Origin: a virus
DNA length: 64,000 nt
Reading direction: 5' to 3' (one strand)
Virus record (IMG/VR): IMGVR_UViG_3300013132_000023
Location: 32,001-96,000 of that record
Shown here: positions 1-64,000 of the stretch, piece by piece
Position numbering within the stretch: the stretch's first letter is position 1
Layout: each line of letters starts with the position of its first letter
The notes under the pieces: model-generated
What the model saw: the letters and a program-made list of their open reading frames with translations, nothing else
Databases searched by the model: none
Told to the model about the DNA's origin: nothing
Position numbers and translations under genes: made by a program

Positions 1-1
1 T

Positions 2-616
2 CGTGAAAAGCTTAGAGAACTCATGCGTGAACACGGCATGTGGACCGAGGAAGACGACAAAGAACTTAAGAAAGCGGTCGGCAAGATTGCGGTTTTTCAA
101 ATAGAGCTTCGTCGTGCCGAAACAGAGGGAGACGAAAAGGCGTGTCTTAAAGCAGCCCAGGGCATTGGAGAAGCCCGTCGTCGTATGTGGGAACTGTTCC
201 TTGTACAGCAAAGTGTATACATGAACTCTGCTGAAGGCATTGCAGAAATGATTAAAACTGAAGCAATCATGGCTGCATGTACTAGATTAAAGTCTACTGG
301 CGAACGTTATTGGAAAGACTATCCAGAATACGTACGCGAGCGTGATCTTAATAGCAAGTCATCCGTGTATCCTAGCGTCATTGAGGTTCAAACGAAAATT
401 CTGGATAGTGCTCGCGTAGACCTCATGTCTGATTTTCCAGAACATCGCTATTTGAAGAGTGCAGAAGAACGAATTATTGACCGTGAAATTGAAGAACAGG
501 TTTCTCGCGAAATTCAAACTCGTGCAGAAAAAGCCATTAAGGCAGACAAGTCCTCTACAAAGAAGAAAGTAAAACGTGGTAAGTCCGTGGAAGCTAGACC
601 TAATTCGGCCAAGTGA
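2..616 (+). CDS. hypothetical protein, 5'-truncated by the window; possible tail assembly chaperone
   Basis: The frame is open from position 2 (REKLRELM...), so the ATG at 23 is probably internal. Helical, charged protein two genes upstream of the tape measure gene; function inferred from position only. Confidence 0.5.
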   Translation, partial: REKLRELMREHGMWTEEDDKELKKAVGKIAVFQIELRRAETEGDEKACLKAAQGIGEARRRMWELFLVQQSVYMNSAEGIAEMIKTEAIMAACTRLKSTGERYWKDYPEYVRERDLNSKSSVYPSVIEVQTKILDSARVDLMSDFPEHRYLKSAEERIIDREIEEQVSREIQTRAEKAIKADKSSTKKKVKRGKSVEARPNSAK

Positions 617-1223
617 CGCGATTACAATCGCTGTCAATCAGGCTTGGGCCGACGCTCTCGCAGATCTTGAGAAGTGGATAGGGACAGACCTTATCGACGC
701 CATGATCTACGGGGGTCTCGGTATTCAGGGTATTTCACAAACTACATTCTATCGTTTTATTTCAAGCCCAGAAGGATTGAGTGAACTTGGTATTGAAAGT
801 TCTGAGCCGCCTCGTTTGTTAGACGCTTATAGAGATTCATTTAAAGTTTCTCGTAACAACAAAATCATCATGTTGAAATTTGGTGATGTTGCTAGACTTA
901 AGCTTGGTACTCCTCATCCTGCATCTGGTACTGGATTCTTGCAAATCGATTCTTGGATGGAGTGGATTTTGGATGGAGTTAATGTTGGTAGTGGATATGT
1001 TCCTCGTACAAAACTGCCTCGCAATGCACAGAAACGTATTCGTATCAATTCTGCTCCTGGTGGCTTAATGCTTCCTCGTGGTGTTTTTGGTAGCACTGGT
1101 TCTTGGCGTTTTCCGACAAGTCTGAATGACTATGACATGGATTGGTTTAAAACAAACATTGCTGCGATTGAGTCTGCAATAACTGATGCGATAACATTGT
1201 TTCTAACACGGAAATTAACCTAA
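576..1223 (+). CDS. hypothetical protein in the tail module
   Basis: 215-aa ORF with GTG start, overlapping the upstream gene; TAATG-coupled to the tape measure gene. No family recognised. Confidence 0.6.
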   Translation: MVSPWKLDLIRPSDAITIAVNQAWADALADLEKWIGTDLIDAMIYGGLGIQGISQTTFYRFISSPEGLSELGIESSEPPRLLDAYRDSFKVSRNNKIIMLKFGDVARLKLGTPHPASGTGFLQIDSWMEWILDGVNVGSGYVPRTKLPRNAQKRIRINSAPGGLMLPRGVFGSTGSWRFPTSLNDYDMDWFKTNIAAIESAITDAITLFLTRKLT

Positions 1224-4200
1224 TGGCAAGAGTACAGCTAGAGGCCGTATTGCGATTGGTTGATGTGCAAATCAACCCACAGGTTTTCCGTCGTATTAGT
1301 CAATCTGTTGCCGGAATGCCTGGATCATTAGCAAACGTAAACGTTAATCTTAGACAAACGGTTACGCATGCAAACAATTTGAATCGTAGATTGCAGCAAA
1401 CAACGCAAACGCTCAGCAATAGCGAGCGTGCTGCACGTCTTTTGTTGCAGCGTATGGCACAGTTTGCAATCTTGTTGCCAACTTTTGCAACATTGAATCG
1501 TGCTATTCAAGGTAGCGTTTCTTTCTTGTTTGAATTTGATAGTGCTCTTCGTGATATCGTACGTACTGACGTTAGTAGTCTCAGGGATCGCATGGAGGAG
1601 ATTGGCGATACTGCACTGAGAACTGCTATGGATCTTGGTGTAGTAGCACAAGAAGTTCTCAATGTTACTAAGACATTCGTGCAAGCTGGTTTAAGCATCG
1701 AGGACGCCCAAGAACGTGCTCGTCTTGCTATTATTGCTACACAAGTATCAACACTAGATACCGAAGGTGCTGTACAGTTTTTGATTACGGCCACCAATCA
1801 ATTTGGACTCAATACTGATCAATTGAAATCTTCTCTTGATGCTTTAGTTAAAGTTGAAGACTTGGCAGCCGTTGAAGCTCAAGACATTTCCGAAGCGTTT
1901 CGTACGGGTGGTAACTCTATGGCTAGCTTCGGCAAGAACATTAATGATGCTATTGGATTGATTTCTGCATTAAAGCAACAGAGCGGTAAATCTGGTCGTG
2001 AAATCGGTACCTTCTTTAAGACTTTACAGACCCGTATCTTCGCTGCTGGTGAGTCGCGTGATGCACTTGAAGCTCTTGGTGTTGAAGTAGAAAATCTTGA
2101 TGGTACTTTGCGTCCTACGCTTACTGTTTTGAATGACATGAAGGCGGCTTTTGATGGATTGACAGAAGCACAGGCCGCTAATGCTAGTAAGGCTATTGCT
2201 GGAGTTCGTCAATTTGAAGCGTTGGATGCGACTTTAAAATCTTTGAAGCGTGCTAACGAACTGTCTACGGAAGCCTCCGAGGCTGCTGGTGCCGTAGATC
2301 AAAAGCGTACGGTAACTGATCAAAAACTTGAAATTCAATTGGGCAAATTGATTGCACAAGGTCAGGCTTTTGCTGAAGCTCTTGGTGATGCTGGCTTAGA
2401 AGATGCAATTAACAAGGTGTTAAAAGTTGCAACCAAATTGCTTGGTGTTTTCACTAGTGTTGTGGATATGATTTCGCAAGCCGGTGGTAGCATTACGCCG
2501 TTACTTGCTCTTGCTGGTGTTCGTATTGGTGGTAGCGTTTTAGGTTTTGCTAGTGGTGGTGCTCCTGGTGGTGGCGGTATGCAAGCTCCTCAACCTGGAC
2601 AGCAAGGTTTTATTGGTCCACTAACGCAATCTCAAGCGGCAATGGCAAGCTTGGGAACTGATTTAAAGCGTCTTGGCTCTATTGCCGTTGACGGTGGCAA
2701 GGCTCTTGGTATCATGGCTTACAATGTTGGCGTGAACACTAAGGCCACTTCGATGTATGGCTATACTACTTCGATTGCGTCAAGGACATTAACTCAACAT
2801 ACGGCTGCCGTTATGGCAAATGCTAGGGCTCTTACTGCATCTGCCGCAGCTTCATTTCAGAATAGAGTTGCGAATCTTCAAGGAGCAACTTCAATGGTAG
2901 CGATTACACTTGCTGCCTCAATGTTGCCGAAGGTATTTGAAGTTCTTGAAGAAAAAGCCGGTGGTCTTGGTGGACAATTAGGTCAAGGTGCCGCTGCTTT
3001 TACTGGTATTGCCGGTGAGAGTGCTACGCTCGCTGCTCAATTTGCAGTGCTTGGTCCTCAAGCAGCCGGTATTGCTGCTTTTTTCGGAGCGTTAACAGGA
3101 AGCGTTTCACGTTTCTTTGACGCATTGGAAGAACGCATTAAAACATTTAGTGAACAAGCCGAATTGTCAAATCGAGACGGTAGAGTTTCTGCTGCCGAGT
3201 TTCGATTACAGGGTGGTGGACGCCTAGGTTCCGAAGCTCAAGCTAGCTTTATTGAAGTCTTAGAGAATAGCGTTAAAGGCGTAGAACTTGGTCAGCCTCT
3301 TGCAGCGGCTATTCAAAAATCATTTGATCAAGCCGCAAAAGGCAAGGGGTTTGGAGATCTTAAAATTGCTGGTGACGAATTACGTGAATCGTTACTTGGA
3401 AACGTTAATGTCATTAAGGCTCTTGTTGATACCAACCAGGGTTATTTAAAGTCTGTTGCTGATTCCGAGGGACGCTTAGAACAATTCACTCAATTACAAG
3501 ATGGTCTTGCAGACGGTACGTTAAAGTCTGGCGAAGCCTTTGGTTTACTCGTTCGTGCTCTTGGTGCTGGTGAAGTTGAAATTGACCGTGTAACTGGCCT
3601 CATTAAGAAGTCTTTGTCATTTGAAGAATTCAAAGCAGCACAAGATACTCTAGAACTAGCTGACGGTATTCGTCTATTAGGTCGCGAACTAGGACTTGCA
3701 AAACTCGGTCCAGAGGCATTATCTGATGAATTGGTGCGTCTTGAAAGTGAATTCTTGGTTACGCAAGAAGCTTCTGAGCGTACTCAAGAATCTCTTCGTG
3801 AAACCCTTAACGCGGCAATCTTAAATCTTGGTGACGTAAACTTTGCTAAGAACGTTAAGTTCCAAGACTTGCTTGCCGATTTACTTGATACACCAGAAAC
3901 TTTTGATACTGATTCTATTGAAGCTTTCAAGGAAGTAATTCGTGGTTTGCCAAAAGCTGAACGCGAAGCCGCTGAAGACATTTTGGAAATTGTTAAGCAA
4001 CAAGTTGAAGACAAGATTGATTTGCAAAAAGCTGAAAACGACATGATTGCAGAACAGTCTCGTCGTCGTAAGGCTTTGTTTGATGCAGAAGCGGTTGCAA
4101 CACAGAATGCATTCGAAGCTTCTCGTAAGTTTACTGCTGAGTTGATGAAGTTTGGAGATGCCGTTAACACAGAGGTATTAGCGTCTTTCCAGAACCTAAC

Positions 4201-6418
4201 TCTTCTTGATGTGGAAGATGTACTTGCTGGTACTTCGGGTCTTGGCGAAGGATTACAGCAAGTAATCATGAGTGCTTTTGCAGATCCTATCACTCAGGCT
4301 GAACAAGTTCTTGCGGCAGCTACGGCTTCTACTCAGGCAGAATTAGACATTCTTGCAAAGCGTCTTGAAATTGTCAATGGCAAGTTAGAAGACTCTGCTA
4401 ATTCGAATAACATTGCTGCTTTGACTACAGAGAAGCGTGCAATTGAATTGCAGATGGAAACTACTAAGCAATCTGGTGCAATTGCGGCCACAGAAGCTAA
4501 GATCAAAATACTGGAAGCTGAAAAAGAAGCTGCCGAAGAAGCCGCCGAACGTGAAAAAGAGCGTCTAGAGGCTTTGGAAAAACTAGCAGATGCGTCTAGA
4601 GCATTTGACAATGAGTTGCGTAAGATCAATCAGGGCTTTGAAGAATTCATGCAACAAAGAGTTGATGATCTTTTAAGCCAAGAAGCAGATGCACAGTCTG
4701 AACTTAAAGACGCACAACAACAAGTGTTGGCTTCTACTCAAGGTCTCGCTGAAGCGTATGATGGTTTGATTCAAGCTCAACTTAACTACAATGGTGTAAT
4801 TGCCGAAGCTCAAATCAAGAGCAATTTACTTGCTCGTGACATTGGTAAGCTTACTGGTGCGATTTTTAGTTTTGATGGCGAGCTTTCGGCCATTGGTGTT
4901 GCTTTTAGAAACGTGTTAAATGACTCAAACATTACTCTTGGTAAGCGTATTGAACTAGAGCGTCAGCTTGCTGATGAAACACTTGCTTTCTTGCAACAGG
5001 CTAAAGACGAAATTGTAAACGCCGGTATTGGTATTTTTGGACAGACTGGTCAAGAAAATCAGGCTCTTGGACAGGGCATTGCTGGTTTACAGTTTGTTGC
5101 AGAACAACTAGGCGGTTCGTTTGAAGCTTTCTTGAACATGAGTCAAGGAGACTTAGCAGGAGTAAGTCAGACATTGTTGTCATTACCGGCAGAGTTCCGT
5201 CAACAAATTCTCAATGCCCTTTCGTTCTTGCCAAGCACCATGAACGTTGGTGGCTTCTCTGTAGAACAGCTAACTGAAGCAATTGGACAGGTTGGTGCAG
5301 GAGTTGCACCCGAGTCTGGATTGCCATCTATTGAAGAACTAAACAATCAACAAGTTGAGCAATTAACAAAACTACAAGAGCTTGCCTTGCAAGACGCACA
5401 GCTACAATTTGCACAGGTTCTTTCGGCCCAAGAACAAGTTGCAGTTGCACAGGAGGCTGTTGCTGCTGCACAAATTGCACAAGAGCGTGCTTCGCAAAAC
5501 CTTACCGAGGTTCGTGATGCTGTTCTCCAGGAAATGGCGGTTTTGGAAACGGCTAACGCTGAACGTATAGAACTCTTGAATGCAGTTATTGCAACTGACG
5601 ATAAGAATACATTGATGATGATCGAAAAAGAAGCACAGGCTTTTGCAGATCAAAACTCTGTGTTCCGTGAAGTTGGAGACAATATTGTCAAAGGAATTGC
5701 AAGTGCAATTGGAGCCAAGTTGGCTGTACTTGAAGCTACTGCCAATGTTGCTAACATGGCTAGGGGATATATTCCAAACTTTGCTGGTGGTAATTTGTCA
5801 CCGGACGAAGCCGCTGGTTTGTTACGTGCTGCGTCTCGCGAAAAGCGTGCTATGCCAGCCGGTGCTGGACTTGCTGTAGCCAATACAAGTGAAGCTATCA
5901 TTCCTATGCGATATCGAGGATTTGTTCCTAATTTCCAGGATGGTAATGCGTCTCCAATTGCTGCTGGTATTTCTGCTATCAAGCAAATTAACGAAACTGT
6001 TGTTGCGGCTATCGCTCGTTCGGTTACGCAGTCACTTAGTAATTTGGATAGTGGTACTCAGTCTTCGGAATTGCTCACGGAAGTTGTTGCAGAATTGCGT
6101 GACATTAGAGATACCCTTGTTAACGTTGAAGAATCTAATGTACAGATTCAAGCCAACACCTTACAAACTGGTACAGGAACACAAACACAACAGTCTTCTG
6201 CAAATTCTGATGTACGTATTGTACTTGAAACGAACCAGAGAAATCAGATTGCTGTTAGCGGTCTTGAGGGTCTTCGTGAACAAATTTCGGTTGCCGTTAA
6301 GGAAGCTGCTGCGGAACAAGTTGATCAGCAACTTGCAACACTATTGTCGGAACTCGATAACATTCTTTCTGCACTCCAAGAGCGTGGCATTATCTCTAGC
6401 CTAGGTCAAGCACGATGA
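1223..6418 (+). CDS. phage tail tape measure protein
   Basis: 1731 aa, Ala/Leu/Glu/Gln-rich and helical. N-terminal TP901-like TMP core (FEFDSALRDIV...KTFVQAGLSIEDAQERARLA...REIGTFFKTLQTRI...LEALGVEV), central hydrophobic Gly/Ala segments, long coiled coil; followed by tail-like genes. Confidence 0.9.
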   Translation: MARVQLEAVLRLVDVQINPQVFRRISQSVAGMPGSLANVNVNLRQTVTHANNLNRRLQQTTQTLSNSERAARLLLQRMAQFAILLPTFATLNRAIQGSVSFLFEFDSALRDIVRTDVSSLRDRMEEIGDTALRTAMDLGVVAQEVLNVTKTFVQAGLSIEDAQERARLAIIATQVSTLDTEGAVQFLITATNQFGLNTDQLKSSLDALVKVEDLAAVEAQDISEAFRTGGNSMASFGKNINDAIGLISALKQQSGKSGREIGTFFKTLQTRIFAAGESRDALEALGVEVENLDGTLRPTLTVLNDMKAAFDGLTEAQAANASKAIAGVRQFEALDATLKSLKRANELSTEASEAAGAVDQKRTVTDQKLEIQLGKLIAQGQAFAEALGDAGLEDAINKVLKVATKLLGVFTSVVDMISQAGGSITPLLALAGVRIGGSVLGFASGGAPGGGGMQAPQPGQQGFIGPLTQSQAAMASLGTDLKRLGSIAVDGGKALGIMAYNVGVNTKATSMYGYTTSIASRTLTQHTAAVMANARALTASAAASFQNRVANLQGATSMVAITLAASMLPKVFEVLEEKAGGLGGQLGQGAAAFTGIAGESATLAAQFAVLGPQAAGIAAFFGALTGSVSRFFDALEERIKTFSEQAELSNRDGRVSAAEFRLQGGGRLGSEAQASFIEVLENSVKGVELGQPLAAAIQKSFDQAAKGKGFGDLKIAGDELRESLLGNVNVIKALVDTNQGYLKSVADSEGRLEQFTQLQDGLADGTLKSGEAFGLLVRALGAGEVEIDRVTGLIKKSLSFEEFKAAQDTLELADGIRLLGRELGLAKLGPEALSDELVRLESEFLVTQEASERTQESLRETLNAAILNLGDVNFAKNVKFQDLLADLLDTPETFDTDSIEAFKEVIRGLPKAEREAAEDILEIVKQQVEDKIDLQKAENDMIAEQSRRRKALFDAEAVATQNAFEASRKFTAELMKFGDAVNTEVLASFQNLTLLDVEDVLAGTSGLGEGLQQVIMSAFADPITQAEQVLAAATASTQAELDILAKRLEIVNGKLEDSANSNNIAALTTEKRAIELQMETTKQSGAIAATEAKIKILEAEKEAAEEAAEREKERLEALEKLADASRAFDNELRKINQGFEEFMQQRVDDLLSQEADAQSELKDAQQQVLASTQGLAEAYDGLIQAQLNYNGVIAEAQIKSNLLARDIGKLTGAIFSFDGELSAIGVAFRNVLNDSNITLGKRIELERQLADETLAFLQQAKDEIVNAGIGIFGQTGQENQALGQGIAGLQFVAEQLGGSFEAFLNMSQGDLAGVSQTLLSLPAEFRQQILNALSFLPSTMNVGGFSVEQLTEAIGQVGAGVAPESGLPSIEELNNQQVEQLTKLQELALQDAQLQFAQVLSAQEQVAVAQEAVAAAQIAQERASQNLTEVRDAVLQEMAVLETANAERIELLNAVIATDDKNTLMMIEKEAQAFADQNSVFREVGDNIVKGIASAIGAKLAVLEATANVANMARGYIPNFAGGNLSPDEAAGLLRAASREKRAMPAGAGLAVANTSEAIIPMRYRGFVPNFQDGNASPIAAGISAIKQINETVVAAIARSVTQSLSNLDSGTQSSELLTEVVAELRDIRDTLVNVEESNVQIQANTLQTGTGTQTQQSSANSDVRIVLETNQRNQIAVSGLEGLREQISVAVKEAAAEQVDQQLATLLSELDNILSALQERGIISSLGQAR

Positions 6419-7920
6419 ACGTCTTATCTCAAGTTCCCAATCCGCCGTTAGCAGCCGTTGAAGTTTACTATAATGGCTGCAAGCTAACGCCAGCTCCATT
6501 AATTGATTGGACGATTGAACCGCAGTTTGACGATGCTGGTGTTCGTACCGCTAATCTCAATCGTTTGACTCTTACTGGCACCGTACTTGTAACTCCGTCT
6601 GGTAGTTACGAGCAAATGTTCATTAAGCAAACTGAACTACGTAACGCGTTTTCGGTTGATGATGCTGATTTCGTTATCTTAGCTGGTCCTGGTAACAAGA
6701 CTTTATCGCCGGGTACGATTATTTCGTCTGGTCTAAGACCAAAAGTCACTAGCGTTAGCGTTCCGGCAGATACTCAATTCATACGTATTGACTATAGTGT
6801 TGAACTAGAAGACTTAGTAACCGCTTCTGGTGTTAGTGGTGTTACATCAAGCTTAAGCGACCAATGGTCGTTTAGAGAAAATCCAGATACTTGTACTGTT
6901 CAGGTTACGCACAACATTAGTGCCGAAGGACCGGACGGTGAGTCTGATAAGTTTGAGCAGGCTATGCGTGCAGTTCAAGCACGTATTGGTATTGACAAGC
7001 TGCCACTTGCTATTCCATTCTTTGTACAACCAAATGCTTCTGGTTTGTTTGGCATTACTCATCCGTCAAATCCTGCTGGCGGTCCTATTTTCGAAGTGTC
7101 TGTACAGCGTGAAGAAGTTGCTGACGTATCTAATGGTACGTATCAGGTAACAGAAATCTTTACGATTGTTAGTGGCGTACCATTCTACTATACGTCACGC
7201 ACAGAGTCTTTTGAAGAAGACGTAAATGGTGTTGCAACCGTAACGGTTGCCGGTACCGTTCAAGGACTTGGACGTACGTTGACGCCAAATTATCCGGATG
7301 GTGGTGTTGGCTTTGAAAGAGCCTGCTCTGGATTCATTAATCACGTTAAGCCTAAGTTACGCTGGGAAGCTTCTGGCGTTTACGTTAAGTTCAAGGAGGG
7401 TGGAAATGGAAGCGGTATTGCCGTCTACAATCCTACCTCGTATTCTGTATCACAAAATAAGTGCCGTGGCACTGTCGATTTTTCTATTACTTTTACAGAC
7501 GATCCCGCTGCTAATTTACCAAGTGGTATAGTAAGTAGCAGTTGTAGCGTTTCTATGGTTGAAGGAATTAGATTGTATGCTACTCATGCAATTCCGTTTA
7601 GACGCCTTGGAAACATCATACAAGACATTAAGACTACAACGGAAGGATCTATCTCTATTCAATGTCAAGCAACTTCGAAGAATACTGGCAATCCGACTGT
7701 AGATACAAATCGTGCTATTCAGTATGTTCAAGATGAACTTAATCGTCTTAAGAGCTTACACGCCAATCCGGCCAATTTTGTAACTCTTCGTATTTCGAAC
7801 TTGAATCAACAGTTTAGTGCAACCGATCTTACCAGTCAGGCTACACTTGATTTTGCATTCACTGTTGATCTATCAACGACACCTGATGTGAATTCTAACA
7901 TTGCATTGAGGACAATCTAA
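6415..7920 (+). CDS. putative tail/baseplate structural protein
   Basis: 501 aa, rich in V/T/S, ATGA-coupled directly after the tape measure gene. Confidence 0.65.
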   Translation: MNVLSQVPNPPLAAVEVYYNGCKLTPAPLIDWTIEPQFDDAGVRTANLNRLTLTGTVLVTPSGSYEQMFIKQTELRNAFSVDDADFVILAGPGNKTLSPGTIISSGLRPKVTSVSVPADTQFIRIDYSVELEDLVTASGVSGVTSSLSDQWSFRENPDTCTVQVTHNISAEGPDGESDKFEQAMRAVQARIGIDKLPLAIPFFVQPNASGLFGITHPSNPAGGPIFEVSVQREEVADVSNGTYQVTEIFTIVSGVPFYYTSRTESFEEDVNGVATVTVAGTVQGLGRTLTPNYPDGGVGFERACSGFINHVKPKLRWEASGVYVKFKEGGNGSGIAVYNPTSYSVSQNKCRGTVDFSITFTDDPAANLPSGIVSSSCSVSMVEGIRLYATHAIPFRRLGNIIQDIKTTTEGSISIQCQATSKNTGNPTVDTNRAIQYVQDELNRLKSLHANPANFVTLRISNLNQQFSATDLTSQATLDFAFTVDLSTTPDVNSNIALRTI

Positions 7921-8480
7921 TGGTTCAGTTTCCTGATGTTGAATGGATTCAGCAGAGTCTATCGATTAATCCTTCTGGATCAAGGCACTTAAAGCTAGGT
8001 GCTGCTGGATTCTTGCGTGTTTTGGACACGAGTGCTGGTGGTGTTCTGGATTTTGGTCAGTTGAACACTACTGGTTCTGGATCTATCACGTCCACTAAAC
8101 TGGCTTATGCTAGAGTTAATGACTTGGGTGATGCTAGTGGCGTTTTCAACATGCGATTCTTCCTTGTGAATACGTCTGCATGGGGTGCTGGTACCTTCCG
8201 ATTTTTAGAGCGAAAGACATTGCACTTTGTCCCAAGTCTTTCATTGAATTCGTCTGCTAACAATACGCCTACGGTAGTGCCGTCACAAGCGAATTTGTCT
8301 GGTACTATTACTACTCCAGAGTTTCCATTGGGTAAACCTTGGATGAGTGGAATAGCCGACATTGACGTAAGTCAATATGTTTATCTTGCTGTTGAAGCTA
8401 GTAGTGATGTACCTATTGGAACGTATGGCGGGGCTGGTGCTGGTTCATTCCGTTACAGGTTGATTTATGACTTCTCATGA
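7920..8480 (+). CDS. putative virion structural protein (paralog of 8651-9298)
   Basis: 186 aa; shares blocks with the 8651 protein (NMRFFLVNTSAW vs DLRLYLVTDSAF; SQYVYLAV...PIGTYG vs SEFIYMNI...PLGPFG). Confidence 0.65.
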   Translation: MVQFPDVEWIQQSLSINPSGSRHLKLGAAGFLRVLDTSAGGVLDFGQLNTTGSGSITSTKLAYARVNDLGDASGVFNMRFFLVNTSAWGAGTFRFLERKTLHFVPSLSLNSSANNTPTVVPSQANLSGTITTPEFPLGKPWMSGIADIDVSQYVYLAVEASSDVPIGTYGGAGAGSFRYRLIYDFS

Positions 8481-8664
8481 CAAAATCGAACTTCGTAAGG
8501 TAGACGAACCAGAGTTCAATAGTCTGCCACGCGGCGTACGTCTAATTACAGTAGGCGACAAGCTAGTCTTTGCACGCTGTATTGGCAGTCGCTTTATACC
8601 ACTTTCAGATAGCGAACAAGAAAGGCTTCGCGAGAAGCATATTCAATCAAATGGCGGCGGGTGA
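8467..8664 (+). CDS. small hypothetical protein
   Basis: 65-aa ORF overlapping both neighbours by 14 nt and filling the gap exactly. Confidence 0.55.
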   Translation: MTSHDKIELRKVDEPEFNSLPRGVRLITVGDKLVFARCIGSRFIPLSDSEQERLREKHIQSNGGG

Positions 8665-9298
8665 TTTTCCTGTAATTCGCGTGTTCGAATGGGATACGAC
8701 AGAGATAGCAAGTCCGGTTGGTAACCGTAACTTGCCGGGTGGTTCGTTTGCCTTCAAGAAAATCGTTGCATCCGGATGTGCCACTGCAAATCCTAATTTT
8801 CCTGGCACCACATCGGGAACGTTATTGTTTGAAAACGTAAGGTTTGATCTTACTAATCCGCCTCTTCCATCACACGTAGCTTCAAGAGTAACCGCTATTA
8901 CGTTTAATTTGGCAGCTAGCGGTACAGCAATTTCAGATCTTAGACTATATCTTGTTACTGATTCTGCTTTTCAAGCAGGACAAGATCAAGGACTAGATAG
9001 GGGTTTTATACAGTATGCTCCTAGTGGTAGTTTGTGGTTACCGAATCTCGTATTGGCGTCTGGGGCAGTTGCTCGCCTACCGTTAACTGTTCCTGTTGCT
9101 CCTAACGTACGTCGCCAAGATGGTGGAAATGCCCTCATTGGACAGGACGATGGTAATTCTTCTGAGTTCATTTACATGAATATCGTTGTTCCTCTAGGAA
9201 CTCCTTTGGGGCCTTTTGGCGTATGTGGTTCTGGTCTTTTAAGACTAGGACTAGTGTTTAACTACTGGTCTAATGCTTTTGTATTAGATCTAGGTTAG
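8651..9298 (+). CDS. putative virion structural protein (paralog of 7920-8480)
   Basis: Start re-assigned to ATG 8651 (MAAGDFPV..., aligning with MVQFPDV of the paralog) rather than the TTG at 8570. Confidence 0.65.
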   Translation: MAAGDFPVIRVFEWDTTEIASPVGNRNLPGGSFAFKKIVASGCATANPNFPGTTSGTLLFENVRFDLTNPPLPSHVASRVTAITFNLAASGTAISDLRLYLVTDSAFQAGQDQGLDRGFIQYAPSGSLWLPNLVLASGAVARLPLTVPVAPNVRRQDGGNALIGQDDGNSSEFIYMNIVVPLGTPLGPFGVCGSGLLRLGLVFNYWSNAFVLDLG

Positions 9299-9304
9299 TG
9301 TATT
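9296..9304 (+). promoter_or_regulatory. TAGTGTATT motif, candidate phage late promoter element
   Basis: One of five intergenic copies; its TAG is the stop codon of the upstream gene. Confidence 0.6.
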
Positions 9305-9362
9305 CTTTTTTTGAGACATCGTGTCTCTTCGGACGTTCGAACTTTTCTTAGGAGGTAATGCT

Positions 9363-9548
9363 ATGGCAACTTTCAATGCAACTAGCAGCACCAACAACGC
9401 AAACCAAGTTCTTTGGAGCTACAGCACACGCCTAGTCTGGCACACAGACCGTGATGTGTCTGGTACCAGCCGTGGTGGCGAAGTTGAAGCTGTACACAAT
9501 CTTGGTGTTGGTGTGGCTACGGGTGATCCTTTCACCAATCTACTGTGA
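9363..9548 (+). CDS. small hypothetical protein, possibly virion-associated (61 aa)
   Basis: AGGAGG Shine-Dalgarno at 9350-9355 supports ATG 9363 (MATFNATSS...). Confidence 0.65.
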   Translation: MATFNATSSTNNANQVLWSYSTRLVWHTDRDVSGTSRGGEVEAVHNLGVGVATGDPFTNLL

Positions 9549-9566
9549 TTTTGGGTAGATGAGCTA

Positions 9567-9613
9567 ACTAAGGTCGGGTGCTTAACATGAGCACCCGACC
9601 TTAGTGTATTTTT
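9567..9613 (+). terminator. intrinsic terminator-like hairpin overlapping a TAGTGTATT motif
   Basis: Perfect 16-bp inverted repeat ACTAAGGTCGGGTGCT (9567-9582) / AGCACCCGACCTTAGT (9590-9605), followed by GTATTTTT. Confidence 0.75.
9602..9610 (+). promoter_or_regulatory. TAGTGTATT motif, candidate phage late promoter element
   Basis: Second intergenic copy, upstream of the 9656-20608 gene run. Confidence 0.6.
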
Positions 9614-9655
9614 AGACATGAGGCGTAGCGTTCGCTTAGTCTCAGGAGCAAGGAC

Positions 9656-10132
9656 ATGGCAAAAGCTACTTTTGAACATGAAGGCAATTCTGGCCTTCTA
9701 ACGGTCATTACCCATTTTGACCACACGGCATTTATACCCTGCACCAAAAGGGTAGATGAGGCGTTTCGTCTCGGCGGCACTGCTGTAAACTCTGTTGTCG
9801 TCTATGAAGGCTTAACACTCAACCTTCCATGCTTACCGTCATTTGTTCACTTTCGAGCTTTCCGTACACCGGAAGATTACTTTGATTCCGTTGGTGTAAT
9901 TTCTCAAGAAGATTGGTCAGACTCGGATCGTCATTGTTACGTGACTGAATACTATAGCCTTGATATGGAAGGCAAGAAACCGAGCTGGTTTATCAGTCGT
10001 CAGCCAATTCAAAACGCCAATCATTTGTTCATAAATCTAGACGTTGTTGATGGTGGTGGCAATGTTGTGCGTCGTTATCGTGTATCTCCATTTACCGGAG
10101 AATATCGTGTCATGGAGGGCCTAAATGCCTAA
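9656..10132 (+). CDS. hypothetical protein
   Basis: 158-aa ORF with AGGAG upstream; no family recognised. Confidence 0.65.
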   Translation: MAKATFEHEGNSGLLTVITHFDHTAFIPCTKRVDEAFRLGGTAVNSVVVYEGLTLNLPCLPSFVHFRAFRTPEDYFDSVGVISQEDWSDSDRHCYVTEYYSLDMEGKKPSWFISRQPIQNANHLFINLDVVDGGGNVVRRYRVSPFTGEYRVMEGLNA

Positions 10133-13100
10133 TCTCATTACTGATGGTTCTCTTGTTGGTTTTTGGCCACTGAACGAGCCGAGTGGAGCACCAATTTGGC
10201 AAAACTATTCCCCTGCTTTTGGTTTTGCTCCTAGTGGTATTGGGCTAGACTTGACGGTTGCTGTTGCAGACGTAAGCAATCTTGAGGAATTTATGTCAGT
10301 GTGGCCTGGGCGTGCCACCGTGTTTAATCCTGAGTCTGGTGTATTTTACACCGGGTATCAAGTGCAAGGAGCTTGGAAAACTGGTACCGATTCGTCTCCA
10401 TTGAGTCGTTATTTAGTAATGGCTGGTGGATCAAGTCGAGGAGCACAACAAATTTGGCAACCAGCCATTGCTAATAGTGGATTCACTGTTGGTTTTTGGG
10501 TATATCCAAATAGCAATGGTAATTTGTCTTTCTACTCTAACATGTTGGCTTCTACTAATTCAGCTATTGAAGCTTGTAGAGCACACACTCTTGTTGGAGC
10601 ATTTCAGTCGAACACGTCTAACGCTGGTTGGCACATTGGTATTTCCGGTGCTATGGATCGTGCAGCACAGTTCAATTTTGATGCTACTGCTGGTAATCAA
10701 TTACGTGCTTTTGCATTCATTGAAAAGACTGGTACTGCTGCTCCAGCAGATTTGTTAAGTGTACCTATTGAATCTGGAAAGTTTACCCATCTTTCATACA
10801 GCTTCCGATTTATCGATGGCGTTTCGAATCAGATTGTTCTTTATAAAGATGGTCATGTTGCCGTTAGTGGGACAACTTCAGCCAGCCTGACGGCAGCTAA
10901 TACAAATCTTATTACTAATGCTTTAGCACGTTCACTTACTGTTGGTGCTTCGGATGATGGAACTACCGCTACAGACGACTATGAACGTACGAGCGGATGG
11001 AATCATCTTGTTTCTGGTTTGTATTTTTTCAAGCGTGTTCTCAATGAAGGAGAAGTGCTTGAAATGCATCAGCGTGGTGGACTACAACCAGCACTTGAAC
11101 AGACTATTGTACCTTCTCCTACACGCCTTACGTCTAGCTACTTGATTGCGTATTATCCATTCATGGAGCCTGGATATGGCGACGTAAGCTCAACGCACTT
11201 GGCAGCTAATTCAAATTACGACGCCGGTTCTTCTTCTGAGCGTGTTTTTGCCCCTGGTCCACATGGTTTTGGTGGTGTTTTCCACAATGGAACAAACACG
11301 TCTAACTATCATGCTGTACCAAGTGGCGTATGCTTTGAAATGCTAGACGGTGGAAGCTGGACGTTTGGTACATGGTGTAGTCTTAATAACGCCGCTAACC
11401 GTGATGATAACATCTTCTTTTCGTGGGGTTCAGTAACTACCGTTACAAATGCAGCACTTGATCCTGCGTCTGCTGCTTTTACAACTAATACTGGCGGCAT
11501 CGTTGGTACTGTAAGTGGTGTAACAAACCAACAAAGAATTGCTATTGAAGTTTATACTCTTGGAAGCAACCGTAATGCTGCCTCTACTCGCGTGTTTAAT
11601 CTTGATGGATCTTTTGAGTATTACAATCAATCATGCTTTCATATTGCCCTAGCTTATGATAATGAAACAAGAGGACTTTCTGTTTTCCTCAATGGTCATT
11701 TAGCACAAAGCGGAACGTTACCTAATTCACTTACCGATCAGTTGCGTCGAATCACTGGTAGTGGATATCCGTTAATGTTTGGAAACGGAGTTCAAGACGG
11801 TATTTTGGATTCTGTGACACGCGGTTTGCATACTGGTGGAGGTATTGACATTTGGCTTGGTCCTTGTTTCATGGCAAATGGTGCTCTGAACACACAAACA
11901 GTACGCGGCATTGCCTTAAGCGGCATTGTTGATCTGTCTTCTATTTATCGCACACGTCATGATCCTCGTCTTGTTGGATATTGGCCATGTAATACCTATC
12001 TACTTTCTGACGTTTTAGTTCTTGATGAAGCACGCGTATGGAGCCGAGTACCAAGTCACTTGGTGCGTGGCGACTCAAGTCCTACGGATGAGCGTTGGTA
12101 TGACGTGGATTTAAATGATGCTGCTGGTAGCGTGTATCGTAATGACGGTACTGCACGCATTGATCACTTTGGAACGCGTACAAATCCTCCGGAGCTTTCT
12201 AGCTATGGTAACCTTGGGATTACTTCTGGTATTTTTGTTGCTAACGCTGGATCTTTAGGAACAGAAGGAGCAACTAATGCTGGTGAGTCTGAGTCGTCTT
12301 ATGGCAATAATTCTATTCGTCACAAGCCGGTAATAGAAACGAGATCTTCGTCAGCACAGAACATTGCGGGCGAGTATATTGTTGCTTTTGAAGTAACTCC
12401 TAGTGGTCGTATTCCGGCAGTAGACACTGTTCGTACTGCGGCAACTACTGCAATTCATACAAATTGTTTACTGTTTGCTATTGGTAATCAAGCTTCATCT
12501 CCAGGAGCGGGTGACGCTTCGTATCATGGTTTCTTGACTTCACTTAATGCTAATAATCCAGATCCGTTGGGATTTGATGCTGGTCTAGGTGGGTCTGGTG
12601 TGATTATTAAGATCATGGGCAGTGAGGATACAATTACTGCCGCTAATCAGATTCCTTTGGTTTCCGGTAGATTGCCTTTTGGAGTACCAAGCAAAGTGCT
12701 TGTACATACCAAATTTGATAATCCATATTTATTCAATGGTATTACTGCTGGTCAATCTTCGTATACTATTAGTCTATGGATTAATGGTGTTTTGACACAT
12801 AGACGTACTTTACCGCACGTCAATTCGCGTGTGTGGTCCGATGGTGTAGTTGAAGATGCTGCTTCTACTGTACTCGTACAGTTTGGTGGCGTTTTGGCAA
12901 GCGACCTATACACTTCTACTGTAGGGTGGCAAGCTGGTTTAGGCGATATCTTTATGCGTGAAATCTTCCTTATGAAGGGAGTTTTCTTAAAAGACGAAGT
13001 TGCAGCGTTGGCGAATAGCGGCATTCAGTCTCCGTCTATTGCTGGTTTTACAAATCAAATGTCTACTACGCAGGTTACAATTGCTGACGCAGACATTCAG

Positions 13101-15158
13101 GGTTACTGGCGTTTCAATGGTTTTGACGGTAATGGATCTGGTACTACTGATTTAAGTCCAAAAAACAATCATCTATTTCCGGCAGCACAAAGATACAACG
13201 ATACAATTGGTGCAACGCAAGCTGCTAATTACATTCGTTATGCACCGGCTATGTTTAAAGATAGTTCGCTCGGTGTTCAATGTAGCGGTATTTCGTACAA
13301 TTCTTTGCAGGTTACTAATAGTAATCCAAATAGATTGCCAATTTTTATGGCGTCTGGTTCTGTTTTTAACAATCCAAACGACGGCTTTTCAATTGGTTTC
13401 TTTGCAAAGAAAAAAGAAGACGTTGTACTAAGTCGTTTTGATCTTCTTTTGGCATACGGCATTATTCCAACTTCTGTTACAACTACAACAGTTGACAATG
13501 ATTACGGTTGGGTCATTGGACAAGATGACTCAGAAAATATGAAAATGATTATTTCGACAAGTGGCAATATGTACTTGTCGAATACAAACAACGCTGCTAT
13601 GTCTGGTCAAGTAATGTGTGGAATTTTCGGAGAAGGCACTAAGTCTTCTTCGCAAACTTCTTTGATTGCATTTGATCGTATTGGTAGAAGTGAAGTTAAG
13701 TCTCCGCGTCTAGATTCTTGGGCACATTATTGCTGGACTTATGATCCTGCGGATTTCACTGTTCGTTGTTATCTGAATGGCGAGCTTGTAGATTCTGTAC
13801 GAATGAAGCTTGCTGTAAACCCAGCTAATTCTATTCAGATTCCGGCAGATCCTTTCGTGCGTCATATTACGTTCTTGCAGCACGCAACTGATGCATGGAC
13901 ATTTAATACAATTAACATCTATGATTTTACGTCAGTATTGACAGATGTTTTCTATTTTAGTAGATCGCTATCTGAACCAGAGGTTCGTTACATTGCCTTG
14001 AACGGCATTGATGATGCAACGGGTACGGTTGCAAGTGGTGTAATTGGTGGTTTCGTACACGGACAAGATACTGGATCTGGTTTGATCGGTGGTTTGTCTC
14101 GTGGTCAAGACACTGCATCGGGCGTTATTGGTGCTTACATTTCTGCTAGTACGGCAGCGAGTGGCTTGATTGGTGGCTACGTATCTGGTATTGTGTTTGG
14201 TACAGGAACAATTGGTGGTTTCTTGCAAGGCGTTGATACAATGTCTGGCATTGCCGCTGGTTACGTTGTTGGTGTTTACCTGGGATCTGGCATGGTGGCC
14301 GGTTATATTCACGGTCAAAATGTTGGTTCTGGTTTGTTTGGTGGTTTAATTCTTGGTTCACAGGGTGCCATTAATTCTATTGGTGGTTTAATCCAGGCCA
14401 GTGATTTGGGTAGTGGTATTGTTGGTGGCTATATGCTTGGCGGTTTGTTAGGACGTATAGAATTTGATACCAGCTTTACTGTTGAAGTTATGGCAGCACA
14501 AGACTTCGATGCACAAATGGAAATCGCTAAGACTATTGCGTCTGATTTTGACGCTAAACTAGTGATTTTCCAGAACGAAGTACCGCCATTGGTAAGTATT
14601 ATTGTTCCGAATACTACCGTTAGTGGCTTAATGCCTCCGTTCAATCAGTATTTCGTAGGCGTTGCCTCCGGTCAGCGGGGTAAGACAATCACTCAAACTC
14701 GTTGGAACTTCAGCGACTTTACGCCTTCCGTTAGCGTAGCCGTAAGTGGTGCTGGATTCTATCCAATTCAACATCGTTTTGCTGCAAGTGGATTCTACAT
14801 TGTCCGTTTTGAAGCAATTGACTCAGATGGATTGCATGCGTCAGCTACACGTATTGTGAACGCTGCATCTGGTATTAATCCAGTAATCGTAAGCTTGTCT
14901 GGTGTACCTCGTTCTGGTAATGCTGGTTTGACGGTAGACTTTACTACAACTGTTGACATCTTGCCGCCTGGAGTAAGCATTGTTTCTCGTCTTCTGGCAT
15001 TTGATGACGGACAAACGACTACGGCATTTAGTCCAACGCACGTTTACACGGAGCCCGGTACGTATAAACCAATTTGGTGTGTTCGAGATTCGCGTGGTGT
15101 TACGTGGTGTGATAGCTTGGAAGCCGGTAATGATTTCCTCGCAAACGGAGGGGCGTAA
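10125..15158 (+). CDS. large virion protein with multiple LamG/concanavalin-A-like domains, a 14-aa repeat stalk and C-terminal PKD-like domains
   Basis: Four domain starts of LamG type (LVGFWPLNE, LIAYYPFME, LVGYWPCNT, IQGYWRFNG) with matching FTVGFWVYP, VLYKDG, WAHYCWTYD...CYLNGELVD and YFSRSLSEPEV motifs; two PKD-like ends (HRFAASGFYIVRFEAIDSDG, HVYTEPGTYKPIWCVRDSRG). Confidence 0.75.
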   Translation: MPNLITDGSLVGFWPLNEPSGAPIWQNYSPAFGFAPSGIGLDLTVAVADVSNLEEFMSVWPGRATVFNPESGVFYTGYQVQGAWKTGTDSSPLSRYLVMAGGSSRGAQQIWQPAIANSGFTVGFWVYPNSNGNLSFYSNMLASTNSAIEACRAHTLVGAFQSNTSNAGWHIGISGAMDRAAQFNFDATAGNQLRAFAFIEKTGTAAPADLLSVPIESGKFTHLSYSFRFIDGVSNQIVLYKDGHVAVSGTTSASLTAANTNLITNALARSLTVGASDDGTTATDDYERTSGWNHLVSGLYFFKRVLNEGEVLEMHQRGGLQPALEQTIVPSPTRLTSSYLIAYYPFMEPGYGDVSSTHLAANSNYDAGSSSERVFAPGPHGFGGVFHNGTNTSNYHAVPSGVCFEMLDGGSWTFGTWCSLNNAANRDDNIFFSWGSVTTVTNAALDPASAAFTTNTGGIVGTVSGVTNQQRIAIEVYTLGSNRNAASTRVFNLDGSFEYYNQSCFHIALAYDNETRGLSVFLNGHLAQSGTLPNSLTDQLRRITGSGYPLMFGNGVQDGILDSVTRGLHTGGGIDIWLGPCFMANGALNTQTVRGIALSGIVDLSSIYRTRHDPRLVGYWPCNTYLLSDVLVLDEARVWSRVPSHLVRGDSSPTDERWYDVDLNDAAGSVYRNDGTARIDHFGTRTNPPELSSYGNLGITSGIFVANAGSLGTEGATNAGESESSYGNNSIRHKPVIETRSSSAQNIAGEYIVAFEVTPSGRIPAVDTVRTAATTAIHTNCLLFAIGNQASSPGAGDASYHGFLTSLNANNPDPLGFDAGLGGSGVIIKIMGSEDTITAANQIPLVSGRLPFGVPSKVLVHTKFDNPYLFNGITAGQSSYTISLWINGVLTHRRTLPHVNSRVWSDGVVEDAASTVLVQFGGVLASDLYTSTVGWQAGLGDIFMREIFLMKGVFLKDEVAALANSGIQSPSIAGFTNQMSTTQVTIADADIQGYWRFNGFDGNGSGTTDLSPKNNHLFPAAQRYNDTIGATQAANYIRYAPAMFKDSSLGVQCSGISYNSLQVTNSNPNRLPIFMASGSVFNNPNDGFSIGFFAKKKEDVVLSRFDLLLAYGIIPTSVTTTTVDNDYGWVIGQDDSENMKMIISTSGNMYLSNTNNAAMSGQVMCGIFGEGTKSSSQTSLIAFDRIGRSEVKSPRLDSWAHYCWTYDPADFTVRCYLNGELVDSVRMKLAVNPANSIQIPADPFVRHITFLQHATDAWTFNTINIYDFTSVLTDVFYFSRSLSEPEVRYIALNGIDDATGTVASGVIGGFVHGQDTGSGLIGGLSRGQDTASGVIGAYISASTAASGLIGGYVSGIVFGTGTIGGFLQGVDTMSGIAAGYVVGVYLGSGMVAGYIHGQNVGSGLFGGLILGSQGAINSIGGLIQASDLGSGIVGGYMLGGLLGRIEFDTSFTVEVMAAQDFDAQMEIAKTIASDFDAKLVIFQNEVPPLVSIIVPNTTVSGLMPPFNQYFVGVASGQRGKTITQTRWNFSDFTPSVSVAVSGAGFYPIQHRFAASGFYIVRFEAIDSDGLHASATRIVNAASGINPVIVSLSGVPRSGNAGLTVDFTTTVDILPPGVSIVSRLLAFDDGQTTTAFSPTHVYTEPGTYKPIWCVRDSRGVTWCDSLEAGNDFLANGGA
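14034..14453 (+). repeat. ten tandem 14-aa (42-nt) repeats, consensus SG(V/L/I)IGG(Y/F/L)xxGxxxG
   Basis: SGVIGGFVHGQDTG / SGLIGGLSRGQDTA / SGVIGAYISASTAA / SGLIGGYVSGIVFG / TGTIGGFLQGVDTM / SGIAAGYVVGVYLG / SGMVAGYIHGQNVG / SGLFGGLILGSQGA / INSIGGLIQASDLG / SGIVGGYMLGGLLG. Confidence 0.9.
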
Positions 15159-15161
15159 GGT

Positions 15162-18100
15162 ATGAATATTCTTGTTTCGAATGGAGTTGTCGTAAGTGGC
15201 GTAGGAGTGCCGCTTAATGGTATTGCGTGGCCTTCTGGTCAGTTTAATAGCAATGCCCCAGGGTCACAGCTTTGTGCCTTTTTGTCTTCTGTTAATGCTA
15301 CGTTTGGTTTCAATGTAACGCCTCATTCCTTTCAAACCGAGTGGATTCCTTGTGGCGATTCTTGTGCATTTCATGGTGCCTCTGGACAATTGCCCAATAT
15401 TGGTCATCCGTTAGAATTGTTTGTTGGCGACTTCTTTTTCCGTGGTCGCGTAACACACGCAGACTATACTACGACTACTGGTGGCACTGTAGTTGGTATA
15501 ACTGTAGAGGATGATCGTCGTCAATTACGTCGCGTTAAGATTCATACTGAAGACCTAGGAGAAGACGCACCAAGCGGTGTCGTTTCAATTGCCCGTGCTT
15601 ATCGTATAGTCAATGGTTTGAACGATCTCAACGGTGATCCAAACGATCCAAATATTAGAGAGTATCGTCGCATTTTGCAATTTGGTGGAACGTATAATCA
15701 GTTATTGACGGCTATTCAGCTTCATTTTAACCAAGGAAAATGTTCGATTGCTGTTACGGAACTTCCAACAGCGGAACAACTTGAAAGCAATATTGGTGGC
15801 ACAATTGACGCTCTGCGTTTTCAGTTTAATCTGACGACTCTTGATGAAGCCATTACTCGTATCCTTCAAGATACTGGTTACGATTGGTACTGGAACATGG
15901 ACGCTCAGCGTCTAAATCTAATTAACAAGAAGGTAGCTTTTGATCTATCTGAAAATGATATTCTGGATCTTGTGTCGCAATTTGGTAGTGCGAGTGGATT
16001 AAACGAAACAAAGCAACTGGGTTTTGGTCAGGACGTTGTTCCGGATCCAACACGTTTTCGTGTACTTGGTGGACACCAAGAAGGTTTCATTAACTCACAT
16101 TTATTGAGTCCAATTGATGGTCTTGATACATTTGGTTTAGACGGTCACGTAAACAAAGACGTTAAGAGTTCTGGAATCAACATTGTTTTCACACCAGCTT
16201 GGTCTCGTTTGACAATAGGCTTTTATGACGCAGACGGTTTTTATCGTACGTACATACCTACTGAAAAAGAGCTACAACTTGCTCTTGCTGGCATTGAACA
16301 GTGGACGTATTTCAAGATTTATCAAACAGATCTGACGACGGCTAATCCACCAGGATTTGCTTTGCCGGTAGACGCAGGATCGATTGCAGCACAACATCCA
16401 ACTTTCCAGAGTCGTTTGGATCCAGTTATGCCGTTGGCAGCATTTGGAACCGGCAATGAAGCATCTGGTATTCGTATTATTAGCAATAGACGTGACCAGG
16501 AGCAAAACTGGGTTTTGTCTTTTTATTCACGCATTAGCGATCACGCGTCACGTCACTATGGACGTTCGTATGTAGCCGAAGGACTGTTGTTCAATGAAGC
16601 GTCTGGTTTGTTCCGTCTTGTTGATGCGGCTTGGGCAAACGTAGAGAATCAAGTTCAGGGATACGGTCTTTCAACTTCAGGCGTTGTGATATCGGTTGGT
16701 AGTGGTGTTTACTTAGAAGATTACGAAATCAATCGTGCTCTTGGTCCTATTAGTCCGTTCGTCACTGACGATTTCCGTGTACGTGCGTACTGCCGTCTTC
16801 CGGCTAGTACGGTTTATGGTCCGCAGGGCGATAGTAATCCTGCTGGCTTTGGTAACTGGACAGAAGACGCACCTCCTTTTAATCCTACTGGTTCGGGCGA
16901 TCACTATATCCCCGTTCAGTTAACACTGGTTGGTAATCGCGTAGAAGACCCTCGTAGTGACGAGCTTTATTCTTTTGAAGATTACCCCGAGGGTACGATA
17001 TGGTGTCAATTGCCAATTAACGCTGGACCATCGGGCGGTCTTCGCGTTGATCCAATCATTAGGCAGTTGTCTACATTAGTCACTACGAATACAAAGCTTG
17101 CTGGTTCTGGCTTGACGGATATCATTAATCCAGCAATTGTCTTGAACGTTTATGATTCTTTGTCTGGTGTAGCTATTCCAGTAGAAGCACGTAGTCGTTA
17201 TGGTCAAACGTATCCAGGCCAATGGGTTTTGGGAGATCTGCATTATGAACGTGATGAAGACGTTCAGCTTGATGATCAATTTGTACCTTGGGCTTATTCT
17301 CCCGAAGGTAATCAAACGTCTTTACAGATTATGACGGATCGTGCTATTCGTCGTGTACAAGGTAAGATTGTACCGCGTAGTTCTTCACGATATGCTGACT
17401 TCCAACAAGTTGGATTACCATTGTTGTCTTTTGATGCATTTGCAGAACAAGGCATTGGTCCTTCTGGTCGCTATGGTGAAATCAGTCATGGTGTTAGCGA
17501 ATTGAATATTTCGTTTGGCATCGAAGGATTTGGAACTCGCTATAAGATACAGTCCTACTTCCCGAAGTTTGGTCGTGAAGCACCGCTTGGTGAGCGTGTG
17601 CGTGCTCAACTTAATGGCGTAATCAATCCTATCGATTTTACTGACTTGTCATTGTTGAATCCTCTGCCGGGTAATCCTCCTGATCCGTTGTTACCGGGCG
17701 ATTCATTCTTGCCGCCTATTTTCTTCGATAGAGAAAAACGAGCCGTTCGTGTAACCATTACGGACGTTACTAATGTTTTCACGCTTGGTAGCAATCCTGC
17801 GACCCAAGAAGAAGAACGTTATCGTGGTCTTGATCAGAATTCGTATTACAAGCCGCCTTTTGGTTTTTCTTCTAGCAATCCGGATTTCGCGAAAGGTGCT
17901 ATTTGTATTGATGGTTTCCTGAATGTTGGAGATGAAGCACTGTATCATACGGACGAATTTGAATTGCCCGGTGGTAATCGCGTGCTGAGATACTTCACTC
18001 AGGGGCGTCCTTTTGGAAATGGTACGATTGTACAAATTCAAAATGTCAACGCTAACGATCTTTCGGCATATGACGTTACTATCGTAGACCCTACAACTCT

Positions 18101-18530
18101 CTCAACGTTAGGTGTTGAGCGTGCTATTCTTGGCGTACAAGTTCTTAATGGTTCTGTTTCAATTGGAGATCGTACTACGCTTGCAGCACAAGGAGATGCA
18201 CCTATTGCTCCAGGAGCAAGCAATGGTACTATCTATGTAGCTGGTACTGTTCAAGATTCTGCTGGTGTTACACCAGTTGAGATTGTTGAAGTAAGCCTTG
18301 CAACTACTGTTAATGCTCGTGCAACTTGCAGAATACTTAACAATAATGGTGTTGTTGTTACGTCTGGTACGTTGTATTCAGATGTAGTACCGATTCCATA
18401 TCCACAGTTTGCTACATCTGGTGATCGTGGTTTCTTAACCAGGGCAACCGTTCCAAGCGGAACGCTTGGTGCTACAGCTCAAGTAAATTTCATTCAGATA
18501 GTAAAGCCAGCATTTATTAGGTACGCGTAA
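15162..18530 (+). CDS. large putative tail/baseplate protein
   Basis: 1122 aa; the N-terminal part resembles hub-type tail proteins (LELFVGDFFFRGRV...ITVEDDR; AITRILQDTGYDWYW). Located in the tail module. Confidence 0.6.
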   Translation: MNILVSNGVVVSGVGVPLNGIAWPSGQFNSNAPGSQLCAFLSSVNATFGFNVTPHSFQTEWIPCGDSCAFHGASGQLPNIGHPLELFVGDFFFRGRVTHADYTTTTGGTVVGITVEDDRRQLRRVKIHTEDLGEDAPSGVVSIARAYRIVNGLNDLNGDPNDPNIREYRRILQFGGTYNQLLTAIQLHFNQGKCSIAVTELPTAEQLESNIGGTIDALRFQFNLTTLDEAITRILQDTGYDWYWNMDAQRLNLINKKVAFDLSENDILDLVSQFGSASGLNETKQLGFGQDVVPDPTRFRVLGGHQEGFINSHLLSPIDGLDTFGLDGHVNKDVKSSGINIVFTPAWSRLTIGFYDADGFYRTYIPTEKELQLALAGIEQWTYFKIYQTDLTTANPPGFALPVDAGSIAAQHPTFQSRLDPVMPLAAFGTGNEASGIRIISNRRDQEQNWVLSFYSRISDHASRHYGRSYVAEGLLFNEASGLFRLVDAAWANVENQVQGYGLSTSGVVISVGSGVYLEDYEINRALGPISPFVTDDFRVRAYCRLPASTVYGPQGDSNPAGFGNWTEDAPPFNPTGSGDHYIPVQLTLVGNRVEDPRSDELYSFEDYPEGTIWCQLPINAGPSGGLRVDPIIRQLSTLVTTNTKLAGSGLTDIINPAIVLNVYDSLSGVAIPVEARSRYGQTYPGQWVLGDLHYERDEDVQLDDQFVPWAYSPEGNQTSLQIMTDRAIRRVQGKIVPRSSSRYADFQQVGLPLLSFDAFAEQGIGPSGRYGEISHGVSELNISFGIEGFGTRYKIQSYFPKFGREAPLGERVRAQLNGVINPIDFTDLSLLNPLPGNPPDPLLPGDSFLPPIFFDREKRAVRVTITDVTNVFTLGSNPATQEEERYRGLDQNSYYKPPFGFSSSNPDFAKGAICIDGFLNVGDEALYHTDEFELPGGNRVLRYFTQGRPFGNGTIVQIQNVNANDLSAYDVTIVDPTTLSTLGVERAILGVQVLNGSVSIGDRTTLAAQGDAPIAPGASNGTIYVAGTVQDSAGVTPVEIVEVSLATTVNARATCRILNNNGVVVTSGTLYSDVVPIPYPQFATSGDRGFLTRATVPSGTLGATAQVNFIQIVKPAFIRYA

Positions 18531-20608
18531 TGGTTATGCAATCAGGTGTAGTGCCGTATGAGTACGCTCATGGCGGCAGAAGATTTGAATCAAAGCCTAT
18601 CCCGTTGGGCTTGTCTGGCATTTTGCTAGAACAGGCACAGTTTGTAATTACTGCTGAAATTAGAAAATGGATTGGTGATTACTCTGACTTGCAGCCATTC
18701 AATGTATACATCAATACGGACGCTTTGCCATCTGGACAATATGAACCAAAGGCTAATGGTACAACCTTAGACAATGCTCTTAATCCGGGGGCAGTTGTTT
18801 TTGTTGATCACATTTTAGAGTGTCGTGCAGCGTTGAATGTACTCTTAAATTTGTACGAAGCTGACACTGACTTAGACACATATCAATATCGTGCAGGGTG
18901 GCTACAAGCTTTGTTTCCTGAAAGTACGAGTGGATTCATAAATGGCTCTGACGATCAAGCATTTTTCACTGGAATTGGGCATTGGCGACATAGAAGACCA
19001 TCAGAAATTGGAATTATCGATTATGTTTCTGATGAAGTTTTAGGAGCATCTGGCGTCTTATACGATATCGATTTTTCAGAAGTGATGTTCAATCCGGCAC
19101 CACATATTGCTGGTTTGGGCTTTGATGAGGCACATGGACTCAGGGTAAACAATACGAATGATACCTTTGCTATTCAACAATACCCGGTCTTTCCAGCTTT
19201 TCAAAAGACCGATGGCTCTATTATTGATTTGAACGGTAGAGAGCCAGCTAATTTGTCTACATACAGAACGTCACACGTATCGTCTGGAGCGTTGCGTTTA
19301 CATGGATACATGCTGAGACCACAGACGAAACTCATGTTATCTAGGGAGCGTACGTTTGGCAGCGATGTAGACTTTACGATTTTTTCCGAAGGTATTCGTG
19401 CTCCATACAATCCTAATGTACCAACAACGCTTGTCTTTATCACTCCAACTTCACAAGGTAGTGGAGTGTATAGAATTGGTGCAGCTAATAGATTCGTAGA
19501 CTTTCCAAATGCAACTATTGAGTCGGGTATTTTTAGTCACTGGCCACCAATAGAAGTGTATTGGCCTTCGGATCATCCAACAAGCTCTACTACCACTACT
19601 GCCAATGGTGGTTATCATGTCTTTAATGACTGCATATGGATGACAGACGTATCCTTGAGTTCGTCTTTTGGCGGTCCTAACTTTGGATATCCTTCTGGTC
19701 TTGCTGTTTTGTCTCCGTATACAGGACACAGAATGTGGCTTCGTTATGCGGATATGACACCAATAGACATTGATGTTTTTGGAGGCATCAATAAGCGTAA
19801 TTGGGGAACTGGAAAAGGACTAGAGCGTGTTTCGTCAAACAACATCTATCGTGTCGCTCCAATAGTTGCAAAATCAACACCTACCCCTACTTCCGGACAG
19901 TTTGTTTTCGGTTGCTACAATGACAATCTAGATCTTGTAACGACTATCACAACAATTTCATCTTCTCCTAATGGTGACAACCTTTTTCCTCTCGGAGGTG
20001 CAGTCATTTCTCTTAGTGATTTTTGGTTTAACGGATCAAACTACTTTGTTGCCAATGCAGAATTCGTTGGTTTTGATTTGTGGAAATTAGACTCTTCGTT
20101 CAGTTACGTCACTAAGTATGTTTTCAATCGTCCTAGTGGAATACATAATGCAAGAGGAGCTTATGTTAATGGTCAAGATGTTCTATTCTATTTTGTACTA
20201 AACAATGCTCCTGGTGATGCAAATTTTGCTACAAGCGGTATATTTCCAATCAACTTTATTGATGAAGGCAGTGATCCGTTTGATAATTCGGCTAATCTTG
20301 GTCCGGTTGGTGAAGCTGAAATTTCGCCAGCGACCGCAAAATACATCAATGGTGCGGCACAACTTGGTGTAGCTCAGACCGCTGAAATCATGGATCTTTT
20401 TGAAGTAACGTCGTCAACTCACGTTGTTCCTGGTGTTTATGCTATCGTTCGTTTTAAGCTAAATACGAATCCCTTTAATGGTGGCGATTTGTATCTTTTA
20501 CGCTTGCAGGAAACCTCTACGGCTTGGGAAATTGTAGCATTGACGAGACTTGAAACTGCCGTCAATTCTTTTATGCCAAGACGTGAATTACTGTATATGG
20601 GCTATTAG
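18530..20608 (+). CDS. putative virion structural / receptor-binding protein
   Basis: 692 aa, TAATG-coupled, aromatic- and beta-rich C-terminal half. Confidence 0.55.
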   Translation: MVMQSGVVPYEYAHGGRRFESKPIPLGLSGILLEQAQFVITAEIRKWIGDYSDLQPFNVYINTDALPSGQYEPKANGTTLDNALNPGAVVFVDHILECRAALNVLLNLYEADTDLDTYQYRAGWLQALFPESTSGFINGSDDQAFFTGIGHWRHRRPSEIGIIDYVSDEVLGASGVLYDIDFSEVMFNPAPHIAGLGFDEAHGLRVNNTNDTFAIQQYPVFPAFQKTDGSIIDLNGREPANLSTYRTSHVSSGALRLHGYMLRPQTKLMLSRERTFGSDVDFTIFSEGIRAPYNPNVPTTLVFITPTSQGSGVYRIGAANRFVDFPNATIESGIFSHWPPIEVYWPSDHPTSSTTTTANGGYHVFNDCIWMTDVSLSSSFGGPNFGYPSGLAVLSPYTGHRMWLRYADMTPIDIDVFGGINKRNWGTGKGLERVSSNNIYRVAPIVAKSTPTPTSGQFVFGCYNDNLDLVTTITTISSSPNGDNLFPLGGAVISLSDFWFNGSNYFVANAEFVGFDLWKLDSSFSYVTKYVFNRPSGIHNARGAYVNGQDVLFYFVLNNAPGDANFATSGIFPINFIDEGSDPFDNSANLGPVGEAEISPATAKYINGAAQLGVAQTAEIMDLFEVTSSTHVVPGVYAIVRFKLNTNPFNGGDLYLLRLQETSTAWEIVALTRLETAVNSFMPRRELLYMGY

Positions 20609-20614
20609 TGTATT
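20606..20614 (+). promoter_or_regulatory. TAGTGTATT motif, candidate phage late promoter element
   Basis: Third copy; shares the 15-mer TTAGTGTATTCTTTT with the copy at 9295; its TAG is the upstream stop codon. Confidence 0.6.
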
Positions 20615-20702
20615 CTTTTGCAAGCATTGATGTGTTTGTCATAGCATGGTCCGAAGTAACGTTCCTGTTTTAGGATAGTTGCTTTGACTTAGGAGATAAA
20701 AG

Positions 20703-21368
20703 ATGGTATCAGGAATTCGTTTTTTTGCTTGTTCTGGAGCAATGGGTGGTACGCCATCAACTCGTGCGACTCCCAACGTAGAGATTTTTGCTTTTGAAAT
20801 TGGAGCTACAAATAGCCCTAATCGTATGGGCTTTTTTGGTTCCGCTGGTGCTCCGAACTCTGCCGTAATCGTGGGTCAATACCAAGATCGTACGCATTGT
20901 ACTGATCATGTTGGTACAGATCGTGGTGTTATGATTAATGTCAAGTATCTTGGTGCATCTGATGCGTCTGTTTCTGGCGTTCCGTTGACCTCTACTGGTC
21001 ACACCCTGGCTAGTATTCCACAGAACTCCGGTACACTATTGGCACGTTTTACAGATCCTACCAGTACGGCTGTCGTTACGCAAACAGCTACATTCCGTGC
21101 GGTTAATTTCACTGCTGGTTCTGGTGTTCCTGATATTGGCGATTTGGCTTCAAACATTGTCATTCAGGCTGCACAATTACAGGATACTGCTGGTAATGCC
21201 GGTGACGCTAGCTGGTCGCAGATTTCAAGCGGTGGTGCTGCCTTAGCGTTGGCCGATCAATCAATTTCTGCAACAGTTCATGATTTCCACTTGATCGTTA
21301 GTGGTTCTCCATCTCAGGCTGGTCGTAAGATTGACTTTGGTTATTATCTACAGCTTGAATTCTTGTAA
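20703..21368 (+). CDS. putative virion structural protein
   Basis: 221 aa, A/S/G/T-rich, AGGAG Shine-Dalgarno, preceded by its own TAGTGTATT motif and followed by a terminator. Confidence 0.65.
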   Translation: MVSGIRFFACSGAMGGTPSTRATPNVEIFAFEIGATNSPNRMGFFGSAGAPNSAVIVGQYQDRTHCTDHVGTDRGVMINVKYLGASDASVSGVPLTSTGHTLASIPQNSGTLLARFTDPTSTAVVTQTATFRAVNFTAGSGVPDIGDLASNIVIQAAQLQDTAGNAGDASWSQISSGGAALALADQSISATVHDFHLIVSGSPSQAGRKIDFGYYLQLEFL

Positions 21369-21390
21369 GCGAACAGGATAGATTCTAACA

Positions 21391-21428
21391 AAAAGAAGGG
21401 GCGACAAGTGTTAACTTGTCGCCCTTTT
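21391..21428 (+). terminator. intrinsic terminator, possibly bidirectional
   Basis: GGGCGACAAGT (21399-21409), GTTA loop, ACTTGTCGCCC (21414-21424); A-tract upstream and TTTT downstream. Closes the structural module. Confidence 0.85.
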
Positions 21429-21431
21429 GTA

Positions 21432-21459
21432 TTGACAGTCTTGAATGCCGTGCCATAAT
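21432..21459 (+). promoter_or_regulatory. sigma70-like promoter for the replication module
   Basis: TTGACA (21432-21437), 16-nt spacer, CATAAT (21454-21459) with an extended -10 TG at 21451-21452. Confidence 0.75.
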
Positions 21460-21508
21460 GTTCTTACCACTCGCCGTGCTGATATCACCGGCAGTTTTGG
21501 AATAGATC

Positions 21509-21964
21509 ATGAACTTGGCTTTTAGCTCGAAACATCCCTTTGTACCAAATCCAGCGAAGGATTCTACTGTAACTCGCTGGATTGCGTCTCTATCGGACGG
21601 TACGACCGTCTTTGAGGATGTTACCCCCCAGGAAATTTCTTCCTGGTTGAGACTTAGAGAGTATGTTCGGTTGCATGGTTTAAAGATAACAAACCTGCGA
21701 CTTGAAGCATATGGTCGTCGCGTGTTACTGGTTCCGTACAGGGATGCCGAAGACTGTCCTCAGATTAACGGTTACTGGCACAGTAAAAAAATGCACGCCC
21801 TCATGACGGCGAGTGGTATAATTGAGGGCCGCGAATGTGGCATTGGGTATGTAAAGGCCCGCGAGATCATCATTACGTGGGTTAACCAAGACGGAACCGT
21901 ACGACAAGAGATTAGGCCGTACAAGGAAAACGACTTGGCTACAATCATTAACGATTATCCGTGA
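21509..21964 (+). CDS. hypothetical protein
   Basis: 151-aa ORF, first gene after the promoter. Confidence 0.65.
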   Translation: MNLAFSSKHPFVPNPAKDSTVTRWIASLSDGTTVFEDVTPQEISSWLRLREYVRLHGLKITNLRLEAYGRRVLLVPYRDAEDCPQINGYWHSKKMHALMTASGIIEGRECGIGYVKAREIIITWVNQDGTVRQEIRPYKENDLATIINDYP

Positions 21965-22401
21965 AGTACGCTTCTATTACCACTCCCGGCATTGAGCACG
22001 ACGACGCCAACATGTTGGCTGAGTTCATTTGGCTCAATCGCGATATTCGTACTGACATTTTTCCTTGGAAAGGTGATAATGGCAAAGAGTGGGGACGATT
22101 GGTTTCTGCTCTAAAGAAGCTAATGAAAGAGCCCTATGAGCTATCCGCTCAGCAGCTTGCGTTTTACATTTGGAAGTGCAAGCCCCATGCTATTAGTTCG
22201 CCAGAATTTGCAAAGATGGCCGTTGTGGCTCGTAAGCTTTTTAAGCCACTTCAACTTGAACAAGTGGCGACACTTTACACTGATCGTCGCAAAGAGCTAG
22301 CGGCGACTGGCCTAGAACGAGTTACATACAAGCAAGAACGTCCGAAGTCTTTAATGTCATTCTTGAGAGAGCTAGAACGTAATGAAGCAGAAACCAACTG
22401 A
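21961..22401 (+). CDS. hypothetical protein
   Basis: 146 aa, GTGA overlap with the upstream gene. Confidence 0.65.
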   Translation: MKYASITTPGIEHDDANMLAEFIWLNRDIRTDIFPWKGDNGKEWGRLVSALKKLMKEPYELSAQQLAFYIWKCKPHAISSPEFAKMAVVARKLFKPLQLEQVATLYTDRRKELAATGLERVTYKQERPKSLMSFLRELERNEAETN

Positions 22402-23548
22402 ACAACAACAAACCGCGAAGCCTGAGATTTCGTTTGACTTCTTTAAGCAAGAGGTAGAAGCGGAAGGTGTGCGAGCTATGCTTGCACCCGAGATTGGAGA
22501 TCCCGAGTCTAATCGTTCTGGGTCTTTTAACTTAGATTACGATCTAGCTGTTCCTTTTCCAGAAGGTCGCATTACAGAGATTTTTGGTGAAGAGGGGACA
22601 TGTAAGACTACATTGGCTTTGGAGGTTGCTGGTCGTGCTTTGCAAGCCGGTAAGACGGTTCTCTATGTTAACATGGAGAAAAACCTTAATCTTTCTTTAA
22701 TGCTTACCGTACGTACTTTGCGTCCATATCTAGATGCAGCCGTTGAACAAATGAAGAAGGGCAAGCTTGGCAATTGTCCGCTATGGATTGTCAATGCTTC
22801 TAATGGTGAACAAGCGTTTGAGGCCATGAGGAAGTTTTCTACAATGGTACCTAGAGGCTTAGCTATCTTAGATTCGATTGATGCTGCTCAGCCGTCAGCC
22901 GTTCTGGCTGGTGAGATTGGTGAGAACAAGGTTGGTAATTTGGCCAAGCTCATGTCAGACGCTATGCGTAAGTTGATCAGCGTTACAGAGCAGAATAAAG
23001 TTGCCTTGATTTTTGTCAATCAGATTCGCGACAAGATCACTATGTACGGCGACCCAACAGATACTCCTGGTGGGCGTGCTCTTAAGTTCTACGCTTCGCA
23101 GCGTATTCGTTTACAGAAGCCCGGTAAAGCACAGACTTTAGTTGATTCTGATGGCGAACGTATTGGGGTTGTGATTCGTTACAAGGTCGTAAAAAACAAG
23201 GTGGCTCCTGATGGTTGCGAAGGTGAGTTTCCCATTCTCTTTAAGAATGGTATTTTTCGCGAACAGGAGCTTGTCACTAAGTGCTGTAATTTTGGAGTTT
23301 TGCGTTTAGGCGGCAAAGGAGGACAGCAGGTTTTCTTGCCAAAACTAGACAGAGAAACTAATGATTTTGTCAAAGGTAAAAATGGCGAACTTGAAGAAAC
23401 GTGCATGAGTCAGTTTAATGCGGCTCGTCGCTTGTTAATGGATAGTACGTTGGCTATTAAGCTTGAAAAAGAATTGCTGACGAAGATGGATGTTGGTGGG
23501 ATTGATCCGATTGACAATCTAACTAATGAAATTCAAGACCCTAAGTAA
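22382..23548 (+). CDS. recA: RecA-family recombinase
   Basis: PEGRITEIFGEEGTCKTTLAL (Walker A variant), ILDSIDA (Walker B), AKLMSDAMRKL, IFVNQIRDKI, TPGGRALKFYASQRI, KVVKNKVAP. Confidence 0.95.
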   Translation: MKQKPTEQQQTAKPEISFDFFKQEVEAEGVRAMLAPEIGDPESNRSGSFNLDYDLAVPFPEGRITEIFGEEGTCKTTLALEVAGRALQAGKTVLYVNMEKNLNLSLMLTVRTLRPYLDAAVEQMKKGKLGNCPLWIVNASNGEQAFEAMRKFSTMVPRGLAILDSIDAAQPSAVLAGEIGENKVGNLAKLMSDAMRKLISVTEQNKVALIFVNQIRDKITMYGDPTDTPGGRALKFYASQRIRLQKPGKAQTLVDSDGERIGVVIRYKVVKNKVAPDGCEGEFPILFKNGIFREQELVTKCCNFGVLRLGGKGGQQVFLPKLDRETNDFVKGKNGELEETCMSQFNAARRLLMDSTLAIKLEKELLTKMDVGGIDPIDNLTNEIQDPK

Positions 23549-23945
23549 CCGCGAAATTCGCATGGATATATTGCCAGAACGCTATCCAATGCGTTCACGC
23601 GAACAGAGCAAGTCCGTTGGACAATTCCTGCTTGGCAGGAGTTTGCGTGCTATTTATGGCACCAGTGCCGTTATACTGGAAGAGTTTCCTATTCCAGACG
23701 AACGTCTCTTCATAGACTTTTACATGCCACATCATAGTTTGGCGTTCGAGTATCATGGTCCACAGCATGACGAATTCAACAGGTTTTTTCACGGTGACAA
23801 AAAGGGATTCTTAAAATCACAAGAACGTGACACACGTAAGCGTGGATGGTGTGATATTAATGATATTCGTCTCGTAGAAGTACGCAACACCGTAACAGCA
23901 GAACAACTACAGGATTTAATTAAGGACGCTAGAGACAATGAGTAA
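23526..23945 (+). CDS. Vsr/DUF559-like PD-(D/E)XK endonuclease
   Basis: IDFYMP...AFEYHGPQH...FFH...RDTRKRGWC...IRLVEV pattern. Confidence 0.75.
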   Translation: MKFKTLSNREIRMDILPERYPMRSREQSKSVGQFLLGRSLRAIYGTSAVILEEFPIPDERLFIDFYMPHHSLAFEYHGPQHDEFNRFFHGDKKGFLKSQERDTRKRGWCDINDIRLVEVRNTVTAEQLQDLIKDARDNE

Positions 23946-25407
23946 CGTTGCTGCTGAAAAGATTTTTTTGGCTGGAGTTGCTAAGTATCCATCCAAGTTT
24001 TTTGAGTTTGTTGAATATCTAGACGAAGAGGATTTTCAGCATGCCGTTACACGCATGACATTTGAGGCCATGCGATCTTTGATTGTAGATAAGGAAACGG
24101 AGACGATTACAAAAGCTAAGCTTGTAGCGGAGGCTAAGGCTCTTGGTCATCAAAACTATTTAGCGGCTACTAAAAACGGCGAGTGGCTTGATGAGCTATT
24201 TGCAGAAGAGATTACGATTCATGAAGTGGACGCTCATTTTTTAGAGGTCAAGCGTCAGTCTCTTAAGGACAAGTACCAAGAGGCTTTCATTGAGTTACGT
24301 GATTATCTTGCTTCAACTGACGATCCGCTTTCAACCATGATTAGTAAGGTTGAAAATGGTATTGTTAACAAGGTGAATATTCTAGACAAGGGCGAGCACG
24401 CCATTGAAGACATGCGTGAGGGGTTTAAGGAGTTCATTGATTCGTTAGCCGATGATCCTGGTCACGTTGGGTTGGATCTTGGTTATCCAATTTGGCAAGA
24501 GCGTATTGGGCATATTCGTAATGGCACAGTTACGTTCATTGTTGGTACTACTGGTAGTGGCAAGTCACAGTTTGGAATGCGTGCGGCTATTACCGCTGCC
24601 CGTAAGGGGCTTCCTGTTTTGTATCTTGATAGCGAATTGAATAAGCAGGATCAGTGGGTTCGTATGGCGGCTATGATTTCTAAGGTGCCGTCTGAGTATG
24701 TTGAGACTGGTTTTTGGCGTTTGTCAGCCGAAGAACTACGTGATCGTGGTGTTACTGACATAAACAAGATTGATGAAATTTTGGCATGTGGTCGTCGCTT
24801 GCGTGATTCGAGGTTGTGGGATCTTATTAAGAACATGCCGATCTACTATCAATCGATTAGTGGACTTAGTGTTCCTGATGTTGTTCCACACATGCGTCGT
24901 TGGCTTTTGACACACGTAAAGCCTGATCGTGATACTCGTGTTCCTCAGTGCTTGATTGTATATGATTACATCAAGCTTGCTATGACCAATGAAATTAGTC
25001 GTGGTATTCTAGCAGAGTGGCAGCAGCATGGTTTGCATGTTGCTAATCTGCACGATTTTATGAACAAATACAATGTGCCATGCATTGCTTTTGGTCAGAC
25101 GAACAACGAAGTTGACGAGGGTATTAAGTGTGTTGCTGGCGGTAAGCGTATCAGCGAGAACGTTGACTCGGTAAGCTACTTTAAGCGAAAGTCAGACCAG
25201 GAGCGTGCTATGGATAGCATGGGTACGCACATGTCTAAGATTTTCAAATCACGTTATGGGCGTGGATTATGGGGTAGTTACATTAACTTTAATGTTAATT
25301 TGAGTTTTGGTGAATTTGTTGAGTTGGATATTGGTAGTGTTCAGCCGCCACAGCAGCAGCAGCAGCAGCAGCAACCACAGGCGGCAGGAGACGATGATGA
25401 CGACTAA
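23938..25407 (+). CDS. dnaB: DnaB-like replicative helicase
   Basis: N-terminal AEKIFLAG...EEDF domain, Walker A GTTGSGKS, YLDSE, Walker B IVYDYIKL, KSRYG arginine finger; adjacent to the primase gene. Confidence 0.85.
   Translation: MSNVAAEKIFLAGVAKYPSKFFEFVEYLDEEDFQHAVTRMTFEAMRSLIVDKETETITKAKLVAEAKALGHQNYLAATKNGEWLDELFAEEITIHEVDAHFLEVKRQSLKDKYQEAFIELRDYLASTDDPLSTMISKVENGIVNKVNILDKGEHAIEDMREGFKEFIDSLADDPGHVGLDLGYPIWQERIGHIRNGTVTFIVGTTGSGKSQFGMRAAITAARKGLPVLYLDSELNKQDQWVRMAAMISKVPSEYVETGFWRLSAEELRDRGVTDINKIDEILACGRRLRDSRLWDLIKNMPIYYQSISGLSVPDVVPHMRRWLLTHVKPDRDTRVPQCLIVYDYIKLAMTNEISRGILAEWQQHGLHVANLHDFMNKYNVPCIAFGQTNNEVDEGIKCVAGGKRISENVDSVSYFKRKSDQERAMDSMGTHMSKIFKSRYGRGLWGSYINFNVNLSFGEFVELDIGSVQPPQQQQQQQQPQAAGDDDDD
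25351..25374 (+). repeat. (CAG)7CAA trinucleotide repeat encoding Q8 in the DnaB C-terminal tail
   Basis: Read directly from the sequence. Confidence 0.95.
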
Positions 25408-26476
25408 CATTCAAGAAGAACAAAAACGCACTCTCCGTAATCATGCGAATCGGCAGATTGCTTATTTGCTAGATAAACTTGGTGTTGAATACCATGATCG
25501 TGGCGATGGATTAATTCAAGCGTGTTGTCCTTGTAAGCAACACGGTGGAGATCGTGATAATCCAACTGCCTGGAGTTGGCGTGTTGATCTTGGTAAGTGG
25601 GTATGTTGGTCACATCATTGTGAAGAATCTCGTGGTAACGATATCTTTGGTTTGATTAGTAGCGTTAAGGGAATCAATTTTCGTGAGACCATAAAGTGGA
25701 TTACGTCCATGCTTGAAGATCGCGAAATTGATCTTACTACAGCCGCTCCTGATCCAGAGAACTTGCATCGCGGAGTTCAGTTGCATATTCACGAACCGCT
25801 GTCCGAAGACAATCTCAAATTCTTACAGCCCGATCCTCAGTATCTTTTGAATCGCGACTTTGATCTTGAGGTTTTACGTAAGTATGAAGCTGGATTATGG
25901 ATTCGCCCTGGAACTTACATGGATGGTCGCGTGGTGTTTCCTGTACGTGATCACGAAGGACACTTAGTTGGTTATACTGGTCGAACCGTACATACTCCTG
26001 AGTATTTTGAAAAGCGTGGAGTTAAGTACATGAAATGGGTTCATGGTCGTCATTACAATAGATGGCCACAGCGTGGTGATATTTTCACAAGCTCTATTTT
26101 GTTCAACTTGTATCGTGCTAAGCATTGTCTTGGGCCAAACAAGCGTATTATCTTGGTAGAAGGACCGCTTGATGGAATGAAGCTGGAAGAAGCCGGTATT
26201 CATAATTGGGTAGCTACTCTCGGTACTAGTTTTTGTCATGCTCATCGTACACTGCTTGTGAAGTATGGAGTGCGTGAACTATACGTTGCCTATGACAATG
26301 ATGACCCAAGTAAGTACGCCAACAAACAAAGTCCCGGCGAGAAGGGCTGGGAACGTTTACAGCGTATTGTTGGAGATCTCTTTGTTATTGAACGAGTAGA
26401 ATTGCCACCCGACTCTGACTGTGGCGACCTTGATGTGTCTACGCTCCAGAACATATTTAAGAACATATCATGTTAA
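25397..26476 (+). CDS. dnaG: DnaG-like DNA primase
   Basis: Zn-binding domain (CPCKQH...WVCWSHHC), GRVVFPVRD...VGYTGR, TOPRIM motifs LVEGPLD and YDND. Start re-assigned to ATG 25397 behind GGAG (25387-25390). Confidence 0.9.
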   Translation: MTTNIQEEQKRTLRNHANRQIAYLLDKLGVEYHDRGDGLIQACCPCKQHGGDRDNPTAWSWRVDLGKWVCWSHHCEESRGNDIFGLISSVKGINFRETIKWITSMLEDREIDLTTAAPDPENLHRGVQLHIHEPLSEDNLKFLQPDPQYLLNRDFDLEVLRKYEAGLWIRPGTYMDGRVVFPVRDHEGHLVGYTGRTVHTPEYFEKRGVKYMKWVHGRHYNRWPQRGDIFTSSILFNLYRAKHCLGPNKRIILVEGPLDGMKLEEAGIHNWVATLGTSFCHAHRTLLVKYGVRELYVAYDNDDPSKYANKQSPGEKGWERLQRIVGDLFVIERVELPPDSDCGDLDVSTLQNIFKNISC

Positions 26477-27444
26477 AACTCAAATCAATTTCACCCAGCC
26501 GTATCAAGACATTTGATATGTGCAAGTTTAAGTATTGGTTGACGTATCATACCGACCATAAGCTCAAGTCAAATTGGGGAGCTTCACATGGATCTCTTCT
26601 TCATGATATTTTAGAGAACTATTCTAATGGTAGTGATTTAGATTGGACCGCACGCCTTTATCGTGGTTATGGCGGAAAGCTCGAAACGACAGACAAGTTT
26701 GGCAAGCCAACCGTAATGGAAACGCCACTTGTTTGGGCAAAGCCAGACGAATACACTGATCGCAAGCCTTATTGCGATACTTGTCCATACGCCGATTACA
26801 ATGATGGTGTTTGTTCAATTTCTCTTGCAAGTCTTAAGGAATTACCAGGATGTCCACGCGATCTTTTTGATGGCTCGGTCTCTATGCTTGCCAGTACAAT
26901 TGATCGTTATCAAGACATTTGGAAAAAGACATTACGCAATTCGCAAGGCAATTTGGTTGGAACAGAATACGAGTTTAAGATTACGGTTCCTGGTACAGAG
27001 GTTCCGATGGTTGGCATTATGGATCTAGTAACAGAAGAAGATTCTGATACTGTTCACATTATGGATTACAAAACTGGATCTTGGACACAGACTTACCAAG
27101 AGTGTTGTGATGATATTCAGGTTAAAATGTACTCATTAGCCGCTCGTCGTGAATTCATTGACGACGTTAACAAGAAGGGGTATAAATACAAAAACGTTAT
27201 CTTGACGTTTGATTATTTTACCAAGTCTCCAATTACTCTTGCGTTTACAAAAGAGGAAGACAACGAAACAGAACGATGGGTTCGTAACAAGATTCAGGAG
27301 ATTCAATCGACAGAGTGGATTACGCGTATCGTTAGAAACAATCAGGAGTTTGAAGAACGACGATCCTGGAAGTGTCGTTCTTTGTGTGACACGGGTGTAT
27401 GTAGTCGCGAATGGAAAGGTAAGTTTCAAAATCATGAAGCGTAG
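26470..27444 (+). CDS. PD-(D/E)XK exonuclease, Cas4/AddB-like with predicted Fe-S cysteines
   Basis: SPSRIKTFDMC at the N-terminus, GIMDLV...IMDYKTG...QVKMY core, C-terminal CRSLCDTGVC. Confidence 0.85.
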   Translation: MLKLKSISPSRIKTFDMCKFKYWLTYHTDHKLKSNWGASHGSLLHDILENYSNGSDLDWTARLYRGYGGKLETTDKFGKPTVMETPLVWAKPDEYTDRKPYCDTCPYADYNDGVCSISLASLKELPGCPRDLFDGSVSMLASTIDRYQDIWKKTLRNSQGNLVGTEYEFKITVPGTEVPMVGIMDLVTEEDSDTVHIMDYKTGSWTQTYQECCDDIQVKMYSLAARREFIDDVNKKGYKYKNVILTFDYFTKSPITLAFTKEEDNETERWVRNKIQEIQSTEWITRIVRNNQEFEERRSWKCRSLCDTGVCSREWKGKFQNHEA

Positions 27445-28030
27445 GGCACGTATTACCAAAGATTGGATCGACGCATATTTTGATTATGGCGTTGATCGTC
27501 AGAATCGTCGTATCTTTTTGTTTGAAGGAGTAGATGAAGGTTCTATTGGTACGGTTATCAAAGCACTGTATTACATGGACTCCGAGTCAAGTACTCGTCC
27601 AATTGAGCTTTTGATTGGGTCGTTTGGCGGAAGCGAATATGAAATGTTCGCGTTGTATGACATGATTCGTACTTTGCGGTCGCCAATTCATACGACGGCT
27701 ATTGGTAAATGCATGAGTGCTGCTCCACTATTGGTTGCCTGCGGTCAACCGGGAGAACGATTTGCTACTCCAAATACTTGGTTTATGGTTCACCAGTCTT
27801 GGGAAGACTTTGGCCCAAAGCGTACCGACGAGATTCGCAAGGATTTGGCTCACTACGATAAAATGGGTGACCGTTGGTATGACCTTATGGCAAAACATAC
27901 AAATAGGGATGCAAAGTTTTGGCGTAAACATTGCGAGAACGTAGGCGATCATTTTTTTAGTGCATATGATGCACAAAATCTTGGACTAATTGATCACATT
28001 TGGGACGAAAAGGAGGAAGACGATGAGTAA
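27434..28030 (+). CDS. clpP: ClpP-family serine protease
   Basis: RRIFL, IGSFGGS, GKCMSAA (Ser), FMVHQ (His), DHFFSAYDAQNLGLIDHI (Asp region). Start re-assigned to ATG 27434. Confidence 0.9.
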   Translation: MKRRARITKDWIDAYFDYGVDRQNRRIFLFEGVDEGSIGTVIKALYYMDSESSTRPIELLIGSFGGSEYEMFALYDMIRTLRSPIHTTAIGKCMSAAPLLVACGQPGERFATPNTWFMVHQSWEDFGPKRTDEIRKDLAHYDKMGDRWYDLMAKHTNRDAKFWRKHCENVGDHFFSAYDAQNLGLIDHIWDEKEEDDE

Positions 28031-28724
28031 GCATCGCGTTGTTGTTTGTTGTTGGTTACACGGTCATAAGACAGAATTGTTCATGACGCGTACTCAGGAA
28101 GATTCTCTCAACAAGAAGATTAACAATCTCAAGGCGGTATGTCCGGTTTGTCGAGATCAAGGACTCGGAAACCAGCCCATTTTTTTGCAAGAAGGTGCCT
28201 CTTTGTTCAATCCGTCTAAAGTTTATCGTTGTGAGAAGGGGCACGCGTGTAACATTGGCCCACTTTCAAGAAGCATGTTGCACGTAAGATACGGTCCTAA
28301 TTCAGACGACTTCGTAAATGTCGAAGGAACCATCGATGATTTGCCAGAACTAGTTGACACAAAGGACATTGCGTGTCATCATGTAGGTGCCGATGGTAAG
28401 CCTTGTGATTGTAAGTTATTTCCGGTAGATGACTTTGTACTTACATACGTCCAATCGGCAAGTATCAAGACTACAACGCGTCTTGGTGATCTGTGGGATC
28501 GTGCCGGTGCCCAACCAGTGCGTCCCGCACGCCAAGACAAGGACGGTGAGTTTGTTGAAAGTAGCACGGAGAAAGCTAATCGTGAGCGTCTAAAGCGTAT
28601 GCGTGAACGCAACGTTCCTGTCGCCAAGAGTCCCGGTCGCCGCATCGACAAGCCAACCAATACAACGTACGAACGCCGCTCCAAGGGATCGGTTAACCCA
28701 GATAGACTTCAAGGACCGAAATGA
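28023..28724 (+). CDS. Cys/His-rich hypothetical protein with a basic C-terminal tail
   Basis: CWLHGH, CPVC, CEKGH, CHH...CDC suggest metal binding. Start at ATG 28023 behind AGGAGG. Confidence 0.65.
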   Translation: MSKHRVVVCCWLHGHKTELFMTRTQEDSLNKKINNLKAVCPVCRDQGLGNQPIFLQEGASLFNPSKVYRCEKGHACNIGPLSRSMLHVRYGPNSDDFVNVEGTIDDLPELVDTKDIACHHVGADGKPCDCKLFPVDDFVLTYVQSASIKTTTRLGDLWDRAGAQPVRPARQDKDGEFVESSTEKANRERLKRMRERNVPVAKSPGRRIDKPTNTTYERRSKGSVNPDRLQGPK

Positions 28725-31700
28725 CCTTTGTACATCTAAATGTACGCTCTAAAGCTTCAATGCTGTATGGATCTGCTGACATTCAAGATCTAGTACAGCG
28801 AGCCAAGACATTGGGACAACCAGCCGTTGCGTTGACAGATTATGGCAACATGTATAATGCAATCCACTTCTATCGGGCTGCCGTAGAAGCTGGGATTAAG
28901 CCGATCATTGGCGTTGATTTGTTCTTTTGCGAAGACGCTAAGGAACAGAAGATTCAACGCATGCGTAACGTATACCACGTAGTTTTGCTTGCCGAGAACG
29001 ATACTGGCATGCAGAATATTGCACGTTTGGTATCTGCTTCTAACTCCGAAGACTATTACTACTACAATCCTCGTATTGATTTTAAGCTATTGGAGCTTTA
29101 CAAGGAGGGTGTTATTTGTCTTACCGGCAGCAGCTTAGATGGTCTTGTGTCGTCTAGTCTGTATGATAAGGTTGGCACGGATGGAGAAGTAATTGAATCT
29201 GCTGCTCTATTTAAGGCAGACGGCATTGTGCGTCGTCTTTTGAAGATCTTTGATGCTAGTCATCTATTCTTGGAAGTTCAGAACACGCATTTGCCACAAC
29301 AGGAAGTTATCAATGGTCGTTTGCGTTCCATTGCTAAAAAGTATGGTTTGCGTACCGTGGCTACTAACAATGTTCACTATGTTGAACCTCATGACGCCGA
29401 AGCACATAAGACTTTGTTAGAAATTGGTGTGGGTCAGTTTAATCGTGCTACGAGTACTGTTTTTACTGCTGAGGAATACTACCTCAAGTCACGTCAGGAC
29501 ATGGAGCGGCTTGGGTTCTTGCCAGAAGAACTAGATTTAACTTTGGAAATCGCCGAGCGTTGCAAGATTAACATTGATCTCAAGAAAAGACGTTTGCCTC
29601 GTTACGAGTTTGTTCCGGCAGGAACCAATGCATCAGAATATCTACGCAAACTGTCAAACGACGGCATGAGGGCTCTTGGTATTAATCCAAAAGCTGGCGA
29701 TAGTTTTGAGACCTATCAGCAACGTCTTGACAGAGAACTAGCTGACATTGAAGAAATGGGATTTGTAGACTATTTCCTCATTGTTCATGATGTTGTATCT
29801 TGGGTACGTAAGCAAGGTGTTTTGTTAGGGCGTGGACGTGGTAGTGCTGGAGGTAGCTTGGTTAGCTATGCCCTGGGGATTACCGAGATTGATCCATTGG
29901 AATATGGTTTGATTTGGGAGCGTTTCTTGAACAAGGGACGTGGTGGCTTGCCCGATATCGACACTGACGTGCCGCGTTCTTATCGTCAAAAAGTGCTTGA
30001 ATACGTTCGCACGCGATTTGGTGAAGGTAATGTCGCACAGCTTGTAACGCTTGGCGGTCTACAGGCTAAGGCAATCTTGAAAGAAGTTTTTAAGGTATAC
30101 GGCATGCCGTTCGATGAGGCCAACAAAATTACGGCACTTGTACCTGCCAAGAATGACGAGCACGTACCCATTACTTTGCAAGAGGCCATTGACACTGTTC
30201 CAGGGCTTAAGGTGTATTACGATAAGTATACACCGTGGTTTAAGATAGCTCTTGCTCTTGAAGGATGTTACAAGAGCACTGGTATTCACGCTGCCGCAGT
30301 TGTGATTTCAGATATTCCATTTGCCCAAAGTCCTTATCCTCTTACGCGTTCTAAAGACGGTGATTTGATTTTTGGATGGGACATGAACACGGTAGACTCT
30401 CTTAGTCTGCTTAAGTTGGATATTCTTGGTCTAACGACCTTGGACGATATTCAGGTTACTATGAATCTTGTTAAGGAACGTCGTGGTATTCGACCTTCTC
30501 GTTCTACAATTCCATTGAATGATCCTGCTACTTGGGCCATGATTGGACAGGGGTTTACTGTTGGTGTTTTTCAAATTGAAAAGCAACTTGGTCGTACGTG
30601 GAGCAAGAATCTCCAGCCTGAGTTAATTGAACAATTAAGTGACCTTGTGTCATTGATTCGTCCCGGTCCTATGGAGTCTAACATGCACACGACATATCGT
30701 GGCGTGAAGATGCAAGGGCAAGCTCCTGCGTATATTCATCCTAAGCTAGAAGCTATTATGGGTGGAACGTTCTCTGCTTTGCTGTATCAAGAGCAGGTTA
30801 TTGAAATCTGCAAACAATTGGCTGGCATGTCATTGATTGATGCTGACAAGGTACGCAAGGCAATGGGCAAAAAGAAGCCAGAAGAAATGAAAAAGTGGAA
30901 AGAACAGTTTGTTAGCGGCTGTTCTGTTAATGGTATTGAAGTTGTAACTGCCGAAGAGATATGGGGCTATATCGAGAAGTTTGCTGGATACGGTTTCAAT
31001 AAGTCGCACGGTGTAGGCTATGCACTTTTGGCTTATGAGACTGCGTACTTCAAAGCAAATTATACTGTTGAGTTTTTGTGTGCCAAGCTTCGTCACGCGG
31101 ATTCTCATCCCGATAAATTTGAACAAATGTCAGCACTTGTATATGATGGCAAGTTGTTTGGCATCGATATCGTACCTCCGCGTCTTAAGCACAAGAACAA
31201 AGACTTCGCTGTAATTGATGATCATAAGATTGCATTTGGACTTAGTGCCCTTAAAGGTGTTGGTCGTGCTGCAATTACAGAGCTAGCTAAGGTTACCGAA
31301 GACACGAAGACTTTTGACGACTTGATTTGGCGTGTACTTACCACTAGTACAAAGATTAACAGTGCAGTAATGTTGGCGTTGATTCGTGCTGGTGCATTCG
31401 ACGATCAACAAGAACATCGCGTTGAGTGTGAAAGACGTTTCAAGCTATTAGAAGCCTTAACAGACAAAGAACGTGAATCGGTTCAAGCTCTTATCCCACA
31501 TCAAGGCGATAAGCCGGATTGGGTTCGTATTATTCGTGCTATAGCTGACGAGACAAAAGTCCAGGTTATTAAAGATCGCTATGGCATAAAGATTCCAAAC
31601 ACTAAACGCCGCGAGGCTATTCGTACTCTCCTGTCAGATTATGACATGGGTGAGATTTTTGATAGCAAAGCACAGCGTATCGCCTGGGAGCAGTTCTATC

Positions 31701-32026
31701 TTGGTATTTCTCTTAGCGGCAGTGAAGCCGATATCTACAAAGCCAAAGATACGTGCATTGATCTAGTTCGCAATGGTGAAGCTGATACCATGTTTGAGAT
31801 TGCTGTTTGCGTAGACGCAGTTCGTCAGATTACTACGAAAAAGGGAGACGCTATGGCTTTTGTTACCGCTCGCGACACAACGTACGTCATGGATAACATC
31901 GTGGTTTTCCCTAAGACGTTTGAAAAATCTAAGCACCTACTTGAAGAAGGTAGCGTCATTAGAATTAAAGGCAAGATGGATGATCGTGGTTCTTTAATTG
32001 CGGATCGTGTAGAGAGACTTCAATGA
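28721..32026 (+). CDS. dnaE: DNA polymerase III alpha subunit (family C)
   Basis: PHP-like N-terminus, GRGSAGGSLVSY, ERFLN, PDIDTD, HAAAVVI, KLDILGL, RPGP, YQEQV, YGFNKSH, C-terminal OB fold (TKKGDAMAFV...VVFPKTF). Confidence 0.97.
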   Translation: MTFVHLNVRSKASMLYGSADIQDLVQRAKTLGQPAVALTDYGNMYNAIHFYRAAVEAGIKPIIGVDLFFCEDAKEQKIQRMRNVYHVVLLAENDTGMQNIARLVSASNSEDYYYYNPRIDFKLLELYKEGVICLTGSSLDGLVSSSLYDKVGTDGEVIESAALFKADGIVRRLLKIFDASHLFLEVQNTHLPQQEVINGRLRSIAKKYGLRTVATNNVHYVEPHDAEAHKTLLEIGVGQFNRATSTVFTAEEYYLKSRQDMERLGFLPEELDLTLEIAERCKINIDLKKRRLPRYEFVPAGTNASEYLRKLSNDGMRALGINPKAGDSFETYQQRLDRELADIEEMGFVDYFLIVHDVVSWVRKQGVLLGRGRGSAGGSLVSYALGITEIDPLEYGLIWERFLNKGRGGLPDIDTDVPRSYRQKVLEYVRTRFGEGNVAQLVTLGGLQAKAILKEVFKVYGMPFDEANKITALVPAKNDEHVPITLQEAIDTVPGLKVYYDKYTPWFKIALALEGCYKSTGIHAAAVVISDIPFAQSPYPLTRSKDGDLIFGWDMNTVDSLSLLKLDILGLTTLDDIQVTMNLVKERRGIRPSRSTIPLNDPATWAMIGQGFTVGVFQIEKQLGRTWSKNLQPELIEQLSDLVSLIRPGPMESNMHTTYRGVKMQGQAPAYIHPKLEAIMGGTFSALLYQEQVIEICKQLAGMSLIDADKVRKAMGKKKPEEMKKWKEQFVSGCSVNGIEVVTAEEIWGYIEKFAGYGFNKSHGVGYALLAYETAYFKANYTVEFLCAKLRHADSHPDKFEQMSALVYDGKLFGIDIVPPRLKHKNKDFAVIDDHKIAFGLSALKGVGRAAITELAKVTEDTKTFDDLIWRVLTTSTKINSAVMLALIRAGAFDDQQEHRVECERRFKLLEALTDKERESVQALIPHQGDKPDWVRIIRAIADETKVQVIKDRYGIKIPNTKRREAIRTLLSDYDMGEIFDSKAQRIAWEQFYLGISLSGSEADIYKAKDTCIDLVRNGEADTMFEIAVCVDAVRQITTKKGDAMAFVTARDTTYVMDNIVVFPKTFEKSKHLLEEGSVIRIKGKMDDRGSLIADRVERLQ

Positions 32027-32235
32027 ATTATGAATATGATTTTGTAGTGTTGCCGTTAAGCAACGAACAGAAGCAAGTCGTGCAAATGGGGCTTGCAGAC
32101 GTTGATCAAATACACGCTATGTTGCGTACCTTAATTAACGAACGTACTGCTGATGGATGGGAGCCTTTGTATCCGTTTTCAGTGCCAGCGGTTTGGTTTC
32201 GTAGACCAAAGAAGAAAACCAGAAAAACTAGTTAA
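32023..32235 (+). CDS. small DUF4177-like protein
   Basis: YEYDFV...LINERTADGWE...WFRRP pattern; ATGA-coupled to dnaE. Confidence 0.55.
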   Translation: MNYEYDFVVLPLSNEQKQVVQMGLADVDQIHAMLRTLINERTADGWEPLYPFSVPAVWFRRPKKKTRKTS

Positions 32236-32259
32236 CACGATGCTTACTTCAAGTATAAT
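32232..32259 (+). promoter_or_regulatory. sigma70-like promoter upstream of the phage sigma factor and glycan cluster
   Basis: TTAACA (32232-32237), 16-nt spacer, TATAAT (32254-32259); ATG at 32272. Confidence 0.55.
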
Positions 32260-32271
32260 ACATATACACAA

Positions 32272-32931
32272 ATGACTGACAATGAACGAGACATTGAGGA
32301 GACTCTGAATACATATGCTCCTCTTGTGCGTCGCATCGCTAGATCCGCGTTTTACTCTTCTTCTGCTATTGATTTAAACGATCTCTGTCAGGTTGGTGAA
32401 ATTGCCGTATTGCGTGCTATTAAGGCTTACGATCCATCTTGTGGCACCAACATAAAGTCTTTTGTAACGAGAGTAGTACGTCAAGACATATACAACGAAG
32501 CCGCTCGATTTATGGGTGTTTTTACAGTTGATCATCGAGTGACAAATCTTGCAGCTAAAGTTAATCAACTACACGTTACTGGACATACCGACGAACAGAT
32601 CTTAGAAACCATTAATCATTCGTCTGGGCGTGCAATAGACCTTGAGCAAGTACGTGATCTACGAATTGCTTACAATAGACGAAATGTAGTCGTGTCTGAC
32701 TTTGACAATACCCTTGACGAAGAGCAGATCGAAAAACGAACTATTTATGATCTATTGAACAGTATTGTATCTAACGACATAGAGCGTGTCGTTTTAGAGC
32801 GACGCATCATGGGAACGGCTGACGTGACCGCTGTAGCCGAAGCTTGCAATGTTTCGAATCGTAAGATCTATCAGATAGAGGGCGATCTTAAGGCCCGCAT
32901 TAAGCATGCAATTGAGGATATGGTCGAATGA
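32272..32931 (+). CDS. sigma70-family RNA polymerase sigma factor (phage-encoded)
   Basis: Region 2: YAPLVRRIA...DLCQVGEIAVLRAIKAYDPSCGTNIKSFV; region 4-like HTH: VTAVAEACNVSNRKIYQIE. Confidence 0.85.
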   Translation: MTDNERDIEETLNTYAPLVRRIARSAFYSSSAIDLNDLCQVGEIAVLRAIKAYDPSCGTNIKSFVTRVVRQDIYNEAARFMGVFTVDHRVTNLAAKVNQLHVTGHTDEQILETINHSSGRAIDLEQVRDLRIAYNRRNVVVSDFDNTLDEEQIEKRTIYDLLNSIVSNDIERVVLERRIMGTADVTAVAEACNVSNRKIYQIEGDLKARIKHAIEDMVE

Positions 32932-34733
32932 AAAAGCGTATTTTGTTTGTTGGCGAAGCTAGTTTTTTGAACACTGGCTTCTCTACGTATTACCGCGAGC
33001 TTTTACCTCGTCTTGCTGCAACTGGCAAGTACGAGATTGCCGAGTTAGGATCTTACGCACATCAGAACGATCCTCGTGTCCAAGGGTTTATCAAAGGACG
33101 CTGGAAGTTCTATGCTGTAATGCCTTCTACTCAAGAAGAAGCTCAAATCTTTAATCAGCCTTGTCCACATCCGCGAACTCGCGGCCAGAACACTAACCAG
33201 TTTGGCGAGTACAAGTTTAATCATGTTGTTGCTGATTTCAAGCCCGATGTTGTAATTGATATTCGTGACTGGTGGATGCTTGAATTCCAAGAGCGTAGTG
33301 TTTTCCGTCCTTGGTATAAGTGGATTGTAATGCCAACAGTGGATGCTGAACCTCAGGCAGAAGAATGGATTCAGACGTACGAAAACGCCAATATGGTGTT
33401 GGCTTACTCTGATTATGGCGTACATACGTTACGTCGTCAGAGTCATTTGCAGCCTAATGGTCGCCGTAAGATGCGTGTGTTCCCAAACGCTATGCGTCCT
33501 GGGGTAGATTTGGATACTTTTAAGCCAATGAACAAGGAGGAAGTGCGTTCTTGGTGGAACCTAAATCGGTCTATGCCGATCATTGGTACGGTCATGCGTA
33601 ATCAGAGTCGTAAGCTCTATCCAGATTTGATCGATGGTTTCTCTCGCATGAAAGAGAAGTATAAGGGGAATGATGCGGTTGATAAGGCGGTTTTGTTGAT
33701 TCATTCGTCTTGGCCGGATAACGCTCACTCATACGATTATCCTCGTCACGTTATGCGTTTGGATTCGTACGAATGGATGGATTATCATAACAAGGGAATT
33801 CGTGGCAGTATTTTACAGACGATGTATTGTCACGCCTGTAAGGAGCCTTCTGTTACATCCGCCATGAATTTGTGGGGTAAGCCAATTACCGAAGGACGCA
33901 TTAAGCTTCCGTGTCCTCATTGCGGTAAGGTTGAAGCGTCGCCGCCGAACACAAACACTGGTTTTACACGCGAAACTTTGGCGAATTTGTACAACCTTAT
34001 GGATTTGTATGTACAGTGTTCTATCTGTGAGGGTGATGGTATGCCTATTCAGGAAGCCAAGGCGTGTGGCGTACCTACTCTGGCAACTGATTACACTGCT
34101 ATGCGTGAAAAGGGACGTTATCCTGACTACTCTCATTTTGAAGAACTAGGCATTACTGCTAAAAACTATACTTGCAATAAGGGCGGTGATGTTATTGATG
34201 TTGGTCGTTATTACTACGAACCAGAAACAAGCTGTAAACGTGCTCATCCGAGTATCGAAGATTTGGCTGACAAGATGTTTGCAATGATTAGTCGTCCAGA
34301 CTACTTGAAACAAATGTCTATCGAAGCACGCGAGTGTGCTGTTGAAAACTACGATTGGAATACTCTTTGGAAGCGATGGGAGTATGTCTTAGACAACGTT
34401 CAGACTTTTGATCGTAACACTACTTGGGATAGTCCGATTTCAGAGTACGAAGAAATTAAACCTATCGATATTCCTGCTGGACTTAATGACGAGCAGTACG
34501 TTGAATGGCTTTACCTTAACGTACTTAAGTATCCTTCGGTTGATCCGCAGGGTGCCAAGACGTGGATACAAAACCTGCAAATGGGTGTGTCGCGTCAACA
34601 GTTGATGCAACAGTTTGTTGCAATTGTAAATCAGCAAAACGATGGATCTAAGTTACGTGACACGATTCGTCGTGAAGTTCATCATTTGACTACTGGTTCT
34701 GTAGTTCGCCGTCATGGTCAGGAGTTTGTATGA
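32928..34733 (+). CDS. GT4-family glycosyltransferase with a Zn-ribbon insert and a C-terminal DUF4214-like domain
   Basis: KRILFVGEAS...TGF, RNQSRK, EGDGMPIQEAKACGVP (EX7E); CHAC...CPHC insert; EQYVEWLYLNVL...DPQGAKTW...GVSRQQLMQQF. Confidence 0.85.
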   Translation: MKKRILFVGEASFLNTGFSTYYRELLPRLAATGKYEIAELGSYAHQNDPRVQGFIKGRWKFYAVMPSTQEEAQIFNQPCPHPRTRGQNTNQFGEYKFNHVVADFKPDVVIDIRDWWMLEFQERSVFRPWYKWIVMPTVDAEPQAEEWIQTYENANMVLAYSDYGVHTLRRQSHLQPNGRRKMRVFPNAMRPGVDLDTFKPMNKEEVRSWWNLNRSMPIIGTVMRNQSRKLYPDLIDGFSRMKEKYKGNDAVDKAVLLIHSSWPDNAHSYDYPRHVMRLDSYEWMDYHNKGIRGSILQTMYCHACKEPSVTSAMNLWGKPITEGRIKLPCPHCGKVEASPPNTNTGFTRETLANLYNLMDLYVQCSICEGDGMPIQEAKACGVPTLATDYTAMREKGRYPDYSHFEELGITAKNYTCNKGGDVIDVGRYYYEPETSCKRAHPSIEDLADKMFAMISRPDYLKQMSIEARECAVENYDWNTLWKRWEYVLDNVQTFDRNTTWDSPISEYEEIKPIDIPAGLNDEQYVEWLYLNVLKYPSVDPQGAKTWIQNLQMGVSRQQLMQQFVAIVNQQNDGSKLRDTIRREVHHLTTGSVVRRHGQEFV

Positions 34734-35980
34734 GAGTATTGTTTACTGGTCCCTTGCTAGACTTCTCTGGTTTTGCTCATGTGTCGCGTAATTTCTTACG
34801 CATGTTGACTGCGAGCGATAGACTAGATGTTATTGCTCGTCCTCTTAAGTACGACCAGCTTGATACGGGGCAAGATTTTATTGCACCGGAATGGATGGCG
34901 TCATTGCTAACCAAGCCACTTTCTGGAATTGAAATGGTCATTCAAATGACGACATGTAATACCGAGGCCGTACCAGTGCCCGGTGTTGTTAATGGCCTCT
35001 ATACGTTCTTTGAGACCAATCGTTTACAGCCAGCTTGGGCAAGTAAAGCAAACGAGTTTGACTTTTTGATGGTGCCCTCGCGTGCTAACGCGGAAACTTT
35101 GGTAAAATCTGGTGTTCAAAAGCCAGTTCTAGTTGTTGCTCCACCTTGTGACGTGGATGAGTATAATCATTCTTACTCGCCATTCCGTATTGAAAACATT
35201 GGTAATCGTACTGTGTTTTACAACATTTGTCAGCTTAGCACCAAGAAGGGAATTGATACGCTGTTGCGTGCGTATTACGCGGCCTTTGCTGCCGTTCCTG
35301 ACGAAGTGTTACTTGTGTTGAAGACATACGTAAACATGAGTGGTCGTCAGAATGATCTTGATATAGTCAAGCAATACATCAATACCGTAAAAACTCGTTG
35401 TCGTATTCCGACGCAAAATCTTCCTCCGGTACTACCTATCGTGTATACCATGAACGATAATGAAATTCATGGACTACACGAACGTGGTGATGCTTATGTT
35501 TGTGCTAGTCGTGCCGAAGGATGGGGCGTTCCGGTGTTTGATGCTTTAGCACACGGCAAGACGGTTATTTCGCCATTACATGGTGGCTTGGCTGACTTTG
35601 TAAAACGCGAGAATGCATTAGTAGTTGGCAGCATGCCGACGTTTTTCTACGATACACCGCATCCAGATCCGGGACTGTTTACTGGTGTTGAACAATGTTT
35701 TGAAGTTGCTCCCGTTGAATTAGCACTAACAATGCAACATTTCCATTTGTTGAAGCGTGGTGCTGACGCAGGTACTCTTGACGAAAAGAACGCTGGCGAA
35801 TGGCAGTCCGTGTTGCTCAGACGCGAAAACGCTAAGACGATTGGCGTGCGATTGGATTACCGTGTTGTACACGAACCAGTAGTTGATCAGTTATTGGCTG
35901 TTCTTGAATCTTGGAAAACAACTGGCGTCGCACGCTTCTCGCAGCCTAGTGTTAAGCCGTCTCTTGAGGAATCACTATGA
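34730..35980 (+). CDS. GT4-family glycosyltransferase
   Basis: SGFAHVSR, KKGIDTLLRAY, SRAEGWGVPVFDALAHGK. Confidence 0.85.
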   Translation: MRVLFTGPLLDFSGFAHVSRNFLRMLTASDRLDVIARPLKYDQLDTGQDFIAPEWMASLLTKPLSGIEMVIQMTTCNTEAVPVPGVVNGLYTFFETNRLQPAWASKANEFDFLMVPSRANAETLVKSGVQKPVLVVAPPCDVDEYNHSYSPFRIENIGNRTVFYNICQLSTKKGIDTLLRAYYAAFAAVPDEVLLVLKTYVNMSGRQNDLDIVKQYINTVKTRCRIPTQNLPPVLPIVYTMNDNEIHGLHERGDAYVCASRAEGWGVPVFDALAHGKTVISPLHGGLADFVKRENALVVGSMPTFFYDTPHPDPGLFTGVEQCFEVAPVELALTMQHFHLLKRGADAGTLDEKNAGEWQSVLLRRENAKTIGVRLDYRVVHEPVVDQLLAVLESWKTTGVARFSQPSVKPSLEESL

Positions 35981-36981
35981 ATCAACCTATGATCTATGTA
36001 CCGCAGATGGCTTCTATTGCCGAGCGTGTAAACAGGCCAGTTCGTATTGTTCAGTGTATTCAAATGCACAACGAAGAAGAGTTTGCACCATTAGTGCTTT
36101 CTTCTATTTATGACGAAGTTGATCGAATCATTGTCATTGAGGGTGCCGTTGCCAATCGTCCAAACGCAACTCCGGACGGACATTCAACGGATCGTACGAT
36201 TGAAATTCTTGCAGATTTCAAGAAGAACAAAGATCCCAAGAACAAGCTCGTGATTGTTTCAATCAAGAAGCCCTGGAAGAACCTAGAAGAAATGAAGCAA
36301 ACCTTCTTGGACCTTTCTGTTCCTGGAGACTGGATTTTGATTAATGACGCAGACGAGTTTTATCGTCCGGAAGACATTAGACGTTTGCGTGTTGCCATTG
36401 ATCGTAATCCTCATGCCTGTGAGTTTGTACCAAACTTCCTACATTTTTACAGAGATCTAGATCATATTGCTGTCCCTGGCCCAGAATGGCAGCCTCAGCA
36501 TCAACGGGTCTTTAAGTACATGCGAGGAATGAAGTACAATAGTCATCCAGTTGTTACTGATCCTGCTGGACATTGTACGTATTTTTCTCCGCACTATCAG
36601 CATCGTCGAGTAATGTTAAATGACTTTTTTATTTACCATTACGGTTACGCTCGTCGTAACATGAACGACATTATGCATCAGAAGCAAGCTTACTACAAAA
36701 AGGAACTTGCTCAGCACGGTGGAGCGGATAAGAAGTTTGATCAAAAGATACACGATTGGTTCAATGGTACCGAGCCGGTACTCTTCTACGATGGTGAACA
36801 TCCGGCTATCATTGGACACAAGTCTGTCGTTGCTCAACACTACGACCGTCCAAAGAATTGGCGTGACGATCCTTTCTATAAAAAGGTATTGGCTAACGAA
36901 CCATATGGCAATATTTGGTTATGCATGACTCTTCAATCACAGCCTCACATGCATCATTACCATAATGGTATGGTGGTGTGA
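35977..36981 (+). CDS. GT2-like (GT-A fold) glycosyltransferase
   Basis: HNEEEF, IIVIEG, STDRT, WILINDADEF (DxD), HYGY. Confidence 0.85.
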   Translation: MNQPMIYVPQMASIAERVNRPVRIVQCIQMHNEEEFAPLVLSSIYDEVDRIIVIEGAVANRPNATPDGHSTDRTIEILADFKKNKDPKNKLVIVSIKKPWKNLEEMKQTFLDLSVPGDWILINDADEFYRPEDIRRLRVAIDRNPHACEFVPNFLHFYRDLDHIAVPGPEWQPQHQRVFKYMRGMKYNSHPVVTDPAGHCTYFSPHYQHRRVMLNDFFIYHYGYARRNMNDIMHQKQAYYKKELAQHGGADKKFDQKIHDWFNGTEPVLFYDGEHPAIIGHKSVVAQHYDRPKNWRDDPFYKKVLANEPYGNIWLCMTLQSQPHMHHYHNGMVV

Positions 36982-37823
36982 TTATGCCCAAGCTTTCTTA
37001 TCTCGTATCAACATATGATTCCGGAGCTTTCTTAGATGCTCATTTTGCCGATCTAATTGAGCGTCAAACAAACCCCGATTTCGAGATTGTAGTAGTTAAT
37101 CCAGATTCTCCTGGTACAGATAACTTTATCGCTCAGAAATGGGCAGCTATTGATCCTCGTGTAAAGTACATCTACTACCATAAGCGTGAACCGTACGGAG
37201 CTTCCTGGCTCCGTGCATGGAAAAATGCTAGCGGTGAATTTGTCATGAATTCTAACACTGACGACTTTCATGAGCCACAGACTACAGAGACGGTCTATAA
37301 GCACATGAAACTAGCGATTGGGGTAATGAATACAGGCAAGAAGATTGGTTTTGGGTACGGCGGCATGACCGTTATCAAGCCAGGGGGACAAATAGTTGGA
37401 CGTGGATTAAAGCCAAAGTTTGATTTCGAGCTTATGTCTCGTGAATGCTGGGCTGGTCCTCAGGTTATTTGGAGAAACGACGACGCTTTCAAAAACGAAC
37501 TCGACTGGTCGCTCATGGAAAAAAGAGCCGCCGAGTACACTTCTGCCTACGATTACTGGCTTTGGCTTTACTTTATGAGCTTAGGATATCATGGGTACGT
37601 CATTCCTGAGTTGCTTACGGTTTATACTCAAAGACCAGACTCAATTGAGAACAGCAACAAGTGGCGAAATAATTGGGAGACTTATGCTGCCATTAGCGAG
37701 TTCTTCGGTCATAACTTTGATGGTCACTTAAAGCACGCTAAGGAGTTTCGAGACTTCTCGTCGTTGCCTCCAAAGGACGAATGGGTAGAACAAATGAAGA
37801 CGGGGAAGCAATGGAAGGCTTGA
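36978..37823 (+). CDS. GT2-family glycosyltransferase
   Basis: SYLVSTYD, FEIVVVNPDS, ASGEFVMNSNTDD, DYWLWL. Confidence 0.85.
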   Translation: MIMPKLSYLVSTYDSGAFLDAHFADLIERQTNPDFEIVVVNPDSPGTDNFIAQKWAAIDPRVKYIYYHKREPYGASWLRAWKNASGEFVMNSNTDDFHEPQTTETVYKHMKLAIGVMNTGKKIGFGYGGMTVIKPGGQIVGRGLKPKFDFELMSRECWAGPQVIWRNDDAFKNELDWSLMEKRAAEYTSAYDYWLWLYFMSLGYHGYVIPELLTVYTQRPDSIENSNKWRNNWETYAAISEFFGHNFDGHLKHAKEFRDFSSLPPKDEWVEQMKTGKQWKA

Positions 37824-38944
37824 ACACAATTAGAGTTCTTCACTACCTCCCGAACTTGGGACTTGGTGGTACCGAGAAGACCTGTCAGTTGTTTTTTGAA
37901 CACACTGGTAAAGACTTTGAGGTTGCCGTAGCCTATGAGACCAGTGGAGATTTGCGACGTTTGCCTGAATTCGAAAGAGTAGCTCGCGAACGCAAGAAGA
38001 AGTTGTATGCGATTGACTCGTATAGAGACTATTGTCCTGGAGTTAACAAACGCGTACCCGATCCTCTTGATCTTCAACGTCTCATTGATGATTTTAAGCC
38101 AGACATTTTACATGTATACCGTAGTGGCTATTCGGAATTTCCTGAGCCCGCTTTTCATGTATCAGTTCCACATACAGTTGAGACTAACGTCTTTGGTTTT
38201 TTGGATCAGAACTTTGCCATTAAGCGTACGCTATTTATGAGCAAGTGGCTGATGGAATATGCCTTGTCTAGAATTGCTCCTATTAGTCGTGGCTATGTTT
38301 TTAGGTCCAAGCGTTTTGATTTTGTGAACAATCCAGTTGAAGAGCCTTGCACGTTAGCACGTATGCATTTGGACGACAAGGCTATTTGGGTTGGTAGATG
38401 TGGGCGTCCCGACAACGGCATCTACAATGCGGTTAACGTAGAGGCCGTGCGTTTGCTTCGTATGCAGGGATATGACGTGCGATTTTTAGTAGTTGCCCCT
38501 CCAAGCAACATGGTAGCTGATTTGACTAGGTACGACATTCCCTTTAAAGTCATTGAGCCTACGGTTGATCCATTATTGCTTAGTATGTTTTACAACAGTA
38601 TCGACATTTATGCTCACGCTAGAGCAGATGGCGAAACTTTTGGCGTTAATATTGCCGAAGCCATGATGCACGGTAAGCCTGTTGTTACTCATGTTGCGGT
38701 TCCGTCTTTTTCTGGAATGGGAGTGTTTCAGTCGCAGCTTGAATTAGTAGACAATGGTGTAACTGGTTTTACTCGTAACAATGATCCCGTTGATTACATG
38801 AATGCTTTAAAAATACTGATTGACGATAAGGCATTACGAGATTCTATGGGAGTTCGTGGACGCGAAAAGGCACTTCGTGAGTATCATGTTGGTGTTTGTG
38901 TAAAGAAGCTAGAGAACATCTATCGAGAGGTTGTTCATGAATAA
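37811..38944 (+). CDS. GT4-family glycosyltransferase
   Basis: GLGGTEK, ETFGVNIAEAMMHGKPVV (EX7E). Start re-assigned to ATG 37811. Confidence 0.88.
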   Translation: MEGLNTIRVLHYLPNLGLGGTEKTCQLFFEHTGKDFEVAVAYETSGDLRRLPEFERVARERKKKLYAIDSYRDYCPGVNKRVPDPLDLQRLIDDFKPDILHVYRSGYSEFPEPAFHVSVPHTVETNVFGFLDQNFAIKRTLFMSKWLMEYALSRIAPISRGYVFRSKRFDFVNNPVEEPCTLARMHLDDKAIWVGRCGRPDNGIYNAVNVEAVRLLRMQGYDVRFLVVAPPSNMVADLTRYDIPFKVIEPTVDPLLLSMFYNSIDIYAHARADGETFGVNIAEAMMHGKPVVTHVAVPSFSGMGVFQSQLELVDNGVTGFTRNNDPVDYMNALKILIDDKALRDSMGVRGREKALREYHVGVCVKKLENIYREVVHE

Positions 38945-40085
38945 GATTAGAGTCGTACATCATAGTAAGACTGTTGGTTACAGTGGTACTGATCGTACTG
39001 CTCAGCTTTTTTGTAAGTATCTATCGCGTAGCGAGAAGTATGAACCCTTTTTAATTTACAGACTTGACGACGCAGCTAATACTCGTCTAGATATCGCTCG
39101 TCAATGGCTGGGTGAGGATCACGTTATTGACTATAAATGGAATCCGGGAAAGACTGGTCGTCAGTCTCCTTTTATGCCCGAACACGACAACATGTATGAA
39201 GTGCTATCTGAGATCAATCCTCAGATTGTTCATCTGCATCGTAGTGGTTACGCCGAGTGGCCTGGGTTTCGTTATTTAGCTCCTAGAGCAAAGTGGGTTG
39301 AGACGAACATTTTTGGTTATAGAGACAACACTCCAGAGCGACAGATTGATTTGAATATTTACATTTCTGAATACATTCGTCAACGTGCTCTTGATGCCGG
39401 TGGTCACGATGGTCCAGTTCTTTACAATCCGGTTGAGCAGCCAGCTTTTGACATTACGCTTGCTAACAAGGAAGCTGCTCGTGAATCACTCTTGTCGATG
39501 TACAAGATTCCTCATAATGCCGTTTTGCTTGGTCGCGTTGGCCGTCCCGATAACTTTGATCCTATTTCGTTGCGTGCTTTTGCTGTACTTGAAAAGATAT
39601 GTCCTGAGGCGTGGTATGTCGTAATTAACCCTTGTGAGGGTTGGTATCAAGAAGCTAGTAGACTTGGTATTAAGAACATTCGGTTTGGCGGTCCTATTAT
39701 AGATGATCGTCAGTTGTCGGAATTCTATTATGGCCTTGACATTTATGCCCATGCACGTCATGATGGAGAGTGTTGTCCTTGTAACATTCAAGAGGCAATG
39801 ATGCATGGTCTTCCAGTTGTGTCACACGAGAGCGGCATTTACAACGGTCAATCCGAAATCATTGGAGACGCTGGTTTCGTAGTTCCTATTGGAGATCATG
39901 AAGCATATCGTGACGTTCTAGTTAACCTCGTTAACGATCCAGAAATGGCGACCGAAGACGAGAAGGGACGTGTACGGCTACGCGATTACTTTGGACGTGC
40001 CGCTCGTCGTCGTGCTATGCGATATTTTGAAGCTGAAACGATTACTAAGCAATTAGAACAATTCTATGACATGGTATTAAAATGA
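38937..40085 (+). CDS. GT4-family glycosyltransferase (paralog of 37811-38944)
   Basis: Shares HRSGY.E.P, VETN.FG, NPVE, GR.GRPDN and DIYAHAR.DGE with the upstream gene; ECCPCNIQEAMMHGLPVV. Start ATG 38937 behind GAGG. Confidence 0.88.
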   Translation: MNKIRVVHHSKTVGYSGTDRTAQLFCKYLSRSEKYEPFLIYRLDDAANTRLDIARQWLGEDHVIDYKWNPGKTGRQSPFMPEHDNMYEVLSEINPQIVHLHRSGYAEWPGFRYLAPRAKWVETNIFGYRDNTPERQIDLNIYISEYIRQRALDAGGHDGPVLYNPVEQPAFDITLANKEAARESLLSMYKIPHNAVLLGRVGRPDNFDPISLRAFAVLEKICPEAWYVVINPCEGWYQEASRLGIKNIRFGGPIIDDRQLSEFYYGLDIYAHARHDGECCPCNIQEAMMHGLPVVSHESGIYNGQSEIIGDAGFVVPIGDHEAYRDVLVNLVNDPEMATEDEKGRVRLRDYFGRAARRRAMRYFEAETITKQLEQFYDMVLK

Positions 40086-40330
40086 AACTGAATACTATTG
40101 TATTAAATAACTGGGAAAAGAATATTGACCTTGCTTTAAAAACGGGTAAGGGGCGTTTTGGTGGTTGTACTTTTGTATGTGATATTTTTGCTTATAAGAA
40201 GATTATTGACATGATTAGAAAAGGTCAATATAAGAAAGCTTATAATTTTGCATATGATCTAGATACACATGCCAGAGAACAGATTCCTATGACTATTTGG
40301 TCTTTTTTGGACACCCATGAAGATAATTAG
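40082..40330 (+). CDS. small hypothetical protein in an AT-rich patch
   Basis: 82-aa ORF overlapping both neighbours. Confidence 0.55.
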   Translation: MKLNTIVLNNWEKNIDLALKTGKGRFGGCTFVCDIFAYKKIIDMIRKGQYKKAYNFAYDLDTHAREQIPMTIWSFLDTHEDN

Positions 40331-41003
40331 TTTTTCGCTTTGGGGAAATGATCCTAAGTATTGCATTGGAGCTTTGCGTAATGCGGAGTTAGCTCAACGT
40401 ATTTATCCAGATTGGATTTGTCGGTTTCATGTTGCTAATACGACAGTAAATTTTCCCTCTGTTGTATTTCAATTATCAGACATGCCAAACGTCGAAATTG
40501 TTAAACTTGACAATTATCGTGCTAATTGGGGTTTGATGTTGGCTCGTTTAGAACCAGCTAGGGATGATAATGTTGAAGTCATGATCAGTAGAGATTGTGA
40601 TTCTCGTTTATCTCAAAGAGAAAAATTAGCCGTGGACGAATGGCTTGCAAGTGATAAGTTATTTCATACTATGCACGATCATCCATTTCATTCTGTACCT
40701 ATTTTAGGCGGCATGTTTGGTTTAAAGTGTCGTAATATTCCTGCTATTGAATTTCCGCATCAAGCCCACGAGTGGTTTATTCAACACGAAGAAAGATGGC
40801 AAGTAGATCAAGATTTTTTAACCCAAAAAGTTTGGTCTATCGTAAAAGATTCTTGCATGAATCATGACGATTTTTATCGTCACATTTGGGGCGGTAAGCC
40901 ATTTCCTAGTCCACGTAACGGACTAGAGTTTGTTGGTCAGGTCTTTGATGAAAACGAAAACACTGTTGCAGAACACCTAACAGCATTAGCAAAAGCATTA
41001 TGA
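40317..41003 (+). CDS. putative GT-A-fold glycosyltransferase-like protein
   Basis: KIISFSLWG..PKY..GA, SRDCDSR (DxD), FHTMHDHPFH, ILGGMFG, DQDFL. Glycosyltransferase activity is inferred from the DxD and DQ motifs plus gene context. Confidence 0.6.
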   Translation: MKIISFSLWGNDPKYCIGALRNAELAQRIYPDWICRFHVANTTVNFPSVVFQLSDMPNVEIVKLDNYRANWGLMLARLEPARDDNVEVMISRDCDSRLSQREKLAVDEWLASDKLFHTMHDHPFHSVPILGGMFGLKCRNIPAIEFPHQAHEWFIQHEERWQVDQDFLTQKVWSIVKDSCMNHDDFYRHIWGGKPFPSPRNGLEFVGQVFDENENTVAEHLTALAKAL

Positions 41004-42040
41004 AAGCATTGTCATTTGATGATATCTCACTTGTGCCGCGATACAACAATATCGCGTCCCGTAAGGACGTTGACACTAGTATTCAGTTTGGTCCATCGAA
41101 GTTGCGTATTCCTGTTTTGTCTTCAAACATGGATACTGTGACTGGAGCCGTAATGGCCAAAAAGATGTACGAACTTGGCGGTATTGGTTTTCTTCATAGG
41201 TTTTGTACCATTGAACATAATGTTGAAATGTATCTTGCTAGTACGACACCGTTTGCTTCGGACACGGTTCGTCGTGCTGTAGTGTCTCTTGGTGTTAATG
41301 AGGGTTTGAATCGATTTAAGGCTTTATATAGAGTTGGTGCTCGTTATTTTTGTATCGATATTGCACATGGTCATTCTCAAGCTGTAGGCGATACAATTAA
41401 AGCTATTAAGGAATTTTACGGTGATGCTTATGTAATCGCTGGAAATGTTTGTACAGTTGATGGAGCACTATTTTTGACTGAATGTGGAGCAGATGCTATT
41501 AAGGTTGGCATTGGTCCAGGGAGCGTTTGTACTACTCGTCTTAAGACTGGCTTTGGTGTTCCTCAATTTACTGCTATTAGAGAATGTCGAAATGTCGGTG
41601 CGTTTATTATTGCCGATGGTGGTATTCGTACGCCGGGCGACGCTGTAAAGGCTTTTGTAGCTGGGGCTGATGCTGTTATGTTGGGTGGCATGTTGTCTGG
41701 TACCGACGAAACCCCTGGTGAACTAGTCCAAGATCGTAAGCTAGACGGAACACCCATCGCTAGTTATCATAAGTCATTTCGAGGAATGGCATCAAAAGAA
41801 GCTCAAGAAGATTACATGGGTTTCATGAACGACTGGAAGACAGCCGAAGGTATCGAAATTAAGGTCAAGGCTAAGGGGCCAGTAGAAAATGTATTGGCTG
41901 ACTTAATGGGTGGCATTCGTTCTGGTATGACATATTGTGGTGCAAACAACCTACGTCAACTGCGTGAACGTGCTGATTGGGTTGAAATCACGGCGTTTGG
42001 TCGTGCAGAAGGATTGCCACATGGAGAAGGAAGACTATGA
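41000..42040 (+). CDS. IMP dehydrogenase / GMP reductase family enzyme without CBS domains (GMP reductase favoured)
   Basis: [39 protein letters not shown] (catalytic Cys), [28 protein letters not shown]; the flap lacks the Arg-Tyr dyad of IMPDH. Confidence 0.9.
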
Positions 42041-42936
42041 AGATCCTGGTTTCATACAGAGGCATTCCTCAGTCTCCAGGTTGGGCGACTGGCGATATGG
42101 TTGTCAAAGCGTTTCGTGCTTTGGGGCACGAAGCTTATCCGTTTGCCAAGTTCTATCAAGAAAATCGCTGGGTTCCCGAACGTCCTTTATTGGACGAGCA
42201 CGAGTGGGACTTAATTCTTTTTATGGAATGCAACGACGGAGATCCGCAATATACGGAGCTACGTGTAACACGAGCACGTAAGACTGCTTGCTGGCTTTTT
42301 GACACGAGTTATCATCAAGATCGTTATCGTAGACTTGTGGATTACTTCGGTTTCAATCACATTTTTCTAGCTAATCCTCTGACTATTCAAGAATACAAGG
42401 TATGGGGTTATGACAATGTACACTATCTCCCTTATGCATGCAGTCGTGAATTACCTGTACGTTCATTGGAATATCCCAAGTCCCGTGACGTGGTGCTTGT
42501 TGGTTCTATTCGGGACGATAGGATTGCTTTGGCTCGCGGCCTCAGTGGGCATGGTGTCAATCTAGAATTGGTTGGTGGCGTCTTCCGCGAACAATACATT
42601 GATGCCTTGGCGTCCGCTAAGATCGTTGTCAATCATAATCCCGAGGCTGGTCGTGGACTTCTAAATATGCGATTCTTTGAAGCTCCGGCGGCTGGTGCAT
42701 TGTTGTTTACAGAACACGTTGATAACGAATGCAATTTAGAATACGGCCTACAGCCAATCGCGTTTCCCTATGAATCTCTAGCAGAAGCCGGAGCATTCAT
42801 CAAGCAGTTCATCAGTCAACCGGAGCATCTACTAGACATGCGACGTGTTGCACAGGAACGTGTATTCGAATATCATACGTACGACAATCGTTGTCGCACG
42901 CTTCTTGAAACGGTTTTTCCAAATGAAAGAATCTGA
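42037..42936 (+). CDS. CgeB-like (Glyco_trans_1_2) glycosyltransferase
   Basis: YLPYAC, DVVLVGS, AKIVVN, LNMRFFEAPAAG, HTYDNR. Confidence 0.8.
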   Translation: MKILVSYRGIPQSPGWATGDMVVKAFRALGHEAYPFAKFYQENRWVPERPLLDEHEWDLILFMECNDGDPQYTELRVTRARKTACWLFDTSYHQDRYRRLVDYFGFNHIFLANPLTIQEYKVWGYDNVHYLPYACSRELPVRSLEYPKSRDVVLVGSIRDDRIALARGLSGHGVNLELVGGVFREQYIDALASAKIVVNHNPEAGRGLLNMRFFEAPAAGALLFTEHVDNECNLEYGLQPIAFPYESLAEAGAFIKQFISQPEHLLDMRRVAQERVFEYHTYDNRCRTLLETVFPNERI

Positions 42937-43591
42937 TACTATTAGCGTTTTGGTTTGTGTTCATAGTCGTGATCGTGAACATGATCGTCTTTTACAGCGT
43001 GCCTTAGAGTCGCTTGTAAGACAGACGTATTCCAATTTTGAAACCATATTAGTTCTTGATGAGTGTTGGGAAGATACTAAGGGGCTTGTTGAAAGCTACG
43101 CAGAAGTTCTCAACATGAGAATCTTTGAACGTCCACACAAGCAGGGGTTAGCTATTGCAAAAAACTTTGGTTTAGCACGATGCGGTGGCGATTGGGTTGC
43201 GTATCTCGATGCTGACGATCAATGGCTTGAGTGCAAGCTTGAAATTCAACGTCAGTGCATGATTGATATGCCGGAAGCTACTGATTTTTGTGGTACTGAA
43301 GCATGGGACTTGGACGAGCAAGGAATGCGTCCTAACTGCTTTAAGGTAGGTCAATATCAAACACACGAACAAATTGCAGCACGTTTGTTGCACGAAAATG
43401 TCATGTGTCATGGTAGTATGATGATTCGTAAGTCAGCTATCGATACTTTGAATGGCTATTCTGAAAGTCGTTCTTTGCTCGGTAGAGAAGATTGGGATTT
43501 GTGGCAGCGTGCCGTCCGTGCGGGATTCCGTTTTTACAAAGTTCCCGAACGTCTCTATGTCTATTCGCTCGGAACGAGCGTTCCTCGCTAA
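42923..43591 (+). CDS. GT2-family glycosyltransferase
   Basis: ISVLVCV, ALESLVRQTYSNFE, AKNFGL, YLDADDQW, EDWDLW. Start ATG 42923. Confidence 0.9.
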   Translation: MKESDTISVLVCVHSRDREHDRLLQRALESLVRQTYSNFETILVLDECWEDTKGLVESYAEVLNMRIFERPHKQGLAIAKNFGLARCGGDWVAYLDADDQWLECKLEIQRQCMIDMPEATDFCGTEAWDLDEQGMRPNCFKVGQYQTHEQIAARLLHENVMCHGSMMIRKSAIDTLNGYSESRSLLGREDWDLWQRAVRAGFRFYKVPERLYVYSLGTSVPR

Positions 43592-43592
43592 C

Positions 43593-44549
43593 ATGAAAAA
43601 CGTACTGTACGTAGGATTGATGTACAACTATGGAAAGCCCCAGGAGGGCTATTCGTACGAGTATATGAACATTGAGGCTGGGTTCAAGGATTGTGCTCAG
43701 CGTGGTATGTTTGAAGTGGATTACTGGCATCCGGATAAAGCTCAGGCTGTGCCGATTGTAACCGAATACGATGCCATCTTCCATGTCGCCTTCAATGAAT
43801 CACTCGACCTACCTGAGGGCGTTGCGAAGCTAGCCCTCAGACAAGACATTCCCGTAATTCAATGGGACTGTGATTCGTCATGGAGATTTTCAAGCTGGAT
43901 CTTGCCGCGTAAAGATCGCGTGAGTCATTTCGTAACCACACATTCTGCTACAGTACCGTGGTATCAACAAAATGGCATGAAGGTTATTCGATCACAGTGG
44001 GGTGGTTCTCCTCTGTATAAGAGGGAGTCGCTTAGCAAGATCTATGACCTGAGTTTTGTTGGTCAGAAACATGGCCGAATGCCAGATGGTCGTTTCTTGC
44101 GTTCAGAGATTGTTAATGCACTTATGGCCGCAGGCTTACGTGTTGATCTCTTCGGCAATTATTGGGATGGATATCAAAACTGGCACGGCTATGCTACTCA
44201 TTTCGAGACGATCATTAATGCCTTTAACGAGAGTCGTATCTGTTTAAACTTATCGAATCCTTGGCATCACAATACTATGCCACAAATCAAGGGGCGTCAT
44301 TTTGAGATTCCTCAGGTTGGTGGTTTTCAGTTATGTACGCCCGCTGACGATTTAGAGTCATACTTTGTCGAAGACAAAGAAATTGTGATTGCACGCTCGA
44401 TAGGAGAGCTTGTAGAAAAAGCACGTTACTACCTTGATCATGAGCAAGAACGCGAAATAATTGCTGAGGCCGGTTATCAGCGTATGCTTAAGGAACATCA
44501 GTGGCACCATAGACTTGAAGCATTGTTTAAGGAAGTTGGTGTATTATGA
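43593..44549 (+). CDS. CgeB-like (Glyco_trans_1_2) glycosyltransferase
   Basis: YDLSFVGQ, SRICLN, QIKGRHFEIPQVGGFQL, YYLDHEQEREIIAEAGYQR...EHQWHHR. Start ATG 43593. Confidence 0.82.
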   Translation: MKNVLYVGLMYNYGKPQEGYSYEYMNIEAGFKDCAQRGMFEVDYWHPDKAQAVPIVTEYDAIFHVAFNESLDLPEGVAKLALRQDIPVIQWDCDSSWRFSSWILPRKDRVSHFVTTHSATVPWYQQNGMKVIRSQWGGSPLYKRESLSKIYDLSFVGQKHGRMPDGRFLRSEIVNALMAAGLRVDLFGNYWDGYQNWHGYATHFETIINAFNESRICLNLSNPWHHNTMPQIKGRHFEIPQVGGFQLCTPADDLESYFVEDKEIVIARSIGELVEKARYYLDHEQEREIIAEAGYQRMLKEHQWHHRLEALFKEVGVL

Positions 44550-44713
44550 GCGATTGTTTTTGGGAAGGCTTTGACGCTTTTAAGAGTGGTCATGACATTA
44601 ATCAAAATCCGTATCCAGAAGATGCTCCTGAACACGAAGAATGGCGGGATGGTTGGTTAGCTGGAGACATGGATCAAAATCTAAACGAAGAGGACGATAC
44701 AAGGCCGTGGTAA
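44546..44713 (+). CDS. ribosome modulation factor (Rmf/CrpP)-like small protein, absent from the ORF track
   Basis: Hand translation: MSDCFWEGFDAFKSGHDINQNPYPEDAPEHEEWRDGWLAGDMDQNLNEEDDTRPW* (55 aa). The G(F/Y)xA..xG...(N/C)PY...WxxGW signature matches RMF; ATGA-coupled to the upstream gene. Confidence 0.7.
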   Translation: MSDCFWEGFDAFKSGHDINQNPYPEDAPEHEEWRDGWLAGDMDQNLNEEDDTRPW

Positions 44714-45354
44714 AAGGATACAACAAATTTAAGGGTACTCTTGACAATCATGACTTCATGACTCAAGAGCACATTGCGGGTTTTTTACGAAACCATAGAA
44801 CTGGTACTGATAACCTGGGGCGTCAGACGTTGGCTCGTATTGTTGCAACGTACGACAATCCTACCGTTGTAGACGCTGCGTGCGGTACTTGCGTTAATTG
44901 GGAGGTTTTAAAGAACGCTGGAGTTCGGTGTCAATACACGGGCGTTGATCGCACCGAAGGCATGCTTGCCGAGGCGGCTCGACGTTATCCTGAAATCAAA
45001 TTACTCCCAGGATACGTTCAAGAGTTACCATTGCCTGATGGTGCGAGTGATATCGTAATCATGCGACACATCTTGGAACATTTACAAGAGGGGTACGAGA
45101 ACGCTATCCGTGAAGGTTTACGTGTAGCTTCAAAAGAACTTATTGTTGTGTTTTTTCTTGATCCTTCTGATGCAAACGAAGACAAGATAGAAGAGTCTCA
45201 ACCAGATGAAAATGGCTGTACTTACTGGTGGAATACATATAGCTGGTCCAAATTCACCCAATTCATTGCTGAACTTGGGCTCCAAATGAAGGTAGGACAC
45301 GTTATTACTCCAGGAGCCGCACATGCCGACACAATCGTACGTATCATCAAATGA
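44707..45354 (+). CDS. class I SAM-dependent methyltransferase
   Basis: VVDAACGT, YTGVD, LPLPDGASDIVIMRHILEHL. Start most likely GTG 44707 overlapping the upstream stop (ATG 44758 is an alternative). Confidence 0.85.
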   Translation: MVKGYNKFKGTLDNHDFMTQEHIAGFLRNHRTGTDNLGRQTLARIVATYDNPTVVDAACGTCVNWEVLKNAGVRCQYTGVDRTEGMLAEAARRYPEIKLLPGYVQELPLPDGASDIVIMRHILEHLQEGYENAIREGLRVASKELIVVFFLDPSDANEDKIEESQPDENGCTYWWNTYSWSKFTQFIAELGLQMKVGHVITPGAAHADTIVRIIK

Positions 45355-45884
45355 AGCTCAATCTTGCTAGCCACGGGGATGAGATCCCTGGATACATCAG
45401 TGTGGACTTCGATCACCCGACCGCTCAGGTGCGAGCGGACGTGACCGATCTTCCGTTTTCCGCCGAATCCGTTGACGAGATCTTGGCGTTTCATATCCTA
45501 GAGCATTTCCGTGCTGGGGACTATGAGCCACATTTGTCCAATCCACTCAATCCCAAAACGGCTAAGCAAGCTCTTGTGGAATGGCAAAGAGTTTTGAAGC
45601 CGGGTGGCAAACTACAAATCAAAGTACCTGATTTCGAAAAGATTGTTTGGCTCTATTACAATTTTCCACAATGGACAAGGGCTGAGTCTTCGGTTAACGC
45701 ACCATTTGGTAACTATTCTGATTGGATTGTATCTAATGGGCAACATCAGTGTCTTTTTAACAAACAAACCATGAAGAGACTGCTCGAAATGACTGGCTTT
45801 ACGCGTATTGAATTTGTTGACGGCGATCCTCAAGCGGTCGTTAGTCGTACTAATCTTGAAATGCATGTCGTGTGTTACAAATGA
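45351..45884 (+). CDS. Methyltransf_11-like SAM-dependent methyltransferase
   Basis: KLNLASHG, GYISVD, DVTDLPFSAESVDEI...HILEHF, EWQRVLKPGG. Confidence 0.85.
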   Translation: MKLNLASHGDEIPGYISVDFDHPTAQVRADVTDLPFSAESVDEILAFHILEHFRAGDYEPHLSNPLNPKTAKQALVEWQRVLKPGGKLQIKVPDFEKIVWLYYNFPQWTRAESSVNAPFGNYSDWIVSNGQHQCLFNKQTMKRLLEMTGFTRIEFVDGDPQAVVSRTNLEMHVVCYK

Positions 45885-46702
45885 AGCTACTCGATTTTCG
45901 TTCAAACTATACTAGTCAATGTGGACAAGATGGTGTCTTGGCCAAGGTGTTTGATGTTCTAGGTATTCGTTCTGGATACTGTGTTGAGTTTGGAGCCTGG
46001 GACGGACTATATCTTTCTAACACAAGACAATGGTTACAGAGTCCGCAATTCTCTGGCTGTCTCATTGAGGGCGACCATGTTCGGTTTCAAGCACTCAAAA
46101 AGCTTTACGGTACACGAACAGACGTGCATACCATTAATACGTTTGTAAGTATTGATGGTGAGAATTCGTTAGATAGTATTTTGCAACGCGTTGGGGCACC
46201 AGTTGACTTTGATTTGTTGTCAATTGATATCGATTGCGACGACTATCATATTTGGAGTTCGCTGCAACATTTTAAGCCTAAGTTAGTTCTTATTGAAACA
46301 AATCCGTACATTCCATTTTACGTTGAGTATGTTCAAAAGAAGAACCTAGGTCGTTATCCAATTGGGGCAAGCGTTGTTAGCATGTACAAGTTGGCCATTG
46401 CTAAAGGGTATCAGCCTATTTGTTACATTGGACACGACTGGTTGTGTTTACGCAAAGATCTACTACCTGCGTTTGATCTTGATACTATGGCTTGTATTCC
46501 AATGTTTTTAGCCGGATCAGATGTTCGCAACAACGATCTCATGGCTCATGGAAACATTATTCCGTTGCCTACTGGTCCAGCAAGTGAGCGGCAAGTCAAT
46601 ATCAACGATATCGTTTATCGTGGTATTGCACCATCCTTTGAAGAGTTCGCACAAGAATTTCGAGTTTTGACTTCACCGAGTGATTTTGCCAGTCTCCTTT
46701 AA
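45881..46702 (+). CDS. FkbM-like methyltransferase
   Basis: SQCGQDGVL, CVEFGAWDG..LSNT, LIEGD, FDLLSIDIDCDDY, PKLVLIE.N. Start ATG 45881 (ATGA overlap). Confidence 0.8.
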   Translation: MKLLDFRSNYTSQCGQDGVLAKVFDVLGIRSGYCVEFGAWDGLYLSNTRQWLQSPQFSGCLIEGDHVRFQALKKLYGTRTDVHTINTFVSIDGENSLDSILQRVGAPVDFDLLSIDIDCDDYHIWSSLQHFKPKLVLIETNPYIPFYVEYVQKKNLGRYPIGASVVSMYKLAIAKGYQPICYIGHDWLCLRKDLLPAFDLDTMACIPMFLAGSDVRNNDLMAHGNIIPLPTGPASERQVNINDIVYRGIAPSFEEFAQEFRVLTSPSDFASLL

Positions 46703-46761
46703 AGCATAATAAAAGGCAAAAATTACTCAACACATTACCTATTTGAGGACATAATACAGTT

Positions 46762-47763
46762 ATGCGAGTTTTGGTTACTGGTGGCAATGGGTTTGTAGGT
46801 AAGCACGTCGTGAAAGAGCTTAAGGCTCGTGGTCATGATGTTATTGCCCCCACTAGACAGGAAATGCCTCTTTTGATTCCGAGAACATGGCTTCCGAATA
46901 AAGACAACTCCGATCAAATGTGCTATAGCGGTGCTTATGGTATAGCTATTGATTTTGTACAGCGTAAGATTGACGCTGTAGTACACTTAGCCGCTACGTG
47001 TGGGGGCATTGGAATCAACAAAGACAATCCAGGTCGCTTCATTTATGAGAACCTTCAAATGGGCATTAACGTCCTAGAAGGAGCACATCTTGCCAACGTC
47101 AAGAAGGTTGTCAATCTCGGTACTGTATGTGCTTATCCGAAGTTTACTGAAATTCCATTTCGAGAAGATGACATCTGGAATGGTTATCCCGAAGAAACTA
47201 ATGCTCCATATGGTATCGCCAAGAAGACCGTCATGGAAATGGGTATTGCCTACGCGAAGCAATACGGCATGAATGTGACCAACCTTGTGCCCGTCAACAT
47301 GGCGGGTGAGTTTGACCACTTTGACCTTTACAGCAGTCACGTCATTCCGGCTATCATCAAGAAGTTTGAGGCTCCGTTGGTCGATGAGAAATGTCAGTTT
47401 GATTTCTCTCCTCAGAACTATCCCAAGAAGTATGTAGAGCTTTGGGGAACTGGCCGTGCGTCACGCGAGTTTTTGTATGCTGGCGATTGTGCGAGAGCCA
47501 TCGCCCTCAGTCTTGAGAAGGATACAGGACCGGAGCCTATCAACCTCGGCACCGGCCAAGAGATCACCATTCAAGCACTTGCTGAATTGATTAAACGTAT
47601 TGGTGGATACGACGCCGATATCGTATGGGTATCGTCCAAGCCCGATGGACAGCCGAGGCGTTGTCTCGATACAAGTCGTGCTAAGCAAGTTTTGGGGTGG
47701 GAAGCTATTACTTCGATTGAAGAAATTCTAGAAAAGACAATTAGTTGGTATAGAGCACAATGA
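46762..47763 (+). CDS. fcl: GDP-L-fucose synthase
   Basis: VTGGNGFVG, HLAATCGGI, LGTVCAYPK, GYPEETNAPYGIAKK, SHVIPAII, WGTGRASREFLY, KPDGQPRRCLD. Confidence 0.93.
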   Translation: MRVLVTGGNGFVGKHVVKELKARGHDVIAPTRQEMPLLIPRTWLPNKDNSDQMCYSGAYGIAIDFVQRKIDAVVHLAATCGGIGINKDNPGRFIYENLQMGINVLEGAHLANVKKVVNLGTVCAYPKFTEIPFREDDIWNGYPEETNAPYGIAKKTVMEMGIAYAKQYGMNVTNLVPVNMAGEFDHFDLYSSHVIPAIIKKFEAPLVDEKCQFDFSPQNYPKKYVELWGTGRASREFLYAGDCARAIALSLEKDTGPEPINLGTGQEITIQALAELIKRIGGYDADIVWVSSKPDGQPRRCLDTSRAKQVLGWEAITSIEEILEKTISWYRAQ

Positions 47764-48779
47764 GTAAGACAGCGATTATTACTGGTGTTACGGGTCAAGA
47801 CGGTTTCTATCTTACACATTACCTGCTTGGGTTAGGATATCGCGTTGTTGGATTACTCCGTCGCACGTCTCTTCCTACCGATGGAAGACTGCGTACTTTG
47901 ATGGGTAGTCCTAATCTACACTTGGTTAATGCTGACATCACTGACATTTCAAGCATTCAACAAGTAGTGCGTCAGTTTAAGCCACATGAATTCTATCACT
48001 TGGCGGCACAAAGTCATGTTGCTATGTCGTGGAAATATCCTTTAGCTACTTCTGAAATCACTGGTCTTGGTGTTCTCAATTGCTTAGAAGCTATTCGTAC
48101 AGAAGCTCCGGAGTGTCGCTTCTATTTTGCTGGAAGTAGTGAACAATTTGGTAATCCCATTTTCGAGGGCAAGACAAAGGCCCTTAATGAGGATTCTCCT
48201 ATGGAACCGGAATCGCCTTACGCGGCTGCAAAGGTCTTTGGTTTCAATATGTCAAGAGTGTACCGTAGGTCGTTCAATATGTTTGCGTCCTGCGGTATTT
48301 TGTTTAACCACGAATCCCCCGTTCGTGGAGAAGAGTTTGTAACACGTAAGATCACGAAAGGTCTTGCTCGTGTAAAATGGGGATTGCAAAGTCATGTTGA
48401 ATTAGGCAACATGAATGCGTGCAGAGATTGGGGATTTGCTGGTGATTATGTGCGTGCTATGCACGCAATGCTACAGTACGACAAGCCTGATGATTTTGTT
48501 ATTGCAACTGGCAAAGCCTATAGTGTCAATATGTTTTTTGATACTTGCTGTTTGTGGTTTGAATTAGATAGAGAAAAGGTCTATCGAAACAATCCGGCAT
48601 TTAATCGTCCGAAGGACGTTGAGGTTTTACTTGGAGACAGTACTAAAGCTACTAACTTGTTAGGTTGGGAGCCTACGTGTGACTTCTATAATCTTGTTGA
48701 CAAGATGTGTAGATACGATTACCACTTGCAGTCGCCAGATAGCTTGCAATCTCGCATGGCAGATGAATATCTTTTCTAG
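47760..48779 (+). CDS. gmd: GDP-mannose 4,6-dehydratase
   Basis: ITGVTGQDG, LAAQSHV, SPYAAAK, GILFNHESP.RG..FVTRKIT, LGN..A.RDWG.AGDYV. Confidence 0.96.
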   Translation: MSKTAIITGVTGQDGFYLTHYLLGLGYRVVGLLRRTSLPTDGRLRTLMGSPNLHLVNADITDISSIQQVVRQFKPHEFYHLAAQSHVAMSWKYPLATSEITGLGVLNCLEAIRTEAPECRFYFAGSSEQFGNPIFEGKTKALNEDSPMEPESPYAAAKVFGFNMSRVYRRSFNMFASCGILFNHESPVRGEEFVTRKITKGLARVKWGLQSHVELGNMNACRDWGFAGDYVRAMHAMLQYDKPDDFVIATGKAYSVNMFFDTCCLWFELDREKVYRNNPAFNRPKDVEVLLGDSTKATNLLGWEPTCDFYNLVDKMCRYDYHLQSPDSLQSRMADEYLF

Positions 48780-48788
48780 GAGTTTAGT

Positions 48789-49457
48789 ATGAAGAAACCT
48801 GATAATGAAGAACATAAGATTACGGATCGTGAAAAGCGTGCGTGGCAGACTGGTAAGAAAAGACCTGCTCGTCGAAGACCAAGTTTGACTACTGCTCAGC
48901 GTATTGAATTCTTGGATCTTGTAGCTCGCATGGCTCCCGCTTCCGAGTTTGAGCGTAAGTTGAATTTGACATCGGGAGACGTTGAATTTTACAGTAACGA
49001 ACTGAACGTAAAAAGCCAACAAGAAGCACGTCGCATGCATCGTCAAATGAAGCATGAAAATAAAGAGCTTATTGAGGCTAAGGCCATAGCCGAAAACAAG
49101 AAAGTACGTGAAGCTGAGGCCACCGCTCAGCAGCGTCTTGATGAAATTGCTGCCCGCAGAGAAGCTGTTCGTCCTGTTAAAAAGCCCGATGTGCTGGCTA
49201 TCAAAACAGAAGACGCCGAACGTCAACGTCGTCTAGCTGAACAACAGGCGAAGACAGATGTTCCTGCAAAAGAATGGCAATTGCCTGTCGAAGGAACGGA
49301 AGCTCAGCGTCACGAACAAATTGATCGTTTTCGTCGCGAACTCTTGTATCATGGCTTTTCTTTTGTTCGCAAGAAGTACAACGCTACTAATGCACAAATC
49401 AAGTTTGAAGCCCAACGTCTTGGTCTAAAGATTAATTGGGAAGTTGTGCGTAGATGA
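48789..49457 (+). CDS. hypothetical charged/coiled-coil protein
   Basis: 222 aa, AGGAG Shine-Dalgarno; no family recognised. Confidence 0.65.
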   Translation: MKKPDNEEHKITDREKRAWQTGKKRPARRRPSLTTAQRIEFLDLVARMAPASEFERKLNLTSGDVEFYSNELNVKSQQEARRMHRQMKHENKELIEAKAIAENKKVREAEATAQQRLDEIAARREAVRPVKKPDVLAIKTEDAERQRRLAEQQAKTDVPAKEWQLPVEGTEAQRHEQIDRFRRELLYHGFSFVRKKYNATNAQIKFEAQRLGLKINWEVVRR

Positions 49458-50176
49458 AGTTTACCAAAGATGCATTAGAAGAGCTTTACGACTCTATGTC
49501 CATTGATGAAATGGCAGAGCATCTTGGTATGGCGAAATCTACTCTGTATTACCACATGCGTAAACTAGGCGTGCAGCGTCGATCTAAGAGTGACGCACAA
49601 GCGAGACACCTTGAGCATTCGCCACATCAGCGTGTTGGCAAGTCTCATTCTGATAAAACAAAAGAACGGATTGCTAATGGTACACGCGAGTTTTGGGAAT
49701 CAGAACGTGGTCAAGAGCAAAAGAAAGCGTTGGGAGACTTACGTCGTAACGAGTGGAAAGATCGTTCGCCCAAACAGCGTCTAACTGTTCTTGATAGACT
49801 ACAATCGGCAGCAAGGCCGGTACCAGGAAGCTTGTCTAAGTTTGGTCTTAAATTGGCTGACTTTTTGCAGAAGTTCGAGACTGTTCAAACCGGAATCAGG
49901 TTGACGCCGAGTCATGTCTCTGATATCATTCTTGAAGATCGCAAGGTGGTCGTAGAGCTACTTTTGCCAATCAGTGTTTATGGTGAAGAACAAGAACACA
50001 AGATTGGGAATCGTTATGATCGTCTTGTTTCTGAACTTGGTGACGCTGGTTACAGGGTCGTGATTGTGGAAGACCGTTCCAATTCTTTGTCAAGGGCTCG
50101 GTGTCAACGAGTCTATGACGAGCTTGTTTCTTTTTTCGAACAGAAGACTTTACAACACACGAGAATCGTGTCATAA
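49454..50176 (+). CDS. HTH + NUMOD3-like + degenerate Vsr/DUF559-like domain protein
   Basis: SIDEMAEHLGMAKSTLYYHMRKLGV (HTH), GKSHSDKTKERI (NUMOD3-like), SDIILEDRKVVVE...LGDAGYRVVIV. Confidence 0.65.
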   Translation: MKFTKDALEELYDSMSIDEMAEHLGMAKSTLYYHMRKLGVQRRSKSDAQARHLEHSPHQRVGKSHSDKTKERIANGTREFWESERGQEQKKALGDLRRNEWKDRSPKQRLTVLDRLQSAARPVPGSLSKFGLKLADFLQKFETVQTGIRLTPSHVSDIILEDRKVVVELLLPISVYGEEQEHKIGNRYDRLVSELGDAGYRVVIVEDRSNSLSRARCQRVYDELVSFFEQKTLQHTRIVS

Positions 50177-50177
50177 T
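50149..50177 (+). promoter_or_regulatory. sigma70-like promoter, probably producing a leaderless mRNA
   Basis: TTTACA (50149-50154), 17-nt spacer, CATAAT (50172-50177) with extended -10 TG; ATG 6 nt downstream at 50184 and no Shine-Dalgarno. Confidence 0.6.
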
Positions 50178-50183
50178 TTGAAC

Positions 50184-50861
50184 ATGACTGAGAACAAATC
50201 AAGACGTGGGACTAATTGGGAACAACAGCTACGCGATAATGAGAAGGCTCTTCGTCGCGAAGAAAACGAGGAAATTTCTGTTGTGCTCTTGGCTGGTTTA
50301 CAGCGATTAGCGGAAGAAGCTGGTATTGTATCGTCTGATTGCGATATTCGAACGCCGTCTGACTCAATGGTACAAGCTATTTACCGTGTGACTTTTACGG
50401 ACGGTACAACCTGGGTTGGTACAGCAGATTGCAACGCTAAAAACACCAAGGGGCGTTACTTGCATTATCCAACCGCTGTTGCCGAATCGCGAGCAGAAGC
50501 ACGTTGTCTTCGTAAGGCTCTAGGTATTCGTATGTTGTCTGCCGAAGAGCTTGGACTACGCGAGGGCTTTGGTTCAATTGAAGCTTCGCCATCCGGTAAG
50601 GCTGACTCACAAATGATTGCAGCTATTACGAAGCTGTGTGAAACTCGTGGCGTTGTTGCTGCTGCCGTTCTAGAAGAAGTGATTGAAGATCAAGAACGTG
50701 CTTCATCGATTTTTGAATTGTCCGAACTAACCACGTTAGAGGCACAACGTGCCCTTGCGTGGCTTAATGAACAAGTAACAAAGAAGACTGGTCAACAGTC
50801 GGCTAAATCTTCTCGTGATGCTCGTAAGGCTGAATTGACTGCAAGATTGGAGAACCAATGA
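50184..50861 (+). CDS. putative single-strand annealing protein (Rad52/Sak-like)
   Basis: AVAESRAEARCLRKALGI resembles the Rad52/Sak helix motif; C-terminal QMIAAI...ELTTLEAQRALAWL module typical of phage SSAP tails. Start ATG 50184. Confidence 0.55.
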   Translation: MTENKSRRGTNWEQQLRDNEKALRREENEEISVVLLAGLQRLAEEAGIVSSDCDIRTPSDSMVQAIYRVTFTDGTTWVGTADCNAKNTKGRYLHYPTAVAESRAEARCLRKALGIRMLSAEELGLREGFGSIEASPSGKADSQMIAAITKLCETRGVVAAAVLEEVIEDQERASSIFELSELTTLEAQRALAWLNEQVTKKTGQQSAKSSRDARKAELTARLENQ

Positions 50862-51202
50862 AAGTACGATATACGTCAGGTGATGGTCGTTTGAGTGTTG
50901 AGGTCGAGGGCGAAAACCAAAAGAGCGTGTTCGGTGAAATCGCACGCTTTCAAGAAGTTTTTGAACATACTATTTGTGGTAAGTGTAATGGTCAAGATCT
51001 TCGCTTCGTTGTTCGTAACGTTAGTGACAATGACTTCTATGAAATCCACTGCGTAAATCCCAAGTGTCGTGCTCGTCTTGCATTTGGTCAACACAAGGGC
51101 AAGGAAGGTACTCTATTCCCGCGTCGTAAGGATGATAGCGGTGGATGGCTACCGAACGGTGGTTGGGTAAAGTTCAATCCGCAAACTGGAAAGGAAGAAT
51201 AA
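50858..51202 (+). CDS. hypothetical Zn-binding protein
   Basis: CGKC...CVNPKC; coupled to both neighbours. Confidence 0.65.
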   Translation: MKVRYTSGDGRLSVEVEGENQKSVFGEIARFQEVFEHTICGKCNGQDLRFVVRNVSDNDFYEIHCVNPKCRARLAFGQHKGKEGTLFPRRKDDSGGWLPNGGWVKFNPQTGKEE

Positions 51203-51792
51203 TGACGCTTTCTTTTGACGAATATCAATTACAGGCAGCAAAAACTGCTGTTTATCCTAGACAGTTTGTTTTGACGCATGGTCAAGAAACCACACCGGGG
51301 GCATCTTGTATTTATCCTGTCTTTGGTTTGTGTGGTGAAATTGGTGAAGTTTGTCAAGTTCTTACGGATAGACTTGGGTTGTCTGTAGATCTTGAAAAAG
51401 AATGCGGCGACGTGCTATGGTACATTGCTGCAATTTGTTCTGATCTATCTATCAAAATGAGTCAAGTTGCTGAATGTGATACGTTTGAGGCTTTCGCACA
51501 CGGTGCATGGGTTGTTAGTCCGTTATCTACAGCCGGTATTTTACAAGAGCTTTTTATTGCCGCAGGTACCATTGCCGAAGCAACTAAAAAGACTATACGC
51601 GATTCAGGTGGTATAGTTACGCCAGAACGTTTAAAAGTAATTGTTGCCGCACTAAGACGCGTTTTGGTAGCTCTTCGTTCAATTTGTATTCACAAGAGCT
51701 TGAATATTGCAAGTGCTGCTAATGGCAACCTTGCTAAATTAGCTGCTCGTGCTGCAAAGGGTACGATTCAAGGAAGTGGCGATAACCGATGA
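51202..51792 (+). CDS. MazG-like nucleotide pyrophosphohydrolase
   Basis: FDEYQ..A.KTAVYP, GLCGEIGEV, KECGDVLWY, NLAKLAAR...IQGSGDNR. Start ATG 51202 (TAATG overlap). Confidence 0.85.
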   Translation: MTLSFDEYQLQAAKTAVYPRQFVLTHGQETTPGASCIYPVFGLCGEIGEVCQVLTDRLGLSVDLEKECGDVLWYIAAICSDLSIKMSQVAECDTFEAFAHGAWVVSPLSTAGILQELFIAAGTIAEATKKTIRDSGGIVTPERLKVIVAALRRVLVALRSICIHKSLNIASAANGNLAKLAARAAKGTIQGSGDNR

Positions 51793-52076
51793 GACGTGTC
51801 GGCGGCAAAACTGCGGACATGCGGATGTTTAAATGTCCGCAGTGCAATAAACTACGCATGGTGCGTCCTTTTGATCACGTAGTTAGTACGGAGACTCGCG
51901 AGTACAAATCGCGTGACGGTAATACTGTAACTCTATTGATTGATGTTTGTGATCACTGTAGGGCGAGTAATTACAGAAAGCATTTCGAGCATTCGCAAGC
52001 TGACGTAAGACGTATCATGAAAGCGATCAAAGATCAAAAACAACTTGAAGGCGAATCCTTAGAAGATCTTTTGTAA
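51789..52076 (+). CDS. Zn-ribbon hypothetical protein
   Basis: CPQC...CDHC. Confidence 0.65.
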   Translation: MRRVGGKTADMRMFKCPQCNKLRMVRPFDHVVSTETREYKSRDGNTVTLLIDVCDHCRASNYRKHFEHSQADVRRIMKAIKDQKQLEGESLEDLL

Positions 52077-53305
52077 TGGCTCAACATAGCAACTATTGGT
52101 TCGGTACGTGTCCAACGAGACATCTAGTTACCGCAGGGCTGGTTCGTAACGTTGATGTTTTAATCATAGGTGGTGGTATAGCTGGCGTAAGCGTACTCTA
52201 TCAACTATTACAAGCTGGCATTACTAACGCATATCTTGTAGAAGATTCGACCATTGCCTTTCATGCGTCTGGTCGTAGCAGTGGTCAGCTAATGATGCGT
52301 GGAGCTAAGCTGTTCTCGCAAATGCTTAAGGAAGAAGGACTTGAGTACTTGCAGTTCATGCTAGACAACAATAAACGCTTTCTTAGTGGTTTGCGTAACG
52401 TATCTTTTGATACCGATCTTCGTGATACTGGTGGTTTGCGTTTAGCTGTGTCTGAAAAGGAATTCGACCTTTTAAAAGAAGAGGCCGATTTTTTGAACAC
52501 GCACGCCAACATTAGTTGTCCTGTACTTACGTCAGATCAAATACAGGGTTTATTACCTAACACGAATTGTATCGGTGGTATCTATGTACCTATAGAAGCA
52601 ACCTTTAATCCGTACAAGGTTGTAAACGGGATGCGTGAGTTTATTGAACGCAAAGGACCGAGAGTCCTTACAGATTGCCAAGTTACGAACGTCGTTCGAA
52701 CTGACGATGATAGTTTCAGTGTTTCAATTCGACACAAAGGAACTATCAAGGCCAAGAAGATAGTGTATTGTACGAACGCATATACACCAGAACTTGTACC
52801 AGAACTATCTCGGACCATGATTGGTTTTCGTGGACAGATGGTTGCAACAGATTTCATTCCCGAAGAATTGTTGCAAGCACTTCCTCAGTCTAGTGTCTCT
52901 TGTAATGACTGTAATGAGTATTGGCGTCTTCATAGCGGACGCTTACTTGTTGGCGGCATGAGACACGCTGTTCGCGGTAATCAGTTTAACATTCTAGAAG
53001 ATGGCGAGGTCAGTCCTGCTGTTTATGACAGGTTGCGTGATTTTGTAAATCGCACGCTGCCTATTGTCAAAGACGTAAAGTTTACGCACACTTGGTCTGG
53101 TATCATGTGTGCTACGCCAGATCAAATGCCGCTTATTGGTGTGTTGCCAAATCGACCAGATGAATACATTTTTGGTGGTTTTAATGGATACGGTTTTGGG
53201 CACGCATTACAGGGCAGCGTCATTATCAAAGACTTTATCACCCAAGGTGAGTCTTCGTGTGCTGGCGTAAGTTTGTTTAATCCTGCTCGATTCACGGAGA
53301 ATTAA
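52076..53305 (+). CDS. FAD-dependent oxidoreductase (DAO/DadA/PuuB family)
   Basis: DVLIIGGGIAG, ASGRSSG, FNPYK, CTNAY, RGQMVAT, WSGIMCATPDQMPLIG, GFNGYGF, FNPARF. Confidence 0.9.
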   Translation: MAQHSNYWFGTCPTRHLVTAGLVRNVDVLIIGGGIAGVSVLYQLLQAGITNAYLVEDSTIAFHASGRSSGQLMMRGAKLFSQMLKEEGLEYLQFMLDNNKRFLSGLRNVSFDTDLRDTGGLRLAVSEKEFDLLKEEADFLNTHANISCPVLTSDQIQGLLPNTNCIGGIYVPIEATFNPYKVVNGMREFIERKGPRVLTDCQVTNVVRTDDDSFSVSIRHKGTIKAKKIVYCTNAYTPELVPELSRTMIGFRGQMVATDFIPEELLQALPQSSVSCNDCNEYWRLHSGRLLVGGMRHAVRGNQFNILEDGEVSPAVYDRLRDFVNRTLPIVKDVKFTHTWSGIMCATPDQMPLIGVLPNRPDEYIFGGFNGYGFGHALQGSVIIKDFITQGESSCAGVSLFNPARFTEN

Positions 53306-53310
53306 TAGAT

Positions 53311-55263
53311 ATGTTTGAAATTGCAACACCTTCGTTTCATTTGCCTGAGTCTTTCATTACTGCGTACAAGGGAAAGCAACCTGATTGGGGGCCTCTTGGT
53401 TACTTTACTTTTAAGCGTACTTACGCTAGAGTAATAGAGCATGAAAATAGAACGGAAGAATATTGGGAAACGGTACGTCGCGTTGTAGAGGGTACTTTTT
53501 CTATTCAGAAGAATCATTGTAAGCGTAATCATTTGCCTTGGGATGAACGCAAGGCTCAGCGTACAGCTAAGCGTATGTTTGAATTGATGTGGGACTTCCG
53601 GTTCCTTCCGCCTGGACGTGGTTTGTGGGCGATGGGAACTAAGTATGTACAAGAACGTGGTGGAGCTTGTCTCAATAACTGTGCTTTCGTTAGTACGATT
53701 GATATTGATAAGAATGCCGCCAAGCCTTTCTTGTTCTTGATGGACATGAGTATGGTTGGTGTTGGGGTAGGCTTCGACACAGCGGGTGCTAATAAGTGCG
53801 AAGTTTTGACACCTAATGGTACTGTTGAAGTAGTAGTTGAAGATAGTCGCGAAGGATGGGTTGATGCTCTTCGTGTATTACTAGAAGCATTTACTAAGGG
53901 CGGTCCATTGCCGTCTTATGACACGAGCCTCGTGCGTAAAGCAGGAAAACCTATTGCTGGTTTTGGTGGAACCGCTAGTGGTCCTGAGCCATTGATTGAA
54001 ATGCTCAATGACATTCGAGCAATTCTTGAGGCTAGAATTGGCGAGTTCTTAAACTCTGCTGATATCGTAGACATTGGCAATTTGATTGGTCGTTGTGTTG
54101 TTGCCGGTAATGTAAGACGCTCTGCTGAAATTGTTTTCGGCGACCCCAATGACGAAGTGTTTTCGCTTTTGAAGCAAGACAAAGAAAAGCTCATGCATCA
54201 TCGCTGGGCTTCAAACAACAGTATTTTTGCACAAGTTGGCATGGATTACGAATGGCACGCTCAGCAAACTGCTGTCAATGGCGAGCCGGGTTACATGTGG
54301 CTTGACAATGCTCGTGCCTTTGGTCGTATGAAAGATCCTGCTGACTGGAAAGACAAGGATGCCGTTGGTGGAAACCCATGTTTAGAACAGACATTACATA
54401 ACTATGAATTGTGTACATTGGTTGAAACCTTCCCTTCTAGACACGCTAATCTTGATGAGTATCTTGAAACTCTAAAGATCGCTTATTTGTATGCGAAGAC
54501 CGTAACTCTTGTGCCCACTCACTGGTCAGAAACAAACTCAGTGATGGCACGCAATCGCCGCATTGGCTTGAGTCAGTCTGGCATCATTAAGGCTTTCGGT
54601 CGCCACGGTCGTCGTGAGATTTTGCATTGGTGTGATCGTGGTTACGAATTCATCAATGGTCTTGATGTTCAGTATTCAAATTGGATGGGTATTCCTCGTT
54701 CAATCAAGAAGACTTCCGTGAAGCCGAGCGGTACTATTAGCTTGTTGCCGGGTGAGCCTCCGGGTATTCATTATCCGCACTCTGAATACTACATTCGTCG
54801 TATTCGCGTAGGCGTGCATTCTGTTTTGTGGCGTCTTGCCGAACAGGCTGGGTATCATGTTGAACCAGCCGTTGGTCAAGAAGATAGTACGATGGTTGTA
54901 TCCTTCCCTATTAAAGAAGAATTCTTCGTACGTTCTAAAGACGACGTTTCAATTTGGGAGCAAGTTGCTAATGCTGTTGCTTATCAGCGTTTTTGGGCCG
55001 ACAATCAAGTATCGATTACGGTTACATTCTCGCCGTCTGAAAAAGCAGACATCAAGCACACGTTAGAGCTTTACGAAGACGCTCTCAAGGGCATTTCTTT
55101 CTTGCCGATTGAAGAGCATGGATATGTTCAAGCACCGTACGAAACGATTACGGCTGAACAGTATCTAGATATGACAAGAAACCTTAAACCGATTGATATG
55201 AACGCTTCGCTAGAAAAGGCGGCGGCTCCTAAGGGTTGCGACGGAGAAACTTGCGTAATTTGA
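53311..55263 (+). CDS. nrdJ: class II (adenosylcobalamin-dependent) monomeric-type ribonucleotide reductase
   Basis: FLPPGRGLW, NNCAF, VVAGNVRRSAEI, NPCLEQ (thiyl Cys), ELCTLVE, TSVKPSGT, C-terminal CDGETC redox pair; no nrdB-like gene nearby. Confidence 0.93.
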   Translation: MFEIATPSFHLPESFITAYKGKQPDWGPLGYFTFKRTYARVIEHENRTEEYWETVRRVVEGTFSIQKNHCKRNHLPWDERKAQRTAKRMFELMWDFRFLPPGRGLWAMGTKYVQERGGACLNNCAFVSTIDIDKNAAKPFLFLMDMSMVGVGVGFDTAGANKCEVLTPNGTVEVVVEDSREGWVDALRVLLEAFTKGGPLPSYDTSLVRKAGKPIAGFGGTASGPEPLIEMLNDIRAILEARIGEFLNSADIVDIGNLIGRCVVAGNVRRSAEIVFGDPNDEVFSLLKQDKEKLMHHRWASNNSIFAQVGMDYEWHAQQTAVNGEPGYMWLDNARAFGRMKDPADWKDKDAVGGNPCLEQTLHNYELCTLVETFPSRHANLDEYLETLKIAYLYAKTVTLVPTHWSETNSVMARNRRIGLSQSGIIKAFGRHGRREILHWCDRGYEFINGLDVQYSNWMGIPRSIKKTSVKPSGTISLLPGEPPGIHYPHSEYYIRRIRVGVHSVLWRLAEQAGYHVEPAVGQEDSTMVVSFPIKEEFFVRSKDDVSIWEQVANAVAYQRFWADNQVSITVTFSPSEKADIKHTLELYEDALKGISFLPIEEHGYVQAPYETITAEQYLDMTRNLKPIDMNASLEKAAAPKGCDGETCVI

Positions 55264-55292
55264 TTGACAGTTGTATACCAACTGCGTATAAT
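55264..55292 (+). promoter_or_regulatory. perfect-consensus sigma70 promoter containing an internal palindrome
   Basis: TTGACA (55264-55269), 17-nt spacer, TATAAT (55287-55292); CAGTTG-TATAC-CAACTG at 55268-55284. Confidence 0.85.
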
Positions 55293-55301
55293 TAAGCTAC
55301 T

Positions 55302-55625
55302 ATGAGTCAACCTACGCCTCGTGAGAAGTTTGTACTTACCTTTCCCCATGATGAGAAGGGTCAAGAAATTCAATTCCGTTTCATGCTAACTCTTAGCAAG
55401 AAACTTAGTGTCAAGATTGGTGAAGAAACCATTCAGGAACGTCTTGTTAGAGCCCTTGGTACCTTGGATGGTATTGATGGCATGGCTTTTGGTGCCGGTC
55501 GATATACTGTTGAAGTAACCGTTGCTCGTACCTTTGACGCACAAGAAGTCTTGACGGAGTTAAAGGCTCGTCTTGAAAATGATGTTTTAAGTGAAATTAT
55601 TCGTCCACCCGTCTTAATGTCTTGA
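55302..55625 (+). CDS. hypothetical protein
   Basis: 107 aa; ATG 9 nt after the -10 box. Confidence 0.7.
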   Translation: MSQPTPREKFVLTFPHDEKGQEIQFRFMLTLSKKLSVKIGEETIQERLVRALGTLDGIDGMAFGAGRYTVEVTVARTFDAQEVLTELKARLENDVLSEIIRPPVLMS

Positions 55626-55646
55626 TTGTTCTTCTAGGAATACAAC

Positions 55647-57188
55647 ATGTTTTTAGCACTGCTTCTTTGTTTAACGCAAAATTGGTATGATCCGGGGACT
55701 CCCGCTACTGATGCTCGTACTATCTACGTAAGCTCTAGCACTGGTAATGATAGTAATACCGGGTTAGATTCTCAAAATCCACGTCGTACGATTCAGTCTG
55801 CCAAGGGGCTGATGCGTCACACGTTTCCAGACCGAATGCTATTGAAGCGTGGTGATACGTTCAACGAATCATTTGGACAGTGGAAGACTAGTGGTCGTTC
55901 TAGTACAGAACGTCAGATAATTGGTGCATACGGTCAGGGGGCAAGACCTAGACTTCTTACTGGAAACGTCACTGGCATTTTTACATTAAATGCAGGCGAT
56001 ACGCCTCCTTCTGTTGATAATGTTGCGATTCTTGATTTAGAATTCTATCCTCAGACTTATACTGGCAATGAAGCTATTGCTGGTGTTAGCTTTTTGTGGA
56101 AATCAGAGAATTGGCTCATTGAAGGATGTTTTATCAGTGGGTATCAAGTTGGTGTTGTGGTTGAAAGCTTTGGTGGACCAAAGAAGAATATTGCTATTCG
56201 AAACAATGTCATTGTTGATTGTTATTCTTTAGTTGGCAGTGTTGGTCATGGTATTTATGCCAGTGGTGGAGATAACCTTTTAATCGAAGGTAACATCATT
56301 GACAAAAATGGATGGAATGAAAGCGTGCCAGGAGCGGTGCCTACTGTTTTTAGGCACGGTGCGTATCTACATCCAGACATGCCACGCAACGCTATTGTGC
56401 GTGGCAATATCATTTCGCGTTCTTCTTCCCACGGGTTAACTCTTCGTGCTGGCGGTACTGTATCTGACAATTTGTTTATTCAAAACTCTATAAACGTCTT
56501 GTTGGGTGGAGGAAGTCCTCAATATGCGGTTGGCGGTATTGAGTTTCGTTTTACTAACAATGTTGTCTTTGATGCAAAAAACATTGACGTTAATAACCCT
56601 CGTGGTTGGGCGATAGATGTAAACAATACAAGGTCTGGTTTGATCAAGGGGAACATATTCTGCCATAACAGAAATGGCACTTTCCCATCGTCATTTGGAT
56701 TTGATGGAGCACTTGGTGTTGGTATACGTAATGTACGTATTCATGATAATATCTGGTACAATTGGAATGGTAGAGGTTCTTTTACTGGCGTAGGTTCACA
56801 ATTACGCAATATCAGTTTCGTGCGTAACGTGATTCATATGTCTATTGATGCTCCGGTATTTAGTCAGGCTAATTTGGCTGCCATAGCTTATGAACGTAAT
56901 ACGTTCTATTCACAGAATCCACAGAATTTCATTACTGTTCCAAACATTGGTACACTTAGTTTTACACAGTGGCAGCAAGTCTGTGGTGACACGGAATCAG
57001 TCTTTGAAGTTTATCCATTTGTCGATCCCACTAGAGACATTCAGCGATATGATATCGTGAATGGTGGGATTGGGACTCTCGATAGCTTTTTCCAGACCGC
57101 TAGAACCCAAAGCAAAGAACTGTGGAATCCTGCCTATACAGCACTAGCAGCTAACGCCTGGATGCGTCAAGGATTTATGCAAAAGTAA
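55647..57188 (+). CDS. right-handed parallel beta-helix (pectin lyase-like) protein
   Basis: IYVSSSTGNDSNTG...P.RTI, LLKRGDTF, IGAYGQGARP, repeated I..N.I strands (IRNNVI, IEGNII, VRGNII, FTNNVV); short hydrophobic N-terminus MFLALLLCLTQ. Confidence 0.8.
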   Translation: MFLALLLCLTQNWYDPGTPATDARTIYVSSSTGNDSNTGLDSQNPRRTIQSAKGLMRHTFPDRMLLKRGDTFNESFGQWKTSGRSSTERQIIGAYGQGARPRLLTGNVTGIFTLNAGDTPPSVDNVAILDLEFYPQTYTGNEAIAGVSFLWKSENWLIEGCFISGYQVGVVVESFGGPKKNIAIRNNVIVDCYSLVGSVGHGIYASGGDNLLIEGNIIDKNGWNESVPGAVPTVFRHGAYLHPDMPRNAIVRGNIISRSSSHGLTLRAGGTVSDNLFIQNSINVLLGGGSPQYAVGGIEFRFTNNVVFDAKNIDVNNPRGWAIDVNNTRSGLIKGNIFCHNRNGTFPSSFGFDGALGVGIRNVRIHDNIWYNWNGRGSFTGVGSQLRNISFVRNVIHMSIDAPVFSQANLAAIAYERNTFYSQNPQNFITVPNIGTLSFTQWQQVCGDTESVFEVYPFVDPTRDIQRYDIVNGGIGTLDSFFQTARTQSKELWNPAYTALAANAWMRQGFMQK

Positions 57189-57189
57189 C

Positions 57190-57879
57190 ATGGAAAAAGG
57201 ACACACAATTCCGATCCTTGGTCAAGGGTACGTTCGGTACATTGACCATCTTGGCAACGACCAACGGATCGTTGAGACGGCCCGCATTTCATACGGGAGT
57301 TCGTCTAAAGGAGCAGAAGCCGACAAGAAACTCTTGTTCTACCTTTTCAAGCACAGACACACTAGTCCGTTTGAAGCGTGCAATATTACATTCAATATCA
57401 AGATGCCTATCTTTTGCATGAGACAGTTTGTGCGTCACCGCACCTTCCGTCTCAATGAATGGAGCGGACGATATAGTGAACTAGGGGATGAATTCTACAT
57501 GCCCGAAGCGTGGAGAATACAAGACACGAAGAACAAGCAAGGTTCGTTGTCTTTTGATGATCCTGTGTGGCATGCGGGTAACGAACTATTGGCTCGTGAA
57601 GCTTTTGAGTCCACATATAGAATCTACCAAGAACTGCTTAAACGTGGAGTTGCTAAGGAACTAGCCCGTATCGTGTTGCCGGTTTCGCTCTTTACGGAGA
57701 TCTATATTAATACGGACGTTCACAACCTGATTCACTTCTTGAATCTACGCCAAGATCCGCACGCTCAGCTTGAAATGCGTGAGATTGCTAATGCTATGGC
57801 AGTGGTTGGCGAGCAGTTGTTCCCGTGGACATTTGAAGCCCGTCAACGCTTTAAGTTTCGTGTAGAAGAGCAGTCGTAA
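57190..57879 (+). CDS. thyX: flavin-dependent thymidylate synthase
   Basis: ARISY, HTSPFE, RQFVRHRTFRLNEWSGRY (RHRx7S), KELARIVLP, HAQLEMR. Confidence 0.96.
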   Translation: MEKGHTIPILGQGYVRYIDHLGNDQRIVETARISYGSSSKGAEADKKLLFYLFKHRHTSPFEACNITFNIKMPIFCMRQFVRHRTFRLNEWSGRYSELGDEFYMPEAWRIQDTKNKQGSLSFDDPVWHAGNELLAREAFESTYRIYQELLKRGVAKELARIVLPVSLFTEIYINTDVHNLIHFLNLRQDPHAQLEMREIANAMAVVGEQLFPWTFEARQRFKFRVEEQS

Positions 57880-57901
57880 AGACAGGCTATTGCACACAAA
57901 T

Positions 57902-57945
57902 CACTAGGAGGGCATCCCTTGAGGGTGCCCTCCTAGTGTATTATT
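57902..57945 (+). terminator. terminator-like hairpin overlapping a TAGTGTATT motif
   Basis: CACTAGGAGGGCA (57902-57914) / TGCCCTCCTAGTG (57926-57938), perfect 13 bp, extendable inward; followed by TATTATT. Confidence 0.7.
57934..57942 (+). promoter_or_regulatory. TAGTGTATT motif, candidate phage late promoter element
   Basis: Fourth copy, at the boundary where the second structural block begins. Confidence 0.6.
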
Positions 57946-58001
57946 GAGACGTAGGGGCGTTGCCCTTGTTATGTTTTAAGTCTCTATTTGGAGGTAAGGC
58001 T

Positions 58002-58448
58002 ATGGCTGGAGTTTTGGTTGCATCGCAGGTAGGGTCGGGTACTATACCGTTTACGTACGGCATTTTGTCGTCTGGTCAACGTGGTAATGAGCCTCTTGGT
58101 GGAGGTATTCGTACCGGCAATCAGGTTATGATTGGCAACCCAGAAGACATGGTTGCTGTCGATGCTTTTGCTGCATCTGGTATCGTGATTGGTACTAACC
58201 CGGTAGAAATTCTTGGTCCTCAAAACAATCCGTTGCCGCGTTCTCGCATGGTTCTGATCGAGAACACTGGTACTGTTGACGCTTACATTAGTCATAGACT
58301 TAACTTTACAACCCTTGATGCCTTTGAACTTTCACCAGAAGGCACGGCGGGACGTGATAGCCGCATTCAACTGCCGCTTTTACGCAATGTATCTGTTTAC
58401 GCTAAGACGGCCAGTGGCAGTACAACGATTCGTCTATTGATTGTTTAA
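58002..58448 (+). CDS. putative virion structural protein (paralog of 58676-59113)
   Basis: GGAGG Shine-Dalgarno supports ATG 58002. Shares VM..NPED, V..GT.P, NPL..R..L..N.G....I and VY blocks with the 58676 protein. Confidence 0.65.
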   Translation: MAGVLVASQVGSGTIPFTYGILSSGQRGNEPLGGGIRTGNQVMIGNPEDMVAVDAFAASGIVIGTNPVEILGPQNNPLPRSRMVLIENTGTVDAYISHRLNFTTLDAFELSPEGTAGRDSRIQLPLLRNVSVYAKTASGSTTIRLLIV

Positions 58449-58476
58449 TCGCGGGTCTCCGTGAGGATGGCTCGCC

Positions 58477-58683
58477 ATGCAATACAATACCAAAACATGC
58501 CAGCGTTGTCAGGTTGTCTTTGAGCCAAATAGCGGCTTTCAGAAGTTCTGTCACGAATGCAAGATCGGAAACCACAAAGAGTGGTTTCAAAAACGGGATC
58601 GTGAACGTTTTTTGAACAACTGTAACTGTGGTCGTGCTATGAATGGTGGTATCTGTCCTCATAAGGAGACCATCAGTGAATAA
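58477..58683 (+). CDS. small Cys-rich (Zn-finger) hypothetical protein
   Basis: CQRC...CHEC...CNC...CPH; GAGGA upstream. Confidence 0.6.
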   Translation: MQYNTKTCQRCQVVFEPNSGFQKFCHECKIGNHKEWFQKRDRERFLNNCNCGRAMNGGICPHKETISE

Positions 58684-59113
58684 GCAGTATTTTACAACCA
58701 TTGGTTCGGGTTGTACACCACACCTTGCTCACGGGCCAGCACACGCCTTACCGCAGGGGGCGTATCCCGGTGCCCACAGTAAGAGCGAGTTACGTACTCG
58801 TCCTGGTGATGGCGTTGTTATGCTCAATCCGGAGGATTTTTCTATTTCCATCGGATTGCGTTCTTCTGCCGTTATAGTTGGAACATCCCCTACACCATTA
58901 CCAAGTAATCCGCTAGAATATCGTCGTGCTCTTGTTGTACACAACAATGGCGTTAGCACGATCTTTATAGGTGATAGCTCCGTAAGCACTGCTACTGGTC
59001 TTCCATTAGCCGCAGGCGAAAAGATTGCATTCGATATTCAGAACAATCCAAACGTTGTGGTCTATGGTGTGGCCGGTACTAATACCGATGTTCGCATCAT
59101 GGAGCTAGCATGA
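58676..59113 (+). CDS. putative virion structural protein (paralog of 58002-58448)
   Basis: GTG start 58676 behind AAGGAG; LVVHNNGVSTIFIGDSSVSTATGLPLAAGE beta-sandwich-like pattern. Confidence 0.65.
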   Translation: MNKQYFTTIGSGCTPHLAHGPAHALPQGAYPGAHSKSELRTRPGDGVVMLNPEDFSISIGLRSSAVIVGTSPTPLPSNPLEYRRALVVHNNGVSTIFIGDSSVSTATGLPLAAGEKIAFDIQNNPNVVVYGVAGTNTDVRIMELA

Positions 59114-60210
59114 GTCTCGGTATTGGTGGCATTGTATCTCTTGGTGGTGGGACTGGTGGCAGTGGAGGCGGATCTGGCTCTGGTATTCAGTCTGTAAACA
59201 GTCAGATTGGACCCGCGATTGCCATTACTGGCGTAAACGGCATTAACGTTACCGCTAGTGCAAACGTAATCACGATTGATGGTGCTGGTGCTTCTGGTAC
59301 GGTTGGATCTGCTTCGTCACAATCTGGCGTTATTGGCGTTAATGGAATTACTGTTGATCAGATTGGCGGTAATTTTGTTGTCAATGGTGCCGCATTATCT
59401 GGTTTGATTAGTGGTGGGGTTGTCAGTCTTGTTGCATCTTATTCTGCTACGTTTACAAACGTTACAAGCGGCATCTTCGATCACAATCTTGGAACCCACG
59501 AAACGATTGTACAAGTATATGACGATTCGCTGCCGCCAAGAGTAATTTTTCCAGATGAAGTCATCTCTGAAAACCTAAATCAGATTGGCGTCATCTTTAA
59601 CAGACCACAAACTGGTCGCGTAGTCATTCATGCTCCATCTGGCATATCTCTATCGTCGGGCGGCGGTTCTTCTGTTTCATTAGTTGGTGTTAGTGGTGTC
59701 CGTGTCATTCCTAGTGGTGCTAATTCTTTCATCATTAGTGGCGAAAACATTTCGGTAACTTCGTCGTCGTCTCCATCGAACACCAACTGCTATTCGCAAG
59801 ATTTTACTAACGTTTCAAGCGTTACTGGAATTCACAATTTTGGTACGCTTAATGTACTGACACAAGTTTTTGACACCAATGGACGCGTATTGCTACCAGA
59901 CAGTATTCACGTTTCTGATATTAATACTGTTGTCGTTAGCTTTAATACAAGTCGTAGTGGAAAGGTTGTTGTACACGGCTGTTCGGCACCGTCCTCTTCT
60001 GGAGTCAGCAAGTTCTCGCAATCGTTTACAAGCGTTTCAAGTATAAACGTTTCGCACTTCATGAGTACTCAAGATGTAATTGTACAGGTTAGAGATAACA
60101 ATTCGCCTCCTGGCGTGATTTTGCCAGATTCTATCCTTGTATTAGACATAAATACAGTGAACGTGCGATTCAACTCAATTCGCAGTGGTCGTATAACTAT
60201 CATGGGTTAG
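59110..60210 (+). CDS. Gly/Ser-rich fibre or decoration protein with three ~60-aa HN-type repeat modules
   Basis: N-terminal fibre-like GVNGI repeats, then three copies of F..V.S....H..GT....VQV.D.....I.PD.I.....N...V.FN...(S/T)G.V.I. Confidence 0.7.
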   Translation: MSLGIGGIVSLGGGTGGSGGGSGSGIQSVNSQIGPAIAITGVNGINVTASANVITIDGAGASGTVGSASSQSGVIGVNGITVDQIGGNFVVNGAALSGLISGGVVSLVASYSATFTNVTSGIFDHNLGTHETIVQVYDDSLPPRVIFPDEVISENLNQIGVIFNRPQTGRVVIHAPSGISLSSGGGSSVSLVGVSGVRVIPSGANSFIISGENISVTSSSSPSNTNCYSQDFTNVSSVTGIHNFGTLNVLTQVFDTNGRVLLPDSIHVSDINTVVVSFNTSRSGKVVVHGCSAPSSSGVSKFSQSFTSVSSINVSHFMSTQDVIVQVRDNNSPPGVILPDSILVLDINTVNVRFNSIRSGRITIMG

Positions 60211-60211
60211 T

Positions 60212-60220
60212 TAGTGTACT
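60212..60220 (+). promoter_or_regulatory. TAGTGTACT variant of the candidate late promoter motif
   Basis: Fifth copy (one mismatch), in the 44-nt gap before the paralog array. Confidence 0.5.
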
Positions 60221-60254
60221 TAACTATAACCCCTAGCTTTACAGGAGTTGCACA

Positions 60255-61013
60255 ATGTTTATTGACGGAGATTTAATCCCTTCTACGTCTGGTCAGGCTC
60301 ATCTTGGTGTTGACGGCACTGGTGCGTCTGCCTTTAGTGCTTCAAGTATTAGTCCTTTTGGACGCGTTCACATGCTCAGTGGCGTGTGGCACGATCCGCT
60401 GTATGGACAATCTGGTGTTATGAGATTCAGTCAACAGGCTGGTGCTTTCCAGGTGTCTGTTGACGGCGGCCTAACGTTTGCTAACATTTCTGCTGGTGGC
60501 GGTGTTTCGTCTATTGGTCAGCTTGGTGGAGCTAATCTTACTGGTAACGTTGATCTTGCTTCAAATGCAAGTGGCTTTATTGCCATTACCGATACAGGTG
60601 GATCGTCTCCTATCTTGTTTGCAGTCGATCATCTTGGGCTTTCAGGTCTTTGGAGATTCCCGGCACAAGGATTCAATAATAGTATTGTCAACGCCATCTC
60701 TGACTTCAATGGCACACAATCGCAGGGCGTGATCAGTATTGTTGGTGCTTCGGGTATCGTCGCCGACTTGATTGGTAACACGCTTACCATTACTCCTGGT
60801 AACACGCTTGGTCGTGCTGTCACGCAAACCTTTTCTAGCGTGAATACGGTAACCGTTGTTCATAACTTTTCAACTGAAAACACAATTGTGCAGGTAAGAG
60901 ACGGAAATGAACGCGTGATTATTCCAGATTCAATTGATGCTTCTAACACAAACCAAGTTGTTGTTAACTTTAATACAACTAGAAGCGGAAGAGTAACTGT
61001 AATAGGATTCTAA
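60255..61013 (+). CDS. putative fibre/decoration protein, paralog family member 1
   Basis: Shared N-terminal domain GDLxP..SG..HLGV...PFG..H..SGVWH...SGV.R...S.DGG.TF; C-terminal HN module; AGGAG Shine-Dalgarno. Confidence 0.7.
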   Translation: MFIDGDLIPSTSGQAHLGVDGTGASAFSASSISPFGRVHMLSGVWHDPLYGQSGVMRFSQQAGAFQVSVDGGLTFANISAGGGVSSIGQLGGANLTGNVDLASNASGFIAITDTGGSSPILFAVDHLGLSGLWRFPAQGFNNSIVNAISDFNGTQSQGVISIVGASGIVADLIGNTLTITPGNTLGRAVTQTFSSVNTVTVVHNFSTENTIVQVRDGNERVIIPDSIDASNTNQVVVNFNTTRSGRVTVIGF

Positions 61014-61014
61014 T

Positions 61015-62196
61015 ATGGGATTAATTGATGGCGATATCGTTCCGTCAGCAAGCGGAACGTCTCATCTTGGTGTTGAAGCCAGAGGGGCATCAAACTTTAG
61101 TATTGATAGTTTGGCCCCTTTTGGCCACATTCATCAATTGAGTGGTGTGTTCCATAATGAGAATGGAACATCTGGCGTTATTCGTTTTGGCATTTCTGCG
61201 TTTGAATTTTCTACAGACGGCGGCATAACGTTTTCTTCGCCTGCCGCCGTAGGCGGCGACAACCGTGACGTGTTATTCAATAACAATGGAGCTATTGCTG
61301 GCGATTCTCTCGGGCTTACGTTTGACGCAACACCCAATATATTGGGCGTTAGTGGAGCAATTCAAGTTGCTAAAACTGATCTAGTTAGAGAAAACTTTAC
61401 TTCCCCCGGTTCTGGTATTGTAGAACTTCGAGCTATTAACCTAGCCGAACGTCCCATGTTCGGTGCTAGTACGTCTGGTCAACAACTCCCATACTTTTTC
61501 CAGCCGTCTTTGTTTAGTAGATTTATATTTATGGCGTACACTTCTAATTCCACGACCATTTCTTCATATGGTAATTCTCTTACTAGCAACGGAACCGTTT
61601 CTCATCCTGCCGCAACTTCTGCTTCTGGTTTTATGGTAAATATTGTTTCTGCCGCGACCGCTAACTCGACTGCTTCTACAGGTAGCAACACTACGCAATT
61701 TGTTCGTGGTGCTTCTTCTGGAATGAATACTGGATTCTTCTATGCAACACGTATAACTCTACCTGATGCCAATCTTGATGCAGGTAGAGTTTTTGTTGGA
61801 TTAGTGAATGGTACTATGGTCTCTTCTGTTGCAGCAGATGACCCAGGTAACAATCACTGTGGATTTAGTTTTTCTACAATTCAAGCAAATCCAAAAAATT
61901 GGTTCTTTTCTACTAGAGATACTACAGCTAGATCAACCCAGGACACTGGTATTTCGTGCTCTGGCAATAGAATTTGGGACATGTATTTGTACTGCCCACC
62001 GGCACCAAACAACGAAGTAATTTACTGGACTCTTCGTGATGTTTCATGGAACAGATTGTCAAATGGGTATGCTATTAATAGACTACCTAATAAAGGATCT
62101 CTAATGAGAGCCGGAGTTGCTTTAAACAACATTACGGCAAGTGCTCGTAACATACGTTTCACGCACATTTATTGTGAATCCATTCCTTCATTTTAA
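61015..62196 (+). CDS. putative fibre/decoration protein, paralog family member 2
   Basis: Same N-terminal domain followed by a different, beta-rich C-terminal region. Confidence 0.7.
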   Translation: MGLIDGDIVPSASGTSHLGVEARGASNFSIDSLAPFGHIHQLSGVFHNENGTSGVIRFGISAFEFSTDGGITFSSPAAVGGDNRDVLFNNNGAIAGDSLGLTFDATPNILGVSGAIQVAKTDLVRENFTSPGSGIVELRAINLAERPMFGASTSGQQLPYFFQPSLFSRFIFMAYTSNSTTISSYGNSLTSNGTVSHPAATSASGFMVNIVSAATANSTASTGSNTTQFVRGASSGMNTGFFYATRITLPDANLDAGRVFVGLVNGTMVSSVAADDPGNNHCGFSFSTIQANPKNWFFSTRDTTARSTQDTGISCSGNRIWDMYLYCPPAPNNEVIYWTLRDVSWNRLSNGYAINRLPNKGSLMRAGVALNNITASARNIRFTHIYCESIPSF

Positions 62197-62199
62197 TAC

Positions 62200-62982
62200 A
62201 TGGCACGAATAAACGGTGATCTTGTTCCCATTGGTAGCGGTCAAGCACACTTAGGTGTGAATGGCGGCCTTGGCGATGCTTTTGATATCACTACAGTATT
62301 GCCATTTGGTCACGTTCACATGAACTCTGGTGTCTGGCATGACCCCGTAACTGGTCAGTCGGGTGTTCTCAGATACAGTCAGGCCGCTAGTGCGTTTCAG
62401 GTTTCTATTGACGGCGGCAGAACATTTACTAATTTAGCCACGGGTGCCGGTGGGGTTTCGTCGGTTGGCGTTTTGGGTGGGGCAAACCTCACTGGCGACA
62501 TTGATCTTGCCTCGCAATCAAGTGGATTCATTGCAATTACCGACAACGGTGGTGCAAGTCCAGTCTTTTTTGCCGTTGATCATCTTGGTCTTTCTGGTCT
62601 TTGGAAATTTCCGGCCCAGGGATTCAACGGAAGTGTTGTTAATTCATTGACTGACTTCAACGGCACAACGTCTCAGGGTGCTATTAGTGTTGTTGGTGGT
62701 TCTGGCATTATTGCAGACATTGTTGGTCAGACATTGACGATTGCTTCAAACGTAAACTTAGCTTCGGTAGCACGCTGTTATTCTGAAATCATCTCTGTTG
62801 CGGTTACAGAGTGGGTTATTACACACAATCTTAATACTACAGCGGTAAGCATTTCTGTGTACGACAACAGTACTCCTCGTCAAGCGGTTTTTCCTGACAA
62901 AATCGAAACAACCAATGCCAATACTGTTACCATTTCTTTCAACGCTAGTCAAGCTGGATTCATTGTTATCATGGGGTGCTAA
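62200..62982 (+). CDS. putative fibre/decoration protein, paralog family member 3
   Basis: Collinear and highly similar to 60255-61013 (e.g. LGGANLTG..DLAS..SGFIAITD.GG.SP..FAVDHLGLSGLW.FPAQGFN). Confidence 0.7.
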   Translation: MARINGDLVPIGSGQAHLGVNGGLGDAFDITTVLPFGHVHMNSGVWHDPVTGQSGVLRYSQAASAFQVSIDGGRTFTNLATGAGGVSSVGVLGGANLTGDIDLASQSSGFIAITDNGGASPVFFAVDHLGLSGLWKFPAQGFNGSVVNSLTDFNGTTSQGAISVVGGSGIIADIVGQTLTIASNVNLASVARCYSEIISVAVTEWVITHNLNTTAVSISVYDNSTPRQAVFPDKIETTNANTVTISFNASQAGFIVIMGC

Positions 62983-64000
62983 ATGGCAACACGCGTAGGT
63001 GATCTATATCCTTTTTCTAGTGGTACTTCTAGTTTAGGGGTTGAAATGACGAACGGTAGTCCTACTAGGGACATCGTTCCGTTTAATGCTATACACGTCA
63101 ATAGCGGCATTTTTCACAACGTTAACGGTGGTTCTGGTGTTCTTCGTTATGGGGCCGTAAACAAGGTCATTGAATATTCAAATGACGGTGGTATTACGTT
63201 TTCGCCGCTTTCAATTAGCATGCAGGCCGCCTACGATGGTGGTAATGAAATCAGTTCTGATAAAATCGGTGGTATTAGTCGTGGGGTTGTCTTTAAAGAC
63301 AGAAGCAGATCATTGTTGTATCCAACATGGTTTGATCTTAGCAATAAAGACTTTGCTATCGCCGTTAGTGGTTTTGCGTTAGATCAAAACGATCCTAATC
63401 GAGCACACTTACTAAGAATTGCGTCAAATGGTATACTTGTACGAGGATCTGGTGTAGATATTTCACAACAAACACCATCAGAATTGTTCATGGGATATCT
63501 TAATGATGGTCCTGGCGGTATCAATTCTCAAAACAGTGTGCCTATTATTCTAGGTAGTGGTGCTCTTGGTTTATACGTTATTGCAGTAAATGGACTATCT
63601 ATGGCAGTGCCTGATGGTCCTTCTGTAATGAATTTTGGTGGTGGTGTAGCGATTGGTGTTGAAGGCAACGTTACGCTTGATAACGGTGGAGGAGATTTTG
63701 TAATTGATATTTCTGCTGGTCAAACACTTACATTAGATTGTGATACTGGTGATGTTACAAGTAGACCATTTCAAAATTTTCAGTTTGATGCTTTTAATGG
63801 TAGTGGTCGTTTAACTTATCGTTTTGGTCCACACGAAGGATGGGCCTGGAAGCCTAGTTACGCAAGTACCGGAGGTACCGCTAATGATGGCTTTTTCCCG
63901 ATTCCTCACTCGGGACAAATCCAGTCGATGATCAAGCTACAGACTGCATACGAAAACGACAATGCTGTTTTGACAACTACGGCTCAAGGTGGTCCACTGT
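62983..64000 (+). CDS. putative fibre/decoration protein, paralog family member 4 (3'-truncated, absent from the ORF track)
   Basis: Hand translation from ATG 62983 is open to the window end: MATRVGDLYPFSSGTSSLGVE...PFNAIHVNSGIFHNVNGGSGVLRY...YSNDGGITF...MQAAYDGGN...LQTAYENDN. Confidence 0.8.
   Translation, partial: MATRVGDLYPFSSGTSSLGVEMTNGSPTRDIVPFNAIHVNSGIFHNVNGGSGVLRYGAVNKVIEYSNDGGITFSPLSISMQAAYDGGNEISSDKIGGISRGVVFKDRSRSLLYPTWFDLSNKDFAIAVSGFALDQNDPNRAHLLRIASNGILVRGSGVDISQQTPSELFMGYLNDGPGGINSQNSVPIILGSGALGLYVIAVNGLSMAVPDGPSVMNFGGGVAIGVEGNVTLDNGGGDFVIDISAGQTLTLDCDTGDVTSRPFQNFQFDAFNGSGRLTYRFGPHEGWAWKPSYASTGGTANDGFFPIPHSGQIQSMIKLQTAYENDNAVLTTTAQGGPL

Follow-up and report, generated by a model that had tools for sequence, protein, structure and literature searches.

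A conserved Ser-Gly tag on tail-centred virion proteins of an uncultured phage and a candidate route to its O-glycosylation

The virion proteins of an uncultured phage with a 137-kb genome carry a Ser-Gly (SG) tag, which is centred on the tail and is both real and selected. It was found in the window, a stretch of 64,000 nt comprising positions 32,001 to 96,000 of IMG/VR record IMGVR_UViG_3300013132_000023. SG has the look of a mark for modification, and sugar attachment by enzymes of the phage itself is the most plausible kind. The best explanation overall, which we hold at a probability of roughly 50%, is O-glycosylation of the tag by cytoplasmic phage enzymes led by the glycosyltransferase GT-601, giving a glycan coat on the tail. 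The tie between the tag and glycosylation is circumstantial, and this best reading of the tag is unproven. We know of phage virion glycosylation in a few mycobacteriophages only, with no defined sequon.

Ser-Gly excess in the tail block and block B

The tagged genes and two internal controls are as follows; the expected SG was computed for each protein from its composition.

1223–6418, + strand: tape measure protein (TMP), 1731 aa, internal negative control; SG 9, GS 8, expected 9.1
6415–7920, + strand: SG-rich tail protein, 501 aa, directly after TMP, a weakly Dit/tube-like baseplate hub; SG 10, GS 3, expected 3.6
7920–8480, + strand: small tail/baseplate protein, 186 aa, weak SG case; SG 5, GS 4, expected 2.4
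8570–9298, + strand: SG-rich tail/baseplate protein, 242 aa; SG 6, GS 3, expected 1.8
10125–15158, + strand: large SG-rich baseplate/fibre protein, 1677 aa, with Laminin_G_3 and PKD domains (Pfam); SG 40, GS 19, expected 19.1
15162–18530, + strand: SG-rich, best-conserved tail protein, 1122 aa, its family used in the comparative tests; SG 18, GS 8, expected 7.9
18530–20608, + strand: SG-rich, fast-evolving tail fibre-like protein, 692 aa; SG 12, GS 6, expected 5.0
20703–21368, + strand: SG-rich small tail protein, 221 aa; SG 7, GS 3, expected 2.7
55647–57188, + strand: right-handed beta-helix protein (Pfam Beta_helix), beta-rich and Gly-rich negative control; SG 4, GS 4, expected 4.3
59110–64000, + strand: second SG-rich block (block B) of five genes, 59110, 60255, 61015, 62200 and 62983, the last running past the window end; pooled SG excess

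The nine ORFs of the tail block (6415–21368; 4874 aa) contain 100 SG against 44.0 expected, and none of 2000 within-protein shuffles reached this count (mean 43.7, sd 6.0). SG ranks first of the 400 dipeptides in the block. GS is neutral (46 vs 44.0), NG (34 vs 29.5) and DG (23 vs 27.7) are normal, and TG is depleted (22 vs 37.7), indicating that the excess is not general turn richness. In block B, SG is likewise in excess (46 vs 26.2, 0/2000 shuffles) and GS is not (17 vs 26.2); the 60255 protein has SG 7, GS 1 and 4.2 expected, and the 61015 protein SG 9, GS 3 and 5.0 expected. The remaining 45 ORFs of the window are at expectation (53 vs 51.8). The original prediction rested on hand counts of SG over GS, and the exact recount agrees with them, apart from 18 rather than 17 SG in the 15162 protein. 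It had also rightly taken TMP, DnaE (SG 2, GS 7, expected 3.9) and the beta-helix protein as controls free of excess, and the 7920 protein as a weak case. Composition correction had been set beforehand as a test, and the excess survives it.

The excess might be suspected to be an artefact, whether of composition, of codon-pair bias, of internal repeats or of paralogy, since the whole genome avoids TCA and TCG ahead of GGN and a 14-residue repeat in the 10125 protein (about aa 1300–1440), with SG sites at repeat spacing, supplies about nine SG. However, the expectations are corrected per protein and no shuffle matches the observed count, seven of the nine tail-block ORFs reach z>2.5 each on its own, and removal of the repeat region still leaves 91 SG against 39.7. 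Moreover, the excess is carried by TCT (67 vs 25.6), TCC, AGT (44 vs 15.1) and AGC (16 vs 8.1). Since both the TCY and AGY codon families are enriched, it lies at the protein level, as had been proposed from the use of both TCN and AGY codons. The shuffles, the two codon families and the repeat removal refute an artefact, to which we give next to no weight.

The excess is also not a generic preference of tail proteins, another possibility raised at the outset: among 59 tail proteins of nine unrelated phages the observed/expected ratio (O/E) was 1.20, with z>2.5 in 1/59. As anticipated, SG enrichment partitions with virion proteins and spares TMP. The idea of a coat across many exposed virion proteins was too broad, however, because the major capsid protein (SG 3 vs 1.5 expected) and the portal are untagged, each keeping only 11% of its SG in relatives. 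The tag has its centre in the tail. Its lack on the major capsid protein weighs against a glycan coat, since no virion protein is more exposed and mycobacteriophages are known to glycosylate theirs.

The predicted context, [A/S/T/G/V/P]-S-G-[V/I/L/F/T], is roughly right, with G/A/P/V/T at -1 in 98 of 146 sites and V/I/L/T after the Gly in 88 of 146. Two hydrophobic residues usually come after SG, and the sites lie mostly in loops or on the edges of strands, just ahead of hydrophobic residues of the strand. In the AF2 model of the 6415 protein (pLDDT 65.1), whose fold search gave only weak matches to Dit/tube-like proteins (E >= 1.4e-3), six sites are in coil, two at strand ends and two in predicted helix. 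Given the hydrophobic pair and these two of ten helical sites, some SG sites may be unexposed.

Conservation of the Ser-Gly sites in relatives

In relatives of the phage, conservation forms an island two residues wide: identity is 0.86 at the Ser and 0.94 at the Gly and falls to background (0.47–0.59) at the flanks, and NG and DG are not specially conserved (0.54/0.71). SG is kept in 90.6% and 74.8% of cases, as compared to 51.2% and 22.1% for all dipeptides. The Ser of SG is kept at 85.9/84.3/62.8% in tail proteins, against 41.7/36.2/27.4% for other Ser, whereas the corresponding values in non-structural proteins are 45.2/35.6/32.0% and 47.6/33.8/26.7%. T4-like baseplates at matched divergence gave 40.0/46.7/26.3% and 42.1/37.3/24.5%, and SG as a whole is kept at 16–33% there, as compared to 56–85% in relatives of this phage. 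The Ser is almost never replaced by Thr, Asn or Asp, and changes to Thr in only 0.6–3.0% of comparisons.

The individual proteins follow this pattern. SG is kept at 86% in the 6415 protein (29 site-comparisons), 67% in the 7920 protein (other Ser 20%), 78% in the 8570 protein, 89% in the 10125 protein (other Ser 27%), 65% in the 20703 protein, and 92%, 100% and 50% in three genes of block B. The SG columns of the 15162 family are invariant in alignment A1; orthologues of the 18530 protein share 25–50% identity. Special SG conservation is absent from the enzymes, TMP, capsid and portal in the relatives compared, and TMP keeps 11% of its SG (Ser of SG 33.3%, other Ser 34.0%).

The sites are positionally fixed, without turnover. 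A sister clade of the 15162 family lacks most of them, with other residues or gaps at sites 74, 138, 481, 649 and 668, and its neighbouring tail proteins are SG-rich. SG is not needed by the protein folds, and the tag, which spans at least 14 proteins with no recognisable shared domains, is independent of fold. The conservation island, the fixed and Ser-specific sites, the virion-specific constraint on them and the sister-clade replacement go beyond the original prediction.

The sugar cluster and GT-601

The genes proposed to act on the tag, and a sigma-factor gene next to them, lie between the two SG-rich blocks.

32272–32931, + strand: sigma-70 region 2 protein (Pfam Sigma70_r2, E 6.6e-11), directly upstream of and overlapping GT-601
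32928–34733, + strand: GT-601, soluble GT4 (GT-B) glycosyltransferase with an invariant Cys4 insertion and a C-terminal DUF4214 (Pfam PF00534 and DUF4214), candidate tag-reading enzyme
34730–36981, + strand: GT4 (416 aa) and GT2-like (334 aa) genes (Pfam), the next most widely conserved in the cluster
36978–48779, + strand: variable remainder (Pfam), with GT2, GT4 and Glyco_trans_1_2 genes, an IMPDH/GMP-reductase family gene, two methyltransferases, an Fcl-like epimerase (46762) and Gmd (47760)

The proposal that the cluster at 32928–48779 decorates SG is supported as far as its gene content goes. The cluster is a real glycosyltransferase cluster with about nine transferases, two methyltransferases and Gmd/Fcl, and it is soluble: no hydrophobic 19-mer clearly exceeds 1.6, and the one marginal case (1.63) is N-terminal in the product of the 43452 ORF. 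The link of the cluster to SG is circumstantial, and it could serve another purpose. Pfam scans of the cluster revealed transferases of GT1, GT2 and Glyco_trans_1_2-type families only, and no flippase or polymerase-type proteins. Gmd (Pfam E 1.1e-102) is present in 10/10 close relatives, and the Fcl-like gene encodes an Epimerase/GDP_Man_Dehyd protein. Homologues of the 416-aa GT4 and 334-aa GT2-like genes occur in 6/14 and 7/14 of the loci searched.

GT-601 scores 33.6 bits with PF00534 (cut-off 26.4), placing it with the GT4 (Glycos_transf_1) enzymes, and has a GT-B fold. Cys 301, 304, 329 and 332 are invariant in 8/8 aligned homologues, and this stretch matches zinc-finger chains in a PDB profile search; metal binding, like any kinship with the iron finger of TibC, is putative. 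The top structural matches of its AF2 model (pLDDT 78.9) are all GT4 enzymes (Z 21–30). The best is chlorovirus NY2A B736L (Z 29.9, rmsd 3.0 and 16% identity over 376 aligned residues), a protein of putative function that ranked third in Foldseek. TibC was not among the matches listed for GT-601 in Foldseek or in a wide structural search. An NCBIfam scan of ten cluster transferases (E <= 0.001) gave GT4/GT2 families far below their cut-offs and no model for bacterial autotransporter heptosyltransferases (BAHT), and GT-601 had no match to a curated protein-glycosyltransferase family.

GT-601 is clade-wide, with a homologue in 20/20 SG-rich relatives and in 0/12 reference phages. The predicted co-occurrence of SG enrichment with transferases stands to the extent that all 20 relatives carry them; as none without transferases was found, it lacks contrast inside the clade and amounts to co-inheritance in a single broad group of phages. 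Further out, six lineages have a GT-601-like gene, and in these SG is among the top two dipeptides in 7/69 large ORFs, as compared to 0/54 in reference phages (Fisher p=0.015); 9 of the 11 members of this more distant set lack the 15162 family. One complete genome of this kind, G023, shows the signature in none of 12 evaluable large ORFs, and G025 and G024 have one modest case each.

From these data we infer a modification of the serine, a sugar as its nature and GT-601 as the enzyme that starts it. SG itself is a minimal two-residue tag, whose places on tail-associated virion proteins are held constant by selection in the clade. The tagged set comprises the baseplate and fibres, the proteins encoded from the capsid gene to TMP, both excluded, and block B, and the untagged set the capsid, portal, TMP and enzymes. 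The reader would most likely be a soluble phage enzyme acting on serine in the host cytoplasm. With O-glycosylation as the best candidate reaction, GT-601 would start the chain, and the variable enzymes encoded at 34730–48779 (transferases, methyltransferases and those for GDP-fucose) would extend it into a glycan coat on the tail.

Known systems and alternative readings

Among known systems, the BAHT enzymes (TibC/TibA, Aah/AIDA-I) offer a mechanistic parallel. As far as the available part of the source describes it, TibC works in the cytoplasm as a soluble enzyme of the GT-B type. Its substrate, a beta-helical surface protein, is modified at many sites, on Ser and not on Thr, and is recognised by means of a Cys4 metal finger inserted in the catalytic domain of TibC; one of two mapped sites, Ser-313, is followed by Gly (PMC4358343). 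GT-601, too, is soluble and of the GT-B type, has four invariant Cys in an insertion and, by analogy, may work like BAHT. However, it is GT4-like, with GT4 enzymes as its nearest folds, rather than a heptosyltransferase, and none of the cluster transferases matches the curated heptosyltransferase-type model of the BAHT catalytic domain. The phage cluster has no visible ADP-heptose genes and, by gene content, makes GDP-fucose, and the presumed substrates are at least 14 proteins instead of one adjacent autotransporter. Membership of GT-601 in BAHT is thus not supported.

Phage-encoded glycosyltransferases, which this phage has too, decorate mycobacteriophage virions, where capsid and tail-tube subunits carry the glycans at their C-termini according to the part of the source available (PMC12619734). 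The candidate sites here are instead spread along tail, baseplate and fibre proteins, and the capsid is untagged. Che8, one of the mycobacteriophages whose virion glycosylation Freeman et al. 2023 reportedly described along with Corndog and Myrna, has a tail SG O/E of only 1.26 and no GT-601 homologue.

Chloroviruses (PBCV-1/NY2A) encode soluble transferases, GDP-mannose 4,6-dehydratase and fucose synthase, and glycosylate their major capsid protein on Asn. The phage cluster likewise combines soluble transferases with Gmd and a fucose synthase-type gene, and B736L is the nearest solved fold to GT-601 among the matches listed, though with low sequence identity; the phage capsid, judged indirectly by SG count and conservation, is free of the tag, and Ser is the acceptor proposed. 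The animal proteoglycan xylosyltransferase strictly requires the Ser and following Gly of its acceptor core, a core that the phage sites share. The original prediction drew on this analogy, which fails at the flanks, acidic in animals: neither D nor E ranks with the most frequent residues at -1 or +2. The transferase families of the cluster do not fit it, and the phage setting is cytoplasmic, the animal one Golgi.

SG could instead be a motif peculiar to the lineage that serves structure or assembly and is not covalently modified, such as a strand-start or bulge element needed by a clade-specific chaperone, cement protein or subunit interface and inherited across the tail module. The placement of the sites before hydrophobic strand residues would suit such a motif, as would their fixity, the untagged capsid, the enzyme without the signature in G023 and the mild pattern elsewhere, seen in the pooled baseline and in lambda J (SG 12 vs 6.5, TG 1 vs 8.1). 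We nevertheless regard it as unlikely. The classic turn dipeptides NG and DG are neither enriched nor specially conserved, the near-absence of Thr, Asn or Asp in place of the Ser is unusual at a turn position, and the flanks are at background. Furthermore, the sister clade keeps the same fold with other residues or gaps at the sites, T4-like baseplates lack the constraint, and the tagged proteins have no recognisable domain in common.

The evidence for the tag names no chemistry, and SG might serve another modification or reader (phosphorylation, acylation, ADP-ribosylation, a host glycosyltransferase, processing or cross-linking), with the sugar cluster used, for example, to modify the host surface or to produce a glycan that is free or bound to DNA. 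In line with this, a putative late-promoter motif precedes the tail genes and not the sugar cluster, and no cluster transferase matches a curated protein-glycosylating family. We consider such a reading distinctly improbable, as no kinase, ADP-ribosyltransferase or acyltransferase appeared among the roughly 70 of 177 ORFs covered by the family scan, which include only a minority of those on the minus strand. Such modifying enzymes as were found clade-wide are all transferases, and GT-601 is present throughout the 20 SG-rich relatives. Moreover, the lack of membrane, flippase or polymerase-type proteins in the cluster leaves a cell-surface polysaccharide route unsupported.

O-glycosylation of the tag may extend further, and we tentatively suggest, at somewhat less than even odds, that a large clade of uncultured aquatic phages has its own sequon-directed cytoplasmic system. 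A Cys4-finger GT4 would read SG on tail, baseplate and fibre proteins that are folded and rich in beta structure, and variable phage transferases, methyltransferases and GDP-fucose enzymes would build a lineage-specific tail coat. The coated set would be wherever SG is written and would differ between sub-lineages. If the SG serines are glycosylated, this would be the first general protein glycosylation system that phages encode and a sequon directs. Such a system would be common across aquatic viromes and could be read straight from sequence. It would bear on tail-fibre and receptor-binding predictions for uncultured phages, on phage evasion of host proteases or other surface defences, and on the engineering of cytoplasmic glycosylation tools. 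Even without sugar, a two-residue element at about 100 positions in unrelated tail proteins, unneeded by their folds, is an unexplained constraint.

In block B, a Pfam scan of the proteins found no family, and an atlas match to Phage_fiber_rpt, with a score of only 0.85, is a weak lead to fibre-like proteins. The motif TAGTGTATT occurs at 57934, upstream of this block, and at 20606, ahead of the 20703 gene.

Ser-Gly excess in the tail proteins

Every large gene of the window, which covers bases 32001-96000 of one 137,177-bp virus record, lies on the + strand. Upstream of it are the genes for the terminase, the portal and a major capsid protein that can be recognised only weakly.

Gene order in the window
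1223-6418, + strand: tape measure protein (TMP), first in the order
6415-21368, + strand: tail, baseplate and fibre block (tail block), after the TMP
between the tail block and the sigma-70-like gene, + strand: replication genes RecA, DnaB, primase, PD-(D/E)XK nuclease, ClpP and DnaE
between the replication genes and the sugar cluster, + strand: sigma-70-like gene
32928-48779, + strand: 16-kb sugar cluster
between the sugar cluster and block B, + strand: nucleotide-metabolism genes
from 59110, + strand: block B, proteins without names

Hardly any of the proteins of the tail, the head or block B could be named by Pfam or PHROGs. Among GenBank phages, no relatives came up when the tail block was searched by megablast and two tail proteins by tblastn, and all relatives were therefore drawn from IMG/VR. 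There, homologues of the 15162 protein (tail-block proteins are named by start coordinate) occupy 27 loci, with identities of 43-76%, and several of these loci are on contigs of 100-183 kb. Among the replication genes, the ORF of the PD-(D/E)XK nuclease (26470-27444) and that of the ClpP-family protein, called from 27209, share about 235 bases in the present calls; because the ClpP match begins at residue 98, the true start of the latter is probably further downstream.

The tail block, with nine ORFs totalling 4874 aa, contains 100 Ser-Gly (SG) dipeptides, as compared to 44.0 expected when each protein is corrected for its own composition, and none of 2000 within-protein shuffles reached this count (mean 43.7, sd 6.0). 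SG is the most over-represented of the 400 dipeptides in the block, and the reversed control, GS, occurs 46 times against 44.0 expected. Glycine follows 23.4% of the tail-block serines versus 7.2% in the rest of the window. Block B, a second SG-rich block of five ORFs, has 46 SG versus 26.2 expected, while the TMP (9 versus 9.1) and the remaining 45 ORFs of the window (53 versus 51.8) stand at expectation. Across all 177 ORFs of the genome, large proteins with strong SG enrichment occur only in the tail block and block B. As an internal control, the right-handed β-helix protein 55647, rich in β-structure and glycine, has 4 SG versus 4.3 expected.

Composition, codon bias and repeats were ruled out as the cause of the excess by the shuffles, by the codon usage and by a repeat-free count. 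Four serine codons, TCT, TCC, AGT and AGC, carry the excess alike (2.0-2.9-fold). Directly before GGN, TCA and TCG are strongly under-used across the genome, in tail and non-tail genes alike (3% and 6% of the serine codons at SG sites versus 14% and 13% overall), which is ordinary codon-pair context. A 14-residue repeat of the 10125 protein supplies about nine SG sites, and the block without it still has 91 versus 39.7. General turn-richness was rejected because the turn pairs NG (34 versus 29.5) and DG (23 versus 27.7) are unenriched; TG is depleted (22 versus 37.7).

The repeat occupies residues ~1300-1440 of the 10125 protein (10125-15158) in about nine copies, each with SG followed by [LIV]-[IV]-G-G, and adjoins Laminin_G_3 and PKD domains. 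Its period resembles that of the β-roll or β-helix head repeats of trimeric adhesins.

As an outside baseline, we used 59 annotated tail-tip, baseplate and fibre proteins of T4, lambda, SPP1, T5, P2, Che8, TP901-1, Mu and S-PM2, excluding one frameshifted gene as well as the proteins of tube and sheath. Pooled SG was 251 versus 208.5 (1.20-fold; 0.78-1.60 per phage), with GS at 0.99 and TG at 0.98. SG exceeded z>2.5 in one of the 59 proteins versus seven of the nine ORFs of the focal tail block. A mild general SG preference of tail proteins accounts for about 1.2-fold, and not for the 2.3-fold seen here. The original prediction, that the excess partitions with structural proteins and goes beyond a generic preference of tail proteins, is borne out by these data, and an exact recount agreed with its hand counts of SG and GS to within one. 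Mild SG patterns were also seen in lambda J (L031 15505-18903; SG 12 versus 6.5, TG 1 versus 8.1) and in the S-PM2 virion protein p089 (L038 8517-9437; SG 9 versus 3.3).

Conservation of the SG serine

The excess was seen in every relative examined, down to about 43% identity. Eight tail proteins were aligned with their orthologues, divided into close ones and those below 55% identity. SG was kept in 90.6% of the close comparisons versus 51.2% for the average dipeptide, and in 74.8% versus 22.1% of those below 55% identity, where GS, TG, NG and DG reached 30%, 17%, 23% and 38%. At the serine of SG, serine is retained in 92% (close) and 85% (<55% identity) of the comparisons and gives way to threonine in only 0.6% and 3.0%; a serine not before glycine is kept in 54% and 30%. 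SG forms a two-residue conservation island (S 0.86, G 0.94), with positions -6 to +7 at a background of 0.47-0.59, and [N/D]-G pairs reach 0.54/0.71.

Retention (%) of the serine of SG/other serines against three relatives (tail-block identity in brackets)
Tail block: G005 (59%), 85.9/41.7; G002 (52%), 84.3/36.2; G003 (39%), 62.8/27.4
Non-structural proteins: G005, 45.2/47.6; G002, 35.6/33.8; G003, 32.0/26.7

For the TMP the corresponding values are 33.3/34.0%. The constraint on SG is specific to virion proteins. In ten T4 baseplate proteins, compared with relatives at 58%, 48% and 37% identity, the serine of SG and other serines were kept in 40.0/42.1, 46.7/37.3 and 26.3/24.5%, and only 23%, 33% and 16% of the SG pairs survived. 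T4 baseplates thus show no special SG retention, and it is this phage group, not baseplates generally, that is under the constraint. Judged from the alignments, SG is a serine-specific, positionally fixed element that is constrained only in virion proteins. The matched conservation baselines, the island profile, the sister-clade substitution test and the per-protein map with the capsid spared are new here.

Tail-block proteins keep 65-89% of their SG sites, except the fast-evolving 18530 protein (50%), and block B proteins keep 92%, 100% and 50%. Several proteins encoded between the capsid gene and the TMP (genome coordinates 23054, 24662, 25869, 26985 and 28099) keep 75-100%; by position, they are probably neck, tube or sheath proteins. 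The major capsid protein, the portal and the TMP keep 11% each. The SG pattern is tail-centred, and the idea of a coat over every exposed virion protein fails at the capsid and portal. In a model of the 6415 protein of moderate quality (pLDDT 65.1, pTM 0.32), in which 43% of the residues are coil, six of the ten SG sites fall in coil, two at strand ends and two in predicted helix.

A profile of the 15162 family, run against 1.84 billion representatives, found 71 proteins. The closest six homologues have SG observed/expected ratios of 2.1-2.9, two further ones are SG-rich (P0013, 1.97; P0045, 2.70), and in a sister group of full-length homologues most ratios are 0.5-1.75. In the joint alignment, SG is present throughout only at sites 12 and 25, and partly at 435. 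At sites 74, 138, 481, 649 and 668 the rich clade invariably has SG, and the sister clade has NN, DN, LD, DT, TD or gaps; the 15162 fold does not need SG at these sites. At the IMG/VR loci of the sister clade, the 15162 homologue is SG-poor (e.g. 4 versus 5.8) and its upstream tail neighbours are SG-rich (23 versus 7.1, 20 versus 7.4). SG-poor homologues were thus wrong as markers of SG-free phages, and different sub-lineages carry the tag on different proteins of the tail module.

The sugar cluster and its constant transferase

By Pfam, the sugar cluster encodes four GT4, three GT2 and two Glyco_trans_1_2 proteins, together with two methyltransferases, an IMPDH/GMP-reductase family protein, an Fcl-like epimerase and Gmd. 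No hydrophobic 19-mer in the cluster proteins is clearly above 1.6, with one marginal value of 1.63 at an N-terminus. Gmd is present in 10/10 large close relatives. In the sister lineages, GT4 is found in nine of ten and GT2 in eight of ten, the misses being fragments 49% complete. The cluster is mostly variable between relatives, and its first gene (32928-34733), which encodes GT-601, a GT4 glycosyltransferase with a Cys4 insertion, is constant. BLAST recovered a full-length homologue in all ten records searched, and a profile search recovered the gene in all ten of a further set of SG-rich records, including a fragment where the contig end cuts it; it is absent from all 12 reference phages. 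That all 20 SG-rich relatives share one GT4 enzyme with a Cys4 insertion is new here. Since transferases occur in every relative, comparing relatives that have them with relatives that lack them gave no contrast for the predicted co-occurrence of SG enrichment with glycosyltransferases.

GT-601 passes the Pfam GT1 threshold, carries a C-terminal DUF4214, and has invariant cysteines at 301, 304, 329 and 332 in a stretch matching zinc fingers; it reaches no curated NCBIfam family. Of solved structures, the closest to its model (pLDDT 78.9, pTM 0.76) is that of the chlorovirus NY2A transferase B736L (Z 29.9, rmsd 3.0 over 376 residues); it outscores other GT4 enzymes by about 3 Z units, and Foldseek agrees. 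Protein O-transferases (bacterial OGT, SPY, GtfA and SdgB) rank lower, at Z 17-19. TibC, a bacterial autotransporter heptosyltransferase, is not among the structural matches listed; the two may nevertheless be similar.

More widely, the GT-601 profile matched 79 IMG/VR loci, down to 29% identity. In nine of 11 large records with distant homologues, including all three complete ones, the 15162-family protein was undetectable. Six distant genomes were examined whole for an SG signature, defined as SG among the top two dipeptides with z>2 in ORFs of at least 500 aa. It was found in 7/69 evaluable ORFs, in five of the six genomes, versus 0/54 ORFs of the reference-phage loci (Fisher's test p=0.015); the focal genome has 5/13, and three relatives have 3/10, 3/14 and 4/10. 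These lineages are probably still distant kin, and the test is therefore partly independent and suggestive only. In G025 (84689-88545) and G024 (93025-96881), the sole large ORF with the signature, a modest one in which SG is the leading dipeptide (514 aa, 7 versus 2.5), adjoins the GT-601-like gene. The complete genome G023 has a GT-601-like gene and no large ORF with the signature.

Candidate readers of the SG dipeptide

A two-residue, serine-specific and fold-independent element, shared by many unrelated tail proteins and constrained in virion proteins only, points to external recognition of the dipeptide. We propose that such a reader would recognise SG on the tail proteins and that GT-601 would start O-glycosylation of the SG serines, to which we assign a probability of about 0.5. 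This reading is favoured because the only clade-wide modifying enzymes found are soluble glycosyltransferases, and because autotransporter heptosyltransferases provide a precedent. Passages of PMC4358343 describe TibC as a soluble enzyme of the GT-B type that acts on serine, but not on threonine, at many positions in a β-helical substrate and needs its Cys4 metal finger to recognise that substrate; of the two serines mapped, one precedes glycine. As far as those passages go, these enzymes are the nearest mechanistic precedent for the proposed role of GT-601.

Several observations weaken the case for glycosylation. The co-occurrence is confounded by common descent, G023 carries its GT-601-like gene without the signature, the capsid is untagged, and the residues after SG are hydrophobic. 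In addition, a putative late-promoter motif, TAGTGTATT, precedes tail genes and the operon that leads into block B and not the sugar cluster, although its distribution is an uninformative test. On the + strand it has five matches versus 0.97 expected (9296, 9602, 20606, 52761 and 57934). Four lie just upstream of structural-gene starts; the match at 52761 is inside a DAO-family gene (52076-53305), and none precedes the sigma gene or the sugar cluster in the window. Alternatively, SG may be a structural or assembly motif of this clade, a possible but distinctly less probable reading; the ordinary SG retention of T4 baseplates and the sister-clade substitutions speak against it. A tag for another modification, or for some other reader, seems rather unlikely, soluble glycosyltransferases being the only clade-wide modifying enzymes found. 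An artefact is very improbable, given the shuffles and the repeat-free count. Known phage virion glycosylation, in mycobacteriophages, differs from the SG pattern here: according to a passage of PMC12619734, its glycans are attached to the C-terminal ends of the capsid and tail-tube subunits. In full-text literature searches, no account of Ser-Gly sites on the virions of phages came up.

The IMPDH/GMP-reductase family gene, odd among sugar enzymes, is full-length (41000-42040, E 8.9e-96) and lies mid-cluster, where some relatives keep it; it might feed the GDP-sugar supply. In G001 (115721-117496) and G006 (99814-101592), the GT-601 profile match reads through one TGA. Three relatives encode the GT-601 homologue as part of longer fusion proteins, 955-1567 aa in length (L095 5644-9291, - strand; L096 7757-12460, - strand; L061 9612-12479, + strand), and fusions also occur in G012 and G018. 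The fusion proteins also carry GT2 domains, giving two or three transferases per chain.

Follow-up and report, generated by a model that had tools for sequence, protein, structure and literature searches.

The window analyzed here is a 64,000-nucleotide stretch (positions 32,001 to 96,000) of the virus record IMGVR_UViG_3300013132_000023. The record measures 137 kb and is about 87% complete, and its relatives measure 148-183 kb. The end of the window carries four consecutive genes (g1 to g4) whose products begin with the same domain, preceded by a conserved Ig-repeat gene and two small genes:

57960..59113, forward strand: a pair of small paralogs (162 and 156 aa), also kept in relatives just upstream of the putative fibre genes; match to phrog_30212
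59110..60210, forward strand: conserved upstream gene (366 aa), with a Gly/Ser-rich start and then three Ig-like modules as at the ends of g1 and g3
60255..61013, forward strand: g1 (252 aa), N-terminal domain at 60255-60491, then a shaft and a C-terminal Ig-like domain
61015..62196, forward strand: g2 (393 aa), N-terminal domain at 61015-61248, then a distal module of about 310 aa
62200..62982, forward strand: g3 (260 aa), N-terminal domain at 62200-62439, then a shaft and a C-terminal Ig-like domain
62983..64000, continuing to 64761 past the window end, forward strand: g4 (592 aa), N-terminal domain at 62983-63210, then a long variable distal part

The end of g4 (window coordinate 64761) was read from the 137,177-base contig. 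The g4 sequence is identical to library protein P0002. The conserved core member of the cluster is g3, with an ortholog of about 256 aa at every related locus, and g4 is the second core member. g1 is a diverged extra copy of g3 (58% identity), and its residues 192-250 match phrog_21918 and phrog_16122 in the PHROG search. An ortholog of g2 is present in one relative (L005) and a fused copy in another (L004). Gene order is conserved in the relatives: RNR, thyX, the two small genes, the Ig-repeat gene and the g3-like gene are followed by a long variable g4-like gene, a small gene and a strand switch.

A shared N-terminal domain with invariant Ser-Gly pairs

The preliminary description of this DNA held that the four genes are tandem paralogs with a common N-terminal domain, in which three Ser-Gly (SG) pairs persist despite switches between the TCN and AGY codon sets of serine. 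The four proteins indeed align over their first ~78 residues, with 26 of 81 columns invariant. A profile of the domain, searched against the six-frame translation of the whole contig, retrieved four copies at E 4e-42 to 1e-37, the next match being at E 0.37; the similarity of the four copies is far beyond chance. A count of copies with the same kind of profile, which had been proposed as a check, gave four in this contig and one to four in tandem per locus in the relatives. On direct recheck, the three SG pairs, their flanks and their serine codons all agree with the earlier listing. The positions of the conserved elements are:

SG site 1, forward strand: g1 60288-60293 (TCT GGT), g2 61051-61056, g3 62236-62241, g4 63019-63024; Ser in 137 of 139 family members
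SG site 2, forward strand: g3 62326-62331 (TCT GGT), g1 60378-60383, g2 61141-61146, g4 63103-63108; Ser and Gly in 139 of 139
SG site 3, forward strand: g3 62359-62364 (TCG GGT), g1 60411-60416, g2 61171-61176, g4 63133-63138; Ser in 139 and Gly in 138 of 139
Asp-box-like hairpin S-x-D-G-G-x-T-F, forward strand: g3 62404-62427, g1 60456-60479, g2 61210-61233, g4 63178-63201; closes the domain

In the order g1, g2, g3, g4, the serine codons are TCT, AGC, AGC, AGT at site 1, AGT, AGT, TCT, AGC at site 2 and TCT, TCT, TCG, TCT at site 3. Serine accounts for only 4 of the 26 invariant columns, and the fourth invariant serine, absent from the preliminary description, lies in the Asp-box-like word. 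The other invariant columns include G6, D7, P10, L18, G19, V20, P35, F36, H40, H47, G52, V56, R58, D71, G72, G73, T75 and F76 (numbering of the protein encoded from 62200). Three parts may be distinguished in the domain: an arm at the N-terminus (G-D-L-x-P-x-x-S-G-x-x-x-L-G), a His-rich strand with two 'S-G-hydrophobic' strands behind it, and the Asp-box-like hairpin.

A profile search of a protein library returned 182 proteins at E ≤ 1e-3 and 138 at E ≤ 1e-10. Within the best 150 metagenomic matches, 139 proteins (69 to 1156 aa long) carry the full domain, which begins within their first 35 residues; eight long repeat proteins with Asp-box-like stretches and three proteins with a partial domain were left out. 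All four window proteins match the 79-position family profile over its full length at their N-termini. The C-termini behind the domain are very different among the 139 carriers. In relative L004, a single open frame of 1002 aa contains three copies, two of them internal, and thus the domain is not necessarily N-terminal. Judged by its sequence, this is an unnamed family, to which nothing in the Pfam and PHROG copies used gave a match.

Across the 139 carriers, P35, S43, G44, S53 and R57 are kept in all 139, G14, G19 and G54 in 138 and S13 in 137; the Gly, Pro and Arg columns are as invariant as the Ser columns. In 36 distinct copies, the ratio of AGY to TCN codons is 32:4 at site 1, 26:10 at site 2 and 2:34 at site 3. 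On a quick tree of these copies, the codon set switched at least four, four and one times, respectively (at least nine in total). The strong selection for serine proposed earlier is borne out, as the residue is kept in 137, 139 and 139 of the 139 members and through these switches. Exchange between TCN and AGY at maintained serines, which requires a double change or a non-serine intermediate, is the subject of PMC6872785. The pattern here is an instance of this general phenomenon, with no difference, and is not in itself a pointer to modification. By themselves, the invariance of the serines and the switches indicate only purifying selection over a long divergence.

A predicted trimeric head with exchangeable distal modules

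A three-chain model of g3 scored 0.76 (0.79, 0.76 and 0.76 in the individual runs), compared with 0.00 for the best of three controls. At least 70% of the contacts, about 900 in number, agree between the runs, with partner pLDDT of at least 69. Of the calibration proteins, 20 of 30 with structures solved as one-chain pairs and 1 of 23 with single-chain structures attained the mark; these counts apply only roughly to the g3 trimer because they were obtained with two copies and with alignments made by the tool itself. Monomer models are weaker, with pLDDT of 71 and 74 versus 82 in two of the three trimer runs. The trimer is supported by modeling, in which three chains are predicted to associate along the shaft as a homotrimeric phage fibre.

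In the trimer model, residues that touch another chain make up 64 of 80 in the head, 93 of 105 in the shaft and 30 of 75 in the Ig-like end. All six residues of the three SG pairs lie within the contact zone in two or more of the copies. The inter-chain pairs with the lowest error include residues 38/40 with 45-47 and 55 with 59/66, and lowest-error contacts are also recorded for SG site 2. The Asp-box-like hairpin lies outside the contact zone. The preliminary description had named burial of the serines as an outcome that would count against modification. Such burial is found only in a loose sense: each SG pair falls within the zone predicted between chains, but this location discriminates little because the zone covers 80% of the head.

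Searches of known and modeled structures gave the head no convincing counterpart. A PDB sequence search with the head gave only summed weak repeat matches to designed Pizza propellers and Asp-box matches. The whole-sequence NHL/Pizza value of E 1e-8 comes from six stretches of only 5-7 bits each, with per-stretch E of 64-260, and Pfam NHL had no match in the head and tail proteins. The g2 and g4 sequences retrieved nothing from the PDB, and a Foldseek search of the PDB with the full g3 model retrieved nothing at E ≤ 0.001, the only rows being weak Ig-like ones. For the head model, the best match in the wide VIA-align search had a Z of 2.8 and was to single propeller blades, too weak to name a fold, and the best match in BFVD had an E of 0.04.

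A partial likeness is to the BNR/Asp-box (PF02012) of sialidase-type propellers. The word S-x-D-G-G-x-T-F is seen by eye in all four proteins, a xyloglucanase and an anhydrosialidase are matched weakly at their Asp-boxes by PDB profile search, and residues 43-80 of the model superpose on single blades at Z 2.2-2.8. Unlike those propellers, each chain has one Asp-box and no multi-blade propeller, and the scores are below curated or meaningful thresholds: PF02012 reaches a Pfam E of 0.027, below the cut-off, in two of the four proteins. A genome-wide search with PF02012 had no match in the phage and none in the control genomes either. With a profile of the 'blade' part, neither the four proteins nor the tail proteins yielded another significant copy. 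PF26696 (PTL_trimer, a phage tail-like trimerisation region) scores 0.89 on Atlas features, of which 128 are shared, and is rated as a lead only.

The head was not found among 50,697 GenBank records of isolated phages, blastn of the region against isolated phages had no match, and tblastn with g3 gave one match of 65 residues, confined to the Ig-like end. A word-indexed protein search gave six matches, none with an informative name. The broad family alignment is too diverse for a locus scan; a scan with a narrower alignment returned the same virus contigs and one MAG contig only.

Modular tail fibres and tailspikes combine a conserved N-terminal attachment part with exchangeable receptor-binding C-termini, and several paralogous spikes may share one adaptor head. 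The family described here has the same architecture, with a conserved N-terminal part in 139 of the 150 best matches, variable C-termini, one to four tandem paralogs per locus and a predicted trimer, so that the earlier idea of a common module with variable C-terminal payloads is upheld. Three viral clusters match the distal module of g2, at 0.98, 0.95 and 0.94 (204, 198 and 180 shared features); Mtd_N is found on 15% of the members in one of these clusters and on 81% in another. The module has a TM of 0.75-0.81 to viral clusters and to a DUF2793 cluster. Elsewhere among phages, the head in front of this module is a different one (Mtd_N, DUF2793). Distal modules of a trimeric type are also matched in the homologs: of 95 scanned, six have BclA_C-like matches, all below the Pfam cut-off, and two have DUF2345 matches, one of them above the cut-off. 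Unlike known modular fibres, the head has no match among the families of the Pfam and PHROG copies used, among solved structures or among isolated phages, and the cluster lies about 40 kb from the tape-measure gene and the tail block.

On balance, we lean toward reading the four genes as trimeric fibre proteins of an uncultured tailed phage that share a trimerising and attachment head with structural serines. Three chains would intertwine through the N-terminal domain and the shaft behind it. The head would be the common trimerising part, and we infer that it also docks to the virion. Behind it would sit interchangeable distal modules, Ig-like in g1 and g3, Mtd_N/DUF2793-associated in g2 and a long unique part in g4. 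The three SG pairs would belong to the tightly packed core of the head, kept by purifying selection for structural reasons as small residues at strand starts between chains, and the TCN/AGY switches would be the product of long divergence under such selection. On this reading, the known modules of phage fibres are joined by a widespread N-terminal head domain that is as yet unnamed. It would aid the annotation of fibre and receptor-binding genes in a large clade of uncultured phages in which tail genes match almost nothing.

Ser-Gly excess in tail proteins and other possible roles for the serines

A purely structural role of the serines leaves two observations unpredicted: Thr, Ala and Asn are strictly excluded at the three sites, and SG is in approximately two-fold excess both in outer tail proteins that are unrelated and, across 129 homologs, in the diverse distal parts. 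As SG is twice too common in the outer tail proteins, it might be a site of sugar attachment. In a reading that we consider possible but doubtful, SG pairs including the three head sites are O-glycosylation sites, a function that may coexist with a structural one.

Of all dipeptides in 15 tail and fibre proteins, SG deviates most from expectation (158 versus 75.3 expected, z 9.8), followed by GV (z 3.8). The excess depends on orientation and on serine, with GS at expectation (70 versus 75.5) and TG depleted (40 versus 55.7 expected) in the same proteins. The flanks of SG are biased toward Pro/Ala/Gly at -1 and Ile/Val at +2. SG is in excess in the tail block after the tape measure (100 versus 43.6, z 9.5) and in the fibre cluster (59 versus 32.9, z 5.3); the block of replication, glycosyltransferase and nucleotide-metabolism genes (44 versus 42.1, z 0.3) and the remaining phage genes (64 versus 63.7, z 0.0) are at expectation. 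The 366-aa upstream gene has 16 SG versus 8.5 expected. A control set of 21 T4 structural proteins including fibres has no such excess (79 versus 74.4).

The pattern extends to the homologs. Their distal parts (129 homologs, 54,987 aa) hold 1142 SG versus 620 expected (z 24), and 90 of the 93 that are long enough to judge are above expectation, with a median of 1.8-fold. Serines of SG pairs are also better conserved than other serines, both in g3 orthologs (93% versus 35%; 3 and 18 sites) and in g4 orthologs (50% versus 15%; 13 and 43 sites). The SG-rich tail proteins span different folds (PKD, ConA-like, Ig-like); NHL-type repeats were looked for in them and none were found.

The gene content is compatible with glycosylation. 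Nine phage ORFs match glycosyltransferase families above Pfam cut-offs, and the window also encodes two methyltransferases, a GDP-mannose 4,6-dehydratase and an epimerase/reductase. Matches to GT2 number three to six in each of 18 of 18 related virus records and five in one phage-like MAG contig. Homologs from phages that lack glycosyltransferases, proposed in the preliminary description as a refuting comparison, do not occur among these 19 relatives. Tentatively, then, the word [Pro/Ala/Gly]-Ser-Gly-[Ile/Val]-hydrophobic could be read by the phage's own soluble glycosyltransferases, with a glycan coat on the outer tail and fibres. With SG plus Ile/Val as the sequon, the island of nine glycosyltransferase genes with its GDP-sugar and methyltransferase genes might O-glycosylate serines of fibre and tail-tip proteins, a sequence-addressed tail coat throughout the clade that we would put at well below an even chance. 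Virion glycosylation in phages would gain its first short sequon if the SG word does act as a glycosylation address.

Virion O-glycosylation by phage-encoded glycosyltransferases is described for mycobacteriophages (Freeman et al. 2023, as summarised in PMC12619734). The present phage is similar in having its own glycosyltransferases and sugar-nucleotide genes, with surface virion proteins as candidate targets. The mycobacteriophage glycans are placed in PMC12619734 at the C-termini of capsid and tail-tube subunits, whereas the candidate SG word, recognized from sequence, is spread across fibre and tail-tip proteins.

Several points weigh against glycosylation, a reading that draws on sequence statistics and gene content. 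The co-occurrence of glycosyltransferase genes is confounded by descent, as every carrier found belongs to one clade, and the island could modify DNA or the host surface instead. The head sites do not vary in position and fall within the predicted inter-chain zone, an unusual setting for glycosites, which are mostly found in loops and subject to turnover. The oriented Ser-Gly-hydrophobic word could be a strand-start element of these particular fibre folds.

Far less probable, in our view, is that Ser, His and Asp of the head form another kind of functional site, either a metal site (HxH) on the three-fold axis or a nucleophilic serine for autoprocessing or partner attachment. Pfam-type searches for hydrolase and autoprocessing families had no match. 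Serine-hydrolase-type readings (G-x-S-x-G, GDSL) were rejected for misfit of the spacing and lack of a family match. The metal idea accounts for the histidines, not for the serines. According to section 3.3 of PMC6116203, several trimeric fibres and spikes bind iron through HxH motifs contributed by their three chains, among them T4 gp37, the R-pyocin fibre and P2 gpV. In contrast to those fibres, the H-x-H here is known from sequence, and its first His is replaced in g1 (Arg) and g4 (Ala), which therefore have no H-x-H, and is missing in 52 of 139 family members; a six-His site is thus not general. The likeness to the iron sites is that an H-x-H precedes SG site 2 by three residues, within the predicted core between chains, in g2, in g3 and in 87 of the 139 members. 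H40 is present in 123 and H47 in 120 of the 139, and His 38/40 are among the lowest-error inter-chain contacts of the g3 trimer model.

Four tandem genes with a common N-terminal head

The source record, of which the window covers bases 32001-96000, is a single virus contig of 137,177 bases, classed as linear and ~87% complete. Its terminase and portal genes lie upstream of the window, and its further content includes replication genes, a sugar island, RNR and ThyX. Four tandem genes, g1 to g4, close a + strand block. Positions below are those of the window.

1223-6418, tape-measure gene, followed by large unannotated tail genes
6415-21368, nine post-tape-measure genes, including proteins of 1677, 1122 and 692 aa
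32928-48779, sugar island: nine glycosyltransferase (GT)-family ORFs above Pfam's cut-offs, plus sugar and methyl genes
55647-57188, right-handed beta-helix protein of 513 aa (Pfam Beta_helix, PHROG 'tail spike')
57190-57879, thyX
57960-59113, two small paralogous genes of 162 and 156 aa, one matching phrog_30212
60255-61013, + strand, g1, 252 aa
61015-62196, + strand, g2, 393 aa
62200-62982, + strand, g3, 260 aa
62983-64761, + strand, g4, 592 aa, extending past the window end

We lean towards reading g1 to g4 as trimeric fibre proteins in which a common, previously unnamed N-terminal head is joined to exchangeable distal modules and the invariant serines are structural. The three Ser-Gly (SG) pairs would then be part of the inter-chain core of the head. 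The safest statement is the same one without a role for Ser. Phage receptor-binding proteins are usually built this way, from a common N-terminal part and exchangeable distal modules.

The preliminary description had proposed one N-terminal domain in the four paralogs, carrying three SG dipeptides with variable flanks. The first ~78 residues do align, with 26 of 81 columns invariant, and the SG dipeptides, their flanks and all twelve Ser codons check out. It had not recorded a fourth invariant Ser, inside the Asp-box-like word S-x-D-G-G-x-T-F that ends the head, nor the equal fixation of columns holding Gly, Pro, His, Arg, Asp or aromatic residues. Searching a six-frame translation of the contig with a head profile recovered exactly four copies (E 4e-42 to 1e-37; next match E 0.37).

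Against 1.84 billion representative proteins, the profile matched 182 proteins with E <= 1e-3, of which 138 reached E <= 1e-10. Among the best 150 matches, 139 have a complete head beginning within the first 35 residues, three have a partial head and eight are long repeat proteins matching via Asp-box-like stretches. The 139 full-head proteins range from 69 to 1156 aa. Across them, columns P35, S43, G44, S53 and R57 are kept in 139/139, G14, G19 and G54 in 138, S13 in 137, D7 in 133, P10 in 131, H40 in 123 and H47 in 120. The head has no match in Pfam or PHROGs and is not encoded by any isolated phage among 50,697 GenBank records. It is a new domain family inside a well-known kind of protein.

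Trimer model and distal modules

The AlphaFold2 monomer of full g3 is of middling confidence (pLDDT 71). Modeled alone, the head reaches pLDDT 74 and pTM 0.57; pLDDT is 85-91 over residues 41-80 and 56-65 over the first 40. In the confident part, three predicted strands (44-48, 53-60, 65-69) form a sheet that the Asp-box hairpin closes; SG site 2 lies directly before the first strand and SG site 3 within the second. Fold searches with the g3 and head models gave nothing convincing, the weak best rows being single propeller blades (Z 2.2-2.8).

Modeled together, three g3 copies scored 0.76 (runs 0.79, 0.76 and 0.76), the highest of three controls being 0.00; at least 70% of contacts agreed between runs, and partner pLDDT was at least 69. 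In calibration the mark for this score was reached by 20 of 30 solved one-chain pairs and 1 of 23 single chains, on two copies and with other alignments than the three-copy run. Inter-chain contacts in the model involve 64 of 80 head, 93 of 105 shaft and 30 of 75 Ig-like-end residues, a predicted pattern that matches an intertwined fibre with a lobed tip. All six residues of the SG pairs fall inside the contact zone in at least two copies, and residue pairs 38/40 with 45-47 and 55 with 59/66 are among those of lowest error. The variable loop 24-32 and Asp-box residues 69, 71 and 74-76 lie outside. Because the contact zone is so large, this modeled placement would back a structural role of Ser only weakly.

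The distal modules differ. An Ig-like module, labelled 'virion structural' or 'head decoration' in PHROGs, forms the C-terminal end of g1 and g3 and occurs three more times in an upstream 366-aa gene. In g2 the distal part (310 residues) is similar to viral clusters that elsewhere follow an Mtd_N or a DUF2793 head (feature scores 0.98, 0.95 and 0.94; TM 0.75-0.81). Among 95 homologs scanned, six have BclA_C-like ends, all under Pfam's cut-off, and two have DUF2345, one above it.

Serine codons and the Ser-Gly excess

Codons were counted in 36 distinct head copies from this genome and related loci. AGY and TCN codons number 32 and 4 at SG site 1, 26 and 10 at site 2, 2 and 34 at site 3, and 1 and 31 at the Asp-box Ser. 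A quick likelihood tree requires at least 4, 4, 1 and 1 codon-set switches, respectively, minima that are rough given its few columns (77 domain columns). Ser has therefore been held through repeated codon-set changes, a known behaviour of Ser under purifying selection according to PMC6872785. The switches say nothing on why Ser is needed.

We compared SG counts over the whole contig with within-protein shuffles, taking genes from a simple greedy ORF pick rather than a gene caller. The excess is strongest in the nine post-tape-measure genes, where family matches are limited to PKD and ConA-like domains of the 1677-aa protein.

Observed and expected SG dipeptides by gene set
Gene set; observed; expected; z
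Nine genes after tape measure; 100; 43.6; 9.5
Eight fibre-cluster genes; 59; 32.9; 5.3
g1-g4 minus heads; 26; 15.1; 3.1
20 head-to-tape-measure genes; 43; 30.3; 2.4
42 replication, GT and metabolism genes; 44; 42.1; 0.3
93 remaining genes; 64; 63.7; 0.0

SG stands out far above every other dipeptide in 15 tail and fibre proteins (158 versus 75.3 expected, z 9.8; runner-up GV, z 3.8). GS occurs about as often as expected, and TG and SA fall below expectation. Pro, Ala or Gly is preferred before the pair and Ile or Val after it. Folds among the tail proteins include PKD, ConA-like and Ig-like, with no NHL repeats. In 21 T4 structural proteins the excess is absent (79 versus 74.4 expected). The distal parts of 129 homologs hold 1142 SG versus 620 expected (z 24), and 90 of the 93 homologs long enough to judge lie above expectation. 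SG serines are 93% conserved in g3 orthologs versus 35% for other serines, and 50% versus 15% in g4 orthologs. In g3 these serines are residues 13, 43 and 54 at the three head sites, plus 108, 132 and 168.

The sugar island encodes GT1, GT2 and Glyco_trans_1_2 families, two methyltransferases, an IMPDH/GMP-reductase-like gene, an epimerase/reductase and a GDP-mannose 4,6-dehydratase; candidate targets are the virion, DNA or the host surface. Within it the glycosyltransferases occupy 32928-44549 and the GDP-sugar genes 46762-48779. Directly upstream of the glycosyltransferases, the ORF at 32272-32931 has a sigma-70 region 2 match. GT2 matches number 3-6 in each of 18/18 related records and five in a related MAG contig, and none of these 19 head carriers is GT-free.

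Glycosylation of the Ser-Gly serines is a tentative alternative, and no tested alternative to it explains an oriented, Ser-specific, virion-restricted SG excess adjoining a large GT island. However, the codon switches are explicable without it, and the head SG sites seem more fixed and more enclosed than glycosites usually are. Among the papers listed by our literature search on phage virion O-glycosylation, of incomplete coverage, none mentions Ser-Gly, and the idea may be in print. A metal or catalytic site in the head is very improbable: the H-x-H present in g2, g3 and 87 of 139 family members (compare PMC6116203, section 3.3) is missing from g1 and g4.

Organisation of related loci

The head family is carried by 18 IMG/VR contigs of 61-183 kb and the MAG contig (157,945 bases), with one to four tandem copies per locus. 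The conserved order starts with RNR, a small gene and thyX, continues with two small paralogs and an Ig-repeat gene, and then has a g3-like gene of ~256 aa, a long variable g4-like gene and one more small gene before a strand switch. Thus, g3 and g4 are the core pair. The gene g1 is an additional, diverged g3 copy; g2 has an ortholog in one locus (L005) and a fused copy in another (L004). The small paralogs, which relatives keep immediately before the fibre genes, may encode adaptors or assembly proteins. The 513-aa beta-helix gene, which lacks the common head, sits between the small gene after RNR and thyX, and its protein has no tblastn match among the related-locus matches listed.

The fused copy belongs to a 1002-aa open frame (L004:10773-13778) in which three fibre-gene-like units are joined in frame. 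Every unit begins with a head, so that two heads are internal; the last unit ends in the g2 distal module (63% identity). This frame may represent a multi-node fibre made by fusion, a polyprotein or an artefact of assembly. The MAG contig, genome-sized for this phage clade, encodes family members of 276 and 608 aa. Its placement in the bin of a Hydrogenophaga MAG hints weakly at a host, or is an artefact of binning.

At the same position, thyX is 68-75% identical in four related loci (L004, L005, L006 and L016) and only 27-40% in others, a split that suggests a swap for a different thyX allele.
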